From IMG/VR virus record IMGVR_UViG_3300033076_001036, positions 1-54,628 of that record: 54,628 nt of DNA; one strand, given 5' to 3'. This document shows positions 1 through 54,628 of this stretch, piece by piece. The notes under the pieces are model-generated. The model made no database searches. It was not told the DNA's origin and saw only the letters and a list, made by a program, of their open reading frames with translations. How positions within the stretch are numbered: the first letter of the stretch is position 1; the number at the start of each line of letters is the position of its first letter. The position numbers and the translations under genes were made by a program. Source of the stretch: a virus (Duplodnaviria > Caudoviricetes).

Positions 1-792
1 CCGACGCATAGCGGGCGTCAGCTTCGCATGTTTCGACGCGGACACCGCGAGGAAGAGACTGTTTACGATGACCTTAGAGCTATTGGGATTGTGGTCACGG
101 GAATACAGGCTAGAGCAGACTTCGGTGCAGGCGTTAGCGGTTCGTTTGATGGGATTATCGTACTTAACGGCGTTCGAACGCTGCTAGAAATCAAGGGCCT
201 AAACGAGGATCGCTTCAAGGCACTCAAGAAGCACGGCGTAAAGAAAGCAGAACTTGAGTACTGGCGACAAATGCAGCTTGGAATGTTGGGCCTAGGTCTT
301 GACCAGGCTCTATTTTTCGTCACTTGCAAAGACAACGATGACAGGTATGAAGAGCGCGTCAAGATAGACCGCGCCGAAGCTGAGCGCATTCGAGATCGCG
401 CCATCTCAATCGCACTGTCGAACGAAGCTCCGCCGCGAATCTCGAACGATCCTGCTTTCTACATTTGCAAGATGTGCGACCAGAGGAAAGCTTGTTTTGA
501 ATCTTCCGATTGGGTCAACTGCCGAACGTGCGCACATTCAACTCATACAGCTGAAGATAAGTGGATTTGCGAGCGCTGGGAACTTGAGATCCCGGACCTT
601 GAAGCTCAACTCACCGGGTGCGACTCCCACGTCATGCATCCTCACGTTGTGCCGTCATGGGAGCGACTAGAAAGTATCGGAGAATTTGCAGCTCCCTATA
701 GACTTCAAAACGGAACTGAGGTAATCAACGGGAATCCGGAGGAGTTACCGGGAGCCGTAACAAGTCGAGAGCTGATAGGGGAAAACAAGTGA
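1..792 (+). CDS. Cas4-like PD-(D/E)XK exonuclease (5' end truncated by the window edge)
   Basis: Frame is open from base 1 (PTHSGRQLRMFRRGHREE). Motifs: FDG..LLEIK, QMQLGM, C-terminal CKMCDQRKAC and a second Cys/His cluster. Confidence 0.8.
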   Translation, partial: PTHSGRQLRMFRRGHREEETVYDDLRAIGIVVTGIQARADFGAGVSGSFDGIIVLNGVRTLLEIKGLNEDRFKALKKHGVKKAELEYWRQMQLGMLGLGLDQALFFVTCKDNDDRYEERVKIDRAEAERIRDRAISIALSNEAPPRISNDPAFYICKMCDQRKACFESSDWVNCRTCAHSTHTAEDKWICERWELEIPDLEAQLTGCDSHVMHPHVVPSWERLESIGEFAAPYRLQNGTEVINGNPEELPGAVTSRELIGENK

Positions 793-2177
793 TAGAACTG
801 ACAGAGTATGAGCGGCTTATCGCCAAGAAGACGAGGATGGTTCCGCCTACAGGTATACCGTCACCACCGGAACTAGGTAACTACCTTTTTGACTTCCAGT
901 CCGCATGTGTGAAGTGGTCTTTGGTGCGCGGAAGATCATGCTTGTTTCTTGACACTGGGCTAGGTAAATCAAGGTGCGCCATTGAATGGGCTCGCGTAGT
1001 TCACGAGCACACGGGAAAACCAGTATTGATTCTTACTCCGTTGGCAGTGGCTAGGCAGTTCGTTTCCGAGGGATCCGCCATAGGTGTTGTCGTTAATAGG
1101 GTCATTGAGACATCTGACATCTCGCACGGGATCAATGTCGTTAACTACGACAGGTTGGATCGTGTGATCGGCACTGAGTGGGGAGGTGTTGTCCTGGATG
1201 AATCTTCTATCCTGAAGGACTTTAACGGCAAGACCAGGAACGCGCTAATCGATGCGTTCAAAAACGTACGGTTTAAGCTGTGCACAACCGCAACGCCAGC
1301 TCCTAACGACCACACGGAACTCGGGAACCATGCGGAGTTTCTCGGAGCGATGACCCGCACTGAGATGCTGTCAATGTTTTTCGTCCACGACGGTGGAAGT
1401 ACTCAAGATTGGCGCATTAAAGGGCATGCTGTTGAGCCGTTTTGGAAGTGGGTGGCGTCGTGGGCTATCGCAATACGCTCACCATCCGACATTGGGTTTG
1501 ATGGGTCAAAGTATATCTTGCCTCCCATTCAGATCGATCAGGTAACGGTTGACTCGGGTGATAACTCAAACGGTGGGATGTTGATTGGGTATGAAGCCAG
1601 GACTCTGTCCGAGCAAAGGGCATCCCGCCGCGCTTCACTTAATAACAGGGTGAAGGCGTGCGCAGACGAAGTGAACGCATCAAGTGAACCATGGCTAATA
1701 TGGTGTGATCTTAACGATGAAAGCTCGGCTCTCACAAGCGCCATTCCTGACGCTGTTGAGGTTCGAGGTAGCGACTCCAGCGAACACAAGGAAAAGGCTG
1801 TCTGGGATTTTATCGAAGGCAAATCGAGAGTTCTAGTAACCAAGCCAAGCATATGCGGGGCTGGGCTCAATATGCAGCGGTGTGCTCACGTTGCATTCGT
1901 AGGACTTGGCTACTCATGGGAGCTTTACTACCAAGCGATCCGAAGGGTCTACAGATTCGGTCAGTCCAGGCCGGTAACGGTGAGAGTGATTGTTGGTTCG
2001 TCTGAAGGCCGAGTGGTTGAGTCGATTAAGAGAAAGCAATCCGATGCCGACGTCATGGCTGTTGGAATTGTTGCGCATATGCGCGAGTCAATGATACACA
2101 ACATAGAGTCTCTCGGTAAAACCGAGGACGGGTACTTTGCAAACGAGGGGATGGTTATTCCAAAATGGTTAACGTGA
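789..2177 (+). CDS. SNF2-type superfamily 2 helicase
   Basis: Walker A DTGLGKS, Walker B VVLDESS, motif III TATP, GAGLNMQ, motif VI QAIRRVYRFGQ. Confidence 0.9.
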   Translation: MIELTEYERLIAKKTRMVPPTGIPSPPELGNYLFDFQSACVKWSLVRGRSCLFLDTGLGKSRCAIEWARVVHEHTGKPVLILTPLAVARQFVSEGSAIGVVVNRVIETSDISHGINVVNYDRLDRVIGTEWGGVVLDESSILKDFNGKTRNALIDAFKNVRFKLCTTATPAPNDHTELGNHAEFLGAMTRTEMLSMFFVHDGGSTQDWRIKGHAVEPFWKWVASWAIAIRSPSDIGFDGSKYILPPIQIDQVTVDSGDNSNGGMLIGYEARTLSEQRASRRASLNNRVKACADEVNASSEPWLIWCDLNDESSALTSAIPDAVEVRGSDSSEHKEKAVWDFIEGKSRVLVTKPSICGAGLNMQRCAHVAFVGLGYSWELYYQAIRRVYRFGQSRPVTVRVIVGSSEGRVVESIKRKQSDADVMAVGIVAHMRESMIHNIESLGKTEDGYFANEGMVIPKWLT

Positions 2178-3112
2178 TTTCTCAGTCTTCCGGAGACGGG
2201 TGGCATCTTTACAACGCTGATTGCGTGGATGTTCTGTCTGGCCTTCCTCCGGAGTCAGTTCACTACACGATCTACTCACCGCCATTTGCGTCGCTCTACA
2301 CATACAGCGCAAGCTCGCGCGACATGGGCAACTGCGCCAACTCGGAGGAGTTCCTAGAGCAGTTTAGCTTTTTGATGCCAGAGTTGCTGAGGGTAACCAA
2401 GCCAGGTCGTCTAATGAGCATGCATTGCATGTTGCTTCCAACATCGAAAGCGCGCGACGGATTCATTGGCCTTTCTGATTTTCGAGGTGACCTCATTCGC
2501 GCCGCTATCAAGGCCGGATGGATCTTTCACTCCGAAGTTTGCATCTGGAAAGACCCGGTTACAGCAATGCAACGCACCAAGGCACTCGGACTACTCCACA
2601 AGCAGATCCGCAAGGACTCAACCATGAGCCGTCAGGGCGTACCTGACTACCTTGTGACTATGCGAAAACCAGGGGAGAACGCGGAGCCAGTTAGTCACAC
2701 CCATGAACAGTTCCCGGTTGAGATGTGGCAAAGGTACGCATCTCCAGTGTGGGCCACATCTGGACAGACTGATGATGAGGGGTTCATCAAATTTGAATCA
2801 CCAAATCAAAACAACCCGGACAAATGTGGGATCGATCCGGGGGATACGCTACAGGGAACGAGCGCTCGATCCGAAGAAGATGAGCGCCACATTTGCCCAT
2901 TGCAGCTGGATGTAATCAGGAGGGGAGTCAGGCTTTGGACAAATCCAGGTGACACGGTGCTCTCACCTTTTGCTGGGATAGGAAGCGAGGGTTATGTATC
3001 CTTGCAAGAAGGTAGGAAGTTCATTGGAGCTGAGCTTAAGCCGTCGTACTATGACCAGGCAAAAGCCAACCTAAGCAACGTCGGAAGACAGTTATCAATG
3101 TTTGGAACCTGA
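2165..3112 (+). CDS. N4-cytosine/N6-adenine DNA methyltransferase, beta class
   Basis: Catalytic motif SPPF near the N-terminus; HICPLQ and SAM-binding SPFAGIGSEG near the C-terminus; coupled to the helicase gene. Confidence 0.9.
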   Translation: MVNVISQSSGDGWHLYNADCVDVLSGLPPESVHYTIYSPPFASLYTYSASSRDMGNCANSEEFLEQFSFLMPELLRVTKPGRLMSMHCMLLPTSKARDGFIGLSDFRGDLIRAAIKAGWIFHSEVCIWKDPVTAMQRTKALGLLHKQIRKDSTMSRQGVPDYLVTMRKPGENAEPVSHTHEQFPVEMWQRYASPVWATSGQTDDEGFIKFESPNQNNPDKCGIDPGDTLQGTSARSEEDERHICPLQLDVIRRGVRLWTNPGDTVLSPFAGIGSEGYVSLQEGRKFIGAELKPSYYDQAKANLSNVGRQLSMFGT

Positions 3113-3115
3113 ACA

Positions 3116-3400
3116 ATGATCGACATCGAACGAATCAGAAAAGCGACTGCTCGCATTCGGGATATGCACTCTCCGGATGATGTGTTTGCTATCGTCCAGG
3201 AGGAGTGTGGTGAACTCATCACCGAGATCGCAAGACTCAGGCGCGGACGTGCTGACTACTACGGGATAGCGCTAGAGGCTCTCGACTGCATCGTAGTTAG
3301 CGTTTCGCTCTTGGATATGCTAACGCACTCACTTGGAGAAGAGTCGCTAACCGGACTTATCAACGCGAAGATGGATCAAATCGAGAGGTATGAAAGATGA
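3116..3400 (+). CDS. MazG-like all-alpha NTP pyrophosphohydrolase
   Basis: EECGELI...EALD acidic motif in a short helical protein. Confidence 0.6.
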   Translation: MIDIERIRKATARIRDMHSPDDVFAIVQEECGELITEIARLRRGRADYYGIALEALDCIVVSVSLLDMLTHSLGEESLTGLINAKMDQIERYER

Positions 3401-3591
3401 GTGAATACGTGCCGCCGGCGAGTCCGTGCATGTGGGCGATTGCTGACCGATTTTTAGATTCCTCCGGATTTGCTATGTTCGCAATAACGGTCGGCCCCTG
3501 CAAAACCGCGTTCGACGCCTGGAAGCTTTCGCGTTTACCTGGTGACTTTGGGTCGTATCAGTATGAGTCTTTGACGGAGACGAATGAATGA
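3397..3591 (+). CDS. hypothetical protein
   Basis: ATGA overlaps with both neighbours. Confidence 0.6.
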   Translation: MSEYVPPASPCMWAIADRFLDSSGFAMFAITVGPCKTAFDAWKLSRLPGDFGSYQYESLTETNE

Positions 3592-4064
3592 AACTACTAA
3601 CAACAGCCATAGCACTAACAGTCCTTTCGCTAATCGCCGCAACTGGACGCGGGTCTGTTGGCACCCGTGGGATTCTGGCCGGCGCTCCGTGCGAAGGTGA
3701 ACGGGCAGACGTGGACGAATTAGCGCGAGAGATTGACCGAATCACTGACAGGCGTATCCGCGCCCTGGTCATTTCCACGGGGCGCTATGAGTCGAGAGGA
3801 TGGCGCCACGATATCTGTTCCGGCGAAGTCCTGGGAGATAAGGGGAAAGCGTTTGGCTGCTTCCAGGCGCATCATCCGGACCGGTCCGGTGGGTATGAAG
3901 GGCAAGTCCAGCGCGCCGCTAGATTACTCCGGTGGACCCTAGCGCGCTGCGGAACGTATGAGGGAGCGATCGCTCACTATGCGACCGGGCACTCGTGCGA
4001 GTGGTCCGGAGCTAGCGAGCGAGCCGAGTATGCGCGCAAAGTGGAGGCTAGGCTCGAATGGTAA
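3588..4064 (+). CDS. exported lysozyme-like/lytic transglycosylase-like protein
   Basis: Hydrophobic N-terminal signal; ES catalytic-type motif (RYESRG), GCFQ and AIAHYATG match SLT-fold motifs. Confidence 0.55.
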   Translation: MKLLTTAIALTVLSLIAATGRGSVGTRGILAGAPCEGERADVDELAREIDRITDRRIRALVISTGRYESRGWRHDICSGEVLGDKGKAFGCFQAHHPDRSGGYEGQVQRAARLLRWTLARCGTYEGAIAHYATGHSCEWSGASERAEYARKVEARLEW

Positions 4065-4070
4065 TAAACA

Positions 4071-4155
4071 GGGCCGCTTGTTCGTCACTCTGTTCGCGGA
4101 GAGAGGGAGGGGAGGAGACGCGAACAGGAAAACAAGCGGCCCCAATGACTTTTTT
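4071..4155. terminator. long two-tier hairpin; probable bidirectional terminator and candidate sRNA
   Basis: 12-bp outer stem 4071-4082/4131-4142; 9-bp inner stem 4090-4098/4119-4127; 20-nt all-purine loop on +; T-rich tracts on both strands. Confidence 0.65.
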
Positions 4156-4175
4156 AGCACACTTCCAATTCGTTA

Positions 4176-4190
4176 TGGTAGTGTGAGCGA
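4176..4190 (+). promoter_or_regulatory. extended -10 promoter, predicted leaderless mRNA for 4191..4724
   Basis: TG-g-TAGTGT, then 6 nt, then ATG; no SD. Confidence 0.5.
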
Positions 4191-4724
4191 ATGAAACAGC
4201 CGCTTCTTTTTGACGTCGGGGAAGCTAGTGAGCTCCCAAGGAAGGAGAAGCCTAAAGAGGTCTTCTTTCCGAGGTCAGGACACTTCCAGCTTCCGGTTGC
4301 CGTGGACGGACTGTACAGCACCGAAGCCAGATTACACGGTAGGAATCCAGACTCAATAACTGGACCGGATCGATCCTGGTGCATTGACGGGAAAGATGCT
4401 AGGCGCTCCGGTGAGTTGCAATGCAAGGCGATCATGTGTGTGCACCACTTGTTCGGGAAAGCTGCCCTAGAACAAGGCGACGAGTCAGCGGTTGAGCGCG
4501 CAATGATCTCCTATCTGAGCGGCGAAATCAACGACTGCTGCGTGCTTGATATTGTCGAGGACGGGATCCCGGTTGACGATGATCAGATCGCCCTACTTCT
4601 TGGCGTTGACCGCGAAAGAGTTCCTCAGATTGGCGCCGAAGCTGCTTTGAGTTTCCGAGAGTCCTCAAAAAAGCCAGGACTATCAAAGCGCAAACTGTCC
4701 AGGGCTAAACCCGAGGATCGGTAA
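4191..4724 (+). CDS. Cys-rich sigma70 region-4-like HTH protein; candidate late transcription factor
   Basis: C..C.HH and CCVLDIVE, then QIALLLGVDRERVPQI (compare sigma 4.2 TRERIRQIE); paralog of 41474..41878. Confidence 0.7.
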   Translation: MKQPLLFDVGEASELPRKEKPKEVFFPRSGHFQLPVAVDGLYSTEARLHGRNPDSITGPDRSWCIDGKDARRSGELQCKAIMCVHHLFGKAALEQGDESAVERAMISYLSGEINDCCVLDIVEDGIPVDDDQIALLLGVDRERVPQIGAEAALSFRESSKKPGLSKRKLSRAKPEDR

Positions 4725-5052
4725 CGGTAATCACTCCGCTTCCACCTTCGTTCAGTTGCGGCACATGCCCGTCAGCAGTCGTCACATTGAGCACGTAGCG
4801 ATAGGTACCAGCGCTGAGTAGCGCGGTCGTAGCCGGCGTCCAGTAAACCCTAATCGTTTTTTCGGCGTCGCTCACTGTCACCGTTGAGCTTGCTTGTGTG
4901 AGCGTGAAAACCGGGGTGGTTGACTTCGCTGGATAGACGCTGAAATCAATTGTTGAAGTGGTGAGGTTCAGCGTCCCAAAGTTCGGATCCGGTACTAAAC
5001 GAAACGTCCACGGTCCGCCACTTCGGCCTAGTTCTACTCTTAGGTTAGCCAT
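4705..5052 (-). CDS. Ig/BppU-like small virion protein
   Basis: Beta-rich; TPATTALLSAGTYRYVL resembles a BppU-N-like pattern; last gene of the leftward arm. Confidence 0.45.
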   Translation of the reverse strand: MANLRVELGRSGGPWTFRLVPDPNFGTLNLTTSTIDFSVYPAKSTTPVFTLTQASSTVTVSDAEKTIRVYWTPATTALLSAGTYRYVLNVTTADGHVPQLNEGGSGVITVTDPRV

Positions 5053-5922
5053 TTAATCTCCGATGACAGTGGCGGTAATCTGCGGACCGCGAACTACTGA
5101 GCAGGTGATTTGTTCTTGCTCAACTTGAGCGGTAATCTGTGGACCGGTTACGACAGAAACCTTTACGCGAGCAGGCCCGCCCGCTGCGGTCAGAACGCCG
5201 GCAGCTGAGCATGTTGCCCCATCAAGAGTGACAGAGCACGCCCCTTCGATTCCTCGCACTACGACGGCGCTAAGCGTTGCGTCGGCTAGTATTACGGACG
5301 AGGCGCTGCGAATCTCAAGCGCGCCCGTAGCGCTCAACGTAGCGCCGGCTAGGACGCTTGACTCAGTAGCAGCTAGCGCAAGTGTCGCCGCGCTGGACAG
5401 TGTTGCGCCAGCTAGTGTGACTGAGCATACGCCAGAAACCGCAATGGTTGACGCGCTTACAAGCGTTGCGCCGGCCAGTGTGTTAGAGCATACGGCGCGA
5501 AGCTCAAGGGTACTAGCGGCCGTGAGTGTGGCGCCGGATAGCGTAACCGCTAAGTCACCGGTTATCGGCGCCGATCCGATTGTACCTTCTGAGCTGAGTG
5601 TAACGTCCGCCAGTGTAATGGCAGCGTTAGCTCGAATCTCAAGCGCGCTTGCGCTGGATAGCGTGACACCCGCCAACGTCGGGGCGCACGCCGCGCGAAT
5701 CTCTAGAGTGCTAGCACTCGAAAGCGTAGCACCGGCCAGCGTTGCAGACGACTGACCGGCTAGAGCTACTGTCCCGGCGCTTGATAACGTCGCTCCCGCC
5801 AGTGTCTTCGCGCAGCTCGCGTTGATTGCGATTACTGCGGACGAGCTTAGGGATGCGCCGGATAGAGTCTGCGATAGACTACCAACGCCCCCAGAAGCTA
5901 TAGACGCTAGCAGGAGTGACAT
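5053..5922 (-). CDS. Ala/Ser/Thr-rich protein with eleven ~21-aa repeats
   Basis: Repeating TL[AS]GATLSS units; three C-terminal QIT repeats. Confidence 0.8.
   Translation of the reverse strand: MSLLLASIASGGVGSLSQTLSGASLSSSAVIAINASCAKTLAGATLSSAGTVALAGQSSATLAGATLSSASTLEIRAACAPTLAGVTLSSASALEIRANAAITLADVTLSSEGTIGSAPITGDLAVTLSGATLTAASTLELRAVCSNTLAGATLVSASTIAVSGVCSVTLAGATLSSAATLALAATESSVLAGATLSATGALEIRSASSVILADATLSAVVVRGIEGACSVTLDGATCSAAGVLTAAGGPARVKVSVVTGPQITAQVEQEQITCSVVRGPQITATVIGD
5188..5889 (-). repeat. 11 degenerate 63-nt (21-aa) coding tandem repeats
   Basis: aa 12-245, e.g. INASCAKTLAGATLSSAGTVA, LAGQSSATLAGATLSSASTLE, VSGVCSVTLAGATLSSAATLA; repeat 5 has 3 extra residues. Confidence 0.85.
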
Positions 5923-5932
5923 TAGATGTTAA

Positions 5933-6253
5933 TCAGCCGAAGAACGCACCAACGTTGCCGATTCTTGGCATATCATACGACGGGAACTCTGGACACACTA
6001 CGTGGTTGATTGTTTCCACAACTGGTCCAACGTTGTAAGTAAGGTGTTCTCCACCGAACAGCTCAGTCCTGACACTGAGCCGAGCAGTAGTGTCAAAATC
6101 TTGATACTCGTTTCCGTCAACGCCATCGACTACGAGAGCAGGGTCCCACACGTGACCATTGCCAAGGATCACGTACTTCCGTGCCTCTACAGGGTCCTCG
6201 AAAATGTGGCCGTCGATTTCAATGTATCCATTTGAGTCAAAAGTCGCTTGCAT
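5933..6253 (-). CDS. hypothetical acidic protein
   Basis: Fits between neighbours with short gaps. Confidence 0.6.
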   Translation of the reverse strand: MQATFDSNGYIEIDGHIFEDPVEARKYVILGNGHVWDPALVVDGVDGNEYQDFDTTARLSVRTELFGGEHLTYNVGPVVETINHVVCPEFPSYDMPRIGNVGAFFG

Positions 6254-6258
6254 GATAT

Positions 6259-7716
6259 TTAGATCTGATAACCAGTGAACGTAATTGTGTGAGCGATTAC
6301 TCCAGCGCTAGGCGCCGTGCCGACTTTCTTTTTCACCGTCTGAATGAACTCGTTCGGGTAAACCGGAATACCTTCTGGGAAGGTCCAGGATACTGAGTTA
6401 AGCGCAGTTAGTGCGGTTGCACCTGATGCTACGGCCTGGTTCCCAAGCGCAATGCGCCGAGGCGATCGAGCTGATGCGGACTCAGTGGTAGCCAAAGAAA
6501 CGTTATTGTGGCCAAACGCCAGAGACCACACCGCGTTATATCCTCCGCCGGTTAGCGCCGTTTGGATGAAGCTCTCGATCTTTACTCCGGTAATAACGAT
6601 CGTCTTCCCTGGTAGTGACGCGGTGCCGGCGGGGTTCTGGTAGCTCTGCACAATGCCATCGGTTGTGACGGCTAGAGTATCAGTCTCCCAGAATTGACCA
6701 CCTAGACCGGACGCCAGAGCTGCAGTGGTATTCGTAGGGACTGCTGCCGTGGGGTTTGCCGAGTTTGCGAAGTTCGCAAGGCTACCCATCGTGCCGCCGG
6801 TTTGGCCCTGGTAGATATGCTTACCGGAAATAGAGTTTGCGATTTGAAATGGGAAAGAATTCTCCGCGTCGCGCTGAAACACATGCGCGTGAGAACACTT
6901 GATTGACTGAGCCGCTCCCGTCGCTGAGCTGTTGTAGGTGCGAATACAGAGCGGTAACGACCTGCTCATCGTGTGGCCGAAGCCAACAGGTCGCGGAAGT
7001 TCGGCGATCTTGATCGGGTACTTTCCCGATCCTTGCGGCATAACCCAAAAGAAAACGAAGTCCTCGCCAAACTCCACTTGGAAGTTTGCAGTGGTATCAA
7101 CGGGCCACCATGTCGGTCCGCTTGCAAGGTTAGAGGCGAGATCCGCGCTGGTGGATTCGGTGCCGTTATTGTTAATTACACACTTGAAAGATCCGTCAGA
7201 ACCAAGGCGGAAGAACGCACCGTCAGTCGGGGCCGACGTACCGGTGCATATGATTGCGCCCCACTCGCTCACATTGTTCGTGACCGGCGCCTGGGTCCGC
7301 TGGAGAGCCAGCGCGAATGTAGTTCCGAATGACCCGTAAACCTGGAACTGCTGATAACTTGCAACGCGAGCCACTGCGCCGCTTGCCGTTGAAAGACCAG
7401 CGTTCAGGTTAACGTTTCCACCCGTGACGGTGACCGTCATCGTAGTAACGGGTGCGGTCCACACCCCGGAGTTGATAGCGGAGCCAGGAAACGGCTCACT
7501 GAAAACCATCGAATCAACGCCGGAGCGCAGTCGGTAATCCTGCGAAACCTCGATTGACTTCATGTCGCGGGTGACGATCGTTCCGTCGTCAACCTCAGCG
7601 GTAGCCGCCGCGAATCCAGCTGTCTGCTCAGGAGAAAGAGCAACGAGAAGCTCGCCATCCGTGTTAGTGCTTACCTTGGTGTTTGGGCTATTCGCGCCCT
7701 CTAACTGTAGTGCCAT
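6259..7716 (-). CDS. putative virion protein with lectin/concanavalin-like beta-sandwich
   Basis: Thr/Ser/Gly-rich beta-type sequence; APTDGAFFR motif; strong AAGGA RBS. Confidence 0.55.
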   Translation of the reverse strand: MALQLEGANSPNTKVSTNTDGELLVALSPEQTAGFAAATAEVDDGTIVTRDMKSIEVSQDYRLRSGVDSMVFSEPFPGSAINSGVWTAPVTTMTVTVTGGNVNLNAGLSTASGAVARVASYQQFQVYGSFGTTFALALQRTQAPVTNNVSEWGAIICTGTSAPTDGAFFRLGSDGSFKCVINNNGTESTSADLASNLASGPTWWPVDTTANFQVEFGEDFVFFWVMPQGSGKYPIKIAELPRPVGFGHTMSRSLPLCIRTYNSSATGAAQSIKCSHAHVFQRDAENSFPFQIANSISGKHIYQGQTGGTMGSLANFANSANPTAAVPTNTTAALASGLGGQFWETDTLAVTTDGIVQSYQNPAGTASLPGKTIVITGVKIESFIQTALTGGGYNAVWSLAFGHNNVSLATTESASARSPRRIALGNQAVASGATALTALNSVSWTFPEGIPVYPNEFIQTVKKKVGTAPSAGVIAHTITFTGYQI

Positions 7717-7731
7717 CCTGTTAGTCCTTGC

Positions 7732-8016
7732 TTATGCCCAAACCCATTTAACCGTAAACTGCCCGGTGTACGGTCCACCATAGCAGTCAAGATAAATGGT
7801 GAACCCCGTTCCGGCTACGATATTGCCACACACTGGGACAACATCTTGCGCGAGCATGATGTGCTCGTCCGCAGAATGGTCAGCTGTTGTGGAGCCCATG
7901 ATCCAAGCTTCCGCAACACTTGAACCCGTGATTCCGGTTTGACCGGTGACAACCGCCGTTGCATACTTGCTAGGCGTTGAGGTGAAATCAACCGTTGCTG
8001 TCCCTGTTGCGCTCAT
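7732..8016 (-). CDS. small putative virion protein, HxxDEH domain
   Basis: Clearly paralogous to the C-terminal ~90 aa of 8013..9104. Confidence 0.65.
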   Translation of the reverse strand: MSATGTATVDFTSTPSKYATAVVTGQTGITGSSVAEAWIMGSTTADHSADEHIMLAQDVVPVCGNIVAGTGFTIYLDCYGGPYTGQFTVKWVWA

Positions 8017-9104
8017 ACGTTACTCCAGAAAAAGCGACACTTCCAAACGCCGCGCAAAACCCAAGGGCTAGTCATTGTGATTTTGAAAGTCCCCGTTCCT
8101 ACCTCACTCACAATCGGCTTGTGCTCTTTCATTGATGCTAGCACCCGGTGTTCATCGGTATTATGCCACGCGGTAGGCTCAGCCATTAGCCAGCACTCGA
8201 CTTTCGTTGTGCTGACAACTCCGGTTTGTCCTGTCAAAACAACGCTTGCCTGTGTCGATCCTTCATACCCGAAGTCAAGCCAAGCGCGACCCATGCCAGT
8301 GGACGGCGAATCGTAAACCTCTCCACCAGCGAACAGCGAAGCGCCGCTAAGTAGGACTCCGGTAGTCCCACTAATCTCCGGATTATCCCAAGCTGAGGGG
8401 TAGTCGTTTTGCTGGCTCGCCGCGCCAGGGGTGAACGCTGTGAAATCATTCGTTCCTGGCCCGCTGTACGTCTCGGAGTCATCAGCTTCCGGGTTCGTGG
8501 CATCCGCCATCGCCTGGAAAAAGAACAGATCTGATCCGGTGTAGATTGGCGTTGGACTTGCGCGCTGTTGTTTGATCTCAGCGTCTGTTAGCTGTCGCTT
8601 GTAGACAATCAGAGTGACATGCCGAGTATTGAACGGCTCTTCGCCGCCAATTCCACCGATAGCAAGAACTTGCCGCAGTGAGCCGCCGAGTCCGATGTTC
8701 TGAGTTGTTACCGTGCTTTGATCGTCAAAGATGTAGCTAAACTTTACCTGGTCAGTTGTGGAGCCAGCGCATGAGAATGCGTAGGCTCCCCATCCAGTAT
8801 GGGCGCCGGACCTAATTGAAGTATCACTAACAGACCAGGCCTCTCCAACATAGAGTCGAATGTTGTCAGAAGTGACTTCGTAGTAGACCTGGCCTAACCC
8901 GCCCTGAGTTCCGGTGTTCCCCGGATCTGAGTTCATCTCAAAAATATTGAGATAACTAGAGCTGCTATTGCTCACCCAATCCGTGACGCGAGCTTGAATA
9001 AATATGGTCCAAGCGCCGGCAAAAAACTCGGCGTTTGGCGCAGCGTCGCCGCGCTTAAGTAGTGTCGCGTTTCCGCTATCAACGCAGGTCGTCTGGGTAG
9101 GCAT
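8013..9104 (-). CDS. putative virion adhesin: LamG-like domain, one 21-aa repeat, HxxDEH domain
   Basis: IVYKRQLTDAEI LamG-type end motif; ISGTTGVLLSGASLFAGGEVY repeat; HNTDEH domain. Confidence 0.6.
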   Translation of the reverse strand: MPTQTTCVDSGNATLLKRGDAAPNAEFFAGAWTIFIQARVTDWVSNSSSSYLNIFEMNSDPGNTGTQGGLGQVYYEVTSDNIRLYVGEAWSVSDTSIRSGAHTGWGAYAFSCAGSTTDQVKFSYIFDDQSTVTTQNIGLGGSLRQVLAIGGIGGEEPFNTRHVTLIVYKRQLTDAEIKQQRASPTPIYTGSDLFFFQAMADATNPEADDSETYSGPGTNDFTAFTPGAASQQNDYPSAWDNPEISGTTGVLLSGASLFAGGEVYDSPSTGMGRAWLDFGYEGSTQASVVLTGQTGVVSTTKVECWLMAEPTAWHNTDEHRVLASMKEHKPIVSEVGTGTFKITMTSPWVLRGVWKCRFFWSNV

Positions 9105-9110
9105 CGAATC

Positions 9111-9518
9111 TTAGGCGTTACCCTCTGTAATGTCGAAACTGGTAATCGTAAACACCTGGCCGGTTGAAAAACTGGTGTTGTCCACGGTCATGTCACCGCC
9201 TCCGCCGGTTACGGTTACGGTCCCCTGAGCATGACATGTCGTTCCGTCTGACGCATACAAGCGGAAGTGAGCAGCTGTTCCAGTTGCATCAGCGCTGCCA
9301 TCTTGCCAAGTTCCTGACTTGCTCTTCACTCCGCCAGAGGCAGCCGCCATCCAATCGGAAGGAAGGTTAACCGTGGCTAGAACAGTTCCGGAATCGGCGG
9401 TTCCGCAGTTTGCCGGAGCTGCACCGGTTCGAATCTTGATAATTGCGCTTGTTCCGGCTGTCGTTTCAATCTGATCAAGTCGCGCATTGCGCACCGGTGT
9501 GGATAATTGGAGTGCCAT
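9111..9518 (-). CDS. conserved small phage structural protein
   Basis: LSTPVRNARLD...GTVLA..LP...ADATGTAAHFRL pattern recalled from uncultured phage virion modules. Confidence 0.65.
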   Translation of the reverse strand: MALQLSTPVRNARLDQIETTAGTSAIIKIRTGAAPANCGTADSGTVLATVNLPSDWMAAASGGVKSKSGTWQDGSADATGTAAHFRLYASDGTTCHAQGTVTVTGGGGDMTVDNTSFSTGQVFTITSFDITEGNA

Positions 9519-9706
9519 TACTTCTTTTTCTTTCCTGCGTTACGAGATGCTTCGTATGCGGCACGTCCAGCCGCTAAACCATGAGCGCGAACACGTACAA
9601 TTTCGGCCGCTTCCTCAGCGCGCCCAGCTTCAATCATTCGCCCCACTTCAATCAGGATTAACCTGACTTCTTTTGCGAGCGAGAGAATCGCTAACAGTTC
9701 GCCCAT
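9518..9706 (-). CDS. hypothetical protein
   Basis: TAATG overlap with the downstream gene; predicted leaderless start. Confidence 0.6.
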   Translation of the reverse strand: MGELLAILSLAKEVRLILIEVGRMIEAGRAEEAAEIVRVRAHGLAAGRAAYEASRNAGKKKK

Positions 9707-9712
9707 AGGCGC

Positions 9713-9740
9713 ACCTTAACGCGGCTTGGCTTTCTTTATG
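9713..9740 (-). promoter_or_regulatory. putative late promoter CATAAA-N16-TAAGGT (leaderless)
   Basis: Same spacing as four other copies; ATG at 9706 lies 6 nt after the -10. Confidence 0.6.
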
Positions 9741-10276
9741 GGTCTAGGCCGGTCAAAACCAGCAAACTCCCATGGCCCTCGCACGCTTGCTGAATGTTGC
9801 TCAGCTGCCTCAAGCGCGGTTGTGAGTCGTTCGGTAATGCTCATCGAACTGCCTTGGGTCGCGTAAAGCGCGCCCTCCGCAAACGGTGCACCGCTGCCAA
9901 TCGCGGCATACGAACCGCGCACTCGATAAGCGACCGGGCCAGGATCGATCACGTATATCTGGCCACCGACACCGAGGATCGCCTCGGACTCTTCACCGTC
10001 AGCAATGTCGTGACCCTTTCGTAGCGCCGTGACTCTGAGAGCTTCGCACACATCCTCACGTACCCACAGGTCCAAGTTCTTTCCGGCTCGCGGTGGAAGC
10101 TTGGTCAGTGCGATGAGTTCACCGAATCGGAGAGTTCCACAGAAGCCGAGCACTAAACCATCGCGGTCGAATACCTTGGGGTCTGCGCTCATGAAGATAT
10201 GATCGTCAGTTGAAAGCGCTGAATCACCACCGAGATAGACGCGATTCCCGTCTGAGATTGCGGCAATAACGGTCAT
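9716..10276 (-). CDS. HslV/proteasome-beta-like Ntn threonine peptidase
   Basis: Start M-T-VIAA puts the Thr nucleophile at position 2; GGDSA, PKVF and AIGSGA motifs; start revised to 10276. Confidence 0.8.
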   Translation of the reverse strand: MTVIAAISDGNRVYLGGDSALSTDDHIFMSADPKVFDRDGLVLGFCGTLRFGELIALTKLPPRAGKNLDLWVREDVCEALRVTALRKGHDIADGEESEAILGVGGQIYVIDPGPVAYRVRGSYAAIGSGAPFAEGALYATQGSSMSITERLTTALEAAEQHSASVRGPWEFAGFDRPRPIKKAKPR

Positions 10277-10386
10277 TTGCAAAAAACCCCGTATAAGAGC
10301 GCCAAAATTAAGAAACCCTGGACAGCGAAATATGCAATGACCCACGCGAATGACACCTGATTCACACCATCAAATGCAGCCGTCAT
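10273..10386 (-). CDS. 37-aa single-TM membrane peptide (not in ORF track)
   Basis: MTAAFDGVNQVSFAWVIAYFAVQGFLILALLYGVFCK; ATGA overlaps at both ends. Confidence 0.6.
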   Translation of the reverse strand: MTAAFDGVNQVSFAWVIAYFAVQGFLILALLYGVFCK

Positions 10387-10706
10387 TTGCAACCCTCACA
10401 GCGTGCTTTGAGCCAGCCGTTTTCGCTCTTAATCTCGCCTGGTTTTCCGCAAACTTCGCAAGTCTTGTACGACTCTCTTTCTGCTATTCCCACGGCCTCT
10501 CTGGTTATTTTTCTATCCGTCTCGCTTTGCGCGTCGAAGTAAACCCGCAATCCGCCCAGCTTCTCTTTGACCCTAATGGCTCTAACAGACGGCGCTGAGT
10601 ACGCCATGTCAGTCCCTAATCTTCGCAGAATCGGAAGCCACCCATCGCCCACCTCAAGGTGGCATTCACTAAAAAACGGCATAGACTCGATTTCTTTGCG
10701 GGTCAC
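10383..10706 (-). CDS. conserved phage protein with CxxC motifs
   Basis: GDGW...VKEKLGGLRVY...CEVCGKPG...CEGC. Confidence 0.7.
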   Translation of the reverse strand: MTRKEIESMPFFSECHLEVGDGWLPILRRLGTDMAYSAPSVRAIRVKEKLGGLRVYFDAQSETDRKITREAVGIAERESYKTCEVCGKPGEIKSENGWLKARCEGCK

Positions 10707-11203
10707 GGCGCTTCCCTCCGGTCACATTGTTCATTGATCTGACGCTCAAGCTCCAACTCAATAATCGCTAACAGTCGCCACTTGGCTTTAGTGATGTGCT
10801 TGACGCCATCAATATCAATCAAGTCGAAGTTCTTTCCAGCGTCCAAGTAGTGACGAACGAAGCAATCCTCTTGGTCCATACTCTTACCGCGTGCCCAATG
10901 CAGCGGCTCCCCTGGATTGTGTTGCTCATTTCCGATCCATGATAACTGCGCAATCTCGTAAAGAGACTCTCGTAAGTCGTGCCATCCCCAGCCTGGTGCC
11001 TTAACGCCGCAAAGCTCCAGAAATTCAGCGCAAAGCATGCGAACATCTTTATTCCGAATTGATTCTAAAGTGTCGAGAAAGTCACCGTAGCTAGGCTCGT
11101 TCTGCGCATTGACGGCCGCCAACGCCTTCGGAAAATATTGGAACACACCGGAGTAAACCGGAGTTGCCTTGCGTTCGGTAGCGTCTGTTAAGTCGAGTCC
11201 CAT
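10703..11203 (-). CDS. dATP/dGTP diphosphohydrolase-like protein (DUF5664-like) with an insertion
   Basis: RKATPVYSGVFQYFPKALAAV...GNEQHNPGEPLHWARGKS...RH...H....WR.LA. Confidence 0.65.
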   Translation of the reverse strand: MGLDLTDATERKATPVYSGVFQYFPKALAAVNAQNEPSYGDFLDTLESIRNKDVRMLCAEFLELCGVKAPGWGWHDLRESLYEIAQLSWIGNEQHNPGEPLHWARGKSMDQEDCFVRHYLDAGKNFDLIDIDGVKHITKAKWRLLAIIELELERQINEQCDRREAP

Positions 11204-11550
11204 CGGTCCCTCCCTAGGTCTTCAATCAAGTCCGAAACTGAGTGATAGATTCCGCGCTTACGCTCCGCGAACCATGCCACTTCATTCAATGATCCTTTTG
11301 ACTTCTCCCAACCTGGAACAGTCAAGATCACGTCGCACGATTTCGCCATCTGCATTGTGACCTTGTACCAGTATTTGGGAGACCCTGGACCGTGCTTGAA
11401 GTTGCGCCCCAGCGAATGAGGCACAATGGCCGCGAATCGCTCGCTGGAGCCAATAAGCTGCGCCGCCACCTTCTCAGCCGCATCAATATTAGCGTCTATC
11501 TCTTCGTCCGTATCGGCTGTGAATGGCCCGGCGATGTAGACCAAAATCAT
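11188..11550 (-). CDS. nucleoside 2-deoxyribosyltransferase-like protein (DUF4406/DUF1937 type)
   Basis: VYIAGPFT...CDVILTVPGWEKSKGS..E; start revised to 11550 (ATGA overlap). Confidence 0.75.
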   Translation of the reverse strand: MILVYIAGPFTADTDEEIDANIDAAEKVAAQLIGSSERFAAIVPHSLGRNFKHGPGSPKYWYKVTMQMAKSCDVILTVPGWEKSKGSLNEVAWFAERKRGIYHSVSDLIEDLGRDRWDST

Positions 11551-12308
11551 ACCGTCACCCTCTTTCCGTCTAACATACAACTCCCATCAATGATCGGGAT
11601 AGCCTGACACCATCCGACCCCTTCGCTATCATAATCGACAATCCCAAAGCCATGCTGACTCTCGCGCCTTGCAATGGCCTGGTGTCGGTAGTCAATCGAG
11701 TCCAGGTCACCTAGCCACCCGACGTTCATGCACACTTTCATCGGGCCGTTCACCGTTCCTTGATAGCTAACGCCTAGCCGATGAGTGTGGCCGATGACTA
11801 GGTTATCACCGAAGTCCGTGAGGCTTTGACGGACTGCATTGACACCGCACCGACCCACTTCGTGAGTGTAATAGATGTGCCCAATCTTGACGCATGTGCG
11901 GTACGGGTACCACTCCCACCCGGGTCGTTGATGAATCTTGAGAAGTCCCGCCAGGTCCGGAACTACGTTATAAAGCTCCGGCGCCTTGTCGGCGATGTAC
12001 CGGTCAAAACGGAACTCATGGTTTCCTTCTGTGTAACAGACTCGGCCGAACTTGAGTTTCATCAGCTCGTCCAGTGCCTTGTTCGCTTCGTCGATTTCGT
12101 AGGCAAACGAGACTTTGCGCGACGGGTGTTTTGAGTGTGTCGAGATTGCGAAGAAGTCCGGGAAGTCCCCGATGATGACTAGCGTGTCAGCCTTAGAAAC
12201 TTTCGCGGCTGCTTTGAAACAGGCCCAAGCCTGCTTATCCACGAACGGATGATGCGCATCCGGACACACGAGCACACGGTGATTTCGCACCGATACCCCG
12301 GTGCTCAC
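11547..12308 (-). CDS. calcineurin-like metallophosphoesterase
   Basis: DxH, GDxxD, GNHE, H and GHTH motifs all present. Confidence 0.9.
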   Translation of the reverse strand: MSTGVSVRNHRVLVCPDAHHPFVDKQAWACFKAAAKVSKADTLVIIGDFPDFFAISTHSKHPSRKVSFAYEIDEANKALDELMKLKFGRVCYTEGNHEFRFDRYIADKAPELYNVVPDLAGLLKIHQRPGWEWYPYRTCVKIGHIYYTHEVGRCGVNAVRQSLTDFGDNLVIGHTHRLGVSYQGTVNGPMKVCMNVGWLGDLDSIDYRHQAIARRESQHGFGIVDYDSEGVGWCQAIPIIDGSCMLDGKRVTV

Positions 12309-12877
12309 GATACACCGACCAGCTTTCGGAGAGCTGCCATATCGAGCGCTGGGCCCGGGTCAATCTTGCGTCCCGGTGAAATGTCCGAGTGCCCGACAAT
12401 CTCCTTAATCTCGTACCTGTCACAGATTGCTTTTGACACTTCGGCAAGTGCAAAGAATTGCGCTTCCGGGTACGCTTCCCAAAGTTTCCCTTTTGAATCG
12501 GTGAAAGTCTCGGTTTGGATTGGACGAGAGTACACGTCCGAGAGTCCTCCGGGCGTGCTCTTGAGCGGGCCCATGTTCACAAGTTCGATTCCAATCGAGT
12601 AGCGATTACAGGACTCGACACCCCTCCAGGAACTGACACCGGCATGAGCAGCAGTCCTGTCGAACGGTACCATCTGCGTGATAGATCCATCGCGGTCAAT
12701 GACTAGGTGCGCGCTAGCAGCTGCACCCCTTTGAGCGAAGTAGTTAACGGCGCTCGCGGCTGTGCGCGTCACCGTGTAATGAATCACAAGCAAGCGCGGA
12801 ACCATGAGCCGCATTGTGGTCCCGGCTTCCACGAACTTGACCCCATCAAGCTTGTCGTCTGTGTTGATTTCAAACAT
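12305..12877 (-). CDS. N-acetylmuramoyl-L-alanine amidase endolysin (AmpD/Amidase_2 type)
   Basis: VIHYT, SAHLVIDRDG, AHAG, SIGIEL, GHSDISPGRKIDPG. Confidence 0.92.
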   Translation of the reverse strand: MFEINTDDKLDGVKFVEAGTTMRLMVPRLLVIHYTVTRTAASAVNYFAQRGAAASAHLVIDRDGSITQMVPFDRTAAHAGVSSWRGVESCNRYSIGIELVNMGPLKSTPGGLSDVYSRPIQTETFTDSKGKLWEAYPEAQFFALAEVSKAICDRYEIKEIVGHSDISPGRKIDPGPALDMAALRKLVGVS

Positions 12878-12904
12878 AGCTTTGCTCTCTTTTCTCCCAA
12901 ATTC

Positions 12905-12937
12905 AAAAGGGTTTCCCCTGTTCCCAAGGAAAACCCT
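12905..12937 (-). terminator. intrinsic terminator-like hairpin upstream of the endolysin
   Basis: AGGGTTTTCCTT-GGGAAC-AGGGGAAACCCT-TTT on the minus strand. Confidence 0.55.
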
Positions 12938-12960
12938 ATTCGATTCTCGCGGCTTTTATG
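12933..12960 (-). promoter_or_regulatory. putative late promoter CATAAA-N16-TAGGGT
   Basis: Intergenic copy of the motif upstream of the endolysin. Confidence 0.6.
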
Positions 12961-12965
12961 GGCCG

Positions 12966-13289
12966 TTAGTGAGTGAGGAGATAAGTCACAGTAACAGCTA
13001 CAACGGCAAGCGCGATGATTCCAAGCGCCGTCACCTGAACCCAGCTCTTTACGGCCGATACGATTCCGGTCACAGCTTGAGCGCCTTCCTCAATTTTGCT
13101 CTCTGATTTTTGCTCTGGTCTAGGTTCCATCGGCATTCCCACTTGGACGATTACAGGGTTAGTCTTTTCCTCGTCCGGCCAATCAACATCGGCGGCCTGG
13201 CGTGCGAGTTCTCGCAATCGCAAAACGCGATCACTCTGCTGCGGACGGACCACCGAAAACCGCCTTTCTGAGTTTCGAGAGTTCTTCAC
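12966..13289 (-). CDS. membrane protein with C-terminal TM helix, possible holin/lysis accessory (start uncertain)
   Basis: Hydrophobic C-terminus; directly upstream of the endolysin. Confidence 0.45.
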   Translation of the reverse strand: MKNSRNSERRFSVVRPQQSDRVLRLRELARQAADVDWPDEEKTNPVIVQVGMPMEPRPEQKSESKIEEGAQAVTGIVSAVKSWVQVTALGIIALAVVAVTVTYLLTH

Positions 13290-13461
13290 CTGTGTACTTT
13301 TGGTGAGCCGTTAAGTCTTCCTGGATTGCGTCAAGCTTTGATAGTACCTGACCCAAAGCGTCCAGCACTGGCTTATTCGCGTTGGTGATAACGTCCCGAA
13401 GTTCCGCTAATTCATCGGCCGTAACCGAGAGCCCCTCGGATATGATTTGTGATGGGTTCAT
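13231..13461 (-). CDS. small coiled-coil protein
   Basis: Heptad pattern; start revised to MNPSQ, 2 nt after the spike stop. Confidence 0.55.
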   Translation of the reverse strand: MNPSQIISEGLSVTADELAELRDVITNANKPVLDALGQVLSKLDAIQEDLTAHQKYTGEELSKLRKAVFGGPSAAE

Positions 13462-13463
13462 GA

Positions 13464-16133
13464 TTACCAGCTCCGCGATGTTTCTTCCCATGTGCCGCCG
13501 TAAAGTCTGAGCGTTATCCAGTCGCCTTGCGGTCTAGCACTTACGTTCGTGGCGCCCTTAAGCGCTAAACCAGATCCGTGTACGAGAGTCACTTGGGGAT
13601 CCATGCGACACCGAATCTCTTGCCCTTGGGCGCCTCCGGTGAAGTTCGTGACGTTCGTGTTGGTAGTGTAGTTTGAAAAGTCTACGTTGTCGTAGCCAGC
13701 CACCGAGGGAGTAGTAGTTGCATCCGCCGGAGTTGTGTAGACGTTGGAGATTCTGCGCGGGAAGTTTCGCGCAATCTCCCTCCAGAGGTTGTCCCTTCGC
13801 TCAAGAAGGATGAAGTTGTTAGAGTTTCCGGTTGCGTCAGTTCCGTACTGAAGAATGATCTTGGATACGTTGTGAACTATCGTCGCATTCGCGGAAAGCT
13901 TTATGAGCAGAAGCTGACCATCACTTCCACTGGTGAAGTCGGTAATGTTAGTAGGTGTTCCGTAGTTCTCGAAAGAAACTTGGTCCGCCGTTGAGACATC
14001 AACAGTTGCACCACTCGAAGGTGTCAACCATGTCGAGTTGATATTCCTGACTTTGCCCATGTTAAAGGGCTGGTTTCCAGGGTAGATTGACTGAAAGAAA
14101 GAGCCGGCTGCCAGTGACGCACCAACACCGTTGTTGGTGTTTGATGTGAACGTGTGGCCGGCTTCCTTTTGGATTGCGACAAGAGTCCGCGCCCCGCTCT
14201 GACGCATGCGCGAAATATCGATGTTGTCGGAAGTCGCAGTAGACGCTCCACCTGAGAAGTCTACCGCATAGCCAAACAACCCGTCAGCTTGTCCGCAGTT
14301 GACGAAGTTTGACCAGATCCGGACGTAACTAGCCTTAGCCACACTCAAGCCAGACGAGTCAACGAGTCCGCATTCAAAGAAAGTGTCAGTCTCCCCAAGT
14401 TCGACATCGACAACCTTGAGCGAGTACCCAATCAACCCGATCCCGTTTAGCCTGGAGAACGTGTTGTTTTCGGTGCGAATCCCGCGTACGCCATTGAAGT
14501 TCCAGGCGCGGCAGTTGCTATCGTAAGCCGAGCAATTGCTGACAACCAACCCAAGCGATGGAAGCGAAGTGGTTGCATCGTTGCTACCAAGCACTGAAAC
14601 CAAAGTAGGCCCGGAGATGCTTGCGCCAAACCTCAAGTTGGAAAATGTGAAACCGTGAGGCGGAACCGTGAACGCGCTCTGAGCGTAGGCCAAAACAACA
14701 TTCACTTGCCCAACGTTTCCGATTACATCATCAAACTCACAACCATCGACTGTGATGTTTCTAATGATGTTGAATGTATCGTCTGGCTCAATATCGATAG
14801 CACCCGGCATTCCAGACGTAGATGTCCGGAAGAACTTGCAACCCTGAACAACCAGGCCGTCACAATCGATAACCGAGATCCCGTTTCTTCCGGAGTTGTT
14901 GAGTCCGTCAAAAACGCAACCACGAATTACTATCTGCTGATTATGTCGCTCGATTCCTCCGGTTGTTCCGCTTCCAATGTAGACACCGTCTCCGCGGTTA
15001 CCCTCGACCCATAGGCGATCAAGTGTGAAATCAGTTGCAGCGCTTAGAACGATGTTGTGATTCGGCTCAAGAAACCCATCAGCCACCGAACGACCACGAA
15101 CCACGAAGTTCGACCACGTCGCACGCTTTTCGTTGTTCGCCGGGTTGGTTGTTCCGCCGCTTCCGTAGTTAACCCCGATGATGTACGAGTATCCGGACAA
15201 GCCAACAAATCCGGATGAGTAACCGTCCCCGGTAATGTTGTATCCGCCGCGCGCGTTGATACCGGAAACGGCATAAAGCCGGCTTAGACGTACTGGATTT
15301 CCGGTAGTGTAGGCAACGTCCAAGCATGCTTGGACGGCTGTCGAGTCGCTGGTTGTACCGTCGCCAACAGCTCCGAACATTTCCGGAGCAAGTTCGGAAT
15401 AGTCCCGCTTTAGATGAGGGCTAGACGTTCCTCCGCCGGCCGTTAGCAGCGTTCCACCGTTGTCTGTTGCGCTAGAATTGACGCAATCAAACCAGCCTTG
15501 TCCACCGTCACCCATGGCGAGGCGACCGTGCACGCGCACACGGTCCCCGGCTACGATTGCCCCGCTGGTGATAGCCGCGCGAGCCTCCGCATAGGTGGCG
15601 TACCCAGCTGCTTTAGTGTCCAGCTTTGCGGCTGTGACGGAGTTATCAGCAAGCTTCGCAGTGGTGATAGTACCGTCGCCAACATTGGCGGAAAGCAAGC
15701 TGATGACCGAACCGTCCGACTTTTTGTAGACTACTCCGTCAGCTGTTGACGAGTAATAAAGATTCCCACCAAGAGTCGGCGATGGGACTGAAGTGTTAGC
15801 GATTGGAGAGTAGTTGCTGACTGAGTGATAGACGACAGTGCCTATAGCCTGAGCCGCAACGCGCAGGACGTAGGTTGTGGTCGTGTCAACTGTGACCGTA
15901 ACCGTGAAGTAACCCTCAACATCAGGAACGAGATAGATGTATCCGTTGGTCCCGGTTAGACTCGATGCTGAGATCGAAGATCCAGCCGGCTTTGCTATAC
16001 TCCAGACGTAGTTAGATCCGGTCGGATTGGTCGTGAGCGTGATGCGTTCACCAACCAAATAACCTGTAGCCGACGCGTCCGGAGTTCCGGAAGTCATCGT
16101 GACAGTTGCGCTGTTTGCTAGTATTCCGGCCAT
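13464..16133 (-). CDS. tail spike/depolymerase with right-handed beta-helix
   Basis: PEMFGAVGDGTTSDSTAVQ pectate-lyase-3 start; parallel beta-helix repeats (GDGVYI, RNGISVI, GAIDIEP); PKD-like N-terminus. Confidence 0.85.
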   Translation of the reverse strand: MAGILANSATVTMTSGTPDASATGYLVGERITLTTNPTGSNYVWSIAKPAGSSISASSLTGTNGYIYLVPDVEGYFTVTVTVDTTTTYVLRVAAQAIGTVVYHSVSNYSPIANTSVPSPTLGGNLYYSSTADGVVYKKSDGSVISLLSANVGDGTITTAKLADNSVTAAKLDTKAAGYATYAEARAAITSGAIVAGDRVRVHGRLAMGDGGQGWFDCVNSSATDNGGTLLTAGGGTSSPHLKRDYSELAPEMFGAVGDGTTSDSTAVQACLDVAYTTGNPVRLSRLYAVSGINARGGYNITGDGYSSGFVGLSGYSYIIGVNYGSGGTTNPANNEKRATWSNFVVRGRSVADGFLEPNHNIVLSAATDFTLDRLWVEGNRGDGVYIGSGTTGGIERHNQQIVIRGCVFDGLNNSGRNGISVIDCDGLVVQGCKFFRTSTSGMPGAIDIEPDDTFNIIRNITVDGCEFDDVIGNVGQVNVVLAYAQSAFTVPPHGFTFSNLRFGASISGPTLVSVLGSNDATTSLPSLGLVVSNCSAYDSNCRAWNFNGVRGIRTENNTFSRLNGIGLIGYSLKVVDVELGETDTFFECGLVDSSGLSVAKASYVRIWSNFVNCGQADGLFGYAVDFSGGASTATSDNIDISRMRQSGARTLVAIQKEAGHTFTSNTNNGVGASLAAGSFFQSIYPGNQPFNMGKVRNINSTWLTPSSGATVDVSTADQVSFENYGTPTNITDFTSGSDGQLLLIKLSANATIVHNVSKIILQYGTDATGNSNNFILLERRDNLWREIARNFPRRISNVYTTPADATTTPSVAGYDNVDFSNYTTNTNVTNFTGGAQGQEIRCRMDPQVTLVHGSGLALKGATNVSARPQGDWITLRLYGGTWEETSRSW

Positions 16134-16139
16134 GGTTTT

Positions 16140-16856
16140 TTAGGTGAACGAGTAGTAGCTAACTAGCCAGTTTTCGAGCATTAGATACTGGTCAGAAGTC
16201 AGCGCCGAACGATACAGGAAGAACGCGGCAATCTTACCACCGAAGGGGGCAGCTCCGCCTCCAGTGTAGATGTCGCCAAGCGTTAGGCCATTGATAGACC
16301 CGGTGCCAGTTGTTGCGGATTGCGTTAGCGTACTAAGTCCGCTTCGCCTTGCGCGTCCAGTTGATGACGCACCATTGAAGACACCAGTATAGATAACGCG
16401 TTCAGGCGACGAGTAGGCTCTAGCGCATTGACAATAGAAACCGGCGTAGTGTCCAATGAACGTAGTATCATCGGCGATAAACTGACGATTTGAAGCATCA
16501 CGCGAGTCTGCAATTACCCTAACGGATGCTCCATCCGTTTCAAACACGGCGACCATCGTAGTCGGTTGAGCGATTGTCCCGCTCGCTAACGTTGAGCGAA
16601 ACAGGGAGTCGTTTACCCCATCGAACTGTAGAGCGGTCCTACCACTTCCACCCCAGTTTGCCGAAGTGGTTGGTTGCTGTCCCGCTGTTGATTGTGAAAC
16701 GTCGTTTCCCTTTGGGCACTGGTCAGCCCAAGTCATGGTCGCCCCGGTTGTGACACCACGGTCGCCGATGAGAATTACCTCAGCGTTAGGGATACTCTCG
16801 GGGCCTACGAAACACCCGAGAGCACTCACGCTTGGAATGAGTCCAGCGACGGCCAT
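16140..16856 (-). CDS. LamG/concanavalin-like tail accessory protein
   Basis: WADQ..GND..Q...QP...ALQFDGVND...GKIAAFFLYRSALT. Confidence 0.7.
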   Translation of the reverse strand: MAVAGLIPSVSALGCFVGPESIPNAEVILIGDRGVTTGATMTWADQCPKGNDVSQSTAGQQPTTSANWGGSGRTALQFDGVNDSLFRSTLASGTIAQPTTMVAVFETDGASVRVIADSRDASNRQFIADDTTFIGHYAGFYCQCARAYSSPERVIYTGVFNGASSTGRARRSGLSTLTQSATTGTGSINGLTLGDIYTGGGAAPFGGKIAAFFLYRSALTSDQYLMLENWLVSYYSFT

Positions 16857-17584
16857 TAGACGATTGTCCCGCTAAGGTCCCATGTATCGGTCGCTCGCTT
16901 AGTCAATGTCGCGTAGGCGTACTGTCCCGCTAGTTTAGTGGCGCCTCCGTAAGCGTTGCGCGTTACGCCACCAGCCAATGCGGTCGTCACTTGCCCGGCG
17001 CCAATCTGCGCAATGGTAATAACAGTTCCAATTGGGAAAGCGACAGTGCTGTTAGCTGGAATCGTGAGAGTGATTGCGCTTGCGTTGCTAAGCGTAACCA
17101 ATCGGCCGGCGTCAGTAAGGGCTAGCGTGTAGCTCGTTCCAGTTTGCGCGTTGATTGCGATTCGGTCGGCCCCTGTTTTCGCGACCGTGTTGATCACATC
17201 TAACCAACCAACAGTGGCGTTTCTCGCCAGCTCCTCACCAGCTGTTAGCGGAACAATTCCGGCGTCATTGGTCGCACCAACAACACCGTAAGCCGTGGCC
17301 GTTTCATAGGTGTTAGAAACGGTGCACTTGATTAGGTACGCGCGTCCCAGGCCGTCACCAGGATCGGACGGCATGGTGAAAGTGGTGGTGGCTCCCGAAG
17401 GAACACCGGCCGGAGTTAGCGTTGGGTTGCTTACTCCACTTTTGCTAACGCCATCAACCGAAAACACTACCGAATCAACGCCGGTTGCACTTGTAAGCTG
17501 AAGCGTAACCGTTGCGCCATAGGCTACCGAGACAGCCGCTGGCACCGCCGTGCTGTTGATTGTGAACGCTGCGCTGATAGCCAT
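16856..17584 (-). CDS. tail fibre-associated protein
   Basis: C-terminal NAQTGTSYTLALTDAG..TLTIP..FPIG..W domain typical of fibre tips. Confidence 0.7.
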   Translation of the reverse strand: MAISAAFTINSTAVPAAVSVAYGATVTLQLTSATGVDSVVFSVDGVSKSGVSNPTLTPAGVPSGATTTFTMPSDPGDGLGRAYLIKCTVSNTYETATAYGVVGATNDAGIVPLTAGEELARNATVGWLDVINTVAKTGADRIAINAQTGTSYTLALTDAGRLVTLSNASAITLTIPANSTVAFPIGTVITIAQIGAGQVTTALAGGVTRNAYGGATKLAGQYAYATLTKRATDTWDLSGTIV

Positions 17585-18699
17585 TAGTTAGCTTCCTCGA
17601 CGAATCCAGCTTGCGACTGTAACAGAACAGCGGCGCTACTCTTGGTGGGAGGTATTGTGGGAGTCAGTGCCGCTAGTGCCGCTGAAAAATATTTGTGAAG
17701 CGTGATAAGCACAGGCAAACTTGCGAGCGTGTTGGTAGTGTCCTGATTGTTATGAATCGTGCTAGTCCTGTGCGCGTCGTAAGCGCGGAGCAAATCACCA
17801 AGGCCAGCGAACACTTCGGACAATTGCCCAATCGACTGAACCGCCGGCAAGTTAGTCCAATCGACCTTAGAGCTTCCGTGAAACGCACCGCTATTGACGC
17901 CCGGCTGAGTCGGAGAAACAGCGGCCGAACCAACATCGTTCGTCATGTGCTGTCGGAACTTGCGCGCAATCTCGGAGAGGATCTGAGGATAGGTCGAAGG
18001 GCTAGGGGCTTCCTTGTACCCAGCGCTAATGGTGTTCGCGCCGTCGTTCGCAGCGTGAACAGTGGCTTGCGTGCGGTGCGCTTCGTACTTGGTAATCAGA
18101 TCTGAGATGATGCTAGCAGGGCTACCAATGACCGAGGTAGCCGTGGACCCGTCAAAGTATTGGAACATACTTTTGACAGCGGGATCGTTCATAGCTGCGA
18201 GTGCGCGCGACGAAGTTGGGTTGATAATGGCCGGAGATAGTTCGCCGTGAACGGCCGTAGTCGTAGCTCGAATGGTATCGTTCCAACACCAGATCACGAA
18301 CTTGGCCTTATCCGCACCGACTCCAAGTGTGCATGTGACACGCTGGCCGATGTAAACGCTAAGTGTTGAAGCCGCTCCGACTGGAGTCTCACTAATCGCT
18401 GTGTTTGGGTCCCCTTCAAACCGTCCGCCGTAAGACGAGCCGCGCGAGTACTCCTGAACACTCAGGACATACGTGCCGCCAAGATCGAAGTTTCCGGTTT
18501 CCCACACCGGAACACTCGACTCGAAAACCATGAGCTGATTGGTAGCAGCCTTATCAAGTTGGTTTCGGTATGCGCTCCCCGTCGGCGCATCCGTGACCCA
18601 CACCCGGACGAAGTTCGCGCCGATTCCCGTTGGGGTGAAAGTCACCCGGACCTTTGACCGAGGCACCGGGTAAGTGGGGTCTAGGGTCATCGTAGGCAT
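17584..18699 (-). CDS. virion structural protein (fibre module)
   Basis: Position in the tail module; beta-rich N-terminus; repeated YxAHR...HxxxD motifs. Confidence 0.55.
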   Translation of the reverse strand: MPTMTLDPTYPVPRSKVRVTFTPTGIGANFVRVWVTDAPTGSAYRNQLDKAATNQLMVFESSVPVWETGNFDLGGTYVLSVQEYSRGSSYGGRFEGDPNTAISETPVGAASTLSVYIGQRVTCTLGVGADKAKFVIWCWNDTIRATTTAVHGELSPAIINPTSSRALAAMNDPAVKSMFQYFDGSTATSVIGSPASIISDLITKYEAHRTQATVHAANDGANTISAGYKEAPSPSTYPQILSEIARKFRQHMTNDVGSAAVSPTQPGVNSGAFHGSSKVDWTNLPAVQSIGQLSEVFAGLGDLLRAYDAHRTSTIHNNQDTTNTLASLPVLITLHKYFSAALAALTPTIPPTKSSAAVLLQSQAGFVEEAN

Positions 18700-18702
18700 A
18701 GG

Positions 18703-18752
18703 AAAAACCCGGCTTTTTCAGGCGCAATTGGGACGCGACACGGGAAAGCCGG
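18703..18752 (-). terminator. hairpin with T-tract just upstream of the 18699 start
   Basis: CCGGCTTT...AAAGCCGG, then GTTTTT. Confidence 0.45.
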
Positions 18753-18762
18753 AAACCGAGAG

Positions 18763-18791
18763 TTGACACGAACCGACAATGCGGATAAGGT
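18763..18791 (+). promoter_or_regulatory. sigma70-type promoter of the antisense lipoprotein gene
   Basis: TTGACA-N17-TAAGGT, 9 nt before the ATG. Confidence 0.7.
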
Positions 18792-18800
18792 CAAAGGCGT

Positions 18801-19262
18801 ATGAAAAACATTATCCTGATTCTGGCGTGTTTATGGATTGGTGGGTGCGGTTCACATGTTCCCATTGGCGAGATCAAGATCTCGTCTAAATTCGACTCCG
18901 ATCATCAGGAAAAGATACTTCAGGCAGCCGAAGAATGGTCCAACGCTTTGCCAGAGTGTTCTATCAAGGTGTCAATCAGCGACGATGAAACAGCTAACGT
19001 TATTCCGTGGGACGATGATGTCGAGTGCCAGACAACTCGCGGAATTACCAATCTGGACTCGCATGCAATAAAACTGTGCACTAACGGGATCTTGTACCAG
19101 TTCAGGATCTCCGCTCTGCATGAGCTTGGGCATGCTCTGGCGGCGCGAGATGACCATGACGTCTCCGGGATTATGTTTTGGGCTTACAGTCGCGACAACA
19201 ATAAGCTAACAGCTGAAGATCTGGACTACGTTAGGTCCCGGTGTACCAGGTCGTCACAATGA
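18801..19262 (+). CDS. matrixin-like (metzincin) zinc metalloprotease lipoprotein
   Basis: Signal peptide with lipobox IGGC; HELGHALAARDDH; Met-turn SGIM. Confidence 0.8.
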   Translation: MKNIILILACLWIGGCGSHVPIGEIKISSKFDSDHQEKILQAAEEWSNALPECSIKVSISDDETANVIPWDDDVECQTTRGITNLDSHAIKLCTNGILYQFRISALHELGHALAARDDHDVSGIMFWAYSRDNNKLTAEDLDYVRSRCTRSSQ

Positions 19263-20145
19263 CGATTCCAGCCGCGCCAGCTCCACCAGCGCCACCCGTT
19301 GTAGCTCCGCCGCCACCGCCGCCACCGCCCGCTCCGTAGCCGGTCCCGCCTCCTCCACCGTTGCCTAGCGTAGCTCCGGTCCCGTTGGCTCCGCTCGTGG
19401 CCGTTACAGTACCGAACGCGCCGGAGGCTCCGCCGCCTCCCCCGCCTTGAGTTCCGGTAAATGTGCCACCGGATCCAGCTGCTCCGCCGGTTCCGCTTGC
19501 GTGGAGATAAGAGTTAGACGTTCTCATCCCCGATCCGCCCGCTGCTCCGGATGTTCCAGAACCAGAGGTCCCAGTCCCAAGAGACGACGATCCGGCTCCA
19601 CCGTTTCCGCCGGCGGTACCGCCACCACCCCCGCCGCCGCCTGAGCTACCAGCTCCTCCGGCTCCGTTTCCGGCATTAGACCCACCGGCCCCGCCGATTG
19701 ATGACACGGAAACCCCTGTTCCAACAAATGAACTTGTGGACCCAGCAGTTCCGCCAGAAACAAGAGTTGCACCACCAGCGCCACCTCCGCCTACGGTAAC
19801 AGTAACAGACGCAGGAAGATCCGATGCCCTGAATGTTGCAATTGAAACAGCGCCGCTTCCGCCGCCACCACCGCCAATGCTATTGGCTCCGTTGTTAGCG
19901 CCGCATCCACCGCCGCCCCCGCCCACAACCACAACATCAATCCACGCCGCGCCCGTGGGTTTGGTCCAGGTCCCGTTGGATGTAAACGTCTGAACGTTGC
20001 TCAGTCGGTTTTTGAGATAGTTCGTCCGATTGGCAAGCTTCTGGATTGCTAGGGTTGTTAGCGTAGCGGCGCTTGCGGATTCGCCCGCTACCGGCATTGA
20101 AACCGGAGTGTCAAACGTATCAGCGTCAGTTAGGTTAGTGCTCAT
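19231..20145 (-). CDS. glycine-rich tail fibre protein
   Basis: LANRTNYLK anchor; FTSNGTWTKP..VVVGGGGGG...GAAGIVIV Gly-rich domain. Confidence 0.8.
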   Translation of the reverse strand: MSTNLTDADTFDTPVSMPVAGESASAATLTTLAIQKLANRTNYLKNRLSNVQTFTSNGTWTKPTGAAWIDVVVVGGGGGGCGANNGANSIGGGGGGSGAVSIATFRASDLPASVTVTVGGGGAGGATLVSGGTAGSTSSFVGTGVSVSSIGGAGGSNAGNGAGGAGSSGGGGGGGGTAGGNGGAGSSSLGTGTSGSGTSGAAGGSGMRTSNSYLHASGTGGAAGSGGTFTGTQGGGGGGASGAFGTVTATSGANGTGATLGNGGGGGTGYGAGGGGGGGGATTGGAGGAGAAGIVIVTTWYTGT

Positions 20146-20159
20146 TTGTTAGTCCTTGC

Positions 20160-21395
20160 TTAACCCCAATCAAAGGCGCCATCCCAAACAGTTCCGTCAT
20201 CCCAGAGGAAGCCGTCCCAAACAACCGACCCAACTCCGTTGAGTCTCCACTTGGGCGCGATCCATGTGGGGATAATTCGAGTCACGGAGTCGTAAAGATC
20301 AACGTTCACCAGTCGGTTAAACTCGACGTTGCTCATTGTTGCCGGTTGCCTGACATCGATTAGGATTTGACACCGGTCCGAGTACCAGTCACCGCCGCCG
20401 ATGTTGTATGCTCCAGATCCTGGGTTCATTGGCCAGAACGTATTAGGCGACCATGTGTTAAGAGTATCGGTTCCGTTCAGCGTTAGTCCAATGAACGCGT
20501 CTCCAAGAATGCTTTGGCATAGCGCCGTTAGTTCTGTGTAAGTCGCGCCCTTGGACAGTCGCGCGAACGACGAAAGTCGATTGCGGTAGCTGTCTTCTTT
20601 TTCAAGCGGGCGCTGCGGAATGTTGTAAACCTTGCCCCAGTATTGGAGCGAACTTCCGGACGACTTCGTCACGCTTCCGGCGTTCCGGTATTGATCCGGA
20701 GGACGGAATGCAAAGTACGAAAAGAGACGAGCGTCCGCGATGTTTTCAACCGTGGTAAGCGCCGTTGATTTGCTTGAGTACGCCGATCCGCGTTGCTCAA
20801 TTACGTCACGGTAAACCATGCCAGCGTACGGTACCGGGTTCTCAGTCACGTCGTCTTGCTTTAACGTGCTCCCGCCGTAGTCGTAGATAGATGGCGGTTC
20901 TTCTACCGTGCCCCAGTCAGCCCACACTACGACATTGATACGCGCATCCGTCAAAGTTCCAGCGCTGTCACGGATGTAGATGTAAGTGTTATCGCTAGTA
21001 TCAGTAGTACAGAAAAGAGCGCTAGAACTGTCAGCTGTGGCCACGGCCGCACGCGGGCACATCGTGTAGCGTCGGCCTCTTTCGTCCGTGTAGAACGTCG
21101 GAGTTAGTCCAGTTGACCATTGAAGGTAAACGTTACCGGTCCCGCCTTTAGCCAAAACAGGCGCAACTCTTCCAGTTTGGTTGGCCGGGATCTGCGAATA
21201 GTCCTCGCCGTTCTGCCCGGTGTAGCGCTCGATTGTGCCGCTTCCTGCTGTGTTGATTGTGAGAACACAGAAGGGGACGGATCGTCTAGCCGAAACCAAG
21301 TCAGCGCACGCGCGCGAGAATTGAGAAGCCGTCCAGCCCTCTGTTGAAGTTCCCCCGAGCCTAAAAGGGAACGGTGCAAAAGCACCGAACGGCAT
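20160..21395 (-). CDS. baseplate wedge-type tail protein (gp48/I-like)
   Basis: Downstream of baseplate J; LQYWGKVYNI...YRNRL pattern; start revised (TAATG overlap). Confidence 0.55.
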   Translation of the reverse strand: MPFGAFAPFPFRLGGTSTEGWTASQFSRACADLVSARRSVPFCVLTINTAGSGTIERYTGQNGEDYSQIPANQTGRVAPVLAKGGTGNVYLQWSTGLTPTFYTDERGRRYTMCPRAAVATADSSSALFCTTDTSDNTYIYIRDSAGTLTDARINVVVWADWGTVEEPPSIYDYGGSTLKQDDVTENPVPYAGMVYRDVIEQRGSAYSSKSTALTTVENIADARLFSYFAFRPPDQYRNAGSVTKSSGSSLQYWGKVYNIPQRPLEKEDSYRNRLSSFARLSKGATYTELTALCQSILGDAFIGLTLNGTDTLNTWSPNTFWPMNPGSGAYNIGGGDWYSDRCQILIDVRQPATMSNVEFNRLVNVDLYDSVTRIIPTWIAPKWRLNGVGSVVWDGFLWDDGTVWDGAFDWG

Positions 21396-21946
21396 TAGAG
21401 ACCACTCCAGACCATGAGAGTGACGGTAGGATCTGACACGGCTGCGCCTGCATCGGTCCAAGCGCGGATCGTTACTTGCGTCGCACTGTCGCGGGTTACG
21501 CTAGCGAATTGTGAGCCTGTGCCGTTGAGCTGAACTATTGGCGACTGAACCGAAAACGCGCCCAACACACCGTAGTCATCAGTGTAGGATGAAGCGAATG
21601 TGACCGTGCAAACGCCGTTTGAAACCCGCGCGGCACTCGGGAATCCAGAAGGAGCGGAAGAACCAGAGTACGACGTTGCCCGGATTCCGGTCTGCATCAT
21701 TGCGCGCGAGATAGTCGGAGCGGCCGGAGATGTGTCGTTCATCGTTAGCGTAATGGTAGCAAACGGAATCACGCGACACATTGCCGAAAGGTCCGCCGTC
21801 ATGCGCGCAAACTGCTCCGCGCTTACGTCGGTTGTCGGATCTATGACTCCGCGCAAAAGATAGTTCTGCTTATTGAGATTTCCGCCGTAGCTCGTGAAGT
21901 CATTTGACCGAAGCCAAGCGGGATTTCCGGTGGGTACTACGGGCAT
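21395..21946 (-). CDS. baseplate/tail-associated protein
   Basis: Position; resembles the N-terminal part of the downstream protein (FARMTADL vs FSRACADL). Confidence 0.55.
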   Translation of the reverse strand: MPVVPTGNPAWLRSNDFTSYGGNLNKQNYLLRGVIDPTTDVSAEQFARMTADLSAMCRVIPFATITLTMNDTSPAAPTISRAMMQTGIRATSYSGSSAPSGFPSAARVSNGVCTVTFASSYTDDYGVLGAFSVQSPIVQLNGTGSQFASVTRDSATQVTIRAWTDAGAAVSDPTVTLMVWSGL

Positions 21947-21949
21947 AGA

Positions 21950-23464
21950 TTACTTCAGGTAAACGCCAAAGTGGCGAGGCGTTAGGATGTTGGGAGCGGT
22001 ATCGGCGGAACCAGGAACGGTGGGCGCGGTGGCTGAATTGTAACCCCAAGCGATATCGGTTATCTCTTGGTGATTATTTTTGAACGCTGCGAACGCTACT
22101 CCGGTAACGTTAGCCAAGTCCTCATCCGTTACGAGAGGACGGCGAAGCGCGGTAGGTAGTCGTCCTGCGTCCGCCGTGTTCTCGCCTGGCCCAAGCTGTT
22201 CTAGGTAGTCAAGCCACGTTGACCCGTAGCGGGTGAGGTTCAGTGCATCGGGGCTGATGTAATCCCCAACGGCTACCTTGGTTCCGCGCGAACTTGTGAG
22301 GATGCGATCAAGAGTGAGGTTCCACGCACCAGCTCCGCCGCTCACGGTAGTCACTAGGGCCGACTTAAACGCCATATCAGCCGGACTCCACCATGCTATG
22401 GTTGTTTGATTGGCAATCGGAGCGGTAGTGGTGTTAGCTGATACTATGATTTGAAAGCCTGAGTTATACGACGTAGTAACAGTCACTCGACCGTTATCGG
22501 CGCCCACGAGCTGAGGCCACGGCGTTTGGTCGGTCCAGCCTTGACCGTTTCCACCGCTAAGCGCGGAGCTTGGGATCGTGACCAGCAGCGAAGCGTCCGC
22601 TGCCTGGTCCGCGTTCGCCTGAACGATGGTTCCTGTATATACAGGATAATTTGAAAAGACTTTTTGACGGACGGCGTTTAGGAGTGCCGGTGAACACGCT
22701 CGCGACCACGACAATGCTACGCGGTCAAACTTCCGCACTGGCACAATCTTTTGAGTACCGGGCCCACCAAGCGCCGGATAAACGTAGCACTCCTGCACGC
22801 CGGGGAAGTTATCCAAAACCAGCTGACGAACTTGCCCCCAATTTCCACCGGCCGGGCGATTGCGTTCCGTGTTTAGGATTCGCGCGCGAAGTCGCTCCGT
22901 ATCTTCTTCGTCAACACCGCCAGTGAGTGGAATGGTAGCGGAAACACGCGCTTCAAGTTCAACGTTAGTAGGGGCTGGTGCAAAGCGAACAATCGATCCG
23001 CTAGCTAGGTTCGTTTTCGTTCCTACGTCAATCGCCTTGACGTTGATTTGAGCGTCGTATGTTGCGCCTGAGTAGGTGTAGTTTCCAACAACTTGACCCT
23101 GTAGTCCGTTCGGATAAACGAACCGCTGACCGTCACGGATAACGGTTGAGCCTAGCACCTGGCAGACAATTGCGCCGCTGGCTCCTTGCGGAATAACAGC
23201 CGGGATCCCTTTTTCATCCCGCTTCTTTTTGAGAGCGTCGCCGCTGGCCGTGAGGATGTTTTGATCATCGTCGGCCGCACGCACGTTAGTGACTGCGACC
23301 ATGCCAATGCCAGCCGCTGCGCTCGCCTTAAGATACCAATCCGATCCTGGATTAGTCGGCGGGACTCCGGTCATTCCAGCGTCAACCGCGCCGAGTCGAA
23401 TGTCTCGCAAATACTGCTGACGCAAATCCTCAAGAGCTGGCGTTAGGAGTCTTTCGTTAGCCAT
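21950..23464 (-). CDS. baseplate J-like protein (Mu gp47-like)
   Basis: ASGDAL, GTKTNL, LTGGVDEEDTERLRARI, PAGGN, VYPALGGPGT. Confidence 0.88.
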   Translation of the reverse strand: MANERLLTPALEDLRQQYLRDIRLGAVDAGMTGVPPTNPGSDWYLKASAAAGIGMVAVTNVRAADDDQNILTASGDALKKKRDEKGIPAVIPQGASGAIVCQVLGSTVIRDGQRFVYPNGLQGQVVGNYTYSGATYDAQINVKAIDVGTKTNLASGSIVRFAPAPTNVELEARVSATIPLTGGVDEEDTERLRARILNTERNRPAGGNWGQVRQLVLDNFPGVQECYVYPALGGPGTQKIVPVRKFDRVALSWSRACSPALLNAVRQKVFSNYPVYTGTIVQANADQAADASLLVTIPSSALSGGNGQGWTDQTPWPQLVGADNGRVTVTTSYNSGFQIIVSANTTTAPIANQTTIAWWSPADMAFKSALVTTVSGGAGAWNLTLDRILTSSRGTKVAVGDYISPDALNLTRYGSTWLDYLEQLGPGENTADAGRLPTALRRPLVTDEDLANVTGVAFAAFKNNHQEITDIAWGYNSATAPTVPGSADTAPNILTPRHFGVYLK

Positions 23465-23955
23465 TAGACAGTTACCGCGTCGTACTCGCCAGTGGTCAGG
23501 TCGGTATAGGACACGGTAACTACGACCCGTCCCTGAACACCGTTAACTATCTCCACATTAACACGGTCGATGGTGATTTGTGGTGAGTCCTCGGTTGTGA
23601 GATGAGACAGAGCAGAGCGCGCAGAATCTCCCACTTCGCTCACGAATGTGGGCCCGACCTTGTCTGGGTACTTAACACCTAACCAGGGAACAGCTGTGGC
23701 GCTTCCCTTCCAAGTTGAAAGTGCCAGCATAACCATCTGGCGAACTGGCGGCATTTGCGCAAGTTGCCCGGTAGCGGAATCCAGCTGATAGTCCTTGGTG
23801 TACGGGTTTAGGTAGAGTGACCCTTCACTTGGCTTTGGATTATCTACGATTGTGGCCGGCTCGCCAGTCCCGGCGGCCGTGATCCCGGCTCCCTGGATTG
23901 CCCATCCGCGACTCGTTTTCAGCGTCGTATAGTAGCGAGTATCTGTTAGCGGCAT
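23464..23955 (-). CDS. baseplate protein, gp46/gpW-gp25-like
   Basis: QMVMLAL.T.KGS..VPWLG; position upstream of J. Confidence 0.65.
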   Translation of the reverse strand: MPLTDTRYYTTLKTSRGWAIQGAGITAAGTGEPATIVDNPKPSEGSLYLNPYTKDYQLDSATGQLAQMPPVRQMVMLALSTWKGSATAVPWLGVKYPDKVGPTFVSEVGDSARSALSHLTTEDSPQITIDRVNVEIVNGVQGRVVVTVSYTDLTTGEYDAVTV

Positions 23956-23959
23956 GGTA

Positions 23960-24268
23960 TCACTCGAACGGGCAAGGGACGATTAGCGTAGGTAGAACCG
24001 GCGAACTAGGTATACCAAACGATGGGGCGCGAATTGGTATCAGTGGGATAGGTGGCAAATCCCCGAAGTCTAAATCCACCGAAAACGAGGGAATTGGAGG
24101 GGGACTCGGAACGCTTCCGAACGACGGAGCGCGGACGATGATTGTTGGAGGTGCCGGAAGTTCACCGAAATCCAAGTCAATCAAGAATGATAAAATAAAA
24201 AATAGACTTGGAATCCAGAGCGATGGTACCCGAAACGGGATCTGAGGAAGTGAAAAGTTACAGCTCAC
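23960..24268 (-). CDS. Pro-rich protein with internal duplication
   Basis: Two DLDFG[ED]LP...RAPSFG units; single Cys near each end. Confidence 0.55.
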   Translation of the reverse strand: MSCNFSLPQIPFRVPSLWIPSLFFILSFLIDLDFGELPAPPTIIVRAPSFGSVPSPPPIPSFSVDLDFGDLPPIPLIPIRAPSFGIPSSPVLPTLIVPCPFE

Positions 24269-24275
24269 AAGTTAC

Positions 24276-24965
24276 TCACGACCCTGGGAGTGCCACTGAA
24301 ACACTGTAGGCGGAACCAAACGAGAGCCCGGTACCAGGAGCGGTTGGAACCGGAGGGAGACCGGGCGCGACTGCGATCTTGTTCACTGGATCGGCTACTT
24401 TCCCACCAAGGATCACATTCCCATCTAGGCAGATTGTGTCACCGCTCATGATGATTGACGCCTTGCCGTTGGTGACCGCAAACGAACCAGCTCCAGCGTC
24501 TAGCTCAAGAATCATTCCTGCTAGTACGATCTGAAACTTTCCAGACCCACTACCGTCTAACAGTGCAACGATTGTCTTCCCGTCCTTGTCCTTTGAAGCC
24601 ATGACGGTTTGACGCTTGGCTTCCTTACATTGGACTTGTGCCGCTTGGCTAGGGCCGGTTGAGTGTAGGACAGAATCGCCAGGTTTTAGGTTTCCGACGA
24701 TGGTCGCACTTCTGGTATCGCGCGCGCCTACGTACGTGCACGGGCGCCCGTTGACGCCTCGCAACGCCACCGCCTCAGCTTTTCCACTGTCGTCCGCTGG
24801 GTATGGGAGTGAGGTTAGACCTAGCCCCTGATACACATCGCCGTCACCCAGCGGCTCTAGGTCATCCGACTCCGGACCAATGCGCAGCGATCCTTGCCAG
24901 AGCGCGACGCCTTTCTTGGCTACACTGGCCCCGAGTTCTACAATGTCAGCTACTAAACCTCTCAC
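24276..24965 (-). CDS. baseplate spike (Mu gp45/gpV-like)
   Basis: GLTSLP...EAV...LKPGDSVLH then beta repeats; downstream of the hub gene. Confidence 0.7.
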   Translation of the reverse strand: MRGLVADIVELGASVAKKGVALWQGSLRIGPESDDLEPLGDGDVYQGLGLTSLPYPADDSGKAEAVALRGVNGRPCTYVGARDTRSATIVGNLKPGDSVLHSTGPSQAAQVQCKEAKRQTVMASKDKDGKTIVALLDGSGSGKFQIVLAGMILELDAGAGSFAVTNGKASIIMSGDTICLDGNVILGGKVADPVNKIAVAPGLPPVPTAPGTGLSFGSAYSVSVALPGS

Positions 24966-24980
24966 TGTCGGTCGCTTTCC

Positions 24981-26162
24981 TTACGGTGCCGGCTGGTAAA
25001 GTCCAGGCATCCAGAGTGTCAGGTCCGTAGTGGCTCCGGAGTCCTGATCAAACTTGAGAGTACGAGACACGATCCAAAAGTTTCCGAATACGCGACACAC
25101 TTCGTCATGAACCTCGACCATGGTGTCAATCGCCCAAACCGCACCCGAGTCCGGATCCTTGTGTCCCTGAACTGTTACTTGATACACGAAACAGCTCTTG
25201 AGTCTGTCATACAGTGCACGGAACGCGGCCGCTTCTAGCTGCGAAGTGTTGCGGCTCTCGTCGTCCTTATGAACGAGCGAGCGGTAAAGCTTCCCATACT
25301 GGTACTCATCGCCGCGCTTGAACTCGCTTTCACGCATTGTAGCTGTGAGGATCGGAGCCACTGCGAGACCCAGCGCACGAGCTGACGATGGCACTTGAAT
25401 GGCACGGTAAGCTGGCTCTCCTGGCTTCCCGCCGACTGCCCTTGTGCCGCTGAATCCGACGAAACTTGGAACGCTGGAAAAGTCGCGACGCCTCACGGCT
25501 GAAACGATATTGTTTCGACCCCCGGAGCGACGGCGCTCCAATCGATAGAGCGGCGATTGCTTGTAGTTCGGTCCGGTTATCAGTACCTTTTGACGACTAT
25601 TTGTTGGCTGGATTGTTGCGTGAAACCTAGCCGCCAGGCGGTTCAGGAAATCAAAGCACCCGATCCCGTTGTCGGGCTTCATATCCTCGACTGTTAGATT
25701 GTTGTAGTCTGGATTGGGCTCGTTCTTATTGAGCCGTCCGGTGCGAACATTTCGCATCGTCACGCTTGAACCACTAACATCAGTGACACCATGCGGCTCT
25801 AGTACCGCTTTCGTCACGTCTCCTAGCGTCATTCCCTCTTTGAAAATCAAGCGAGGATCAACGCTGCATTCCGTGAAGTCTGCGATGTAGTCGCGACCCT
25901 CGTAGTCAATCGCGCTTCCGGTGTTGCCAAGTTCGCTCGCGTCAATGCGCCCCGTGAGTTGGGAAGCGCCGTGGACGAATAGTTCGACTGGCTGGCACTC
26001 AAGATCGTCAATGCTTGCTTGATCTTCGCTGTAAAGCGTAAACCGAAATGCGTCCGTCGCGACAATGAAGTGAGAGTCAATCTCCCACTTAGTCGCATTC
26101 GTGAGCGTTCGATTCTGCCTTTCAAGCTGAATCTCTAGCGTGGATTCGGTGACTTTTCCCAT
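24981..26162 (-). CDS. baseplate hub (Mu gp44/gpP-like)
   Basis: DAFRFTL, TGRID, EGRD..AD..ECSV, VQGH...WAIDTMV.V.D. Confidence 0.8.
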   Translation of the reverse strand: MGKVTESTLEIQLERQNRTLTNATKWEIDSHFIVATDAFRFTLYSEDQASIDDLECQPVELFVHGASQLTGRIDASELGNTGSAIDYEGRDYIADFTECSVDPRLIFKEGMTLGDVTKAVLEPHGVTDVSGSSVTMRNVRTGRLNKNEPNPDYNNLTVEDMKPDNGIGCFDFLNRLAARFHATIQPTNSRQKVLITGPNYKQSPLYRLERRRSGGRNNIVSAVRRRDFSSVPSFVGFSGTRAVGGKPGEPAYRAIQVPSSARALGLAVAPILTATMRESEFKRGDEYQYGKLYRSLVHKDDESRNTSQLEAAAFRALYDRLKSCFVYQVTVQGHKDPDSGAVWAIDTMVEVHDEVCRVFGNFWIVSRTLKFDQDSGATTDLTLWMPGLYQPAP

Positions 26163-27082
26163 TAGGACTGAGGGATCTTGACGGTCGCTCCGACTGGTAC
26201 CATCGGTGCCTTAGTTAATTCCGGGTTAGCGGCGATAAGAGACTCAACTGAAACGCCGTAAGTGGCCGCAATCGAAGTGAGTGAGCGAGACAGTGCGTTC
26301 ACAATTACGCGCGCGCGAGCTTGTTCAGCGTCGTTTCTCTGTGCTCTGATTGCATCGTCGCGCTGACGACGTGCTGATTGCTGGAGTCCGAACAGGTCAA
26401 GCGCGTCCGCTGTTCCACGGGTGACCGCATTCGATAGCGCATCTGTCACAATATCTTCCACACGCTTTGCTTGGTAGGATGATTGCTTGAGTTCGTTCAC
26501 CGTTGAAACGCCGAAGTTCTGATACTGGATCAGAGTGTCGCCAAGGTTGCTTTTCAGTTTCTTGAGTTCGGCTCGTTCCGGTTTGGTGGGGTCGGGTCGC
26601 GCGAAAGCTTTAACTGATTGCGAAGTAGCGGCACCCGAGTTTCGAGCACTCTGAACAGTTGGGAAGTCGAAAGCATCGTCTTCACCTTCCTCGGGCGCAT
26701 CGGTGAACTCGACTCGGATATCAACGCCGTCGGTGCGGCCCATATCGGTGTCATCGTTGTATGACGAGCACACGGCCCGACGCTGCCCGTAGACAGGATC
26801 CACTAGCACACCGGGAGATTTGTCACGGCACGCACGAAAGAACTTCTGAAGGCCTACCCCGAAAAGCGAGTCGCCGTAGTTGCCCTTAAAGATCCCGGAA
26901 CGCATCGGAATCGTGTAGGTGAAAACCAAGTTGTGGGCACCGGTCTGCTCCACAAGATCCTGATTCCGGCGTTGTAGCTTGTGTTGCACTGACTCATGAG
27001 CAAACGAAACCGAACGAGCCGAGATTGGCAGCTGCTGTCCACGCCATGAGAACTTAGGTAGTTTGGAAAATTCGGAAGGCAT
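26162..27082 (-). CDS. Mu gpN-like (DNA circularization N-domain) tail protein with C-terminal LysM
   Basis: SWRG...VEQTG...PGVLVDPVYG; SLTSIAATYGVSVESLIAANP LysM. Confidence 0.78.
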   Translation of the reverse strand: MPSEFSKLPKFSWRGQQLPISARSVSFAHESVQHKLQRRNQDLVEQTGAHNLVFTYTIPMRSGIFKGNYGDSLFGVGLQKFFRACRDKSPGVLVDPVYGQRRAVCSSYNDDTDMGRTDGVDIRVEFTDAPEEGEDDAFDFPTVQSARNSGAATSQSVKAFARPDPTKPERAELKKLKSNLGDTLIQYQNFGVSTVNELKQSSYQAKRVEDIVTDALSNAVTRGTADALDLFGLQQSARRQRDDAIRAQRNDAEQARARVIVNALSRSLTSIAATYGVSVESLIAANPELTKAPMVPVGATVKIPQS

Positions 27083-29202
27083 TACTTCACCGTCGGAACG
27101 CTAGGGGAGTTGCCTCGGTTTTGAGCGGCCATTGCAATGACTCCCTTGAGGGCTTCGGTTTGGTCTGCAATGAAGCTCTTTAGTTGATTCTCTTCAATCA
27201 GCTTCCGTTTGACGTCGCCCTTGATAGCTTCCTCATTCTCCCCGCCGCCCAAGCGAGCTAGCCCCTGGAACAGGTTTTTGAACATTCCAGGATCTTCCTG
27301 GGAGCTTGCCAGTTGAGCCTTGGCCGCCTCAATCGAAGCCGAGATTGCTTTTTCTGCCCCGGCGTAGTCGCCTTTGGACAGTGCGGCGGCGGCCTGTGAT
27401 GACGCATTTTGAGCACCGATCCCAAGCTCAGCTTCGCGACGATTTTTCGCATCATCTGCGCTAGCCATTGAATCGACAGTCATTAGCCCGACCGACAGAG
27501 TGGTCACGGCCAACGCTCCGATTATCCCGGCTTTGCCTAAGGCAGCCGTTCCCCCGGTGGCTTCTCCGGTGATGACTCCTTTGATGGCATCGCCAATCTT
27601 AGCAGCTGCGATGTCAGCGGTGATCTTGGTTGCTACGGCTGCTCCAATTGTCCCAAGCACCCCAAGTTTATCGATTAGCCATGTGACCTTATCGACCAGC
27701 TTTCCAAGCTCCGGTGTAAGCTCCGCAAACTTCGGGATGAGCTTAGTCACTTGTGGAAGCAACTTTGAACCCATCTCAGAGTTAAAGTTCTTCATTGCCT
27801 CTTTGAACTGAATGTCAGCGTCCTGATATCGGCTTTCAGCACGCGCGTTCAGGTCCGCGTCTGACATGCTAGCGCCTGAAAAGCGCCCAAACTCAGCGAG
27901 CATCGCCGCCTTGCCAGCCTCGCCCTTTTTCTTGCGGTCCTTCGGCGCAAGCTTCGCATTCGCTTCCTCCGCCTGAAGATATAGCGGGGAGAAACCCTGA
28001 AACGCCTTGATCGACTGAGCGTTGAAAACGTCCTGGAGCTTGGTCAGGTCGCCGCCTGTTTTGGCCATTATGTCGGCCATGATCTCGCGCGGATCCTTGA
28101 GCTTGGTCTTTCCCTTGTCTGAAAAAATATTCAGACCAAGGGCATTGAGCGCCTTCTGAGACGGCTTCTTAGTGAGGTCCTCACCAAAGCGAACCACGGC
28201 GGTACTTGCTTCGGCAGCGTTGGCCGCACCACCGCGCGCGACGGACGCTTGCGCCATGGCGCCCATGGTCTTCATGAGTTCCGCCGGACCCCCTTGGAAC
28301 TTGCGCGTGGCCGCTCCCAGTGACGCTAGCTCAACGGCCATGTCCTTAATCTCAACCGCTCCCATGTTTCCTTGAGCAGCGAGAGTTCGCATCACATCGT
28401 TCAGGGCCTTGATCTGTTCTTCGGGATCTTTGATCGTGTCTCGGATCACATTGAACGCTTGACCGGCGGCTTCTCCCATTTCTCCGAAGTCAGTCCCCGT
28501 AGCGATTGCAAGCTTGCCCATGTCCTGGATAGCCTTGCGAGCCGCCGAAACATCACCAGTCTTTTCAACGAAACCGCCCATTGCGGCCATCGTCTCTTCA
28601 CCCGTGAACCCTCTGACTTGCTGAGACTCTTTGAGGATGGCAGCTTTCTGCCTCGGGTCTCCAGTCATGTTGGCCAGCTTGGAGGCCATTGCTGTTTCCC
28701 TCATCTGTTGAGAGACAGCCCCCGAAAGCATGAAACCGCCGCCGATGGCAAGCGCGCCCGTTGCCACGGTCCCGACGGTTCTGGCCGCGTTAGTTGCGCT
28801 CCTACCGATGGTCCCTAGGGTGTTAGACCTAGAGCGCATCTGAGCGACTTCTATGCGCTTACGCTGACGCTCCTCTTGCTGGTAATGCTTGTTCTGAAGC
28901 TGTTGTTTCCAGCGAGCGGACCGCGCCACCTCCGCGGCGACTCGCTTCTCTTCTCTAATCTTGGCATTCGCAATCTGACGTGCGGCCCTGTCTTCCGCCG
29001 CAACTTGCGCACGCAGCGCCGGATCAACGCCACGAGTCCTAACCGGCGCACCGCGTCCAGATCCGCCACTCGTTCGGCCACTACCGCCAAAAGTCCTATC
29101 CATGCGCGACGCATGCTGAGCAGCTCGCTTTTCAATCGAAGCAAAAGCGCGATTGATCGCGTCCTGTCCGACGACTTTAAAATCATACTCAAGAGTGGCC
29201 AC
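27082..29202 (-). CDS. tape measure protein
   Basis: Long Ala/Gly/Lys-rich helical protein; QGNMGAVEIKDMA motif; follows tube and chaperone. Confidence 0.85.
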   Translation of the reverse strand: MATLEYDFKVVGQDAINRAFASIEKRAAQHASRMDRTFGGSGRTSGGSGRGAPVRTRGVDPALRAQVAAEDRAARQIANAKIREEKRVAAEVARSARWKQQLQNKHYQQEERQRKRIEVAQMRSRSNTLGTIGRSATNAARTVGTVATGALAIGGGFMLSGAVSQQMRETAMASKLANMTGDPRQKAAILKESQQVRGFTGEETMAAMGGFVEKTGDVSAARKAIQDMGKLAIATGTDFGEMGEAAGQAFNVIRDTIKDPEEQIKALNDVMRTLAAQGNMGAVEIKDMAVELASLGAATRKFQGGPAELMKTMGAMAQASVARGGAANAAEASTAVVRFGEDLTKKPSQKALNALGLNIFSDKGKTKLKDPREIMADIMAKTGGDLTKLQDVFNAQSIKAFQGFSPLYLQAEEANAKLAPKDRKKKGEAGKAAMLAEFGRFSGASMSDADLNARAESRYQDADIQFKEAMKNFNSEMGSKLLPQVTKLIPKFAELTPELGKLVDKVTWLIDKLGVLGTIGAAVATKITADIAAAKIGDAIKGVITGEATGGTAALGKAGIIGALAVTTLSVGLMTVDSMASADDAKNRREAELGIGAQNASSQAAAALSKGDYAGAEKAISASIEAAKAQLASSQEDPGMFKNLFQGLARLGGGENEEAIKGDVKRKLIEENQLKSFIADQTEALKGVIAMAAQNRGNSPSVPTVK

Positions 29203-29211
29203 GCTCTCACC

Positions 29212-29239
29212 ATCCTATCACGAATTACAATTCGTTATT
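29212..29239 (-). promoter_or_regulatory. putative late promoter AATAAC-N16-TAGGAT
   Basis: GTG start at 29202 lies 9 nt after the -10. Confidence 0.55.
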
Positions 29240-30017
29240 CGCTAGCGGAATCGATTAGGTTTTGACGCGCGCGAAGCTTTTCGGTGAGTGCGATTGCTTC
29301 CTCGATCCCAACGTCAGAGTTTTCCGAACCAGCTTCGGCGGATGCGAGTCGCTGCAATCCAGCAAAGGACATGCCCGTAAAGCACTTGTCGAGGGCGGAT
29401 CGAGAGGTACTCGGCAAGCTCTCGTATAGGGGTCCTAGGATCTGGAAGATTGAATAGATCCTTTCCGACAACGCATAGGCTAGTTCGGCCACATCCTGCG
29501 AGGCCAGAAACGCTAAAGGGAGAGCGTCGCCGCCCTCCACTAGGCGATTGATCCAGGAGTCCACGTCAATGTTCGATTCAAGCGGACCAAAGCTACGCTG
29601 AACCATCTGCCATGAATTGAACAGCACGGCAATCTCGTCACCGGTAAATTTACCAAGCTGCGAACCGTCAACGAATAGACGCCCGTAGATCGGTTGCCCA
29701 TTCGGGTCATCACCTGAAGAGTTTTCCGCGAGACACGCAATGGCCAACAGTTCGCGCGCAACTGTGTCCGCCGCAAGCTCTTTGAGCACTACACCGGTCA
29801 GCTTCTCAGCGCTAAACCGGCGCTTATCTAGACTCTCTTGTGCCAAGATTCGAGCCTGATCCATGTCGTCCTGCGAGAGGACCCGGAGCCGAATATTAGC
29901 TGCCCATGAGCCGTCCGGATTCTTACGCGGAAACGGGACGACCTTAGTCGGGAACGGTGTTTCAAGCAGCTTCCTAAATAGGTCGGAAGCCTTCACATCT
30001 TCAGGCGGTTTGATCAT
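29235..30017 (-). CDS. tail assembly chaperone (putative)
   Basis: Position between tube and tape measure. Confidence 0.6.
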   Translation of the reverse strand: MIKPPEDVKASDLFRKLLETPFPTKVVPFPRKNPDGSWAANIRLRVLSQDDMDQARILAQESLDKRRFSAEKLTGVVLKELAADTVARELLAIACLAENSSGDDPNGQPIYGRLFVDGSQLGKFTGDEIAVLFNSWQMVQRSFGPLESNIDVDSWINRLVEGGDALPLAFLASQDVAELAYALSERIYSIFQILGPLYESLPSTSRSALDKCFTGMSFAGLQRLASAEAGSENSDVGIEEAIALTEKLRARQNLIDSASE

Positions 30018-30035
30018 CTCTAGTCCTCCAAAACC

Positions 30036-30061
30036 AAAAGCCGTGGAGTCTCCCCCACGGC
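30036..30061 (-). terminator. intrinsic terminator after the tail tube gene
   Basis: GCCGTGGGG-GAGA-CTCCACGGC-TTTT. Confidence 0.75.
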
Positions 30062-30095
30062 CATGATGTTAGCCGATTCTAAGAGCTTCTATTGC

Positions 30096-30470
30096 CTAGC
30101 CTTGAAGTGCCTTCAGTTCTCCGAGCCAAGAGAACGTGCCTTCCACGTTTCCGCCAGTGCTTCCACTGATTGAAACGCTTTGAATCTTCCCGGTCCCGAT
30201 GTAGTCCTTGCGGCCAATCGGAACTTGGAGAGTGACGAATGCACCGTTGGCGCAATCTTCCTGAAACTTTCCTTCGGTTCCGCTAATCGGAATCACGAAA
30301 CCAACTTCGATTGAACAGTCGCCGGGGCCAGGCGTGAACCCACCAAGGCCCTCGTTCATGAGGTCAACGCGCTGCAAGCCGGAGTTCGTAGTGTGGCTAA
30401 TGCTTGTGATTTGAGTAAGCGGGTTGCCGTTGTAAAGAATCGCCAGACGGGCGTAATCATTGAGTGCCAT
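30096..30470 (-). CDS. tail tube protein
   Basis: 124-aa beta-rich protein right after the sheath; strong RBS. Confidence 0.75.
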   Translation of the reverse strand: MALNDYARLAILYNGNPLTQITSISHTTNSGLQRVDLMNEGLGGFTPGPGDCSIEVGFVIPISGTEGKFQEDCANGAFVTLQVPIGRKDYIGTGKIQSVSISGSTGGNVEGTFSWLGELKALQG

Positions 30471-30488
30471 GTGTTAGCTCCTTGTGTG

Positions 30489-32060
30489 TTAGCCCGGCGT
30501 AACTTCAGCGACGCGAGTCGTGGTCTGGTCAAGCCAATCAATAACGCGGAGGTCTAGACCGCACTCGATTCGACCGGGAGCCGTTGCGCTCTTAATCACG
30601 CTCACGGAGATCTTAATCGTGGCTACGTCGTCCAGCTTTCCAGCTGCGTAGTAGTCGTCGATCTGTTTGAAGATGGTTGCCTGAACCATGCTCGGACGAA
30701 CCGTACCGGGAACTAGTCGTTGATTCGGATTGATCGAACCATCAGCCAAGGTCTCGTCTGCAAGCAGTTTCTTTTGGCCGAAGCTGTTAGCGAAACGAAC
30801 CTGGAGTTCGTCAAGGAACTCGTCCGAGACGCTGACCTTGCTTGTGCGAGAAGCGCGGAAGTCAACAGCCGATCCTGCGGTGTTGAGCGACTTAGTCGTT
30901 ACCGACTGAACGAGATAAGCACCCGAGTCCGACGATGCGAACACCGTAACGCCGCCTTGAATTGCTGTTTCTACATCGGTCGCATTCGGCCAATCCGCCT
31001 GGAGGGCGGCCGGCTTGAGAACGTTGACCGAAAGCGGAATCAGGTTGAGAGCCGTGGCCGTATCAGTGGACTCACCAACAACGCCGCCACCAACTCCGAT
31101 GGTTCCACCAACCCGAATAGCCGCAAGCGTTGCCGCAAGCTCGGCTCCGTCGTGCTCCGAGTTCGGTTGCCATGCCATCGCCATGCGCTCGTAGTTGACG
31201 CCCTGAGCGAGCGTCACGGCGGTAGAAACGGACCCAGAGTAGGGGAAGATACCAACCGAGCGAAGGCCCTGCTTTGGTAGCGACTTGGTAGCGATATGCG
31301 ACTTGAGGTTAGCCGCCGGGGTTGCGCTGTTGACGTGCGTTACGATGTAGTATTTGCGAGTTGCCGCAATGGTAGCGAGCGCCGTTGCGAGGTTAGCAGC
31401 TTCCGTCGTTGTACCTTCGGCGCCAGCTGTAACCGAACCGAGGAACGATCCGGAAGTGGCGACCGTAGTAGCGACACCAGAGGTAATGTCCGCTCGATAG
31501 CGAATGGTTCCGATGGTTGCCGTTCCGCCAGTAATTCCAGCGATCTTCGCGGTAAGCGTCACCGTTCCTGATACGTTTGCAGCCGTGCAAGGGAGCCACG
31601 TTTTAGCGTTAATCACAGCCGCGATACCAGCGCCGATAGCCGTGGCAGTGTCGCCGCTCGCGAAGGTATACTGGCAAAGCTCACCAGCTACCGTAACGCT
31701 AACAGTTCCAGCGCCCGTTGCGGTCGTAGCGATGGTCACCGTTCCCGTAGCGGTTGCAGGAGAACCTCCGGAGGTTGCCGCGTACGGAAGCGCGTAGACG
31801 TTCGCATCGCGCCAGATCGAAAGGAACTTGCGAATGCCGCGATGGATCGGGGAACCGTCACCGCCGCCGGTCGCGGCTTCCTGTTCATTGTTGACCTTGT
31901 AAACCGTGTTGACGGTCCAGGTGCCAGCGGCGGATTTTGGCATCACGAAGATCACTTCGCGCTTGCCACCACCGGCAACGCTCGGACCTTGCGCAAAAAC
32001 AATCTCACCCCAGTTTCCTGGTGTTCGGAATCCGTTATCAATTCCGGTAATCGTGGGCAT
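30489..32060 (-). CDS. contractile tail sheath protein (Mu gpL-like)
   Basis: RTPG..EI, GSPIH, ATGTVTI, TVTLTAK, ETAIQGGVT patterns. Confidence 0.88.
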   Translation of the reverse strand: MPTITGIDNGFRTPGNWGEIVFAQGPSVAGGGKREVIFVMPKSAAGTWTVNTVYKVNNEQEAATGGGDGSPIHRGIRKFLSIWRDANVYALPYAATSGGSPATATGTVTIATTATGAGTVSVTVAGELCQYTFASGDTATAIGAGIAAVINAKTWLPCTAANVSGTVTLTAKIAGITGGTATIGTIRYRADITSGVATTVATSGSFLGSVTAGAEGTTTEAANLATALATIAATRKYYIVTHVNSATPAANLKSHIATKSLPKQGLRSVGIFPYSGSVSTAVTLAQGVNYERMAMAWQPNSEHDGAELAATLAAIRVGGTIGVGGGVVGESTDTATALNLIPLSVNVLKPAALQADWPNATDVETAIQGGVTVFASSDSGAYLVQSVTTKSLNTAGSAVDFRASRTSKVSVSDEFLDELQVRFANSFGQKKLLADETLADGSINPNQRLVPGTVRPSMVQATIFKQIDDYYAAGKLDDVATIKISVSVIKSATAPGRIECGLDLRVIDWLDQTTTRVAEVTPG

Positions 32061-32428
32061 TAGCTAGGCTCCTTCTTGGATTCAGCGGGAACTGGCACCA
32101 TTTCCCCGCCTTCAAGCCTGACTTTTTGGAGCTTGATCCCAAAAAGATCGGCGGTGTACTTGTCGGCGGGAATCAAATCGCCGCACGCGAGATAGCGTCG
32201 AATCTGCTCCGCACGCTCCCCAACATCTTCACACTGATACGGCTCTCCGGTTGCTTGGAACGCTCCGCGCACTCGGACACTTCCATCCGTTCGGCGAGCT
32301 TCCTCGGGCGTTAGCGGTTCGTCATCAGGCACGAAAGCGCGTCCCACATAACGCGGGGGCTGACCGGGAACCATTGAAGTGCCGGGCTCTCTACACATTG
32401 CACCGGGTACAGGGAAGACTTTGATCAT
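32060..32428 (-). CDS. Mu gp38/DUF2635-like protein
   Basis: KVFPVPG...RRYLACGDL, immediately upstream of the sheath. Confidence 0.5.
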   Translation of the reverse strand: MIKVFPVPGAMCREPGTSMVPGQPPRYVGRAFVPDDEPLTPEEARRTDGSVRVRGAFQATGEPYQCEDVGERAEQIRRYLACGDLIPADKYTADLFGIKLQKVRLEGGEMVPVPAESKKEPS

Positions 32429-32431
32429 TGC

Positions 32432-32887
32432 TTAGAATCTCTTAGCTAGCTCCGCGAGCTTCTTTTGAAGGTTCGTCCGGAGGTCCTCGAACGCATGTAA
32501 GGTAGCATTCGAAAGGAATTTATATGGTTTGTTGCCGGGGTGATTCACTCGCCGGACTCGCATCCACCGGCTCATCTTAGACCAGTAAAAAACCAAGTAT
32601 GGTGCGCGCCTGGCTTCGATGACGTGAGGTCTCGCGCCCTTATCAATCGCGGCCGCGTACGGCGTGCGGTTGAACAGTTTGATCCTTGTGATTTTGCCGC
32701 CCGGAGTCCGAACAACCTTGTATTGTGTGGCCTCTGTTAGGGTCCCGGTCCTATTTCGGTATCCAGTATTTTCGCGAGCATAAAGAACACCAGCTTTACC
32801 AGCATCATCCGCTTCCGAGTCGATCACCCTTCGGACTCGATCTGAGAAAGCGTCATGCTGCTCTTTGAGTTTCTGGATGTTCAGCAC
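32432..32887 (-). CDS. HK97 gp10-like neck protein
   Basis: RTGTL, TPYAAAIDKGARPH, VNHPGNKPYKFL. Confidence 0.75.
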   Translation of the reverse strand: MLNIQKLKEQHDAFSDRVRRVIDSEADDAGKAGVLYARENTGYRNRTGTLTEATQYKVVRTPGGKITRIKLFNRTPYAAAIDKGARPHVIEARRAPYLVFYWSKMSRWMRVRRVNHPGNKPYKFLSNATLHAFEDLRTNLQKKLAELAKRF

Positions 32888-33651
32888 TATCCACCGCTCA
32901 CAATTGCGTCAGTGGTTCCCTGGATAAATTCGGGAATCGTCCCAGTTTCATCGGTCAAACCCATGCTTATGTCGATTCCGTCAACCGGTGAGTAAGCGTC
33001 TTCGTTGTCGGCCGCGATCTCAGTTGTTTCAATCGTGAACTGGACAGCCCAATAAACGACACTCGGATCTTCGGAGAACACCGCTTGACCCAGCGGACTT
33101 CGCTTAACCAGCTTCACATGCGAGAGCGTTCCGACTCCCGGGAAAAACTGGAGCGCTCCGCCGTCGTAGGACCTGTGCCCGCGCTGTCGGATTACCAAAG
33201 CGATAACAGCAGAGACACCCTGAACAACATCAGAGAGCTTTCGCTCCACTTCCACGTCACCCGGTCCGATGATGTAGTGAAGCATCCAGGACTGCTTCAT
33301 TCGCAGTCCGTCATTCATCAAGTACTCTTCGTATTCCACTTCCCCGTCGCGGTGTAACGCGAGAAGCGGGAACGAAGACTTTCGCACTTGCATTGTTGCA
33401 AGCGACGGACGAAGCGGAAGAACGTCATTGGCCGGTGAAGTGCCCGAGAATTTACTCCCAGGGTCCAACGAAGAATCGACAATCTTGCGCCACACCTCGC
33501 CAAGCTCTGCATTGATCGCGGTCTGAAAAAGCGAGAGCAATCGATCCCGAGTCGGGTCAAGCGGCGCCAGTGAGTCGGTAAAATCATCAGCGACAATCGG
33601 AAACGAGAGCGCGCCGATTGATTGCGTGATGGGGAGAACAACTTCGGTCAA
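32887..33651 (-). CDS. tail terminator-like protein
   Basis: Position; FPLLAL motif; TTG start overlapping the upstream TGA. Confidence 0.5.
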   Translation of the reverse strand: MTEVVLPITQSIGALSFPIVADDFTDSLAPLDPTRDRLLSLFQTAINAELGEVWRKIVDSSLDPGSKFSGTSPANDVLPLRPSLATMQVRKSSFPLLALHRDGEVEYEEYLMNDGLRMKQSWMLHYIIGPGDVEVERKLSDVVQGVSAVIALVIRQRGHRSYDGGALQFFPGVGTLSHVKLVKRSPLGQAVFSEDPSVVYWAVQFTIETTEIAADNEDAYSPVDGIDISMGLTDETGTIPEFIQGTTDAIVSGG

Positions 33652-34100
33652 GCGGAGTCCTCCACGGGTGAGCACTTGAGAGTGAAGTGCATTGCCGACT
33701 CAAAGGCGGCATCGGTTACGCGATAGTTCGCTCCGTTCGGATGGTTCGGACCTATGAGCTTGATATAGCGCAAGTCTCCTGTTCCGAGCTTCGTCGCCGC
33801 GATTGCGTCAATGATCTCCGTGTATCCGTCCAGGTCTGGAGTAATCGGACCAACTTCAACGGTGCCAGCAGCTAAACCGCCTACTGCAATCTCATCGGAC
33901 TTGAGCCAGCGAACCTTGGGAGGAGTTCGCGAGCTTCCCTCAGTGAGTTCAAACTCAGTATTAGAGCGCGAACCATCGCCCGTGTAGGGTCCTGTGAATC
34001 GAGAGGCAATGACGAAAACGCGATGAGTTCTGAGCCCGAATACTCCCGGGATCCCGCGAATCGCTCTCACTAGCGGCTTGAGCGAGTTTGCAATCGTCAT
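33648..34100 (-). CDS. head closure/adaptor-like protein
   Basis: Position in the neck module; start revised (TGATG overlap). Confidence 0.5.
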   Translation of the reverse strand: MTIANSLKPLVRAIRGIPGVFGLRTHRVFVIASRFTGPYTGDGSRSNTEFELTEGSSRTPPKVRWLKSDEIAVGGLAAGTVEVGPITPDLDGYTEIIDAIAATKLGTGDLRYIKLIGPNHPNGANYRVTDAAFESAMHFTLKCSPVEDSA

Positions 34101-34693
34101 CAGTAAACGCTCACAGTTGCGGCGCCCTGCTTTTTGGCAGCCCACATGCTCTGAATCCCAAGCGCGCTAGCGAGCATTTCGCGGTAATACGCTAGGTTTT
34201 CCCCGAGGATCCCGAAGGCCGTTTTACCGCCGGCCTCGTAGAACTCTACTTCGTCAACCTTCTTCAAGGCTCCCGTTCCGAACTGTTCAGCGAGTTTCTT
34301 TTTCGTGGCCGCAATGTCAGCCAAGATCTCGCGCACAATAGTTTCGGGACCCTCGACCGTTACCGGGTAAGTACCAGAGTGTTCCTTGTTCAGGATCGCA
34401 GTGAGATTGCTTCCACTCAAGTTCTGAACGGTTACAACCTCCTGACGTTCATCCACGTCAATGACTACACGGTCGCCGGAATGAAACCCCGTAGCGCTTG
34501 CTATGACAATCGTGTTAGGACCCGTGCTCGTGATTGAGGTGGAGCTAGTGGTCTTAGCTCCGCCGCTTAGGTTCGGCTGGATTACCTGTTCAAAGATCGC
34601 GACAATATCAATCCACGGGACCGCGCCGTTAGACAGCACGTTGTAACCAAGCTCGGCTTTGATTCGCGCAATCTCGGAGTCCAGTAAGGCCAC
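34100..34693 (-). CDS. head-tail connector-like protein
   Basis: ALLDSEIARIKAELGY...LKKVDEVEFY; first neck gene. Confidence 0.5.
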   Translation of the reverse strand: MALLDSEIARIKAELGYNVLSNGAVPWIDIVAIFEQVIQPNLSGGAKTTSSTSITSTGPNTIVIASATGFHSGDRVVIDVDERQEVVTVQNLSGSNLTAILNKEHSGTYPVTVEGPETIVREILADIAATKKKLAEQFGTGALKKVDEVEFYEAGGKTAFGILGENLAYYREMLASALGIQSMWAAKKQGAATVSVY

Positions 34694-34697
34694 ACCC

Positions 34698-34737
34698 AAA
34701 AAGCCCCGCGTCCCGCTTGTGAGGCGGAAGGCGAGGC
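34698..34737 (-). terminator. terminator/attenuator after the capsid genes
   Basis: GCCTCGC-CTTCCGC-loop-GCGGGA-C-GCGGGGC-TTTTT. Confidence 0.65.
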
Positions 34738-34755
34738 AAGTTGGTTATCTATCAA

Positions 34756-35175
34756 TTAGAGCTGAACGTAGCGATACGCGATTGAGTACGTATCAGCCGA
34801 TGCGCCGGTCGCCACACCGACTACCGTTTGAGCGCGAACGAAGCGGAACCCCGAGTAACCATCCGGAGCGGGGACCGCAACCGTGACAGCCGAGTCAGCG
34901 CCAGCGGTACCGGTTGCCATTGCCACACCGGCCGGGTTCTGCGGAGCGTTGGCGATGTTGATCCAAGTGGATCCGTCATCGCTTCCCTGCCATCGCGCGG
35001 TCTGGGTCAGGGTGTTGGTTTCTGCCAGTACCGTGAACACAGCGCAAAGGGTTCCCGGTGTCACGTTCTGGGTGAGAACGCTAGCGCCTGAAGCTGCGTT
35101 ACCAGCTGTTACGCCGTTAAGGTTGCCCGTGGTTGCCCCGGTTACCGTGTACTTTCGAAGAGTAATTCTAGCCAT
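34756..35175 (-). CDS. putative capsid decoration protein
   Basis: Directly after the major capsid gene; WQGSDDGSTW...RFVRA beta-sandwich pattern. Confidence 0.5.
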   Translation of the reverse strand: MARITLRKYTVTGATTGNLNGVTAGNAASGASVLTQNVTPGTLCAVFTVLAETNTLTQTARWQGSDDGSTWINIANAPQNPAGVAMATGTAGADSAVTVAVPAPDGYSGFRFVRAQTVVGVATGASADTYSIAYRYVQL

Positions 35176-35221
35176 TTCTGAAGTCTCCTAGTTGATTGTG
35201 AGAGGTTTAGGAGTTCAGGGT

Positions 35222-36325
35222 TTAGGACGAACTACGGACCGAGATGACGAAGCGATTATCGGCCAAACCGAACGCGAGGTAAGCAACCCAGATCATCTTG
35301 GCAACTTCGCCGAAGTTATCATCCGTCGAAGGAGCAACGCGCGGGGGCTTACCCATGCCGCCGAGGAGAGCCCCGGGAGCGATGAGGTGACCCTTGTGGA
35401 TCGGAATCGAGCTACCATTCACTGACTGATTGAGGCTCACGCTCTTGAAGATGTGAAGCTTACCAATCGAAGCCACGTAGTCAGGGAACAGAGCGTTCAT
35501 GGTCGGGTGAACCTTGGAAAGCTCGATGTAGTCAGCATCCGTCTTGAGCTGCGAAAGCTGCGTAGGAGTACCGACGAAGATGCGATAACCGTCCGAGAAA
35601 GTCGGAAGGCTAGCGTTGTCAGCTGCAAGCTCGGCACGGTTGAGCGTGTCGTAGTCAAGTCGGAACTGACCAGCAACGGTTGCGTCGTTGTCCGCGCTCA
35701 TACCAGCGGGGCGAACCACAGTCGAAGCGGTGTCAAGAAGAGCAACCTGAACCGAATCAATGAACTTGTGGAAGTCGCGCTTGAGATGCGTTCCGACGTA
35801 GCTCGTGAGCTTGTGGATACCCATCTGAGCCGAGAGCGCATCGATACCGAACGGAGCGACACGGCTATTGGTCTGGTCGTACGGACCAGCGAAGCGCTCA
35901 AGCTCAAGCGAAACCTGCTCGCTACCAGCCGTAATGGTCTGAGTAGAGATCGTGGTGTTCAGTCCGATCTTACGCGATGCGGTCGTGTAAGTCGTATCCG
36001 CAAAGAGCGGACGATTGAAGCGCACCATTGAACCGGGGAGCCCGAGGAAATCCACCTTAGGAATGACTACCTGATTAAGGTATCCGACCATCTGAGGATC
36101 AATGAGGTTCAAGCGGTCGCGATCAGCGGAAGCGTAAGCGGCGCCGGGATCAACGAAGCTGCGGCCAACCTGCGCGTCAGAGTCCCCAGCTGCCGGAAGG
36201 TCCGTAGCAAGCGCGGAGAGGAACATCTTCGCATAGGGGTACTGTGGCTCAGGCTGCGCAAGAAGCGTCGAGCTGGTGACGTTGTAGAAGTTCTCAGTAA
36301 ACGAGGCGTGAGTGATGTCGGCCAT
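35222..36325 (-). CDS. major capsid protein
   Basis: 367 aa, follows the scaffold; PGSMVRFNR, TPTQLSQLKTD and terminal W..Y.AFG patterns; strong RBS. Confidence 0.8.
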   Translation of the reverse strand: MADITHASFTENFYNVTSSTLLAQPEPQYPYAKMFLSALATDLPAAGDSDAQVGRSFVDPGAAYASADRDRLNLIDPQMVGYLNQVVIPKVDFLGLPGSMVRFNRPLFADTTYTTASRKIGLNTTISTQTITAGSEQVSLELERFAGPYDQTNSRVAPFGIDALSAQMGIHKLTSYVGTHLKRDFHKFIDSVQVALLDTASTVVRPAGMSADNDATVAGQFRLDYDTLNRAELAADNASLPTFSDGYRIFVGTPTQLSQLKTDADYIELSKVHPTMNALFPDYVASIGKLHIFKSVSLNQSVNGSSIPIHKGHLIAPGALLGGMGKPPRVAPSTDDNFGEVAKMIWVAYLAFGLADNRFVISVRSSS

Positions 36326-36393
36326 TTGTGTTTAGGTCCTTGTGTTATTTCTCAGTCACGCCCTAGTTTCTAAAGGACGGCGCGACACTGATT

Positions 36394-37020
36394 TTAGAGC
36401 AGCTGTCCGGCGTGTTTCTGTGCATATGCCGAAGCTGCGAAAGGGTTTGTTTTCTGTAGTTCCGCATAGCGGGACTTATGATCGATTTGTGAGATTGACG
36501 CGCTAGCTGGCTGCGCAGGGGCTGCGCTAGTTTGAGCCGGGGCAGCTTGAGTCTGAACGGGTGCGCTAGACTGGACAGCGGTCCAAGTAGGCCTGAGCGA
36601 TTCAATGGCTTTGATTTGCATCGCAGGATCTGAACCGGCGAGGGCTACGACTGCCGCTTTCTGAAGTTCGTTCAGTCCGCCGAGTTCACGATTCGCTACC
36701 ATTCCGATTGACTCTTCAAGGGCACTTGCGCGGACTGCTTTCTCACGGAGTTCTTTCAGTTCTAAAGATACTCGCTCTTGCTCAGAAAGCTGGGCGCGCT
36801 CAAGTTCCGCAAGTCGCGCAAGTTTCGCTTCCAGGTCTTCAGGCTTTTCAACTCCGAATCGTTTTAGGATTCCGCTTTCAGCTCCGCGCTTAGCTTGCTC
36901 TAGTCGAGGGTTAAGCCACGCCGGATCTTCGGATTTGGCTTCCTGTTTCGATTCTTTGGACTCCGCAACTGGAGCTGCTTTGGTTTCCTGAATTACCTGT
37001 TCTGCTACTACTTCGCTCAT
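36394..37020 (-). CDS. capsid scaffolding protein
   Basis: Charged coiled coil with an Ala/Pro/Gln linker; upstream of the major capsid gene. Confidence 0.72.
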   Translation of the reverse strand: MSEVVAEQVIQETKAAPVAESKESKQEAKSEDPAWLNPRLEQAKRGAESGILKRFGVEKPEDLEAKLARLAELERAQLSEQERVSLELKELREKAVRASALEESIGMVANRELGGLNELQKAAVVALAGSDPAMQIKAIESLRPTWTAVQSSAPVQTQAAPAQTSAAPAQPASASISQIDHKSRYAELQKTNPFAASAYAQKHAGQLL

Positions 37021-37132
37021 GGTTCACCCTTCGACCGTTTCCGCCGTCGTCACGTAGTGGGCTGGGAAAGTGGCGCCCTAAATTACAGACCCGAGCGCCG
37101 TGGGTCCCTCGGTTACAAACCGAGATCAGCTG

Positions 37133-37513
37133 TTAGGACTCTGTGAACACAACGTGCATGCACACGTTCGTGCTTGCCGTTGCGCTCGTGAGTTCCGTGG
37201 TTCGGTCAACCTGCGCAAGGTTGAACACGAGAGCACCCGAGGAGTTCGTGCCGTTGCTCGTATAGATTGCCTGTGCGTTAGTATCGCGGCCCGGGCTAGT
37301 GCACATACCCTGACGAAGCGTCACGGTCTTACCGTTGCGAATACGGTTCTGAATTGCAGTTGCGAGCGCCGGGATACGAGCGTCGTCAGAAGCTCCGGTA
37401 TATGCGCCGAAGTCGCAAACAACGAGTGCGGTGCGCTCAGCGCCGGGGGCACCGAGGGATGCGCTGGATTCTAGGATAGAAATAGATCGGATTGTGCCGT
37501 CAATGGTGGCCAT
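37133..37513 (-). CDS. putative minor capsid/decoration protein
   Basis: Thr/Ala-rich; strong AAGGA RBS; head module. Confidence 0.45.
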   Translation of the reverse strand: MATIDGTIRSISILESSASLGAPGAERTALVVCDFGAYTGASDDARIPALATAIQNRIRNGKTVTLRQGMCTSPGRDTNAQAIYTSNGTNSSGALVFNLAQVDRTTELTSATASTNVCMHVVFTES

Positions 37514-37567
37514 GTGTTATTCCTTGGTTTCAAATCGGGGCCACTCGGCGCCCGGATAGTGAGTGAG

Positions 37568-37921
37568 TTATGAGGACTTCCGGATCGGAGTCACTTCAGC
37601 AACTGGTGTTTCAGCCGCCTTGATTATGCGTGAAAGCTCGCGCTCTTCTTGTTCAAGCTTCCGGAGTGTTTTGATCTCCGATCTGACTTGTTTCAGTCGC
37701 GCTTTCGCTGCTCTCAAAACGTTCAGCGGCTTGTCCTGCTTTTGCTTCTGCGCCCGTTGCTTGTTCGGCCTTGGCTCTGAACGCTGCACAGTCTCAAGAC
37801 TAGAAGTCTCAGGGGCCGGGGCTCCCAGTTTGCAATTGCACTTTGGACACGAGAGCGAAAGACCACCTCCGGTGAATGCAGTGACCGGGCTGATATCCTG
37901 GGAGCAGCTAGGGCAAATCAA
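37568..37921 (-). CDS. zinc-ribbon plus coiled-coil protein
   Basis: CPSC...CPKC, then a basic coiled coil. Confidence 0.6.
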   Translation of the reverse strand: MICPSCSQDISPVTAFTGGGLSLSCPKCNCKLGAPAPETSSLETVQRSEPRPNKQRAQKQKQDKPLNVLRAAKARLKQVRSEIKTLRKLEQEERELSRIIKAAETPVAEVTPIRKSS

Positions 37922-38364
37922 CGGGTCCGCCCGCGAATAGAGACCGTGACAACCGCACCGGCTGAAGTGCCTGCGCCACCAGTCGCAATAACCCGCACTA
38001 AGTCGCCTGGGTGGCCGCCTGTAGCCGTGTTTGCCGCTAGTGCTGGGGTGAGGTCCACCCCGACGACAGTAATGGCCTGAGAGGCTACCGAGGCCGCGTT
38101 AACCGTGTACCGGATAGGACCCGCCGCAGCTGCCAACTGTGGGAAGTGAATCCAGTCCACCCAGCGTCCAGCGCCAGCGTTCGCTTTCTGATCGAACCTC
38201 TGGACATACACGTCCAGTGTCCCACCGGTTGCGCCCACTAGGTCCGCCGTTACTTGCAAGTCAATGAACTGCCCGACGTCGGTAATCGGAGAGCCCACGA
38301 CGGCAGTAGTGGCCGAGCTGGGAGTCGTTCCAGTGATGATTAGGTTTCCTAGCTTATAGGCCAT
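37918..38364 (-). CDS. putative virion beta-sandwich protein
   Basis: TLDVYVQ...WVDW pattern; Thr/Ala/Gly-rich. Confidence 0.5.
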   Translation of the reverse strand: MAYKLGNLIITGTTPSSATTAVVGSPITDVGQFIDLQVTADLVGATGGTLDVYVQRFDQKANAGAGRWVDWIHFPQLAAAAGPIRYTVNAASVASQAITVVGVDLTPALAANTATGGHPGDLVRVIATGGAGTSAGAVVTVSIRGRTR

Positions 38365-38579
38365 TACTTGCCCTTCTTTTTAGCAGGTGCGACCGGCTTT
38401 TCTGGCTCGTCTGAAATTACGGTATCCGCAAAGAGCCCAAGCTCATTGCTTACGGAACCTACCGATCCGCTAACAGGCTCAGACGTAAGACCTTCCGCCC
38501 AAGTAGCCTCGCCACACTGAGAACAAGTAACAGCGTCATTACGCTCGCTCGAACCACACAACATACAGCTCTTAGCCAT
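38364..38579 (-). CDS. small zinc-ribbon protein
   Basis: CMLCG...CSQCG. Confidence 0.6.
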   Translation of the reverse strand: MAKSCMLCGSSERNDAVTCSQCGEATWAEGLTSEPVSGSVGSVSNELGLFADTVISDEPEKPVAPAKKKGK

Positions 38580-39192
38580 TCATTCCCCGTGCTTCTGAAG
38601 GTGATAGTAGGTAAAACGTACAGCGACATTTTGGGTGTACCGATCCGGGTTCACCTACAGAAAAAGACCCATCCGGAGCGCTAAAAGTTCCATGCGCACG
38701 CGCACATATTGGACAGGTGCGCTTGTCCAAAGTCGCGTCCCAAACGCGAACAACTTGGACATCCACCGCGGCCGCCTTAGCTCGGTTAAAAACGCTTGCT
38801 GACTCAGTTCTGGCGATTGTGTCGATTCGCCCTCTAATAGTCGCAAGTGCCTCTTTGATCCCTTTGCCGCGCGCTGCATCTTTCGCCGCCTTCGCAAGTC
38901 TTTCTGATACACTGCGAGCGCGCGCAATCTGGTTAGTGGGCGGAACGACAACTTGGCCGCTAGTCCGCGTTCCTAGTTGCGCTGATTCGCGTTCGGCGCT
39001 TCGCCTTCCTGCCAATGCAGACAGCCGCCACACGTCCGCAACCGTCGCGAGTGTTACGCGCTGAAGTTGTGCGGGTCGCTTAACCTCATTCGTGCGCATT
39101 AGAAACAGACCAAGAGCCACGGCTTCGGCCCGTTCAAGGTCGCGAATATTCTCGCGCTGCGCTTGTTCGATTTCAGCTTGGGACCGGGCCAC
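38572..39192 (-). CDS. head morphogenesis protein (SPP1 gp7/Mu F family)
   Basis: IARTES...WDATLDKRTCPIC...HPKCRC. Confidence 0.88.
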   Translation of the reverse strand: MARSQAEIEQAQRENIRDLERAEAVALGLFLMRTNEVKRPAQLQRVTLATVADVWRLSALAGRRSAERESAQLGTRTSGQVVVPPTNQIARARSVSERLAKAAKDAARGKGIKEALATIRGRIDTIARTESASVFNRAKAAAVDVQVVRVWDATLDKRTCPICARAHGTFSAPDGSFSVGEPGSVHPKCRCTFYLLSPSEARGMNG

Positions 39193-40858
39193 TAGGCTCC
39201 TTTGGTTTCACCGCCGCCGCGTGATACGCCTCGGCCTGCTTCATGAGCGCGTCATTTTCGTCGTCAACCTGTTCCTGAGACTCTTTTTCAATCTCAGCCA
39301 TTAGCGACTCGATATCCTCAACGCCGAAGATCGGGGCCACTTGCTCAACTGCTACGCGCTTGGAAATCAATCCAGCGTCCAAGCAGTCGCGAGTCATGGC
39401 GACAATCTTTTGCTGTTCTTCCGGGTCGGGCTTGAAGTAGTTACCCCACTTAACACACACCTGAGGAACGCTGATTTCAGCGTCACCAAGGTATCCAAGA
39501 ACTTCGCTGATGTTCTCGACCTTGACACCAGCCCCGAGCTTTCGAGCGATGCGAAGTTGCATCAATAGCGCTGGGGTGAAGTAGTTGTCCGTTAGGTCGT
39601 CTCGATAGAGATCACACCGGTCGATCTGCTTTTGCTTGATTGCTTCAAGTGCCTTGCCTGAAGTCGTGGCAGCAAACTTGATGTTCTCAGGGTCGAGAAA
39701 GACAACGGCCATCGACTCCTGAATCTTGAGCTTCAGATCGGAGCAGTTGTCCTGCTGCGCCTTGAGAGCATCGGGCGGATAAACGATAGCGCCGACTTTG
39801 GTTTCCGGGCTCTCGTACTGCCACACATGACCCGGCCCCGAGAGTCGTGCCTTTTGCGGCGGAGCCGGGTCAACGAATGCACCGCGAACTGGATTGTTCG
39901 GACTTGAGAGCCCGCCAAATTCAGTAGTGGGTACGAGCGCGGTGCGACCCTCGCCGGTTGGGTTGTAGCCCTTCTGGACACCAATCTCGTAGCGTTGCGG
40001 CTCCGAATAGAGCGCTCCACGATGCCATTGGGATCGGGCAATGTCGTGCGCCTGAATCTCGTCCGTTACGTTCGCGTGGATTGCCTGGCCGTCGATAACA
40101 TTGACCGGCTGGCAGCCTCGCATATGTGCGTACCAAACAACCGGGACGAATCCAAGATTGTGATCCGCGCTTGCACTTGGATTTTCGCGCCACTCAATAT
40201 CAGCGTCGGACTCTTGCCCCTCAGCTGGGAAATAGACGATATCCCGTTCGCGCGTGATGAGTCGGCGATAGACCATCGCGCGAAGCGACCAGCTGCCGCC
40301 AGCGCTCTTGTACTGATCGATATACGGATAGAGGATCTCGACCTCTGACAGCTCCCCGTCATCGGACCAAACGGGATTGCACCACTTAGCCGGTAGCGAT
40401 TCCGCGAACGGTTTACCGTTACGGACACCCTGGAGTAGCACTCCGGTTCCGCACTCTTGCGACGACTGAAACAGCTCGCGACTAACAGATCGAAAGCGTG
40501 AGAGCTTGTGCCAGTCGCACAGAAACTCTTCTAGCGCTCGCTCCGGTTTTTCGTCCGCGTCCGGAGACGAATCATCTTCAGTTTCTTGCGACTGCTCGCC
40601 TTCTGTCTCAACTTCGATTCCGAAAGTCGGGAATCGACCCTCACCAAGGACCAAGTCGCAATTGGACTGCGCGGCGATACGGACTACCGGATAGACAATG
40701 CACGGGGCGCGCTCCCAAAGCGGGACGGTTTGAGAAAACCAGTCCGGTCTCCCTCTGTATTGCGTCCCATCGGCCCACGATTGCAAGCGTTCAAGCTCGC
40801 AGTAACGCGGGCTCATGTAACGCATGGCAATCCTAGACGCGCGCTCGTAATCCTGCAC
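39173..40858 (-). CDS. portal protein
   Basis: 561 aa between terminase and MuF gene; HNLGFVPVVW and SGKAL motifs of SPP1-type portals. Confidence 0.85.
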   Translation of the reverse strand: MQDYERASRIAMRYMSPRYCELERLQSWADGTQYRGRPDWFSQTVPLWERAPCIVYPVVRIAAQSNCDLVLGEGRFPTFGIEVETEGEQSQETEDDSSPDADEKPERALEEFLCDWHKLSRFRSVSRELFQSSQECGTGVLLQGVRNGKPFAESLPAKWCNPVWSDDGELSEVEILYPYIDQYKSAGGSWSLRAMVYRRLITRERDIVYFPAEGQESDADIEWRENPSASADHNLGFVPVVWYAHMRGCQPVNVIDGQAIHANVTDEIQAHDIARSQWHRGALYSEPQRYEIGVQKGYNPTGEGRTALVPTTEFGGLSSPNNPVRGAFVDPAPPQKARLSGPGHVWQYESPETKVGAIVYPPDALKAQQDNCSDLKLKIQESMAVVFLDPENIKFAATTSGKALEAIKQKQIDRCDLYRDDLTDNYFTPALLMQLRIARKLGAGVKVENISEVLGYLGDAEISVPQVCVKWGNYFKPDPEEQQKIVAMTRDCLDAGLISKRVAVEQVAPIFGVEDIESLMAEIEKESQEQVDDENDALMKQAEAYHAAAVKPKEPSGPVPS

Positions 40859-40864
40859 CGCGCG

Positions 40865-40892
40865 ATTCTAGCGCGGATGTTAGTTGGTTATG
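40865..40892 (-). promoter_or_regulatory. putative late promoter CATAAC-N16-TAGAAT (leaderless portal mRNA)
   Basis: GTG start lies 6 nt after the -10; no SD. Confidence 0.65.
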
Positions 40893-41044
40893 GTTTGACT
40901 CTTGTAAATCTCAAGCATCCGAGTGGCAAACAGCTCAGCTTTCACAGCCCCGTATTCATCCACAAGGAACTCGGCCATGCTCCCAGCTGGTACGAAAGTC
41001 CTAAGAGCGTGCGCAAGGATTGATAGTAGTTCTTCGTCGGTCAT
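40880..41044 (-). CDS. hypothetical protein
   Basis: Start MTDEEL with GGAGG RBS and ATGA overlap. Confidence 0.6.
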   Translation of the reverse strand: MTDEELLSILAHALRTFVPAGSMAEFLVDEYGAVKAELFATRMLEIYKSQTITN

Positions 41045-41133
41045 TTCTTCTTCCTCCCCCTCGGAACCCCCCACGCGACCGAGTACCACTCAAACCAATC
41101 GAGTGAGCGAAGTCTGAATTCTTGTGGTGTCAC
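41041..41133 (-). CDS. 30-aa peptide (not in ORF track)
   Basis: MTPQEFRLRSLDWFEWYSVAWGVPRGRKKK; GTGA and ATGA overlaps; repeats the N-terminus of 41130..41477. Confidence 0.5.
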   Translation of the reverse strand: MTPQEFRLRSLDWFEWYSVAWGVPRGRKKK

Positions 41134-41477
41134 TTCCACCCCTTTCCGTCATACCTTAGCTCCCATTCTTTCAGCGGGATCAATTCGACACCCTTCCCAT
41201 TTTTTCCCCATGAACACCACCCTCCCGCTTTCTCTGAAAGTTCCCTCAGCTTGTCGATTTCCCATTGCTCTAGTCTTTCTGGATGTAAGTCATTATGCAG
41301 GCCAGCTTCCGGATCTACCAGCTGTTCCCATAGTCGGAACTCAAGATCGATCATCCACCCGGCGAAGTAGTAACGCTCCGAAAGCTCGCTCATGAACCAC
41401 TTGAGCTTTTTTTCAGCATCGAACCAATCGAGCGAAAGAAGTCTAAACTCCAGCGGTGTCAGTTTCCTTTTTTTCAC
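41130..41477 (-). CDS. conserved hypothetical phage protein
   Basis: MSELSERYYFAGW..DLEFRLW...LSEKAGGW pattern. Confidence 0.65.
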   Translation of the reverse strand: MKKRKLTPLEFRLLSLDWFDAEKKLKWFMSELSERYYFAGWMIDLEFRLWEQLVDPEAGLHNDLHPERLEQWEIDKLRELSEKAGGWCSWGKNGKGVELIPLKEWELRYDGKGWK

Positions 41478-41878
41478 TTGTACTCCCTCAACCCTCTAGC
41501 CGTTTCCGAAGCTCCGCGCAACTTTATTTCCACTCCGCGCATCACCTGATCAACGCGAGTGCTTGAACACCCAAGAGCCTTAGCGGTCCCTCTGATATCA
41601 AGCCCACCCTCCCTTTCTGCCACGTCAAGCGAGCAACTGTTTTCCGGAGGTACGTCCCACGGGTCAAGAGATCCGTTCGGCTTGATTGTACCAGCCGCTA
41701 GGACCTCTAGGTAGTTGTTGTGCCGACAACCTACGAACGGACACGGACGCGGAACGTTCGCACAGTCCGCACGAGTCCGCGGCCTCTCATGGTCCGCTAA
41801 CGGTTCTTCACCGTCCAGTTCCAGGTGCGCAAGGTTGCGGTCAATCTGCAGTCGTACTCTTTGGCGCGAACTGGTCAC
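41474..41878 (-). CDS. Cys-rich sigma70 region-4-like HTH protein
   Basis: RPRTRADC...RPCPFVGCRHN.Y...SCSLDVAE..G...LGCSSTRVDQ; start revised to GTG 41878. Confidence 0.75.
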   Translation of the reverse strand: MTSSRQRVRLQIDRNLAHLELDGEEPLADHERPRTRADCANVPRPCPFVGCRHNNYLEVLAAGTIKPNGSLDPWDVPPENSCSLDVAEREGGLDIRGTAKALGCSSTRVDQVMRGVEIKLRGASETARGLREYK

Positions 41879-41882
41879 ACTC

Positions 41883-43151
41883 TCAACTCCCAAAAACAAC
41901 AGTCCGTTCAGAACCAACCATTCCGAACCGTCCCGTTATCGCATACCTCGCAGCGTCAAGCCAGTGGTTATTTTTATCCTCAGGTGTTTCTAGGTAAGCG
42001 TCCGGAATGTGGGGATCTTTCTTGCGCTTGTAGCTATTGAACTCCCGGATCCCGTTGACGCACTCGGGGCTCACGTAGAACCGGCACCAGGGCAGGTCGT
42101 TCGGCGGTTCGCGCTTGGCCAGCAGATCCATAACCCGAGAAATGCCGGGGAGAATCGCATTATCGGCCGGTTGACTATTGACACCGGCCCTTCGTCGTAG
42201 TTCCGCGATTCGGTCCGGCCGTGAGCGGTCGCACCAAAATGTGTGAGCAAAGCTCCACTCTTTTGCGCGTCGGTCCCATTCCTCCGGAAGCACTCCGCTT
42301 TCGTAGTGTTCCTTCAGCGCCCAAATCACGGCGTCATTTCCGTGGCCCTGAATACCGAAAAGAATCATCACGCCGGCATCGTTCCAACCATGATCGACAC
42401 CAACAATGAACTCACGAAACTGAGTTAGCGGTGGTGGCGTCCTAACGTGGAACGACTCGTCGAACGGATAAACCAGTCCCTCGCCGCTGTCGAAATCGCA
42501 ATCATACTCTCGCGAGTAGACTTGCGGATTCGTGAGCTGTTTGACAGTGCGTAGCCAAGCCTGGTCAACTTGCGGCGATTCGCTAGAGCGAAAGCGAAAT
42601 GAAACGAACTCAATTCCCTCGCCCTTCTCTCGTTTCTGCCCGAGCTGATAGTCGCGATACAAAACCCCGTGACGTCCCCGGCGCGGCGTCCCTGACTTGA
42701 CCCAAATCGCGCTTGAACCCGAACGCGAAAACGTCGGCTGAACGACACTCGTCTCAACTGTGGCTTCGATATCATCGCACTCGTCCTCTAGAACCATTCC
42801 GAAGCGCTGGCCTCGAATTGAGTGCGCATTCTCCGCTCCCCACGTCGAGAGCCGCGATCCATTCGAGTAGACCGCTGTGAGGTCGCTCATGTTCGTGGTG
42901 ACGAATCGCGACAGTGGACCCTTATAATCCTCTAACAGGTGCGGCCAAAAGACCATCTTTGCCTGTTTGAGCGAGGGGAGCAAAAGTCCGATCTGAAGGC
43001 CCGGCACCTTCATTGCCCACGAATGCAAAAGCACGCGTAGAAGAAACGACTTCCCCGTGCCTCGTCCCATAGCAAGCGTTACGACTCGCCCCGGTTGTAC
43101 CGCTTGAAATGCCTCCGACTGAAGCGCGTCAAGGTTCGCAGTGAAGCTCAC
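41883..43151 (-). CDS. terL: terminase large subunit
   Basis: Walker A GRGTGKS, Walker B VLEDE, SGTP, RNase H-like GVDHGWND and HWLDAARY. Confidence 0.92.
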   Translation of the reverse strand: MSFTANLDALQSEAFQAVQPGRVVTLAMGRGTGKSFLLRVLLHSWAMKVPGLQIGLLLPSLKQAKMVFWPHLLEDYKGPLSRFVTTNMSDLTAVYSNGSRLSTWGAENAHSIRGQRFGMVLEDECDDIEATVETSVVQPTFSRSGSSAIWVKSGTPRRGRHGVLYRDYQLGQKREKGEGIEFVSFRFRSSESPQVDQAWLRTVKQLTNPQVYSREYDCDFDSGEGLVYPFDESFHVRTPPPLTQFREFIVGVDHGWNDAGVMILFGIQGHGNDAVIWALKEHYESGVLPEEWDRRAKEWSFAHTFWCDRSRPDRIAELRRRAGVNSQPADNAILPGISRVMDLLAKREPPNDLPWCRFYVSPECVNGIREFNSYKRKKDPHIPDAYLETPEDKNNHWLDAARYAITGRFGMVGSERTVVFGS

Positions 43152-43738
43152 TCAGTCGGGGCCTCAGGATCCCCGTCTTCACCCTCTACGCCTTCACTCT
43201 CGCCACTCACAGACTCATCACTCTTCACAACCTCGGAGGGCGCACTCACATTCGCGGTCCCCTGAAGGTTCACGACTACCACAGGGCCCATCGATTCAGG
43301 GCGTGCCGTAGTGTCCGGGGTGAGTAGCTTTGCAAGATTGGACGCGTTCTTCTCGCAGTCCAAAACGATCTTCGCCCAATCGGGTCGCTTATCGATTACC
43401 ACCCCCTGATCCTTATAGACGTCCGCTTTCTTTTTCTCCGCGCGCTTTTTCGCGACTCTCATGATCTCTTGGCGGGCCGTAATGGCCTCGACAAGATACC
43501 CTTCAAACATCGCGCGCCGGTCAGCGAGGAACTCAGGATCTTTCTCAAAGTCCCGAGCAAACTTCTTCCCTAGCGACGGACTAATTCCGCAGATCGCTGA
43601 GGCCTTGTGAATGTGCCCGTTGACTAGATACTCGGCTCGAAATTTGAGCTTAGTAGCAACCGGGGTCTTATTGCCATTGTGAGGTCCGCCTGGCATTCTG
43701 TATTTGCTCCTACCGTCACCCGTTACCGTCGGCGACAC
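43148..43738 (-). CDS. terminase small subunit (putative)
   Basis: HTH-like N-terminal region; ATGA overlap with terL. Confidence 0.6.
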   Translation of the reverse strand: MSPTVTGDGRSKYRMPGGPHNGNKTPVATKLKFRAEYLVNGHIHKASAICGISPSLGKKFARDFEKDPEFLADRRAMFEGYLVEAITARQEIMRVAKKRAEKKKADVYKDQGVVIDKRPDWAKIVLDCEKNASNLAKLLTPDTTARPESMGPVVVVNLQGTANVSAPSEVVKSDESVSGESEGVEGEDGDPEAPTE

Positions 43739-43746
43739 GTAGCAGC

Positions 43747-43774
43747 ACTCTAGCTCGATTGTGGGCTAGTTATG
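43747..43774 (-). promoter_or_regulatory. putative late promoter CATAAC-N16-TAGAGT
   Basis: Just downstream of a terminator; GTG at 43738 lies 8 nt after the -10; no SD. Confidence 0.65.
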
Positions 43775-43782
43775 ACCAGACG

Positions 43783-43807
43783 AAAAACCCCGCTTACTAG
43801 GCGGGGT
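43783..43807 (-). terminator. intrinsic terminator separating early-left genes from late genes
   Basis: ACCCCGC-CTAGTAA-GCGGGGT-TTTT. Confidence 0.75.
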
Positions 43808-43831
43808 GTGAAAACTTCCGGCAGTTGAGAG

Positions 43832-44074
43832 TTATTCACCAGCCGCGATGATAGCAATCTTTGCGGCCGCAAGCATGTTTGCATCCTCGGCAGAAAAGCT
43901 TCCAATGCGTGCTGAGTAAATGATCTTAGTTCCGCGCTTTGCCTGGATGCGAGCGGTCCAGATTCCATCCTCAAGCTTTGCATTCTTTGCGGTAAAGATG
44001 GCTCCACCAATTACAGCGGAGATTCCTGACTTGGTGGTTTTAATCGCTGAGGTGGTGAGTTCGATTGCGTTCAT
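43832..44074 (-). CDS. small early-type hypothetical protein
   Basis: AACGAAGGGAACGAACGA leader shared with right-arm genes; has its own terminator. Confidence 0.7.
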   Translation of the reverse strand: MNAIELTTSAIKTTKSGISAVIGGAIFTAKNAKLEDGIWTARIQAKRGTKIIYSARIGSFSAEDANMLAAAKIAIIAAGE

Positions 44075-44160
44075 TCGTTCGTTCCCTTCGTTCCGCCAGC
44101 TCCCTGCTGACTCAGTAGTTATCGTCTATCCTGAGACCGTACGCAACTAAAATCGACACG

Positions 44161-44186
44161 GGCTCCCAAAAATATTTTTGGGAGCC
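44161..44186. repeat. perfect 26-bp palindrome
   Basis: GGCTCCCAAAAAT|ATTTTTGGGAGCC. Confidence 0.9.
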
Positions 44187-44224
44187 TTGTCTGGTTTCGT
44201 GGCTTGTCCAGTATTATTGGACAG

Positions 44225-44476
44225 TTACCACTCTACGTCGATGGCTGGGTTCAGTAGCGACGGGAGGTCATAGACATCGACAGAAAACCCACGCCTCCTA
44301 AGAGATCTCAGCGCTCGCACCATCTCTTCTGGGTAATTTCGCGCGAACCAGATCCTAGCAGTCCTACTGCCAGTCGCTGCGATGGCATATATTTCCGCGT
44401 CCACAAAATCCAGCGACCTTGTAGACTCGGAAAGCTTCCTAGCTTGCTCAAGGCTTAATTTTTTAGGCATATTCAA
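44225..44476 (-). CDS. hypothetical protein
   Basis: Coupled to the clamp gene stop. Confidence 0.6.
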   Translation of the reverse strand: MNMPKKLSLEQARKLSESTRSLDFVDAEIYAIAATGSRTARIWFARNYPEEMVRALRSLRRRGFSVDVYDLPSLLNPAIDVEW

Positions 44477-45609
44477 ACTCGCATCGGCATGATGATAGCG
44501 AACCCGCCCTCATGTTCAATCATCATTGGATCTAGCTGTCCACCTAGTCTAATGGTCGCAGAACTCTCGAAAATACTTGAAAGAGTATCTGCCAAGTATT
44601 TGTAATTGCAACCAATTTTGCCGGACCCTATAATTACAGCAGCCACGGAGTCGCTCGCCTTTTGTGTGCCACTTTGTGCCACTAGTGCCAATTCTGTGCC
44701 ACTTACTGACATTTCAACGCCATTGGAACGGTCATCGGCCGCAAGTCCGATAGCTTTCGCCGACTGTAGTAGCTCCTCGCGACTCACAATCGCCGAACAA
44801 GTCAGCGTTTCTTTTGACGGCACAACCTGATGGTACGGTGGAAACGCAGCGTCCACGGTTTTGACCCCGAACACATACGCCCCGAAGTTGGCCAGAATCA
44901 CCCCGCCAAAGCGCGCGAGCATCACGTTCTCCAGTCCGTCGCTAGGTGCGTCACCGGCGAGTCTACGAAGCTCCTGTGCGCCCCTACGGGGGATCAAAGC
45001 CTTAAGCTCGCTAGCCTCACCATCGTTAACTTCCTCGCGTTTGCTCTCAGCTAGTGCCAATCGATGGCCGTCCGTTGCGACCGCTCGCACGGTCTCCGGT
45101 CCAATCTCGACCAGTAGCGACGCAATGTGCATTCGCGAATCATCGAGACTCACGGCATAACTCGACTGTGCCAACACTCGCGAAAGTTGAGACACCGGGA
45201 GCGTGACCCACTCCGCATCGTCCCCGCTCATTTCGAGTTCAGGGTACTCCGTTGGAAGCTGCCCATCTAGCGAATACCGGAGCTTTCGAGCACTCTCCGA
45301 ATACAGCTCCGCACGGCCGTCACTATCAGACGTGAGCACTACGAGACCCGACGGCATAGCCTTAAGCCGTTCCGCTAGCGCTCGCGCATCAATCGCGACC
45401 CCTCCCGACTCTTCAACGTCACACACAATTGGCGAAACAATCGATAGTACCAGGTCAGTAGCCGCAAACGTAACAGCAGCCCCCTCTCCTGATTTCGGCG
45501 CCGTGATAAGCACGCTCGAAAGGATCGGGAGCTGCGACTTAGTGGCCGCCACATTCGCCGCCCTAAGGACGGCCTTGAGCATCGTTTCTTTCTGAGTTCT
45601 GATCTTCAT
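44473..45609 (-). CDS. dnaN: DNA polymerase III beta sliding clamp, phage-encoded
   Basis: LPILSSVLI, ATDL, EYP, VATDGHRLA, FPPYHQVVP, NYKYL.D.L, IIMPMRV; start revised to MKIRT. Confidence 0.92.
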   Translation of the reverse strand: MKIRTQKETMLKAVLRAANVAATKSQLPILSSVLITAPKSGEGAAVTFAATDLVLSIVSPIVCDVEESGGVAIDARALAERLKAMPSGLVVLTSDSDGRAELYSESARKLRYSLDGQLPTEYPELEMSGDDAEWVTLPVSQLSRVLAQSSYAVSLDDSRMHIASLLVEIGPETVRAVATDGHRLALAESKREEVNDGEASELKALIPRRGAQELRRLAGDAPSDGLENVMLARFGGVILANFGAYVFGVKTVDAAFPPYHQVVPSKETLTCSAIVSREELLQSAKAIGLAADDRSNGVEMSVSGTELALVAQSGTQKASDSVAAVIIGSGKIGCNYKYLADTLSSIFESSATIRLGGQLDPMMIEHEGGFAIIMPMRV

Positions 45610-45614
45610 TCTCT

Positions 45615-46319
45615 CTACTCCTTTTGGCACTCCTCGTGCCTAATACCCTTGGCCCCAAATTTCCAGGCCACTCGATCCCCTACCATACACTCCACACCGC
45701 ACACAATGCATTTTTGCGCGCCGTGTTTCGCGATGTGACTCTCTGCTAGTGCGTATACCCTCTCCGCTGCCTTTTTCTTGCCCCCATCGCTACTACTCCC
45801 GCCGGTATCATTCGCACCGATACCACTAGCCCCCGGCCGGCACTCATAGTGCCAAAGTTCCGTCCGTCCCTTGATCCACGAAACGCGCGTCATCAATTCC
45901 GGAATCTTCCCACATCCAGCACACTTCCGCTCCCCGTATTTTTCGACGTGTTTTTTCGTAAGAGTACAGTGACCAAACTTCGATAAATCCAGCACAGGAG
46001 CGCCGTCAAAAAGTCCAGCGTCACTATCCAATAACGGATCGCATTTGATTCCGAGCACATCGGAAAGCTCTAACGCTAGCTCATTAGCGATCATTCTGAC
46101 AACAGCTGGTCTCGCTACTGTTGTTTCGATTCTCGCGCGCTCCAGCTCGGAAACCTTTCGCTTGGCCATGACCTCCGAAGTCATTCGATTGATCGTGGCT
46201 ATCACCCTGGGTTTCAGCTCCTTGATCTTTTCTACGAGCTTAGCCCTGTCCCCAAGTTCCTCGGACTTCTGGGCCCTGAGTTTCTTCCACTTAATCGCCT
46301 CCCACACTCTCTTGTCCAC
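45615..46319 (-). CDS. protein with two CxxC...HxxC zinc-finger-like repeats
   Basis: KYGERKCAGCG..RVSW..HYEC and KHGAQKCIVCG..RVAW..HEEC. Confidence 0.7.
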   Translation of the reverse strand: MDKRVWEAIKWKKLRAQKSEELGDRAKLVEKIKELKPRVIATINRMTSEVMAKRKVSELERARIETTVARPAVVRMIANELALELSDVLGIKCDPLLDSDAGLFDGAPVLDLSKFGHCTLTKKHVEKYGERKCAGCGKIPELMTRVSWIKGRTELWHYECRPGASGIGANDTGGSSSDGGKKKAAERVYALAESHIAKHGAQKCIVCGVECMVGDRVAWKFGAKGIRHEECQKE

Positions 46320-46512
46320 TCAGTTCTCCTCTCGATTTTTGCGACCCCTCAGTCGCAAATTTTCTCTTCTCCTCCCCTTATCCTACCCTCCCAAATCATC
46401 CATGTCTAGTGGGTGGGTAAATTGGGCTCCGTAGGACTGTGCCGCCGACGCCGCAGCAAACGCGGAAGGTGTCGAGCGGAGCGCTAGATGCGCTAGCGAT
46501 TAACTTCGCACA

Positions 46513-46541
46513 ATTTTACCATGGGAATTTTCCCATGTCAA
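46513..46541 (-). promoter_or_regulatory. near-consensus sigma70 leftward promoter with a palindrome in its spacer
   Basis: TTGACA-N17-TAAAAT with extended TG; CATGGGAA-N2-TTCCCATG at 46520-46537. Confidence 0.85.
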
Positions 46542-46682
46542 GCGGGGTGTTCTCCCCGCGCATTTCGGCTTGCGCCGTGCACGGGCACCCACTAACCGGT
46601 ATCACGGATACCGAATTTTTACCCTCACCACTTACAGACTGGTTGGAATGATTTACCACGGCCACCGACACGAAAAAAGTTC

Positions 46683-46711
46683 TTGACACTTTTCCGAATC
46701 TAGAATATCAA
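46683..46711 (+). promoter_or_regulatory. rightward sigma70-type promoter
   Basis: A-tract, then TTGACA-N17-TATCAA; ATG 8 nt later. Confidence 0.6.
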
Positions 46712-46719
46712 TCCTAACC

Positions 46720-47055
46720 ATGACGAACGCGAACGAACTCACCGCACGAATCAGCGAACTGGCCGACCTTATCGAAGCGAAGGAGAAAAATATGAAGAAA
46801 ATCTCGGTCATTAGTGGATCTGTGAAGGTATGGACAGGCACAAGCGTATTCTTCGCTGGTCTCAATTTGGCGCGCGTGTTGCGAAAGAATCGAGGAGCTT
46901 CTGTGATGGTAACGGACTTTCCGGGCGTGACTGCACCAGTACGCGATTTCATGGAACTGTGCTACTGCGCTGGGGAAATGGCATCGATTCGTCGTAGCCG
47001 AAAAATAGGCTACAGGTTCCGAACTAATAATCACACCACTGACATCGGCGGCTGA
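46720..47055 (+). CDS. early hypothetical protein
   Basis: Lies between a promoter and a terminator. Confidence 0.6.
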   Translation: MTNANELTARISELADLIEAKEKNMKKISVISGSVKVWTGTSVFFAGLNLARVLRKNRGASVMVTDFPGVTAPVRDFMELCYCAGEMASIRRSRKIGYRFRTNNHTTDIGG

Positions 47056-47082
47056 GAAGAGTAAGATTCCAGTCACCACAAC

Positions 47083-47110
47083 GGGCCCGCTAACCCCGGG
47101 CCCTGTTTTC
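47083..47110 (+). terminator. intrinsic terminator
   Basis: GGGCCCG-CTAACCC-CGGGCCC-TGTTTTC. Confidence 0.6.
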
Positions 47111-47158
47111 AACTAGGGAGGAAATGAGAGATGGACTTCGATAGAGCAAAATGGTCTT

Positions 47159-47350
47159 TTGGTGTGGGCGTTCAGTTACAGTTTCGTCAGAAACGGCGAG
47201 GTGATTCGTGCGTCCTCAGCGTCCGCATCTCCGGAAGCAGCGAAACAAGCGTGCGCTGACCTGGGGGTGAAATATGAGGGTGGCGAGTGGGTGCATTTGA
47301 CATCCGTATACGAGCGCATGGTGCGATTCTTGCCAGAGAGTAGCGACTAG
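47159..47350 (+). CDS. hypothetical protein, paralog of 54303..54458 (start uncertain)
   Basis: VW.F.Y...ASS...E.A...C...G.KYE.G.W shared with the paralog. Confidence 0.55.
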   Translation: MVWAFSYSFVRNGEVIRASSASASPEAAKQACADLGVKYEGGEWVHLTSVYERMVRFLPESSD

Positions 47351-47421
47351 CAAAAACTTTTTTCCAAAAATCGACACGGCCCCTATTTACTTCCGCAATC
47401 GTCCTGGAGTATACAATTACC

Positions 47422-47631
47422 ATGAGCACGACGACGAAAACGAACGCACGAATCACCGCAACCGACAGCGAGGGCCGCACCTGGCTTTTCGTTCCGACCG
47501 CGAACCCTGGCGAGTTCGTTAGCTACTTCAAGTGCGTTTGGAACCCCGAGCTTGGTGAGTACTTCGATGACGGGCTAGTCACTGTCCGCGGCAAGCCAAC
47601 GATCAAGAAACTTCTCGCTACTAAATCTTGA
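47422..47631 (+). CDS. early hypothetical protein
   Basis: Preceded by a promoter-like AT-rich region; leaderless-type start. Confidence 0.65.
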   Translation: MSTTTKTNARITATDSEGRTWLFVPTANPGEFVSYFKCVWNPELGEYFDDGLVTVRGKPTIKKLLATKS

Positions 47632-47656
47632 CACTCTCCAAAACATCGACTAACAA
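47628..47656 (+). promoter_or_regulatory. sigma70-type promoter
   Basis: TTGACA-N17-TAACAA. Confidence 0.5.
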
Positions 47657-47686
47657 CGAAACCGAACCTAACGAAAGGAAACGAAG

Positions 47687-47878
47687 ATGATCGTAGAAAC
47701 ACACTCAACTGGTTATCGCCGGTTTACGATTGGCGGCGCATCGTTTCGAGCCGTGCGACTGAATGGGCAGTGGGAAGTATTTGAGGTTCTGCCGAACGGC
47801 GAGACCCGCGATGTGGGAATCAGTGACCTATCAGAGGATGCTAGTGCTGAGAGAATTTGGGAGGAGGCTAATCGATGA
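47687..47878 (+). CDS. hypothetical protein
   Basis: AACGAAAGGAAACGAAG leader. Confidence 0.65.
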   Translation: MIVETHSTGYRRFTIGGASFRAVRLNGQWEVFEVLPNGETRDVGISDLSEDASAERIWEEANR

Positions 47879-48081
47879 AAGCGCACAAGTGGAACGGAGA
47901 AAAGCACGGCGACGAGTGCTTGATACTCATCGGCGGAGAATGGGTGCATTGCAATTGGCGCGAAGCTGATTTTTCCGAGGACGCAGAGAGTCGCTACACA
48001 CAGCACGAAGGCTACTACACACCAGCTGGTGAGTTTGCAGAAGGAACACATTGGGCAGAACTACCGGAGGTCGAGGAATGA
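47875..48081 (+). CDS. hypothetical protein, DUF551-like C-terminus
   Basis: THWAELPE; ATGA coupling. Confidence 0.6.
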   Translation: MKAHKWNGEKHGDECLILIGGEWVHCNWREADFSEDAESRYTQHEGYYTPAGEFAEGTHWAELPEVEE

Positions 48082-48467
48082 CCGTTTTTAATGTTCTGCC
48101 AGACGACTACGGGATACGACCAGCCGGACCTCGTGACGCTTGTTTCTACTGTCAATCCAAGGTTGGAACTCCGCACGCTAGCGAATGTGTTGTTATTGTT
48201 CGTGATGTAACGTACTCGGTACAGTTCAATGGTGAAGAAGTTGCAACGTATAAGACAACCGATCCGTCAGACTGGGAAAGCGAGACGCTTTATTTTCACA
48301 AGAATAACAGTTCTTGGTGTGCATCAAACATTGAAAAAGACAATGGTTTGACAGTGATCAATTTGGAAAAATGGGGAGAACTAGACCACTCTGACGAAAC
48401 TTGCCTATGCGATCAAGTTGAGCTTATTCCTGTCACCGTTGGAGAAGAAATCAAGAGGGCAAAATGA
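48078..48467 (+). CDS. hypothetical Cys-containing protein
   Basis: CFYC...H..EC; ATGA coupling. Confidence 0.65.
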   Translation: MTVFNVLPDDYGIRPAGPRDACFYCQSKVGTPHASECVVIVRDVTYSVQFNGEEVATYKTTDPSDWESETLYFHKNNSSWCASNIEKDNGLTVINLEKWGELDHSDETCLCDQVELIPVTVGEEIKRAK

Positions 48468-48862
48468 AACGCGAAACGATTGAGAGGCACCTACACTACA
48501 ACGCAAACGCAACTTCGCATGGGGAGACAGTTGCAGAAACCATTGTCGGGTTACTCGACCGCGAACGCGAACGCCTCACCGAAGAGCTAGATGAGATAAA
48601 GGCGAAAGCTACAGTCGAAAAAGTCGAACGCATATTCGGCGATTTCATTCACGAGAGTCAAGAAACCCCCGGCTGCACCGATATTGACGGTCACTTTTGG
48701 GAGTTCGTAGAGACATCCCGGGGCTGGATCGCTGTTCTCATTCCGTCTTCGGCGGCCACTTTTGCGATCTCAGAAAGAGAACATTTTACCCCAAATCTTC
48801 ACGTTGAGGCGGGAGTTTCCAACGCCCTCCGCACTTGGCTCAAAGAAACGGGGCGCGCATGA
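48464..48862 (+). CDS. hypothetical protein
   Basis: ATGA coupling. Confidence 0.65.
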   Translation: MKRETIERHLHYNANATSHGETVAETIVGLLDRERERLTEELDEIKAKATVEKVERIFGDFIHESQETPGCTDIDGHFWEFVETSRGWIAVLIPSSAATFAISEREHFTPNLHVEAGVSNALRTWLKETGRA

Positions 48863-49132
48863 CGCAATTAGAAATGACGCAAGCCCAAGATACGACCGGC
48901 ACCTACAAGCTGATCGGTTGGAAGGATTCTGATGGTTCGCTTTACGCTGAACTCATCATAGAAGGGAAGCTGATGTTGTCGGCTCCCTATCGCTGGGTAT
49001 CGGGTGAACAAAACCCGAGGCCATCTAATATTCCGTATAAGGAATGGGAAATCTTTGAAAGGTTGTTTGCGATTGCGTTGGAAACGCATGAGAAAGATGC
49101 TGCTGTGAGCATTGAAACGGGGCGCGCATGAC
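48845..49132 (+). repeat. 19-bp direct repeat GAAACGGGGCGCGCATGAC flanking one gene
   Basis: Copies at 48845-48863 and 49114-49132. Confidence 0.9.
48859..49131 (+). CDS. hypothetical protein
   Basis: ATGA coupling at both ends. Confidence 0.6.
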   Translation: MTQLEMTQAQDTTGTYKLIGWKDSDGSLYAELIIEGKLMLSAPYRWVSGEQNPRPSNIPYKEWEIFERLFAIALETHEKDAAVSIETGRA

Positions 49133-49478
49133 CGACCGCAAGTGGTACGTTGGTCAGCGAGTAATAGAAACCGACGTGAATAGAAAAGAGCCAAGAGAGC
49201 TTGAAGTTGTTCGCGTTGGTCGAAAGTACCTTGTGGCGGTGGACCCCAGGTTTCTGGTTCGCGGTTTTGAGTACGCAATCGACGACGGATACAGAAACGA
49301 CAACTACCGGCTTTCTCGCGTCCGTACCAAGGACGAGTACGCACGCGATTGTGAGGTGGCCTCGGCTCAAAAAGAACTCCTGGCGCTCGGCTTCGGCCTT
49401 GGGATCTCGGTAAAGGTTAGAAATAAAGCTCCCGAAATACTCGCAGCAATCAAGCCAATTCTGGAGGAAAAGCCATGA
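49128..49478 (+). CDS. hypothetical SH3/KOW-like beta-barrel protein
   Basis: VGQRV...VVRVGRKY pattern. Confidence 0.55.
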   Translation: MTDRKWYVGQRVIETDVNRKEPRELEVVRVGRKYLVAVDPRFLVRGFEYAIDDGYRNDNYRLSRVRTKDEYARDCEVASAQKELLALGFGLGISVKVRNKAPEILAAIKPILEEKP

Positions 49479-49858
49479 CCGACCGAAAACCGTTTCTGGA
49501 GATGCCCACCATTTGCAATTGTAATTATCCCGCCGCGTGCTCTTGTGGTGCGGATGCGCGCGGGCTCCTAGAGCTTTGCAAGAAGTACGAAGCGAAAATC
49601 GCGAGCGACGCGGAGACGATTGCGGAGCTGAGGCGCGAATCCGACTTTCGGCGGAGCGTTACGCTCGAACTACGCGAAAAGTACGAAAAGAAGGTCTCCG
49701 CTCTCGAATCCGAACTCGCCGCCCGTCGTGCAAGTGACGAGGATGTGAGAATGATAGCTTCCCCCATGAAGCTTCTTCCGGGGGTGAGTGTTCTGGAACT
49801 CATTGAAGCTAGCGAACGCCTCCTCGCTCAGCCATGGCTCAAGAAAGGTGGTGGGTGA
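49475..49858 (+). CDS. hypothetical coiled-coil protein
   Basis: Cys cluster, then coiled coil. Confidence 0.6.
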   Translation: MTDRKPFLEMPTICNCNYPAACSCGADARGLLELCKKYEAKIASDAETIAELRRESDFRRSVTLELREKYEKKVSALESELAARRASDEDVRMIASPMKLLPGVSVLELIEASERLLAQPWLKKGGG

Positions 49859-50088
49859 TGAGCAATGACTACAATCGTGGATATTCAGACGGGTACGGAG
49901 CTGGATTTTCGGACTGGAACGACGCCAAGTCACATGACGACCGCACCCGCCGAATCAAGGAGCTTGTGCTGACTTGGGCGTCTCAGAAGGTTCACTACGC
50001 GCCGGAGGTCAAAAAACTAATCGAGCTAGCAGCGGAACTCATCGACGCAATCGACGACGCCGAAGTGCCGAAGAAGGAGAGCAAGTGA
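49858..50088 (+). CDS. hypothetical protein
   Basis: YNRGYSDGYGAG GxxxG-type repeat; TGATG overlap. Confidence 0.6.
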   Translation: MSNDYNRGYSDGYGAGFSDWNDAKSHDDRTRRIKELVLTWASQKVHYAPEVKKLIELAAELIDAIDDAEVPKKESK

Positions 50089-50429
50089 GCCTAGACGTAT
50101 ACCTAACGACAGACGGTTGCGAACACTGCGGACGCGATGGCGACGAAGTCTTTAACGGAAACATCACGCACAACTTAGGCGAGATGGCCACCGCGTGCGG
50201 TCTCTACTATTACCTGTGGCGACCCGAGGAAATCGGAATCACAACAGCAGATCAGCTCATTGATCCACTCACCGTTGGTCTCGATGCTCTGATTGATAAC
50301 CCTGAGAAGTTCCGTCAATTCAACCCATCAAACGATTGGGGAACATATGAAGGACTTATCGATTTCGTGACTTACTACCTGAAAGCGTGCAAAGAAAACC
50401 CCAAGGCGAAAGTGAGTGTTTGGAGATGA
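50085..50429 (+). CDS. conserved phage protein
   Basis: SLDVYL...NITHNLGEMA...LWRPEE...NP.N.WG.Y pattern. Confidence 0.75.
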   Translation: MSLDVYLTTDGCEHCGRDGDEVFNGNITHNLGEMATACGLYYYLWRPEEIGITTADQLIDPLTVGLDALIDNPEKFRQFNPSNDWGTYEGLIDFVTYYLKACKENPKAKVSVWR

Positions 50430-51256
50430 CTGACAAATCATGGCGAGCGGAGATGCGCGAGTCACTGGCCGACTATCACGACCCGGATACGGCGATGCGT
50501 GCTCTCGTCACCCGCGCCAACGCCGAACTCGACGCCGCAGCAGAACGAGAAGCCTCGCTGCGCAGGCTAACAGAACTGCAGAGCGTTCGGCTTTTGCAGC
50601 TAGTTGCAGAGTGTCAGCGACTAGCAAAGGAGGCCGGAATAAAGGACTACCACGCGCCACCTCTCGATGGGACGCTGGCAGAACGCGAGCGCGCGAAGGA
50701 TGCGCGGATTGCGGAGTTGGAGAGGGAGAACGAGGAGCTATTTTCAGAAGGCGAATTCAAACTGCTGGGGCGAGTATCCGAGCTTTGTCAGTTGCTGAGC
50801 GATGCGGAACACGAACGCGACGAAGCCCTAGCCCGCGCTGGTGACCCGTTTCGCCCTCTGGCCGGAGAGGTCCCCGATTGCATCCTTACTTACGAGGAAA
50901 TTCAGGAGGCGAATTCTGGCGGAAATCTACGCGTCGCCCCCGCCAGCGGGATCGGAACCGAATATGAGTGCGGGCCCGGGTTTGTGACGGTCGAATACGC
51001 AAATCAAGTTCTTGCGCGGAGGTCTGAGAGGGCTGAAGCCCGCATCCGTGAGCTGACCGAGTGGCGACCGATGAGCGAGGCGCCGAAGGAGTTTATTGGA
51101 AGCCTAAGGGGCGAGGTGGTCATATGCTACTGGCTCTTGAGTTCGCTCGACCATCACGAGCCTAGCTACGAAGTGAAGTCAGGTCGTCGCGCTGGTGAGA
51201 TTGTGTTTGCTAGCGAGCTTGATGGCTGGTTCCCACTCCCCGAGGTGAAACCATGA
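50426..51256 (+). CDS. mosaic coiled-coil protein with DUF551-like C-terminus
   Basis: KDARIAELE coiled coil; WRPMSEAP...WFPLP. Confidence 0.65.
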   Translation: MTDKSWRAEMRESLADYHDPDTAMRALVTRANAELDAAAEREASLRRLTELQSVRLLQLVAECQRLAKEAGIKDYHAPPLDGTLAERERAKDARIAELERENEELFSEGEFKLLGRVSELCQLLSDAEHERDEALARAGDPFRPLAGEVPDCILTYEEIQEANSGGNLRVAPASGIGTEYECGPGFVTVEYANQVLARRSERAEARIRELTEWRPMSEAPKEFIGSLRGEVVICYWLLSSLDHHEPSYEVKSGRRAGEIVFASELDGWFPLPEVKP

Positions 51257-51471
51257 TCTACTTGATTGAAAAAGCTTGGACGGACTGGCTGGAAAACAAT
51301 CTTTCTGACGCGTTTGGTTACGAGCCTGTCGGGTTCGTTTCCAGTGAAGAGGAGGCGAAGTCAATCGTTAGCTCTGGGGGATTAGTTCCCGATATGTGGG
51401 CACTGTATGAGCCTACTCCACTCTACAGGTATCGTGCGCTTGAGGTTTTCAAACCAGAGGTAAAACCATGA
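51253..51471 (+). CDS. hypothetical protein
   Basis: ATGA coupling. Confidence 0.65.
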   Translation: MIYLIEKAWTDWLENNLSDAFGYEPVGFVSSEEEAKSIVSSGGLVPDMWALYEPTPLYRYRALEVFKPEVKP

Positions 51472-51752
51472 CTGACGTGACTCGATATGAACTTAGGAAG
51501 GTTGGAAGTCCGTACAACATCAGCAGCAAGGAGATGTGTTTTGAACCCGAAGGCGACTGGGTGAACTACGACGACCACCTCCGCGAAGTCACCCGACTCC
51601 AGCGCGCGAGGGCTAGGAATTTGGTGAAGAGGCTAAGGTTAAGCGGCGCCATTGCCTGTGAGTGTTTGGGACACCTCAGGACTGAGGAAACGTTTGAAAA
51701 GTGGGCCGACCGCATCGCCGCGAAGTATTTGAATGAGGTGGGCAATGGCTAA
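51468..51752 (+). CDS. hypothetical protein
   Basis: GDWVNYDDH pattern; ATGA coupling. Confidence 0.65.
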   Translation: MTDVTRYELRKVGSPYNISSKEMCFEPEGDWVNYDDHLREVTRLQRARARNLVKRLRLSGAIACECLGHLRTEETFEKWADRIAAKYLNEVGNG

Positions 51753-51942
51753 AGCGGAATACAGGAGAGCCGGAGCGTGCGACTACAAGTTCGTTGCGCG
51801 CGGTGTTCAATGGTTGTGTTACATCAAAAACCAAATTACAGGAGAGTTCGAATTCGTAGAGATTCTCCCCGATAGGGAGCTTTCGTATTTCAAGCTGCGC
51901 AATCTCCGGGAAAAGAACGCTAAGGAGGTGTCCCGTGGCTAA
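51745..51942 (+). CDS. hypothetical protein
   Basis: GAGG RBS; overlaps neighbours. Confidence 0.55.
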   Translation: MAKAEYRRAGACDYKFVARGVQWLCYIKNQITGEFEFVEILPDRELSYFKLRNLREKNAKEVSRG

Positions 51943-52111
51943 CGTCCTCCGCGAATCAAACCCGCCGAACAAGAGCGAGGCGAGTAGCAAGCCTCTGTGG
52001 TCACATGCTGAGGCTGTCGTCTGGTTCGTTGTTTACTCTGGGCATCGAGAGCGAGCCACGTATGCGCGCGAGTACCACGAAAAGCACATCGCCGAAGGAG
52101 GTCAGCCGTGA
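51935..52111 (+). CDS. 58-aa hypothetical protein (not in ORF track)
   Basis: TAAGGAGG RBS; GTG start; GTGA overlap downstream. Confidence 0.6.
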   Translation: MANVLRESNPPNKSEASSKPLWSHAEAVVWFVVYSGHRERATYAREYHEKHIAEGGQP

Positions 52112-52407
52112 GCGTTCGTAACTGCATTACTTGCCGATTTGGCTGTACCTCGGCGGACCTTGAGCCGTGTTATTCTTGCATTGGGACGGCGAAAAGCGGC
52201 ACTGCGGATTGCTTTACAAAATGGAAGTCTAACTTCACCACTCAACACATCCCACGAAACGATATGAGCGGGCGGCGCGAGCTTACTCACCATTCAGATT
52301 GGCCTGACGTCTCATGGTGGGGACAGCAATCCTTAACCCTTGTTGATGGGTCATCTTGGGTGAATCTGCGACTGAATGAATGGATCTGCATTCGGGGGCC
52401 GCGATGA
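52108..52407 (+). CDS. Cys-rich hypothetical protein
   Basis: CITC...PCYSC; GGAGG RBS. Confidence 0.6.
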   Translation: MSVRNCITCRFGCTSADLEPCYSCIGTAKSGTADCFTKWKSNFTTQHIPRNDMSGRRELTHHSDWPDVSWWGQQSLTLVDGSSWVNLRLNEWICIRGPR

Positions 52408-52622
52408 GTAACTGGAACCGAGGGACATTCAGGTGCGACGCTTGCCTAAACATTTACGGAGCACGTAAAGGGATGAGGCTAAAAGAGCAGCGCGAGGCAC
52501 TGTGTCCGCATTGCCGAACGCCTTTAGCCAAATATTGGGATGAGCTAGATCGTGACCATCTCGACTTCATGATGCAGAAAGCGAGATTCCTAGCAATCAA
52601 GGAAGGAATCTGGATAAGATGA
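52404..52622 (+). CDS. zinc-ribbon protein
   Basis: CDAC...CPHC. Confidence 0.6.
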   Translation: MSNWNRGTFRCDACLNIYGARKGMRLKEQREALCPHCRTPLAKYWDELDRDHLDFMMQKARFLAIKEGIWIR

Positions 52623-52690
52623 CCATGAGCTACGTTCACTCAATCAGGTGCAACTGATTCCATTGCAAGTATAGGGAAGCTAGGTGCGTT

Positions 52691-52924
52691 ATGAACAATG
52701 AACTTCTAAGCATTGAGAAACGAGAGATCGCTATGTCTGAATTCAAGGAGCGAAACCCTGAGGTTCCTCACTCTAGAGTTGCCATTGCTCTTGACTATGA
52801 AGAGTATGAGCGGTTGTTAGCGGAAAAGACTGCTATTATTGAGATCAGAGAGAAGGAAATTCAAAGACTTCGTTCAGCGATCAATGGGCTGCGCGGTATT
52901 GTCGAAAGGCTTTCTAGAACATGA
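52691..52924 (+). CDS. hypothetical coiled-coil protein (possible upstream extension through an in-frame TGA)
   Basis: In frame with ATGs at 52619 and 52625. Confidence 0.55.
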   Translation: MNNELLSIEKREIAMSEFKERNPEVPHSRVAIALDYEEYERLLAEKTAIIEIREKEIQRLRSAINGLRGIVERLSRT

Positions 52925-53262
52925 CCGAACCCATTATCGGCGCATGTGCAAAGCATGGGCGCAATCTTGCGAGTTGTCCGGAGTGTTCACCGAACAGGCC
53001 GAAGTTCGACCCTGGAAAGTACGGGTTACCACCAATAGGAAAGCCGGTAGCTTTCGAGTTTATTGACACGCTCAACCCATGGGAGTGCGGCGGGACGTTG
53101 GATGTGCTGCGAGTCGAACACCTTCGAGCTATCGGACAGCTTAGGGTGGCGTGTGAACTATGTGATGGATCTGGAACCTTGACTATTAGGTCTGGACCAT
53201 TCTTGGAATGGCAATGCCCGGACTGCAACGGAACCGGCTGGAAGTGGAGTGAGAGGCGATGA
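52921..53262 (+). CDS. protein with DnaJ-type CxxCxGxG zinc finger
   Basis: CELCDGSG and CPDCNGTG. Confidence 0.6.
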   Translation: MTEPIIGACAKHGRNLASCPECSPNRPKFDPGKYGLPPIGKPVAFEFIDTLNPWECGGTLDVLRVEHLRAIGQLRVACELCDGSGTLTIRSGPFLEWQCPDCNGTGWKWSERR

Positions 53263-53462
53263 AAAATTGCAAAACATGCAAGTGGTGGGCTGAACAAGGT
53301 GAGAAAAAAACCAGAGTGTGCTCCCATGAAAAGCTAACAGAGTCATTTGGACGTCAGGCTTATGCTGACGATGCGCTGACTTACACATACACTGAGGACG
53401 GTTGGTTTTTAACCGGTCCAGATTTTGGGTGTGTTCACCACGATGGTGTCAGCGATGAGTGA
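53259..53462 (+). CDS. small Cys-rich phage protein
   Basis: CKTCKWW...TGPDFGCVHH. Confidence 0.65.
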   Translation: MKNCKTCKWWAEQGEKKTRVCSHEKLTESFGRQAYADDALTYTYTEDGWFLTGPDFGCVHHDGVSDE

Positions 53463-53465
53463 TTT

Positions 53466-53645
53466 ATGATTGAGATATACCGAACGAGCGCGAATACGAT
53501 AGTGATTGAGCTGTCAACTGGGACGCGTATTGAGATGACAGCGAACCAGGCTAGGGATATCGCTGAGTGGCTACATGAGTCGGCGGACGATGCAGACGAC
53601 GCGGAACGCGAGGAAAAACGGCTTAGAAAAAAACTTTCAAACTAA
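53466..53645 (+). CDS. 59-aa hypothetical protein (not in ORF track)
   Basis: MIEIYRTSANT...KKLSN; fills the gap between neighbours. Confidence 0.55.
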   Translation: MIEIYRTSANTIVIELSTGTRIEMTANQARDIAEWLHESADDADDAEREEKRLRKKLSN

Positions 53646-53707
53646 TCTTGACGACCACAAACCAATGTGAGAACGTAGCTTCACCAACTGAACGAAAGGG
53701 AACGAAA

Positions 53708-53983
53708 ATGTACGAACCGGACTGGAGTGATGTTATTGCGCCGACCTACGACCCAGTAGTGGAATTGGGAGTGTCGCAAGAGGACTACGATCTTTGCGTA
53801 GAAATTGGTCGGGAGCTAGAGCTGACCGAGAAGGAAGTCAGGTCTGACCTTCAAAAGTCAAATGAGCTTGGGTTTGACGAGTTCCTAATTTGGTGGCTGG
53901 ACGCTTCCGGACAGGACGGCACAACCGATTTCGGTGACGACGAGTGCGCATACGTGGAGGCAATCCGAGATGCGACGAAGTAA
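53708..53983 (+). CDS. acidic hypothetical protein
   Basis: AACGAAAGGGAACGAAA leader fixes the start at MYEPDW; Asp/Glu-rich. Confidence 0.65.
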   Translation: MYEPDWSDVIAPTYDPVVELGVSQEDYDLCVEIGRELELTEKEVRSDLQKSNELGFDEFLIWWLDASGQDGTTDFGDDECAYVEAIRDATK

Positions 53984-54158
53984 CCGAATCACCGTATCGT
54001 GCAAGGCTAGCGAACTTACAGGCGCACTAGCCGAGTCGATTCGTGTAGCGACTCACAATCAACTAGACGAACTTCTGGCCGGCTACGAGCGGATCGGACT
54101 GACTGAAGAGGGAATGAAAGCAGCGGAGGAGATCAATGAACGACGTCAAAGCAATTGA
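53970..54158 (+). CDS. hypothetical protein
   Basis: GGAGG RBS. Confidence 0.55.
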   Translation: MRRSNRITVSCKASELTGALAESIRVATHNQLDELLAGYERIGLTEEGMKAAEEINERRQSN

Positions 54159-54306
54159 GGCACTGGAAAAGGCAATCAAGGAACTTGAGGAAGCGCGACT
54201 GGAGCGGGAGACCTATGACTCTTTCCCGAGCAGCAAGAGACTACGCGACGCCGTCACCGACGTTGGAATCGAGTTCACTAAGCTGAAGAGGGAGCTTTCA
54301 AAATGA
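54136..54306 (+). CDS. 56-aa coiled-coil protein (not in ORF track)
   Basis: GGAGG RBS; ATGA overlap. Confidence 0.6.
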   Translation: MNDVKAIEALEKAIKELEEARLERETYDSFPSSKRLRDAVTDVGIEFTKLKRELSK

Positions 54307-54458
54307 CTCTGATAGTTTGGGAGTTCAGGTATTTTGACTGGAAGGGTAACCCGACAGTTGCATCATCTGCGAACGAGGAATCAGCAAGGTTGTTCTGTTA
54401 TTCTTTTGGTTACAAATACGAGAGCGGAGATTGGACAGAAGTGGAGATTCCTGGATGA
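54303..54458 (+). CDS. 51-aa protein, paralog of 47159..47350 (not in ORF track)
   Basis: MTLIVWEFRYFDWKGNPTVASSANEESARLFCYSFGYKYESGDWTEVEIPG. Confidence 0.6.
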   Translation: MTLIVWEFRYFDWKGNPTVASSANEESARLFCYSFGYKYESGDWTEVEIPG

Positions 54459-54628
54459 CCGAATCAGAAGCGCGCGAAGCTAGCAACGAAAATCTTCTAA
54501 ACAGGTATCATTTGGTAATGCAGAGGATCAACATCAACGTTGACTTGATACTGCTTCCTATTCAAGGTGCTAGGATTTTGAGCGATGTTAGAATGAACTC
54601 TTTTTCAGAACTTGGAGTTTTAGAAAAC
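54455..54628 (+). CDS. hypothetical protein (3' end truncated)
   Basis: ATGA overlap; open to the window end. Confidence 0.5.
   Translation, partial: MTESEAREASNENLLNRYHLVMQRININVDLILLPIQGARILSDVRMNSFSELGVLEN

Follow-up and report, generated by a model that had tools for sequence, protein, structure and literature searches.

What is the function of a long, two-tiered hairpin whose 20-nt loop reads entirely as pyrimidine on one strand and entirely as purine on the other, and which lies between two genes that are read in the same direction? The question arises from the genome of an uncultured, myovirus-like phage (so described on the basis of ORF calling and PHROG scans), for which the window analysed here is the whole of a linear IMG/VR record of 54,628 bp, estimated to be ~73% complete. 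Among catalogued phages, its nearest relatives are uncultured and aquatic, with protein identities of 43–49%. A first-pass annotation of this window had picked out the hairpin as a candidate small RNA (sRNA) of around 80 nt, produced from the minus strand and able to silence mRNAs led by a Shine-Dalgarno (SD) sequence, or as a ‘sponge’ for CsrA, with a plain bidirectional terminator as the simpler alternative.

The hairpin lies between two rightward genes

A rightward block of genes (28–4724) encodes a Cas4-type exonuclease, a helicase, a DNA methylase and a set of small ORFs, as assigned by PHROG scans, and a leftward string, running from 46319 down to 4705, encodes the sliding clamp, terminase, portal, sheath, tape measure, baseplate, fibres and endolysin. 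The hairpin sits within a 126-nt gap (4065–4190), flanked by the plus-strand genes g3588 and g4191, with the genes upstream of the gap overlapping tightly. The leftward late genes end 560 nt away from the hairpin; there, g4191 overlaps, tail to tail and by 20 nt, with the last gene of the leftward structural/late string (4705–5052, minus strand; from the ORF list and PHROG scans).

The upstream gene, g3588 (3588–4064, plus strand; from the ORF list), encodes a protein of 158 aa with a hydrophobic N-terminus, has a codon score in the coding range, and ends with tandem stop codons, TAA TAA (4062–4067), with the hairpin following 6 nt further on. Only two homologues (75% and 64% identity) were found among 5.8 billion proteins, both in short Logan contigs (1871 and 1260 bp); several Cys, Trp and Glu-Ser positions are invariant, and the protein matched no Pfam or PHROG family. 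Stop-codon read-through or frameshifting was ruled out by inspection, given the tandem TAA TAA and the lack of a slippery site.

The downstream gene, g4191 (4191–4724, plus strand), encodes a protein of 177 aa that found no homologue besides itself among the same 5.8 billion proteins. An antisense ORF (4154–4435) was considered as a real gene in its place and rejected, its codon log-likelihood being -2.35 as against +20.6 for g4191, a value that fits the genes of this phage. In the one relative seen (described below), 11 of the 12 listed differences between 4220 and 4277 are synonymous in the frame of g4191, a count that cannot by itself tell g4191 from the antisense frame, as the two share third positions. 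Because codon usage backs g4191 and not the antisense ORF, we place the hairpin between two co-directional plus-strand genes. A clear SD is absent from g4191 and its ribosome site is weak; furthermore, the region from -32 to -5 relative to its start folds into a second, small hairpin (CACACT...AGTGTG, 4159–4186), which holds the motif CATAAC/GTTATG (4172–4177) in its loop. No tRNA or tmRNA was found.

A two-tiered hairpin with an enlarged loop

Every coordinate and motif given for the hairpin by the first-pass annotation is present, and the perfect 12-bp and 9-bp stems around a 20-nt loop were borne out by both complementarity and folding. The left arm of the outer stem (4071–4082, GGGCCGCTTGTT) is 12 nt in length and 100% complementary to its right arm (4131–4142, AACAAGCGGCCC). 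Inside this lies an internal loop (4083–4089), of 7 nt on the plus strand and mostly paired on the minus strand, where two extra pairs and a U.G leave bulges of 3 nt and 1 nt. The inner stem then pairs 4090–4098 (CTGTTCGCG) with 4119–4127 (CGCGAACAG) over 9 perfect base pairs, with position 4120 being the site of a G>A change in the one relative seen.

The terminal loop (4099–4118, 20 nt) is all pyrimidine on the minus strand, where it contains CUCCUCCC and CCUCC, and all purine on the plus strand, where it contains three overlapping GGA motifs along with GGAGG-like motifs; since it is pyrimidine-only on one strand and purine-only on the other, the loop cannot pair within itself. The purine run to which it belongs (4098–4118, 21 nt) is the longest of the six purine/pyrimidine runs of at least 14 nt in the window. 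A G-quadruplex or i-motif was ruled out by inspection, there being too few runs.

On its minus-strand 3′ side the hairpin is followed by a U-rich tail (4062–4070, UGUUUAUUA; plus-strand reading TAATAAACA). On the other side, a T6 run (4150–4155, plus strand) lies 7 nt past the stem; read on the minus strand, this is the TAAAAA that had been taken for a ‘-10’ element, with TGc before it. Consensus and hairpin-plus-tail scans called the run neither as a promoter nor as a terminator tail.

The minus strand makes the better RNA

Folded as RNA, the hairpin reaches -40.5 kcal/mol on the minus strand (z -5.5) and -37.9 kcal/mol on the plus strand (z -3.5), with none of 200 shuffles being as stable in either case; in a 241-nt context the z-scores are -6.1 (minus) versus -3.5 (plus). 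Folding as DNA gives -24.8 and -23.5 kcal/mol, with z-scores of -5.1 and -5.6 on the two strands. When 90-nt folds were slid along both strands (10,908 windows, mean -23.2 ± 5.8 kcal/mol), the hairpin, at -38 to -40 kcal/mol, fell in the extreme tail of the distribution; it is not the most stable fold of the window, and the top 25 are mainly GC-richer coding stretches. The hairpin is real, non-random and unusual.

The two strands differ in how they fold. The minus-strand helix reaches 25 bp (14+2+9), interrupted only by bulges of 3 nt and 1 nt, and includes two G.U pairs that correspond to C.A mismatches on the plus strand; the probability of being unpaired is 1.00 over all 20 nt of its loop, against a mean of 0.69 on the plus strand. 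On the latter, the two-tier form (-35.9 kcal/mol) loses to an alternative fold (-37.9 kcal/mol), in which the purine loop pairs with the pyrimidine-rich left half, such that around half of the loop bases have an unpaired probability of only 0.38. The flanks are equally lopsided: the minus-strand tail adjoining the stem is UGUUUAUU, with six of the eight bases in TGTTTATT being T, and on the plus strand the T6 run starts 7 nt after the stem, with no stem-adjacent tail flagged. For intrinsic termination, a U tract 7 nt away from the stem is too far. The proposal that the minus strand is the better RNA is therefore upheld by its 25-bp helix with two G.U pairs, its open C/U loop and its adjoining U-rich tail.

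Probable terminator signals on the minus strand

Between the end of gene 4705–5052 and position 4143, no U-tailed minus-strand hairpin more stable than -11 kcal/mol was found; the candidates in that interval are weak (-9 to -10.6 kcal/mol, at 4671–4672). The other minus-strand terminators of this phage are canonical, with 7–8-nt loops and T5 or TTTTGGTTTT tails, as exemplified by CCCCGC-ctagtaa-GCGGGG-TTTTT near 43790–43815, and because such hairpin plus T-tail terminators occur in the phage, the polymerase would be expected to read signals of this kind. Compared with the features usual for an intrinsic terminator, the hairpin has a stable GC-rich stem and, on the minus strand only, a stem-adjacent U tract, but at 20 nt its loop exceeds the customary short loop of about 3–8 nt, as well as the 7–8 nt of the other terminators of the phage. 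Efficient intrinsic terminators usually have loops shorter than 20 nt. Our consensus terminator scan was limited to loops of 3–8 nt, and the hairpin was not listed by it.

An antiterminator, formed by the pairing of 4197–4208 with the outer stem, was considered and rejected, since equally good pairing was reached by 25% of shuffles and by 31% of genomic windows.

Two further elements of the leftward string were noted in the course of this work. A canonical minus-strand terminator at 30018–30095 (GCCGTGG/CCACGGC, then TTTTGGTTTTGG) carries an 8-nt loop that, on the transcribed strand, is rich in purines and resembles an SD (GGGAGACT), a polarity opposite to that of the anti-SD idea. Separately, the 151-nt gap ahead of a small leftward gene contains a perfect 26-bp palindrome (44161–44186; 13+13, with no spacer), which could be an operator or a terminator.

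Promoter motifs and predicted targets

A late RNA had been proposed to start beside the hairpin, just downstream of a CATAAC box with a poor -10. This motif (4177–4172, minus strand) is followed by 15 nt and then by TAAAAA, without a T at the last position; no TANNNT occurs within 14–18 nt of it, and a sigma-70-like consensus scan called no promoter-like site from 2120 to 6252. Nor is the CATAAC 6-mer enriched, with 12 copies found versus 15.4 expected in the window. Two other minus-strand copies are followed by exactly 16 nt, by TAGAGT or TAGAAT, and then by 8 or 6 nt leading to the GTG starts of long late ORFs (43774–43736 and 40892–40856); the genes behind them are 43148–43738, which precedes the large terminase, and the portal gene (39173–40858). 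Versions with one mismatch are found at 29239–29200 and 9740–9704 (minus strand), before starts at 29202 and 9706. CATAAC-N16-TAGA(A/G)T has the appearance of a genuine class of promoter from which leaderless late mRNAs are made. What stands of the proposal is this plausible leaderless late class at the two other sites; the copy beside the hairpin, with its 15-nt spacing and its TAAAAA, does not belong with them.

A 394-nt intergenic control region (46320–46713) contains a near-consensus TTGACA-N17-TAAAAT promoter on the minus strand (46541–46513), with the palindrome TGGGAAAATTCCCA in its spacer; downstream of it come a purine-rich stretch of ~33 nt, a small hairpin and then the GTG at 46319. 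It is in this leader that an 11-nt perfect complement to the loop had been reported (46368–46378). The match is real, but carries no significance, as 511 of 5000 composition-matched, shuffled loops reach a match of at least 11 nt on the minus strand.

The wider idea that the loop targets SD-led mRNAs gained no support from a comparison of duplex energies at 77 translation start regions of the phage. Here, the minus-strand loop gave a mean of -7.74 kcal/mol, with 13 regions at or below -12 kcal/mol, no better than the 200 shuffled loops (mean -7.89 ± 0.43 kcal/mol, with 14.2 ± 3.1 regions at or below -12 kcal/mol); its mean duplex energy against interior coding windows was -6.12 kcal/mol. As shuffled loops score alike, any C/U 20-mer would pair the purine-rich ribosome sites of this phage equally. 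The suggested split in SD usage, between GGAGG-rich early genes and AAGGA-type or leaderless late genes, holds only roughly: structural genes are often preceded by sites of the AAGGA(G/C)CTAAC type, but the leftward block also contains sites of the GGAGG type, at 10383 and 10703. The CsrA ‘sponge’ is not supported either: it would need the plus strand, which offers only three overlapping GGA motifs in a single loop and no Rfam match, and the many GGA motifs over several stem-loops that are typical of CsrB/RsmZ are not seen.

Relatives of the locus

The only relative seen, in sequencing run X2, consists of two 151-nt contigs covering 4018–4166 and 4172–4315; two further runs (X3 and X4) gave no matching sequence, and a fourth (X1) is near-identical and may be the source. 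A search for RNA runs over 3400–5200 returned none. The first contig shows three differences, only one of which, 4120 G>A in the inner stem, lies away from the contig ends. With this change the position stays paired on the minus strand, as G.U, and becomes a C.A mismatch on the plus strand, at a cost of +1.9 versus +3.4 kcal/mol; the change carries little weight, being a single change in a contig of depth 3, synonymous in a 42-codon frame, and within a near-identical mosaic block. Divergence from X2 is patchy, with one listed difference in 4018–4219 versus 12 in 4220–4277, and conservation in X2 as a sign of selection was rejected, this patchiness looking like mosaicism. Because the block 4018–4219 is near-identical whilst 4220–4277 holds 12 differences, we take the identity of the loop in X2 to reflect mosaic recency, as opposed to demonstrated selection.

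Wider searches returned little. The window DNA from 3000 to 6000 had no match in the phages collection; the g3588, g4191 and g5053 proteins, along with the g3588 alignment, found no relative in viral_contigs, and the g3588 alignment none in metagenome_contigs and only a 33% partial match, from a haloarchaeon (L083), in genome_contigs. No homologue of genes 3116–6253 was found in 80 relatives of the helicase and 37 relatives of the gene at 6259–7716. The 20-mer of the loop gave no match in viral_contigs, and the outer-stem pattern gave one in metagenome_contigs (L082:1-230), unrelated to the hairpin. That match is an AT-rich, eukaryote-like palindrome of ~230 nt at the end of a contig, probably an assembly fold-back matched by chance. 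A single-sequence covariance model run over 99 sources (985 kb of related loci) recovered the window itself and three weak matches only, the best of which (L084:10952-10989, E 0.034) is an ordinary short terminator, and there were no matches in 49 whole related virus records. Rfam gave nothing at gathering score over the whole window; between 3950 and 4300, at E values up to 10, its only matches were to XIST_intron (E 0.35) and to a tombusvirus element (E 5.2), both taken as chance.

A hairpin of comparable build was seen in a phage with a 50%-identical helicase (L016:5731-5773): it has a 13-bp perfect stem and a 17-nt loop, rich in C/U on the strand that encodes the helicase (z -4.0). A phrog_1123-like domain immediately precedes it, the helicase follows ~230 nt later, and it is not alignable to the hairpin of the window. 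The same design may have been arrived at independently in this phage.

Discussion

Synthesising these observations, we tentatively suggest that the element most likely serves leftward transcription as an intrinsic terminator and 3′-end hairpin, its enlarged loop mimicking an anti-Shine-Dalgarno sequence. RNA-type, strand-specific features point to the minus strand, and a terminator acting on that strand is therefore the most economical role that we can assign; the same reading is favoured because stability exceeds chance, and does so by more on the minus than on the plus strand, and because the U-rich tail touches the stem on the minus strand and not on the plus. The first-pass annotation had offered a plain bidirectional terminator as its simpler alternative; the terminator core of that proposal is what we retain, but not its symmetry, as it applies to the minus strand only.

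We envisage that leftward transcription, having met no canonical terminator behind gene 4705–5052, would run antisense through g4191 until it reaches the hairpin, where the 25-bp helix would fold in the leftward RNA and transcription would stop in the adjoining U-rich tail. A stop at this point would shield the rightward replication-gene operon from antisense transcription. Each RNA ending at the hairpin would, in addition, carry an unpaired 20-nt C/U loop that mimics the anti-Shine-Dalgarno of 16S rRNA. That the minus strand is transcribed at the hairpin, that termination occurs there, and that the loop has any activity are all points that we infer. Should the loop be functional, its partners would be ribosome-binding leaders rich in purines, among them the purine loop of the rightward mRNA, to which it is exactly complementary; we consider such a role possible but doubtful.

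Saying this, some aspects of the locus sit uneasily with a terminator. Both neighbouring genes are on the plus strand, and minus-strand transcription is assumed; Rho could act first on the 560 nt of untranslated antisense RNA; and termination leaves the enlarged, one-sided loop unexplained. As to its position, the hairpin could mark the point where leftward read-through ends.

An alternative that takes the orientation of the neighbouring genes at face value is an mRNA element on the plus strand, between g3588 and g4191, acting either as an RNase III-type processing/stabilising hairpin or as a translational device, in which the SD-like purine loop holds 30S subunits, as a standby or decoy site, for g4191. 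With plus-strand genes on both sides and tight overlaps upstream, plus transcription is the default, and read-through into g4191 would be expected given that the T6 run is not stem-adjacent. In having stems of 12+9 bp and an internal loop, the hairpin is reminiscent of the RNase III sites between phage cistrons, and the geometry expected of these (about two helix turns plus an internal loop, in an intercistronic position) is found here, with 12+9 bp on the plus strand and 25 bp on the minus. The missing SD of g4191 and the small hairpin over its -32 to -5 region would suit a translational device, as would an RNA able to switch between folds 2 kcal/mol apart, exposing or hiding the loop. However, the plus-strand fold is the weaker of the two and has no G.U-specific support, the loop is 72–92 nt upstream of the start codon of g4191, and the stem-adjacent U-rich tail on the opposite strand would be left unexplained; on balance, we regard a plus-strand element as rather unlikely. 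The stems are also perfectly symmetric, folding equally well as DNA on both strands, and adjoin the exonuclease, helicase and methylase genes, as might be expected of an element at the boundary of the replication and structural modules that serves replication, recombination or packaging, either as a cruciform or by binding a protein. Such a DNA-level element is, to our minds, very unlikely: there are no iterons, AT-rich unwinding stretch or repeats nearby, the terminase genes are ~38 kb away, and both the U tail and the helix extended by G.U pairs are strand-specific features of an RNA type. Least probable of all is that the gap encodes a small protein and that the hairpin is incidental. A 42-codon open frame (4058–4186) does fit the gap exactly, starting 7 nt inside the end of g3588 and stopping 4 nt before the ATG of g4191, and the 4120 G>A change is synonymous within it (ACG>ACA), but its codon score of -1.86 compares poorly with the 7.5 ± 3.7 of real, in-frame 42-codon chunks, only 0.9% of which score that low, and nested perfect inverted repeats of 12 and 9 bp are unexpected in coding sequence.

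The remaining rival returns to a discrete RNA of ~80 nt, made from its own minus-strand promoter (CATAAC...TAAAAA, with a start near 4144) and ending at the U tail, whose C/U loop would either target SD-led mRNAs in trans or, in cis, form a ‘kissing’ contact with the complementary purine loop of the rightward mRNA. Its appeal lies in a compact layout, from candidate promoter to hairpin to U tail, with a loop that is fully accessible on the minus strand; in the TGc before TAAAAA, which resembles an extended -10 element; and in CATAAC being plausibly a real promoter half-site, given the two CATAAC-N16-TAGA(A/G)T sites. The pairing of C-rich loops with SDs is moreover a proven mechanism, as set out for SprX (PMC4005690) and for the cuckoo motif CCUCCUCCC (PMC4615179). 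Against this, the hairpin-side CATAAC has the wrong spacing, is one of a set of 6-mers that is not enriched, and sits in the loop of the small hairpin at 4159–4186; no promoter was called nearby; the 11-nt target match is at chance level; pairing to translation starts equals that of shuffled loops, with the top matches mixing early and late genes; and many late genes also carry AAGGAG-type sites that the loop would hit. A discrete sRNA is accordingly judged unlikely, and a model of an sRNA with defined targets is not supported by the tests applied.

Returning to the terminator reading, comparison with known systems shows where the hairpin conforms and where it departs. It resembles intrinsic, partly bidirectional terminators in its perfect, GC-rich stem shortly after a stop codon, in having A-rich sequence on one flank and U-rich sequence on the other, and in its nearness to the zone where the rightward and leftward gene strings converge; it differs from them in its two tiers, its 20-nt loop and a U tract adjacent only on the minus strand, and in its position between co-directional plus-strand genes, off the point of convergence. 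In the RNase III sites of the T7 early mRNA and the lambda sib/tI retroregulator, an interrupted helix lies between cistrons, and a terminator could double as a processing site; the hairpin shares with these a helix of ~21–25 bp with an internal loop, but its terminal loop is far larger. Lambda OOP and P22 sar are cis-antisense phage RNAs, each with a defined promoter, that reach into the coding end or the ribosome site of their target. The candidate RNA would likewise be short, opposite to two flanking genes, and would end in an intercistronic terminator hairpin, but differs in that its promoter is doubtful and its overlap would be only with the stop codons of g3588.

Likenesses to bacterial sRNAs centre on the loop. 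The cuckoo/CcsR RNAs (ar14, RF02344), which are anti-SD sRNAs of Alphaproteobacteria, present a C/U-rich loop on a stable stem, as the hairpin does. The cuckoo motif CCUCCUCCC, with which the CUCCUCCC of the minus-strand loop shares eight of nine letters, is described as partly an anti-SD motif (PMC4615179). CcsR RNAs are cut from the 3′ UTR of an mRNA (PMC8034643), an origin that would parallel a terminator-derived RNA at the hairpin. In contrast to this family, the hairpin has one module and not two to four, no Rfam match, a phage setting and no DUF1127 neighbour. With the UCCC/C-rich-loop sRNAs of Firmicutes (SprX, RsaE/RoxS and the RNAIII hairpins) it shares an accessible C-rich loop able to pair with SD/start regions; SprX blocks spoVG translation at the ribosome site through a C-rich loop containing UCCC (PMC4005690). 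The loop of the hairpin is, however, much longer and purely pyrimidine, and has no sequence or family match to these RNAs. Our literature search found no described phage RNA of this kind, and bacterial analogues only. Membership of the cuckoo/CcsR, SprX/RsaE-type or CsrB/RsmZ families is not borne out by the tests applied; a functional likeness is possible.

We also speculate that leftward RNA ends, abundant late in infection and belonging either to a short RNA or to 3′ fragments of late transcripts, may display the loop as a 20-nt anti-SD mimic that soaks up the purine-rich leaders of host and/or early messages, with the complementary loop in the rightward replication-gene mRNA as its first target, and that translation might thereby be shifted to the leaderless late genes behind CATAAC-N16-TAGA(A/G)T; this scheme, as a whole, we regard as distinctly unlikely.

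Finally, what the hairpin means for the biology of this phage depends upon its loop. If the loop is not functional, the element would be an unusual terminator/insulator in a phage without cultured relatives, of use mainly in annotating its transcription units. If it is functional, a phage would be using one hairpin both to terminate transcription and as an anti-Shine-Dalgarno ‘decoy’; such a device would offer a virus a cheap means of re-programming the choice of messages made by the host ribosome, linked to the leaderless late genes of the same genome.

What the first reader, a model, noticed from the sequence alone, without database searches (positions are those of the whole stretch)
4166..4724. 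Stand-alone Cys-rich sigma4-like protein as the candidate reader of the late box, with that box in its own promoter
Seen: the last gene of the + arm encodes Cys/His pairs plus a sigma-4.2-like helix (VDRERVPQI) and lacks sigma regions 2-3. Its extended -10 is overlapped on the opposite strand by CATAAC (4177-4172). The 11-mer CAATTCGTTAT (4166-4176) recurs exactly in the tape-measure promoter (29228-29238). Known: sigma4 HTHs bind -35 elements and the RNAP beta-flap, and lambdoid late regulators sit at the end of the delayed-early arm. Inference: this is a sigma4-substitution late activator with autoregulation.
Basis: partly seen in the sequence, partly recalled or inferred. Interest (0 to 1): 0.8.

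Follow-up and report, generated by a model that had tools for sequence, protein, structure and literature searches.

The report
Clamp-docking sigma-4-like phage regulator
A small phage protein combines four conserved cysteines, a DNA-reading helix like the -35-reading part of bacterial sigma factors, and short peptides that look like docking sites for the DNA sliding clamp, so it may switch on the phage's late genes only once its DNA is being copied.

Summary
ORF 4191-4724 is a real 177-aa gene with 20 metagenomic homologues of 92-210 aa. It has four conserved Cys and a C-terminal helix-turn-helix that matches only sigma region 4. It has no sigma regions 2-3. The 11-mer and the opposite-strand CATAAC are where stated.

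The bare hexamer CATAAC/CATAAM is not enriched. The bipartite form ATAAM-N16-TARRRT is: 5 minus-strand copies against 0.12 expected, and none at other spacings. The ORF's upstream region shares box plus flank with the tape-measure copy.

New here: the family's N-termini, and two members' C-termini, carry beta-clamp-binding-type motifs (Qxx[LM]F; QPLLF and QLPVAV in this protein). The phage encodes its own DnaN-type clamp. A complex model places residues 31-36 in the clamp's conserved pocket (score 0.67, best control 0.00).

Best reading (0.45): a clamp-tethered activator of late promoters, analogous to Mu C and T4 gp33/gp55-gp45. It does not match the Mor Pfam model, and gp33/gp55 were not compared directly.

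RNAP or beta-flap contact, box binding and autoregulation are untested. The autoregulatory layout is absent in the one close relative.

The scan noted similar items on other DNA: e1-6003471 (four-Cys sigma-4-like protein) and e1-5068526 (sigma-like protein plus clamp plus docking tails).

The parts
4191..4724 (+). ORF (P0001, 177 aa): Cys4 plus sigma-4-like HTH protein with N-terminal clamp-binding-type motifs
4197..4211 (+). Residues 3-7, QPLLF: pentapeptide of clamp-binding type (Qxx[LM]F) at the N-terminus
   Evidence: The same type is seen in P0003 (QLALF) and P0016 (QDSLF).
4287..4304 (+). Residues 33-38, QLPVAV: the family-wide conserved N-terminal motif, placed in the clamp pocket by the complex model
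   Evidence: (alignment), (contacts of residues 31-36 with clamp residues 179-184 and 372-378)
4380..4541 (+). Cys cluster C64, C78, C83, C117 (C-x13-C-x4-C-x33-C); the metal site is inferred
   Evidence: Metal binding was not tested.
4578..4670 (+). Helix-turn-helix, residues 130-160, including VDRERVPQIGAEAAL, sigma-4.2-like
   Evidence: (helices 130-137 and 141-160)
4176..4184 (+). Candidate extended -10 (TGgTAGTGT), 6 nt before the ATG, implying a leaderless mRNA. No ATAAM or TTGACA at the proper spacing upstream.
   Evidence: The consensus scan found no sigma-70-type promoter in 3000-6000. This is inference.
4166..4176 (+). 11-mer CAATTCGTTAT, identical to 29228-29238
4172..4178 (-). CCATAAC box on the opposite strand, with no TANNNT 16 nt downstream on that strand (orphan box)
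4071..4155 (+). Long two-tier hairpin (4071-4142) followed by a T6 run (4150-4155). Candidate terminator that separates the ORF from the upstream + genes.
   Evidence: -48.9 kcal/mol, z -3.68, 0 of 200 shuffles fold as well. Not called by the terminator scan.
29212..29238 (-). Late-type promoter before the tape-measure gene: ATAAC-N16-TAGGAT. The spacer holds the palindrome ACGAATT-AC-AATTCGT (29220-29235).
40865..40891 (-). Late-type promoter before the portal gene: ATAAC-N16-TAGAAT, 6 nt before GTG
43747..43773 (-). Late-type promoter before the gene upstream of terL: ATAAC-N16-TAGAGT
12933..12959 (-). Late-type promoter: ATAAA-N16-TAGGGT
9713..9739 (-). Late-type promoter: ATAAA-N16-TAAGGT, 6 nt before ATG
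44473..45630 (-). Phage-encoded DnaN-type beta sliding clamp. The record's own call is P0036, 378 aa.
   Evidence: all three Pfam clamp domains above cut-off. Also.
41474..41917 (-). Distant paralogue (P0035) with the same Cys scaffold and a sigma-4-like HTH, directly after terL
   Evidence: hhalign probability 96.8%, E 2.9e-10. E 7.6e-7.

Best explanation
ORF 4191-4724 encodes a small DNA-binding regulator. A four-cysteine (probably metal-binding) subdomain packs against a sigma-region-4-type helix-turn-helix. A disordered N-terminal arm carries two beta-clamp-binding-type motifs.

Proposed mechanism: the gene is transcribed from its own extended -10 promoter as a leaderless mRNA. The protein binds the (C)CATAAM box, which sits exactly where a -35 hexamer would be, 16 nt upstream of a TARRRT -10, at five mostly leaderless late promoters. 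It helps host RNA polymerase start there. It is tethered to a sliding clamp loaded on replicating phage DNA, either the phage's own DnaN homologue or the host's. Late transcription would thereby be coupled to replication, as in phage Mu (C protein) and T4 (gp33/gp55-gp45).

Shown by computation: the gene is real and conserved; the HTH is sigma-4-like; the Cys are conserved; the motifs are of clamp-binding type and dock in the clamp's conserved pocket in a model; the bipartite promoter motif is non-random.

Inferred: metal binding, binding to the box, activation, any contact with RNAP or replacement of sigma region 4, and autoregulation through the box in its own promoter.
For: Gene and fold:
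- 20 homologues, all 92-210 aa.
- Invariant C78, C83, C117 and D120; C64 in 18 of 18 rows that cover it.
- Sigma70_r4 hit in 7 of 21 members, best E 1.9e-7.
- Profile against PDB: 35 of 35 hits are sigma factors, best E 0.016.
- Atlas: 28 of 30 nearest clusters are viral Sigma70_r4 clusters.

Promoter motif:
- ATAAM-N16-TARRRT gives 5 hits, all on the minus strand, against 0.12 expected; 0 of 100 shuffles reach 5.
- There are zero hits at N14, N15, N17 or N18 on either strand.
- Four of the five sites have a start codon 6-9 nt after the -10.
- The ORF's upstream region shares box plus 6 flanking nt with the tape-measure promoter. Only 0.22% of 40-nt windows share such an 11-mer with a late promoter.

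Clamp link:
- Strict Qxx[LM]F occurs before the Cys cluster in 9 of 18 full-length members.
- It occurs at the extreme C-terminus in 2 others (P0013 QLGLF, P0008 QATLF).
- Three further members have hexapeptide-type motifs at the aligned position.
- Background: 2 of 421 ORFs of 60 aa or more in this phage and G001 have the motif within the first 12 or last 8 residues.
- The phage encodes a complete DnaN-type clamp.
- Complex model of clamp plus residues 1-60: score 0.67, best of 3 controls 0.00. The mark was reached by 58 of 80 solved complexes and 2 of 110 mismatched pairs. Runs agree in at least 65% of contacts; partner pLDDT at least 36. Residues 31-36 contact clamp residues 179-184, 250-262 and 372-378.

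Precedent:
- Mu C has N- and C-terminal clamp-binding motifs (QHDLF, QPDLF) that are needed for late transcription.
- The Mor/C family consensus is Qx[D/E][L/M]F.
- Mu and T4 late promoters have a -10 but no evident -35 (PMC12867686: abstract, passages and Discussion read).

Relatives:
- G001 has the gene and box-like elements at N16 before three leaderless-type starts: CATAAC, CCATTGA and CCATAGC.
Against: - No direct evidence links this protein to the box or to RNAP.
- P0001 itself misses the Pfam Sigma70_r4 model.
- Structure matches are weak: VIA Z<=3.8, no Foldseek match at E<=0.001.
- One of the three complex runs scored 0.01. Clamp-peptide complexes are solved in number, so the pass may reflect likeness only.
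- The box at the ORF is on the opposite strand and orphan.
- The hexamer alone is at or below chance.
- In G001 only one exact ATAAM-N16-TANNNT exists, and the homologue has no promoter of its own.
- G001 has a nearly identical recognition helix (RxRVPQI), yet its boxes vary.
- No DnaN domain was found in G001, G002, G005, G007 or G009. All but G002 are fragments.
- Clamp-binding-type motifs also end the DNA methylases of this phage and of G002. Clamp docking therefore need not imply transcription.
Confidence: 0.45

Rival explanations
1. A clamp-associated DNA-binding factor of replication or post-replicative DNA handling, not a late activator. Examples: origin or site binding, control of clamp use, or titration of the host clamp. 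The sigma-4-like HTH would serve only as a generic DNA-binding module.
For: - The gene lies in the arm that holds a nuclease-like ORF, an SNF2 helicase, a DNA methylase and a MazG-like gene.
- The methylase of the same arm also ends in a clamp-binding-type motif, QLSMF, and so does a methylase-like ORF in G002.
- Clamp docking is modelled.
- Superfamily members in G007 and G002 sit beside a helicase-like gene or a methylase/integrase-like gene.
Against: - It does not explain the box plus flank shared with a late promoter.
- It does not explain the need for a reader of the -35-position box.
- The HTH is closest to the -35-reading helix of sigma factors.
- The documented small HTH proteins with terminal clamp motifs, the Mor/C family, are transcription activators (PMC12867686).
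Confidence: 0.25
2. An ordinary phage transcription regulator (repressor or Cro/CII-like). It would bind dyad operators such as ACGAATT-AC-AATTCGT as a dimer. The clamp-like motifs would be coincidental or serve another partner.
For: - The tape-measure promoter holds a 7+2+7 palindrome, and the ORF upstream region holds one half-site.
- Many small phage HTH proteins carry sigma-4-like or LuxR-like HTHs. LuxR-type response regulators appear among the fold matches.
Against: - Only one full palindrome exists.
- The 7-mer AATTCGT occurs 6 times on both strands; I estimate about 6.7 would be expected by chance.
- The N-terminal motif is the most conserved feature outside the core. It reappears at the C-termini of unrelated tails in P0013 and P0008 and docks in the clamp's conserved pocket in the model.
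- G001 has no AATTCGT at all.
Confidence: 0.2
3. The paralogue P0035 (41474-41917), or a host factor, reads the late box. ORF 4191 has another role, and the 11-mer match is chance.
For: - P0035 has the same scaffold and a different recognition helix.
- Exact 11-13-mers shared with late promoters occur at three other loci by chance.
- An earlier scan note (e1-6003471) places a four-Cys sigma-4-like gene within the late module of another phage. I did not test this.
Against: - P0035 lies inside the late operon, downstream of the terS-side late promoter, so it cannot start late transcription by itself.
- It was not found in the sequenced part of G001, which has box-like elements.
- The match at 4166 is the only one of the four that includes the box and lies upstream of a gene.
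Confidence: 0.1

Closest known systems
Phage Mu C (and Mor) late/middle activators, Mor/C family (PMC12867686)
   Same: - Small protein with an N-terminal clamp-binding motif at residues 2-7 and a C-terminal HTH.
- Target promoters have a -10 but no canonical -35.
- The phage is a myovirus.
- The idea is the same: the beta clamp couples late transcription to replication.
   Different: - No sequence relation: PF08765 gives no match in the window or G001 at E<=10, and Mor is not among the families hit by the 21 members.
- This family has a conserved Cys4 cluster and a sigma-4-type HTH.
- The phage carries its own DnaN homologue, whereas Mu uses the host clamp.
- Function here is inferred only.
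Phage T4 late transcription: gp55, gp33 and the gp45 clamp (PMC2988020 and PMC7892883 seen as search listing and abstracts only; described in the Discussion of PMC12867686)
   Same: - A phage-encoded clamp plus small RNAP-directed factors with clamp-docking peptides.
   Different: - The T4 clamp is a gp45 trimer, not DnaN-type.
- From recall, gp33 is not an HTH protein and does not read DNA.
- T4 late promoters have no upstream box.
- I made no dedicated comparison with gp33 or gp55; the PHROG scan of P0001 gave no hit.
AsgB of Myxococcus xanthus, and viral clusters automatically named 'AsgB family'
   Same: - A stand-alone protein of about 160 aa whose C-terminal HTH resembles sigma-70 region 4 (PMC3986340, passages read).
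- The Atlas puts a viral 'AsgB family' cluster among the nearest to the paralogue P0035.
   Different: - No AsgB sequence was available from a tool, so no direct comparison was made.
- AsgB is a cellular developmental regulator.
- Whether AsgB has a Cys cluster or a clamp motif was not checked here.
Sigma-70 family region 4 (Pfam PF04545)
   Same: - The recognition-helix sequence resembles the sigma one (query profile GisrkrvaqivaEAalrlr aligned to TRERIRQIEAKALRKLR).
- The predicted helices fit a sigma-4-type HTH.
   Different: - No regions 1-3, so it is not a sigma factor.
- P0001 scores below the Pfam model's reporting limit.
- It has an extra Cys subdomain and an N-terminal arm.

Membership tests
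Sigma-70 factor family | Region 2 (core binding and -10 recognition) is present | tested here: not met
   No Sigma70_r2 or r3 hit in any of the 21 family members at E<=1. All homologues are 92-210 aa.
Sigma-70 region 4 domain (PF04545) | Match to the Pfam model at or above its cut-off (24.1 bits) | tested here: not met
   P0001 has no hit at E<=1 and none at E<=10 in the own-genome search. The G001 homologue scores 12.1 bits, below cut-off. Seven of 21 relatives hit, best E 1.9e-7. The relation is therefore remote and holds at family level only.
Sigma-70 region 4 domain (PF04545) | Sigma-4 fold (helical bundle with a C-terminal HTH) | tested here: inconclusive
   AF2 model with the alignment: pLDDT 73.1. 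Best VIA Z is 3.8, and by their titles at least 17 of the first 26 rows are sigma-factor chains. Foldseek gives no match at E<=0.001.
Sigma-70 region 4 domain (PF04545) | Binds the RNAP beta-flap tip and a -35 element | not testable with these tools
Mor/C family (PF08765) | Match to the Mor Pfam model | tested here: not met
   0 of 2 records match at E<=10. Mor is not among the families hit by the 21 members.
Mor/C family (PF08765) | N-terminal clamp-binding motif Qx[D/E][L/M]F (consensus from PMC12867686) | tested here: inconclusive
   P0001 has QPLLF at residues 3-7. Relatives have QNSLF, QENLF, QDSLF, QQSMF and QLALF. The Q, L/M and F positions fit, but the acidic third position fits only in QDSLF (P0016); QENLF has the acid at the second position.
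Beta-clamp-binding proteins (motif class, not a homologous family) | QL[SD]LF-type or QLxLxL-type peptide in a disordered terminus | tested here: met
   Residues 1-60 have pLDDT 56-68 in the model.
Beta-clamp-binding proteins (motif class, not a homologous family) | The peptide docks in the pocket between clamp domains II and III and the C-terminus | tested here: met
   This is a model only. Score 0.67, best control 0.00; the mark was reached by 58 of 80 solved complexes and 2 of 110 mismatched pairs. Runs agree in at least 65% of contacts; partner pLDDT at least 36. Contacts are at clamp residues 179-184, 250-262 and 372-378. That these form the canonical pocket is from recall.
Beta-clamp-binding proteins (motif class, not a homologous family) | Physical binding to a clamp | not testable with these tools
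   Needs two-hybrid, pull-down or ITC.
AsgB family | Sequence homology to M. xanthus AsgB | not tested
   The only evidence is an automatic Atlas cluster name near the paralogue. No AsgB sequence was obtained from a tool.
WhiB-like Fe-S proteins | Whib domain and its Cys spacing | tested here: not met
   No Whib Pfam hit among the 21 members at E<=1. The spacing here is C-x13-C-x4-C-x33-C.

The most novel reading that the evidence does not exclude
A third, independently evolved form of clamp-coupled late transcription. A stand-alone sigma-region-4-like module takes the place of the host sigma's own region 4 at a private -35-position box (CCATAAM). A metal-binding Cys4 subdomain holds the module together. 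Two docking peptides tether it to a phage-encoded DnaN-type sliding clamp. As a result, five leaderless late promoters fire only on replicating phage DNA.
Probability: 0.25. Interest if true: 0.85.

Novelty: new variant of a known kind. Interest (0 to 1): 0.62.

Why it matters
Coupling of late transcription to replication through a sliding clamp was known only for T4 until a 2026 paper added Mu. That paper predicted the strategy is more widespread (PMC12867686).

This family would be a structurally different solution: a sigma-4-type reader, not Mor/C and not gp33/gp55. It occurs in a phage that carries its own bacterial-type clamp. It also comes with a defined, testable promoter architecture, a box at the -35 position 16 nt from the -10.

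The family offers a simple system for asking how a detached sigma region 4 can work with or against the host sigma. It would also give an annotation for a set of uncharacterised viral 'Sigma70_r4' proteins.

In addition, phage DNA methylases with terminal clamp motifs point to the clamp as a general hub for phage early proteins.

Tried and rejected
Searches that led nowhere
- Pfam, PHROG and NCBIfam scans of P0001 gave nothing useful.
- The word-index homologue search found only the protein itself. With the alignment it gave few extra members.
- tblastn of P0001, P0018 and P0007 against cultured phages found no match.
- PDB sequence search with the single protein gave one irrelevant weak hit.
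- The single-sequence AF2 model was useless, pLDDT 35.
- Foldseek against BFVD was not informative.
- The search for related loci found no relatives with P0001 in viral contigs, with A2 in viral contigs, with A2 in metagenome contigs, or with P0028 in genome contigs.
- Sequencing runs: no RNA holder is listed.

Relatives found through the portal protein
- These 16 loci mostly have terL directly abutting the portal gene, so they gave no orthologous promoter to footprint.
- In 5 of them fetched whole (GC 62-68%) the bipartite motif is absent.

Ideas rejected
- CATAAC or CATAAM as an enriched hexamer: rejected.
- A lambda-Q-like reading by gene position: rejected, since the late genes are on the other strand.
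- A terminase small-subunit role: rejected, since the gene upstream of terL is elsewhere (43148-43738).
- A minus-strand promoter at the ORF's box: rejected, since there is no TANNNT at N16.

Literature
- My searches found no paper on a Cys-rich sigma-4-like phage protein with clamp motifs.
- Supplements of PMC12867686 (the Mor/C motif alignment, Fig. S3F) were not seen.
Full report
**Setting.** The window is a whole IMG/VR virus record of 54,628 bp, linear and estimated 73% complete.
- A minus-strand arm from about 47.5 kb down to 4.7 kb holds, in order: a DnaN-type clamp, a terL-adjacent gene, terL, portal, major head protein, sheath, tape measure, baseplate and fibre genes, and lysis genes.
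- A plus-strand arm (48.0-54.6 kb, continuing at 1-4.7 kb) holds small unknown genes, a nuclease-like ORF, an SNF2 helicase, an N6/N4 DNA methylase and a MazG-like gene.
- ORF 4191-4724 is the last plus-strand gene. It overlaps the convergent gene 4705-5052 by 20 nt.

**The observation.** Every 'seen' item is in the sequence.
- The ORF is 177 aa.
- GTTATG, which is CATAAC on the minus strand, lies at 4172-4177.
- CAATTCGTTAT occurs exactly twice, at 4166 and 29228.
- The second copy lies in the 32-nt gap before the tape-measure gene (27082-29202; PHROG tape measure). It overlaps the stop codon of the upstream gene.
- There it is half of a palindrome, ACGAATT-AC-AATTCGT (29220-29235).

**Is it more than chance?**
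- The hexamer is not enriched. CATAAC has 12 copies against 15.4 expected, CATAAM 19 against 31.1, and CCATAAM 6 against 7.2.
- Recurrence of the 11-mer alone is weak: 16 of 100 shuffles give 2 or more matches at up to 1 mismatch.
ATAAM-N16-TARRRT has 5 hits, all on the minus strand, against 0.12 expected; 0 of 100 shuffles reach 5.
- There are no hits at N14, N15, N17 or N18 on either strand.
- With the -10 relaxed to TANNNT, the counts are 10 at N16 (9 of them on the minus strand), 2 at N14, 1 at N15, 1 at N17 and 0 at N18.
- The pattern was tuned post hoc, but the spacing and strand specificity are hard to get by chance.
- The five sites precede the terL-adjacent gene, the portal gene, the tape-measure gene and two further modules. 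In four of them a start codon follows the -10 by 6-9 nt, which implies leaderless mRNAs.
- Given these five promoters, only 0.22% of 40-nt windows share an exact 11-mer with one of them. Three other such loci exist. All three are in coding DNA and match spacer rather than box.
- The match at the ORF is therefore moderately significant. It is the only one that includes the box.

**The ORF's own control region.**
- A two-tier hairpin at 4071-4142 folds at -48.9 kcal/mol (z -3.68; 0 of 200 shuffles fold as well). A T6 run at 4150-4155 follows it.
- Next comes TGgTAGTGT (4176-4184), 6 nt before the ATG. This is the same '-10 plus 6 nt plus start' design as the late promoters.
- There is no ATAAM 16 nt upstream on the plus strand.
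- The consensus scan reported no sigma-70-type promoter or terminator in 3000-6000.
- The box here is on the opposite strand and has no TANNNT partner at N16. It is an orphan box overlapping the candidate extended -10.

**The protein.**
- P0001 has no Pfam, PHROG or useful NCBIfam hit by itself. The word-index search found only itself.
- The exhaustive HMMER search found 20 homologues at E<=1e-3, best 1.2e-19, all 92-210 aa. The gene is real and the protein stands alone.
- The alignment shows invariant C78, C83, C117 and D120, with C64 in all 18 rows that reach it. The consensus is TRxxC...G...C....CRYHL...C-LD-.AD, followed by an HTH.
- The His residues are not conserved.
- Seven of 21 members hit Pfam Sigma70_r4, best E 1.9e-7. 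None hits sigma region 2 or 3, Mor or Whib.
- A family profile against all PDB sequences returns 35 sequences at E<=10. All are sigma factors, matched in their C-terminal region. The best E is 0.016, aligned to ...VTRERIRQIEAKALRKLR.
- The AF2 model built with the alignment has pLDDT 73.1, and 75-89 over residues 60-160. It shows helices at 98-109, 118-123, 130-137 and 141-160.
- Fold searches are weak but point the same way. Foldseek gives no match at E<=0.001, with PhyR sigma-like and SigA region 4 chains on top. The best VIA Z is 3.8, and at least 17 of the first 26 rows are sigma chains.
- The Atlas puts 28 of 30 nearest clusters in viral Sigma70_r4 sets.
- Conclusion: the protein has a sigma-4-type HTH by remote homology. 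It is not a sigma factor.

**A second copy.**
- hhalign to the family profile gives probability 96.8%, E 2.9e-10. The genome search gives E 7.6e-7.
- Similar proteins with even more sigma-like helices (GVTRERARQIE) occur in the portal-related phages G007 and G002. There they sit next to a helicase-like gene or a methylase/integrase-like gene.
- The Atlas labels a nearby viral cluster 'AsgB family'. AsgB is a 163-aa Myxococcus protein with a sigma-70 region-4-like C-terminus (PMC3986340, passages read). I could not compare sequences directly.

**New lead: clamp docking.** The N-terminal arms of the family are variable except for short motifs of the beta-clamp-binding type.
- P0001 has QPLLF (residues 3-7) and QLPVAV (33-38). 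P0003 has QLALF and QVPLTM.
- Many members start M-x-Y-Q-x-x-[LM]-F.
- P0013 ends in QLGLF, and P0008 carries QATLF in its C-terminal tail.
- Strict Qxx[LM]F lies before the Cys cluster in 9 of 18 full-length members and at the C-terminus in 2 more. Three further members have a hexapeptide form.
- As background, only 2 of 421 ORFs of 60 aa or more in this phage and G001 have the strict motif within the first 12 or last 8 residues. These are this ORF and the DNA methylase 2165-3112, which ends RQLSMFGT.
- The phage encodes a full DnaN-type clamp at 44473-45630, with three Pfam domains above cut-off.
- I modelled the clamp (alignment of 42 rows) with residues 1-60 of the ORF (family alignment). 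The score is 0.67 and the best of 3 controls is 0.00. The mark was reached by 58 of 80 solved complexes and 2 of 110 mismatched pairs. Runs agree in at least 65% of contacts, and partner pLDDT is at least 36. One of the three runs scored 0.01.
- Residues 31-36 touch clamp residues 179-184 (the invariant TDGHRL), 250-262 and the C-terminal 372-378. From recall, this is the canonical peptide pocket.
- Because many clamp-peptide complexes are solved, the pass shows likeness to a clamp-binding peptide. It does not show binding.

**Precedent.** Ho and Harshey (PNAS 2026, PMC12867686; abstract, passages and Discussion read) report the following.
- The Mu late activator C has N- and C-terminal clamp-binding motifs (QHDLF, QPDLF). 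It binds the E. coli clamp and needs it for late transcription.
- 100 Mor/C relatives carry Qx[D/E][L/M]F at the N-terminus.
- Mu and T4 late promoters have a -10 but no evident -35.

The present family has the same layout: a terminal docking peptide, a C-terminal HTH, and promoters without a canonical -35. It is not Mor/C, since PF08765 gives no match at E<=10.

**Relatives.**
- The closest homologue cluster includes P0026, on a 40.4-kb IMG/VR contig (G001).
- G001 is syntenic with the window across the structural arm, with most proteins at about 40-86% identity.
- Its homologue is 49% identical over 102 residues. It also lies near the end of the arm that converges on the fibre genes, but it overlaps the upstream ORF (ATGA) and is followed by one more ORF.
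- G001 has neither the 11-mer nor the 7-mer AATTCGT. The proposed autoregulatory layout is therefore not conserved.
- G001 has one exact CATAAC-N16-TAACAT, before a fibre gene. It also has box-like CCATTGA and CCATAGC at N16 before the portal gene and a lysis-module gene. Its terL promoter-like site has no box.
- Five more distant portal relatives (GC 62-68%) have no such motif. Of 11 records searched, 2 have a family member, both of the paralogue type without an N-terminal docking motif.
- No DnaN domain was found in G001, G002, G005, G007 or G009. Only G002 is near complete.
However, the sample is two phages.

**Verdict.** The gene is a real, conserved, stand-alone Cys4 plus sigma-4-like DNA-binding protein. 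The late-promoter architecture is real.
- The link between the two is circumstantial. It rests on the shared box plus flank, the -35 position of the box, the lack of another recognisable reader among the ORFs scanned, and the clamp-docking motif that parallels known late activators.
- I rate a clamp-coupled late activator at 0.45.
- The specific 'sigma-4 substitution' mechanism, as stated in the novel case, is at about 0.25.
- Autoregulation is unsupported.
- Rival readings are a replication or clamp-associated DNA-binding factor (0.25), an ordinary dyad-binding regulator (0.2), and the paralogue or a host factor as the true reader (0.1).

**Limits.**
- The host is unknown.
- No RNA data are listed.
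- Supplements of PMC12867686 were not seen.

Noticed in passing
window 2165-3112 (+); L025 77-1441 (-): The N6/N4 DNA methylase ends in ...RQLSMFGT, a terminal clamp-binding-type motif. It is one of only 2 of 421 ORFs with such a terminal motif. A methylase-like ORF next to the sigma-4-like gene of the relative G002 ends ...QPSLFGRSA. Phage methylases may dock on the sliding clamp.
   Followed up: partly
window 9713-9739, 12933-12959, 29212-29238, 40865-40891, 43747-43773 (all -): The bipartite late-promoter motif ATAAM-N16-TARRRT occurs only at N16 and only on the minus strand. Four of the five sites have a start codon 6-9 nt after the -10, implying leaderless mRNAs.
   Followed up: yes
window 41474-41917 (-): A distant paralogue of the ORF lies directly after terL. 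It has a TRADC...PCPFVGCRHN...SCSLDVAE scaffold and the helix SSTRVDQV. The Atlas places a viral 'AsgB family' cluster nearby. Similar proteins in G002 and G007 lack the N-terminal docking motif.
   Followed up: partly
window 4071-4155 (+): A long two-tier hairpin (-48.9 kcal/mol, z -3.68) lies 7 nt before a T6 run, between gene 3588-4064 and the ORF. It is probably a terminator.
   Followed up: partly
window 29220-29235: A perfect 7+2+7 palindrome, ACGAATT-AC-AATTCGT, fills the spacer of the tape-measure late promoter. One half-site recurs at 4167-4173. The 7-mer is absent from the relative G001.
   Followed up: partly
window 46125-46137: The 13-mer TTCGATTCTCGCG equals part of the spacer of the late promoter at 12933-12959. 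It lies inside coding DNA and is probably chance.
   Followed up: no
window 43739-44472: A gap of about 730 nt with no ORF of 90 aa or more lies between the clamp gene and the terL-adjacent gene. It holds the first late promoter at its downstream end. Its content was not examined.
   Followed up: no
window 44473-45630 (-): The phage clamp is only 26-36% identical to the 41 homologues aligned with it. Most of the few homologues that carry an organism name are Alphaproteobacteria such as Xanthobacteraceae, Parvularcula and Ancylobacter. This is a weak hint at the host. No DNA polymerase was recognised among the ORFs I scanned.
   Followed up: no

What the first reader, a model, noticed from the sequence alone, without database searches (positions are those of the whole stretch)
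9713..43774. Non-canonical late promoter (C)ATAAM-N16-TARRRT heading five morphogenesis/lysis modules, mostly leaderless
Seen: five minus-strand copies, all with exactly 16 nt between the boxes and all at module starts. terS: CATAAC/TAGAGT (43774-43747). Portal: CATAAC/TAGAAT (40892-40865). Tape measure: AATAAC/TAGGAT (29239-29212). Endolysin: CATAAA/TAGGGT (12960-12933). Accessory fibre module: CATAAA/TAAGGT (9740-9713). In four of them the start codon lies 6-9 nt after the -10, leaving no room for an SD. A looser sixth copy (TATAAC/TAGTAT, 22468-22441) lies inside baseplate J. Early promoters here use TTGACA-N17 instead. Known: the -10 fits the sigma70 TAnnnT rule, and T4 AsiA/MotA redirect sigma70 by replacing -35 recognition. 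Inference: late transcription keeps the host -10 but swaps in a phage-specific upstream box. The motif was defined post hoc by eye.
Basis: partly seen in the sequence, partly recalled or inferred. Interest (0 to 1): 0.85.

Follow-up and report, generated by a model that had tools for sequence, protein, structure and literature searches.

The report
Phage-specific late promoter CCATAA-N17-TAnnnT
An uncultured tailed phage and its nearest relative put the same two-box signal, with an unusual upstream box, in front of their packaging, head, tail and lysis genes; it is very probably a private late promoter, a familiar kind of device with a new sequence and an unknown reader.

Summary
The five copies are real and far above chance. 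An unbiased scan of every 4- and 5-letter word upstream of TANNNT put this motif first (CCATA, 6 seen against 0.10 expected; 0 of 100 local shuffles reach it). It is better written CCATAA-N17-TAnnnT, a -35-position hexamer at the canonical 17-nt spacing. Twelve candidate copies lie on the minus strand, none on the plus strand under the same rule. Seven sit at gene boundaries. The nearest reachable relative (G006, portal 60% identical, spacers diverged) shows the same spike on its coding strand and has copies at matching junctions (terS, portal, tape measure, fibre block, lysis). Relatives at GC 60-68% lack it. The best reading is a lineage-specific late promoter that keeps a host-type -10 and has its own -35 box. 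"Mostly leaderless" holds for three of the four close-start sites named. TerS has a conserved ~45-nt leader with an SD. Two boxes overlap stop codons and two -10 hexamers read as SD-like. The endolysin -10 is the 5' arm of a strong hairpin. A candidate reader is the 177-aa zinc/sigma-region-4-like protein at 4191-4724, conserved in G006; the link is inferred. No transcript data exist. This scan has reported phage late promoters with leaderless starts on other DNA, with other motifs.

The parts
43747..43775 (-). TCATAA-N17-TAGAGT, directly after terminator 43807-43787 and upstream of the terS-position gene. Leader of about 45 nt to SD + ATG at 43696.
   Evidence: G006 has CCATAT-N17-GATAAT at 183-211 with a homologous leader.
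40865..40893 (-). CCATAA-N17-TAGAAT, 6 nt before the portal GTG. The -10 sits in the loop of a 6-bp GC palindrome.
   Evidence: G006 has CCATTG-N17-TAATAT-7-GTG at 3012-3040 with a similar GC palindrome. The portal N-terminus is conserved.
32574..32602 (-). CCATAC-N17-TAAGAT inside gene 32432..32887, 145 nt before gene 32060..32428 and the sheath gene. Candidate internal promoter.
   Evidence: G006 has CCATAC-N17-TAAGAT at 11119-11147. This is the stretch of highest DNA identity in the gene (91% in 45 nt, against 27-76% over most of the rest).
32499..32527 (-). CCATAT-N17-TACCTT inside the same gene. Weak candidate.
   Evidence: No matching hit was listed in G006.
30066..30094 (-). CAATAG-N17-TAACAT between the tube gene and the chaperone-position gene, 3 nt before terminator hairpin 30062-30039. 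Loose candidate with 2 mismatches in the box.
   Evidence: G006 and L041 have CAATAA-N17-TAGCTT at the same junction.
29212..29240 (-). GAATAA-N17-TAGGAT, 9 nt before the tape-measure GTG. The box holds the TAA stop of gene 29235..30017.
   Evidence: The GTG start is confirmed by homology. G006 has CCCTAA-N17-TAAACT-11-ATG at 15086-15114.
22441..22469 (-). GTATAA-N17-TAGTAT inside the baseplate gene 21950..23464.
22037..22065 (-). AGATAA-N17-TACAAT inside the same gene, 90 nt before gene 21395..21946. Weak.
18808..18836 (-). CCATAA-N17-TAATGT, antisense to the start of the plus-strand moron and 108 nt before gene 17584..18699.
   Evidence: G006 has CCATAA-N17-TAAATT at 25459-25487 at the same junction.
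12933..12961 (-). CCATAA-N17-TAGGGT, 55 nt before the endolysin ATG. The -10 overlaps hairpin 12937-12908 (-22.3 kcal/mol) followed by a T-run.
   Evidence: G006 has CCATAG-N17-TAGTTT-6-ATG at 31383-31411 after the homologue of 12966..13289.
9713..9741 (-). CCATAA-N17-TAAGGT, 6 nt before the ATG of a 62-aa ORF. The TAA is the stop of the HslV-like gene and AAGG is SD-like.
   Evidence: This region is not present in G006.
47690..47718 (-). CGATAA-N17-TACGAT at the end of ORF 47713..48051, 209 nt before gene 47187..47480. Uncertain.
4191..4724 (+). P0121, 177 aa. A Cys/His cluster plus an HTH like sigma region 4.2 (DRERVPQI). It is the last gene of the plus-strand block and the candidate reader of the CCATAA box.
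   Evidence: G006 has a homologue at 49% identity.
41474..41917 (-). P0122, 147 aa. A second sigma-region-4-like Cys protein, inside the late block between terL and portal.
   Evidence: G001 has a homologue elsewhere in its genome.
46513..46541 (-). TTGACA-N17-TAAAAT with TG. A canonical sigma70-type promoter in front of the leftward replication genes, listed for contrast.
18763..18791 (+). TTGACA-N17-TAAGGT, 9 nt before the ATG of the plus-strand moron. A canonical -35 with the same leaderless-type geometry.

Best explanation
CCATAA-N17-TAnnnT (mostly TARRRT) is a lineage-specific promoter class that drives the packaging, head, tail, fibre and lysis genes of this myovirus. The -10 hexamer is of the host sigma70 type. 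It has the same flavour as in the phage's few TTGACA-N17 promoters, so region 2 of the host primary sigma most likely reads it. The CCATAA hexamer occupies exactly the -35 position but matches TTGACA at only one of six letters. It therefore needs another reader, most likely a phage protein made from the plus-strand (early/middle) block. My best candidate is the zinc-cluster, sigma-region-4-like protein P0121 (4191-4724), acting as a -35-site activator or as a stand-in for sigma region 4. Its orthologue in G006 keeps the R-x-R-V-P-Q-I helix. At several copies the -10 ends 6-12 nt before the start codon, so the mRNA would have no leader or almost none. Transcripts from the endolysin and tube/chaperone copies would start inside the 5' arm of a terminator hairpin. 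Read-through from upstream would then stop there, while promoter-born transcripts would escape. Shown: the motif, its spacing, strand, position and conservation. Inferred: that it is a promoter, that it is late, who reads it, and the terminator-escape logic.
For: Statistics. The motif is the top word in an unbiased scan (CCATA at 18: 6 seen, 0.10 expected; ATAA at 17: 9 seen, 0.72 expected). 0 of 100 local shuffles reach it at either block size. CCATAA with at most 1 mismatch before TANNNT gives 9 hits at N17 on the minus strand, 0-3 at each of 14 other spacings, and 0 at N17 on the plus strand. 4 of the 5 perfect CCATAA hexamers on the minus strand have TANNNT exactly 17 nt downstream (binomial 1.5e-8). 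Position. 7 of 12 candidates lie at gene boundaries, where 8.6% of positions lie (p 1.9e-5). One follows an intrinsic terminator directly. Geometry. Only 5 of 82 genes have TANNNT 4-12 nt before the start. 4 of these 5 have CCATAA (0, 0 or 2 mismatches) or TTGACA (0 mismatches) at N17. Replication. In G006 (GC 55.9%, portal 60%, most virion proteins 42-86% identical) the coding strand has 6 hits at N17, against 0-3 at other spacings and 0 on the other strand (Poisson 1e-4). CATA at 18 is also its top 4-mer. Copies lie at the junctions matching the window's terS, portal, in-gene 32602, tube/chaperone, tape-measure, 18836 and lysis sites, while the spacers barely align. G006 also has TTGACG-N17-TAACTT-7-ATG and TTGACG-N17-TAGTGT-6-ATG, so a -10 next to the start codon is used with canonical promoters in this group too. 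Reader. The P0121 family has 20 remote homologues. 7 of 21 members hit Pfam Sigma70_r4, best E 1.9e-7. All 35 PDB profile hits are sigma factors, and in the three alignments shown the match falls on the region 4.2 helices (best E 0.016). G006 has a homologue. No sigma region 2 is found in six frames of the window.
Against: No transcript 5' end, expression timing or binding was observed, and no RNA run holds this phage. The motif is absent from 5 of 5 relatives at about 50% portal identity and from 4 of 5 other loci at GC 60-63%; L043 has one hit. Only one independent lineage therefore replicates it, because L041 is the same lineage as G006. Several single sites have other readings. The tape-measure box contains a stop codon. 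TAAGGT and TAGGAT double as SD-like AAGG and AGGA at SD distance. TAGGGT is a hairpin arm. In more distant relatives the chaperone-to-tape-measure and terL-to-portal junctions are tight and need no promoter. Five candidates lie inside genes. The P0121 link rests on co-occurrence in two lineages. P0121 itself misses Pfam thresholds, and the fold searches were not significant. G001 carries a family member but not the motif. The window is only 73% complete, so a true sigma factor could lie in the missing part.
Confidence: 0.6

Rival explanations
1. It is a promoter class, but a complete alternative sigma factor reads both boxes. That factor would be either phage-encoded in the missing ~27% of the genome or a host alternative sigma hijacked for late genes. 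Host sigma70 plus a -35-site factor would not be involved.
For: The geometry of hexamer, 17 nt and hexamer is what a single sigma70-family protein reads. The record is 73% complete. Phage sigma factors with their own two-box promoters are known, for example phiEco32 and 7-11 (PMC8948821, abstract in the listing).
Against: No Sigma70_r2 match in six frames of the window at E<=1. None appeared among the proteins scanned. The -10 hexamers are indistinguishable in style from those of the phage's TTGACA promoters, which points to the same region 2. The host is unknown, so its regulons cannot be checked.
Confidence: 0.2
2. The two boxes are a real conserved element but not a promoter. They could be a binding site for a regulatory or packaging protein, or an RNA-level signal tied to the adjacent hairpins, stop codons and ribosome sites, such as a processing, re-initiation or terminator-control site.
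For: Two copies abut or overlap strong hairpins. The portal copy lies in a palindrome that is conserved in G006. Several -10 boxes overlap stop codons or SD-like purines at SD distance from the start.
Against: A fixed 17-nt gap between a hexamer and TAnnnT, with free spacer sequence, is the signature of sigma70-family promoters. Canonical TTGACA/TTGACG-N17-TAnnnT copies in the same geometry occur in both phages. Copies with 50-145-nt leaders (43775, 18836, 12961, 32602) are too far from any start codon to be translation signals. No Rfam family matches.
Confidence: 0.1
3. It is a chance pattern picked out by eye from AT-rich gene boundaries.
For: The motif was defined post hoc with four degenerate positions. 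Boundaries are enriched in TAA/TAG and purines. Genome-wide exact 4-mer dyads give nothing significant.
Against: It ranks first in an unbiased word scan and beats 100 of 100 local shuffles that keep local composition. The spike is at a single spacing. It replicates in G006 as a pre-specified test.
Confidence: 0.03

Closest known systems
Bacteriophage T4 middle promoters (MotA box plus sigma70 -10; sigma appropriation by AsiA and MotA)
   Same: A host-type -10 element is kept and the -35 element is replaced by a phage-specific box read with the help of phage protein(s). [quoted passage not shown]
   Different: Here the box is a hexamer at -35..-30 with a canonical 17-nt spacer, not a 9-bp box centred at -30. 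The sequence is different. No MotA_activ or AsiA match was found in six frames of the window. The genes served are late (virion and lysis), not middle.
RinA / ArpU-type late activators of Gram-positive phages
   Same: A small phage protein activates the late operon from a site upstream of terS, behind a terminator. [quoted passage not shown] P0121 is also a small phage protein with a region-4-like HTH.
   Different: RinA controls one promoter in front of terS. Here about 7-12 copies are spread through 38 kb. None of the 21 members of the P0121 family matched a RinA or ArpU model at E<=0.05 in NCBIfam; only sigma-factor models and a few unrelated regulators matched. P0121 has an added Cys/His cluster. 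Binding was not tested.
Mu late promoters activated by C (and the middle promoter activated by Mor)
   Same: Several late promoters (lys, I, P, mom) with non-consensus -35 elements need one phage activator (PMC4461284, abstract and one passage read).
   Different: No Mor-family match in six frames of the window. That the C site is a dyad upstream of and overlapping -35 is my recollection only. No dyad partner of the box is evident in the printed site contexts.
Promoter -10 adjacent to the ORF, giving leaderless mRNA (Deinococcus-Thermus and others)
   Same: A -10 hexamer 6-9 nt before the start codon and no SD, as at the portal, tape-measure and 62-aa ORF copies and at the TTGACA/TTGACG morons. 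Papers PMC12340547 and PMC3160421 were seen only as abstracts in the listing.
   Different: The host here is unknown. Most genes of this phage have AAGGA(G)-type SDs or coupled starts, so leaderless starts are the exception (5 of 82).

Membership tests
Sigma70-family two-box promoter | -10 hexamer of the form TAnnnT | tested here: met
   Used as the anchor. The -10s are TAGAGT, TAGAAT, TAGGAT, TAGGGT, TAAGGT, TAATGT and TACGAT at the boundary copies. This is circular for presence but not for the spacing spike.
Sigma70-family two-box promoter | Second hexamer 17 +/- 1 nt upstream | tested here: met
   CCATAA with at most 1 mismatch gives 9 hits at N17 against 0-3 at 14 other spacings. In G006 the figures are 6 against 0-3.
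Sigma70-family two-box promoter | -35 hexamer resembling TTGACA (primary sigma) | tested here: not met
   CCATAA matches TTGACA at 1 of 6 positions. The mismatch counts to TTGACA are 5 at the CCATAA copies.
Sigma70-family two-box promoter | Transcription start 6-8 nt after the -10 | not testable with these tools
   No RNA holder was listed, and only contigs of the source sample cover the phage.
T4-type sigma appropriation (MotA/AsiA middle promoters) | MotA box centred at about -30 in place of the -35 | tested here: not met
   The box lies at -35..-30 with a 17-nt spacer and has a different sequence. Definition taken from PMC6755090.
T4-type sigma appropriation (MotA/AsiA middle promoters) | MotA and AsiA homologues encoded by the phage | tested here: inconclusive
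   PF09114 and PF09010 give 0 matches at E<=1 in six frames, but the record is 73% complete.
Promoters of a phage-encoded sigma factor | Phage gene with sigma region 2 | tested here: inconclusive
   PF04542 gives 0 matches at E<=1 in six frames of the window, but the record is 73% complete.
Mu Mor/C-dependent promoters | Mor-family activator gene | tested here: inconclusive
   PF08765 gives 0 matches at E<=1 in six frames, but the record is incomplete.
Sigma-region-4-like HTH proteins (Pfam Sigma70_r4), for P0121 | Match to the Sigma70_r4 profile | tested here: inconclusive
   P0121 itself has no hit. 7 of 21 family members hit PF04545, best E 1.9e-7. The family profile hits only sigma factors in the PDB (35 of 35, best E 0.016). 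Foldseek has no match at E<=0.001 and VIA gives Z<=3.8.
RinA/ArpU late activators | Match to the family models | tested here: not met
   None of the 21 members of alignment A1 matched such a model in NCBIfam at E<=0.05.
Leaderless mRNA | -10 ending about 6-9 nt before the start codon and no SD | tested here: met
   Portal 6 nt, 62-aa ORF 6 nt, tape measure 9 nt. The portal and tape-measure starts are fixed by homology. Not met for terS (50 nt to the ATG, with an SD) or for the endolysin (55 nt).

The most novel reading that the evidence does not exclude
A free-standing zinc-binding copy of sigma region 4 (P0121) docks on host RNA polymerase in place of, or on top of, region 4 of the primary sigma. 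It thereby re-aims -35 recognition from TTGACA to CCATAA while sigma region 2 still reads the -10. This would be a one-protein form of sigma appropriation that switches a whole late regulon. Promoters are fused to start codons or embedded in terminators, so only factor-dependent transcripts would pass.
Probability: 0.15. Interest if true: 0.85.

Novelty: new variant of a known kind. Interest (0 to 1): 0.5.

Why it matters
Phage-specific middle and late promoters are a classic way of re-aiming host RNA polymerase, but the readers are known for only a handful of model phages. This clade has no GenBank phage relative. It offers a clean, testable case: a hexamer at the exact -35 position with canonical spacing, a host-type -10, and a small sigma-region-4-like protein as candidate reader. 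If the link holds, it would show a simpler route to -35 re-targeting than T4's two-protein system. It would also give a function to a family of viral 'Sigma70_r4-like' orphans. In practice, the motif marks transcription units and true start codons in these metagenomic genomes. This scan has already met many phage late promoters with leaderless starts on other DNA, so the kind is not rare.

Tried and rejected
Exact 4-mer/4-mer dyads over the whole genome: nothing survives 655,360 tests. The motif shows only when the -10 is allowed to be TAnnnT.

Conservation in relatives.
- The 16 portal-linked IMG/VR loci have none.
- 0 of 5 records (G001-G005) have ATAAM-N16-TANNNT.
- Word scans of G001-G003 show no comparable spike.
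- L042, L044, L045 and L046 have 0 hits and L043 has 1.
- I first read this as non-conservation. It changed when the tape-measure query found G006.

Closest relative.

Other searches for relatives.
- The GenBank phage collection gave no match by DNA or by portal protein.
- terS-position protein in IMG/VR: no relative.
- Tube protein: only G006 and G003-type records.
- P0123: only G006.

Sequencing runs. No RNA holder is listed. One holder has all the words and is probably the source sample. Two runs of the same study hold next to nothing. Laying them gave only short unrelated pieces from X2 and X3 and no relative over any site.

P0121.
- No PHROG, Pfam or PDB sequence hit alone.
- The word-based homologue search found only itself.
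- The single-sequence fold was poor, pLDDT 35.
- The alignment-based model reached pLDDT 73. Foldseek found no match at E<=0.001. VIA gave Z<=3.8 with many sigma domain-4 rows among unrelated ones. I treat the fold searches as inconclusive.
- P0121 against P0122 by BLASTP is not significant. Their kinship rests on the shared Cys/HTH pattern seen by eye and on the atlas leads.

Readings considered and dropped.
- A sigma32-type reading of CCCATAAA as a -10, and a sigma28 reading of CGATAA. These consensus sequences are recalled from memory. No consistent partner box is visible in the printed contexts, and the TAnnnT partner is at a fixed distance.
- Autoregulation through the CCATAA at 4178. It is not conserved in G006, where the gene has no upstream gap.

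Rfam: 0 families. tRNAs: 0. Literature: a search for CCATAA with 'late promoter' and 'phage' listed no paper holding the word among the 8 shown. Supplements were not consulted.

Full report
WHAT THE WINDOW IS. The window is a whole IMG/VR virus record of 54,628 bases, rated 73% complete, with GC 54%. PHROG and Pfam scans name a large terminase, portal, Mu-F-like head protein, sheath, tape measure, amidase endolysin, HslV-like peptidase, clamp-like processivity factor, Cas4-like exonuclease, SNF2 helicase and DNA methylase. It is therefore a contractile-tailed phage. Genes from about 47.1 kb down to 4.7 kb run on the minus strand. The early-looking genes run on the plus strand at both ends. No GenBank phage matches it by DNA or by portal protein.

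THE OBSERVATION. The pattern ATAAM-N16-TARRRT occurs 5 times against 0.12 expected, and 0 of 100 shuffles reach 5. The reversed-pattern control gives 1.

Because the motif was drawn by eye, I tested it in ways that do not depend on its exact wording.
- First, spacing. With the -10 relaxed to TANNNT, ATAAM gives 9 minus-strand hits at 16 nt and 0-2 at each other spacing from 10 to 23. The plus strand gives 1.
- Second, an unbiased scan. For every 4-mer and 5-mer, every spacing from 12 to 21 and both strands, I counted the words upstream of TANNNT. The top results were CCATA at 18 (6 seen, 0.10 expected, p 1e-9) and ATAA at 17 (9 seen, 0.72 expected).
- Third, shuffles. In shuffles that keep local composition (blocks of 30 or 100 nt), 0 of 100 reach the observed value for either word length. 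The closest came for 4-mers, at 1.9e-7 against 7.6e-8.
- An exact 4-mer/4-mer dyad scan without the TANNNT anchor found nothing significant.

The motif is real, and it is better described as the hexamer CCATAA, a 17-nt spacer, then TAnnnT. That is the geometry of a sigma70-family promoter with a foreign -35. CCATAA with at most one mismatch gives 9 hits at N17 on the minus strand, against 0-3 at 14 other spacings and 0 at N17 on the plus strand. Of the 5 perfect CCATAA hexamers on the minus strand, 4 have TANNNT exactly 17 nt downstream (binomial 1.5e-8). The fifth, at 4178, has TAAAAA at 16.

THE COPIES. Taking CCATAA with at most one mismatch, or ATAA in place, there are 12 minus-strand candidates: 47718, 43775, 40893, 32602, 32527, 29240, 23583, 22469, 22065, 18836, 12961 and 9741. 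Seven lie at gene boundaries, where only 8.6% of positions in the block lie (p 1.9e-5). It has a perfect CCATAA, lies antisense to the start of the plus-strand moron, and is 108 nt before gene 17584..18699. A looser copy, CAATAG-N17-TAACAT at 30094-30066, lies between the tube gene and the next gene.

CAVEATS ON SINGLE SITES.
- The terS copy follows an intrinsic terminator (43807-43787, -13 kcal/mol). The GTG 8 nt after its -10 is probably not the start. An AGGAG and ATG at 43696 follow, and the stretch between is homologous to the leader in G006.
- The box of the tape-measure copy contains the TAA stop of the upstream gene. Its TAGGAT could serve as an AGGA ribosome site.
- The TAAGGT of the 9713 copy is a stop codon plus AAGG, 7 nt before the ATG. 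This phage's usual ribosome site is AAGGA(G).
- The TAGGGT of the endolysin copy is the 5' arm of a 13-bp hairpin (-22.3 kcal/mol, z -5.4) followed by a T-run.
- The tube/chaperone copy ends 3 nt before another strong terminator (-23.4 kcal/mol). Every relative has a terminator at that junction.

RELATIVES. Sixteen IMG/VR loci found with the portal (39-54% identity, GC 62-68%) have no copy, and there the portal follows terL without a gap. Five of their whole records have none even with TANNNT. In G001 and G003 the tape-measure gene starts 3-4 nt after the preceding stop, which also fixes the window's GTG start by homology.

A tape-measure query then found a 40.4-kb IMG/VR record, G006. It has GC 55.9% and a portal 60% identical. 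Most of its virion proteins are 42-86% identical. It also has a homologue of P0121 at 49% identity. As a pre-specified test, G006 replicates the motif:
- CCATA at 18 occurs 3 times against 0.08 expected, and CATA at 18 is its top 4-mer.
- CCATAA with at most one mismatch gives 6 hits at N17 on the coding strand, against 0-3 at other spacings and 0 on the other strand (Poisson 1e-4).

The copies in G006 sit at matching junctions:
- in front of the terS leader (CCATAT-N17-GATAAT, 183-211);
- before the portal GTG (CCATTG-N17-TAATAT-7-GTG, 3012-3040, again inside a GC palindrome);
- inside the homologue of 32432..32887 (CCATAC-N17-TAAGAT);
- after the tube gene (CAATAA-N17-TAGCTT);
- before the tape measure (CCCTAA-N17-TAAACT-11-ATG);
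- before the homologue of 17584..18699 (CCATAA-N17-TAAATT);
- before the homologue of 13464..16133 (GCATAA-N17-TAACAT-12-ATG; I saw no counterpart in the window);
- after the homologue of 12966..13289 (CCATAG-N17-TAGTTT-6-ATG).

The terS and portal copies have two mismatches or a G-start -10 and were found by eye at the junction, not by the rule. Outside the boxes the intergenic DNA hardly aligns.

The in-gene copy lies in the stretch of highest DNA identity of its gene (91% in 45 nt). I counted 4 synonymous changes in about 16 degenerate codons there, against 9 of 13 in another conserved stretch. This is my count from the alignment and a weak hint only.

A metagenome contig, L041, is the same lineage as G006 and shows the same three copies in the part held. 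Loci at GC 60-63% (L042-L046) have 0, 1, 0, 0 and 0 hits. The motif therefore belongs to the GC 54-56% lineage only, with one independent replication.

WHY A PROMOTER. The fixed 17-nt gap with free spacer sequence points to a promoter. So do the restriction to the coding strand, the placement at boundaries and after a terminator, and the TAnnnT box.

The same genome has a few canonical promoters: TTGACA-N17-TAAAAT with TG at 46541-46513, TAGACA-N17-TAGGAT at 46408-46380, CTGACA-N17-TAAGAT at 47039-47067, and TTGACA-N17-TAAGGT before the moron. Their -10 boxes have the same TARRRT style as the CCATAA class. This suggests that the same sigma region 2 reads both.

Only 5 of 82 genes have TANNNT 4-12 nt before the start. 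Four of those five carry CCATAA (0, 0 or 2 mismatches) or TTGACA (0 mismatches) at N17. G006 has two more canonical cases, TTGACG-N17-TAACTT-7-ATG and TTGACG-N17-TAGTGT-6-ATG. So -10 boxes fused to start codons are a real habit of this group. It does not hold for terS or the endolysin.

WHO READS IT. The window has no sigma region 2, Mor, MotA or AsiA match in six frames, with the caveat that the genome is incomplete.

Following a note on this genome, I looked at two Cys-rich proteins. P0121 (4191-4724) is the last gene of the plus-strand block and ends in LLLGVDRERVPQIGAEAAL. Alone it matches nothing. An exhaustive search found 20 remote homologues. In the alignment, C78, C83, C117 and D120 are invariant, and the tail reads like sigma region 4.2. 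7 of 21 members hit Pfam Sigma70_r4, best E 1.9e-7. The family profile hits only sigma factors in the PDB (35 of 35, best E 0.016). In the three alignments shown, the match falls on the region 4.2 helices. NCBIfam gives weak hits to sigma-factor models plus three single hits to unrelated models, and language-model neighbours are viral Sigma70_r4 clusters. The fold searches were not significant.

The G006 orthologue keeps R-x-R-V-P-Q-I, while other family members differ there. That fits a shared target, but this is inference. G001 has a family member of the P0122 type without the motif.

A late activator with a region-4-like half has a precedent in RinA (PMC3152322). Replacement of the -35 by a phage box has its precedent in T4 middle promoters (PMC6755090).

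VERDICT. The most likely reading (0.6) is a lineage-specific late promoter class that host polymerase reads with a phage -35-site factor. The main rival is a dedicated sigma factor (0.2). It is a new variant of a well-known kind of phage device. This scan has already met many phage late promoters with leaderless starts on other DNA, though none of the notes shown reports this motif. Everything about transcription itself remains to be shown.

Noticed in passing
L035 (G006) 735-771 and 1038-1075: Two small genes sit between the terS-like gene and terL of the relative. Each lies behind a canonical TTGACG-N17-TAnnnT promoter whose -10 ends 6-7 nt before the ATG. The second follows a terminator. 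They look like sigma70-driven leaderless morons inside the packaging module.
   Followed up: partly
window 4150-4196: The fifth perfect CCATAA on the minus strand (4178-4173) abuts TAGTGT on the plus strand, a -10-like hexamer 6 nt before the ATG of P0121. The arrangement is not conserved in G006, where the gene has no upstream gap.
   Followed up: partly
window 40858-40876; G006 3030-3047: The portal -10 sits in the loop of a GC palindrome (CCGCGC-TAGAATC-GCGCGG in the window, GGCGC-TAATAT-GCGC in G006). Its 3' arm runs into the GTG start. The window hairpin folds at -11.9 kcal/mol, z -2.2.
   Followed up: partly
window 40880-41917: Three small ORFs, among them the sigma-region-4-like P0122, lie between terL and portal. 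In the 16 more distant relatives the portal follows terL directly.
   Followed up: partly
L049-L054 (G007, the genome that holds L046): The MAG that holds a related phage contig is titled uncultured Pseudobdellovibrionaceae. It has 6 matches to the P0121/P0122 family profile on six different contigs. This may be a host hint or a sign of many phage contigs in the bin.
   Followed up: no
window 30039-30062 and the same junction in L039, L041-L046: A strong terminator hairpin after the tube gene is kept in every relative examined, whatever its GC or promoter motif.
   Followed up: partly
window 18700-18725; G006 about 25570-25595: AAAAAGCCGGGTTTTT, just before the ATG of gene 17584..18699, is conserved almost letter for letter in G006 although the rest of the leader has diverged.
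   Followed up: no
window, minus strand, genome-wide: ATTG-N18-ACAT (8 seen, 0.64 expected) and ATTG-N19-CATC (9 seen, 0.92 expected) were the top exact dyads. Neither is significant after correction, and they were not examined.
   Followed up: no
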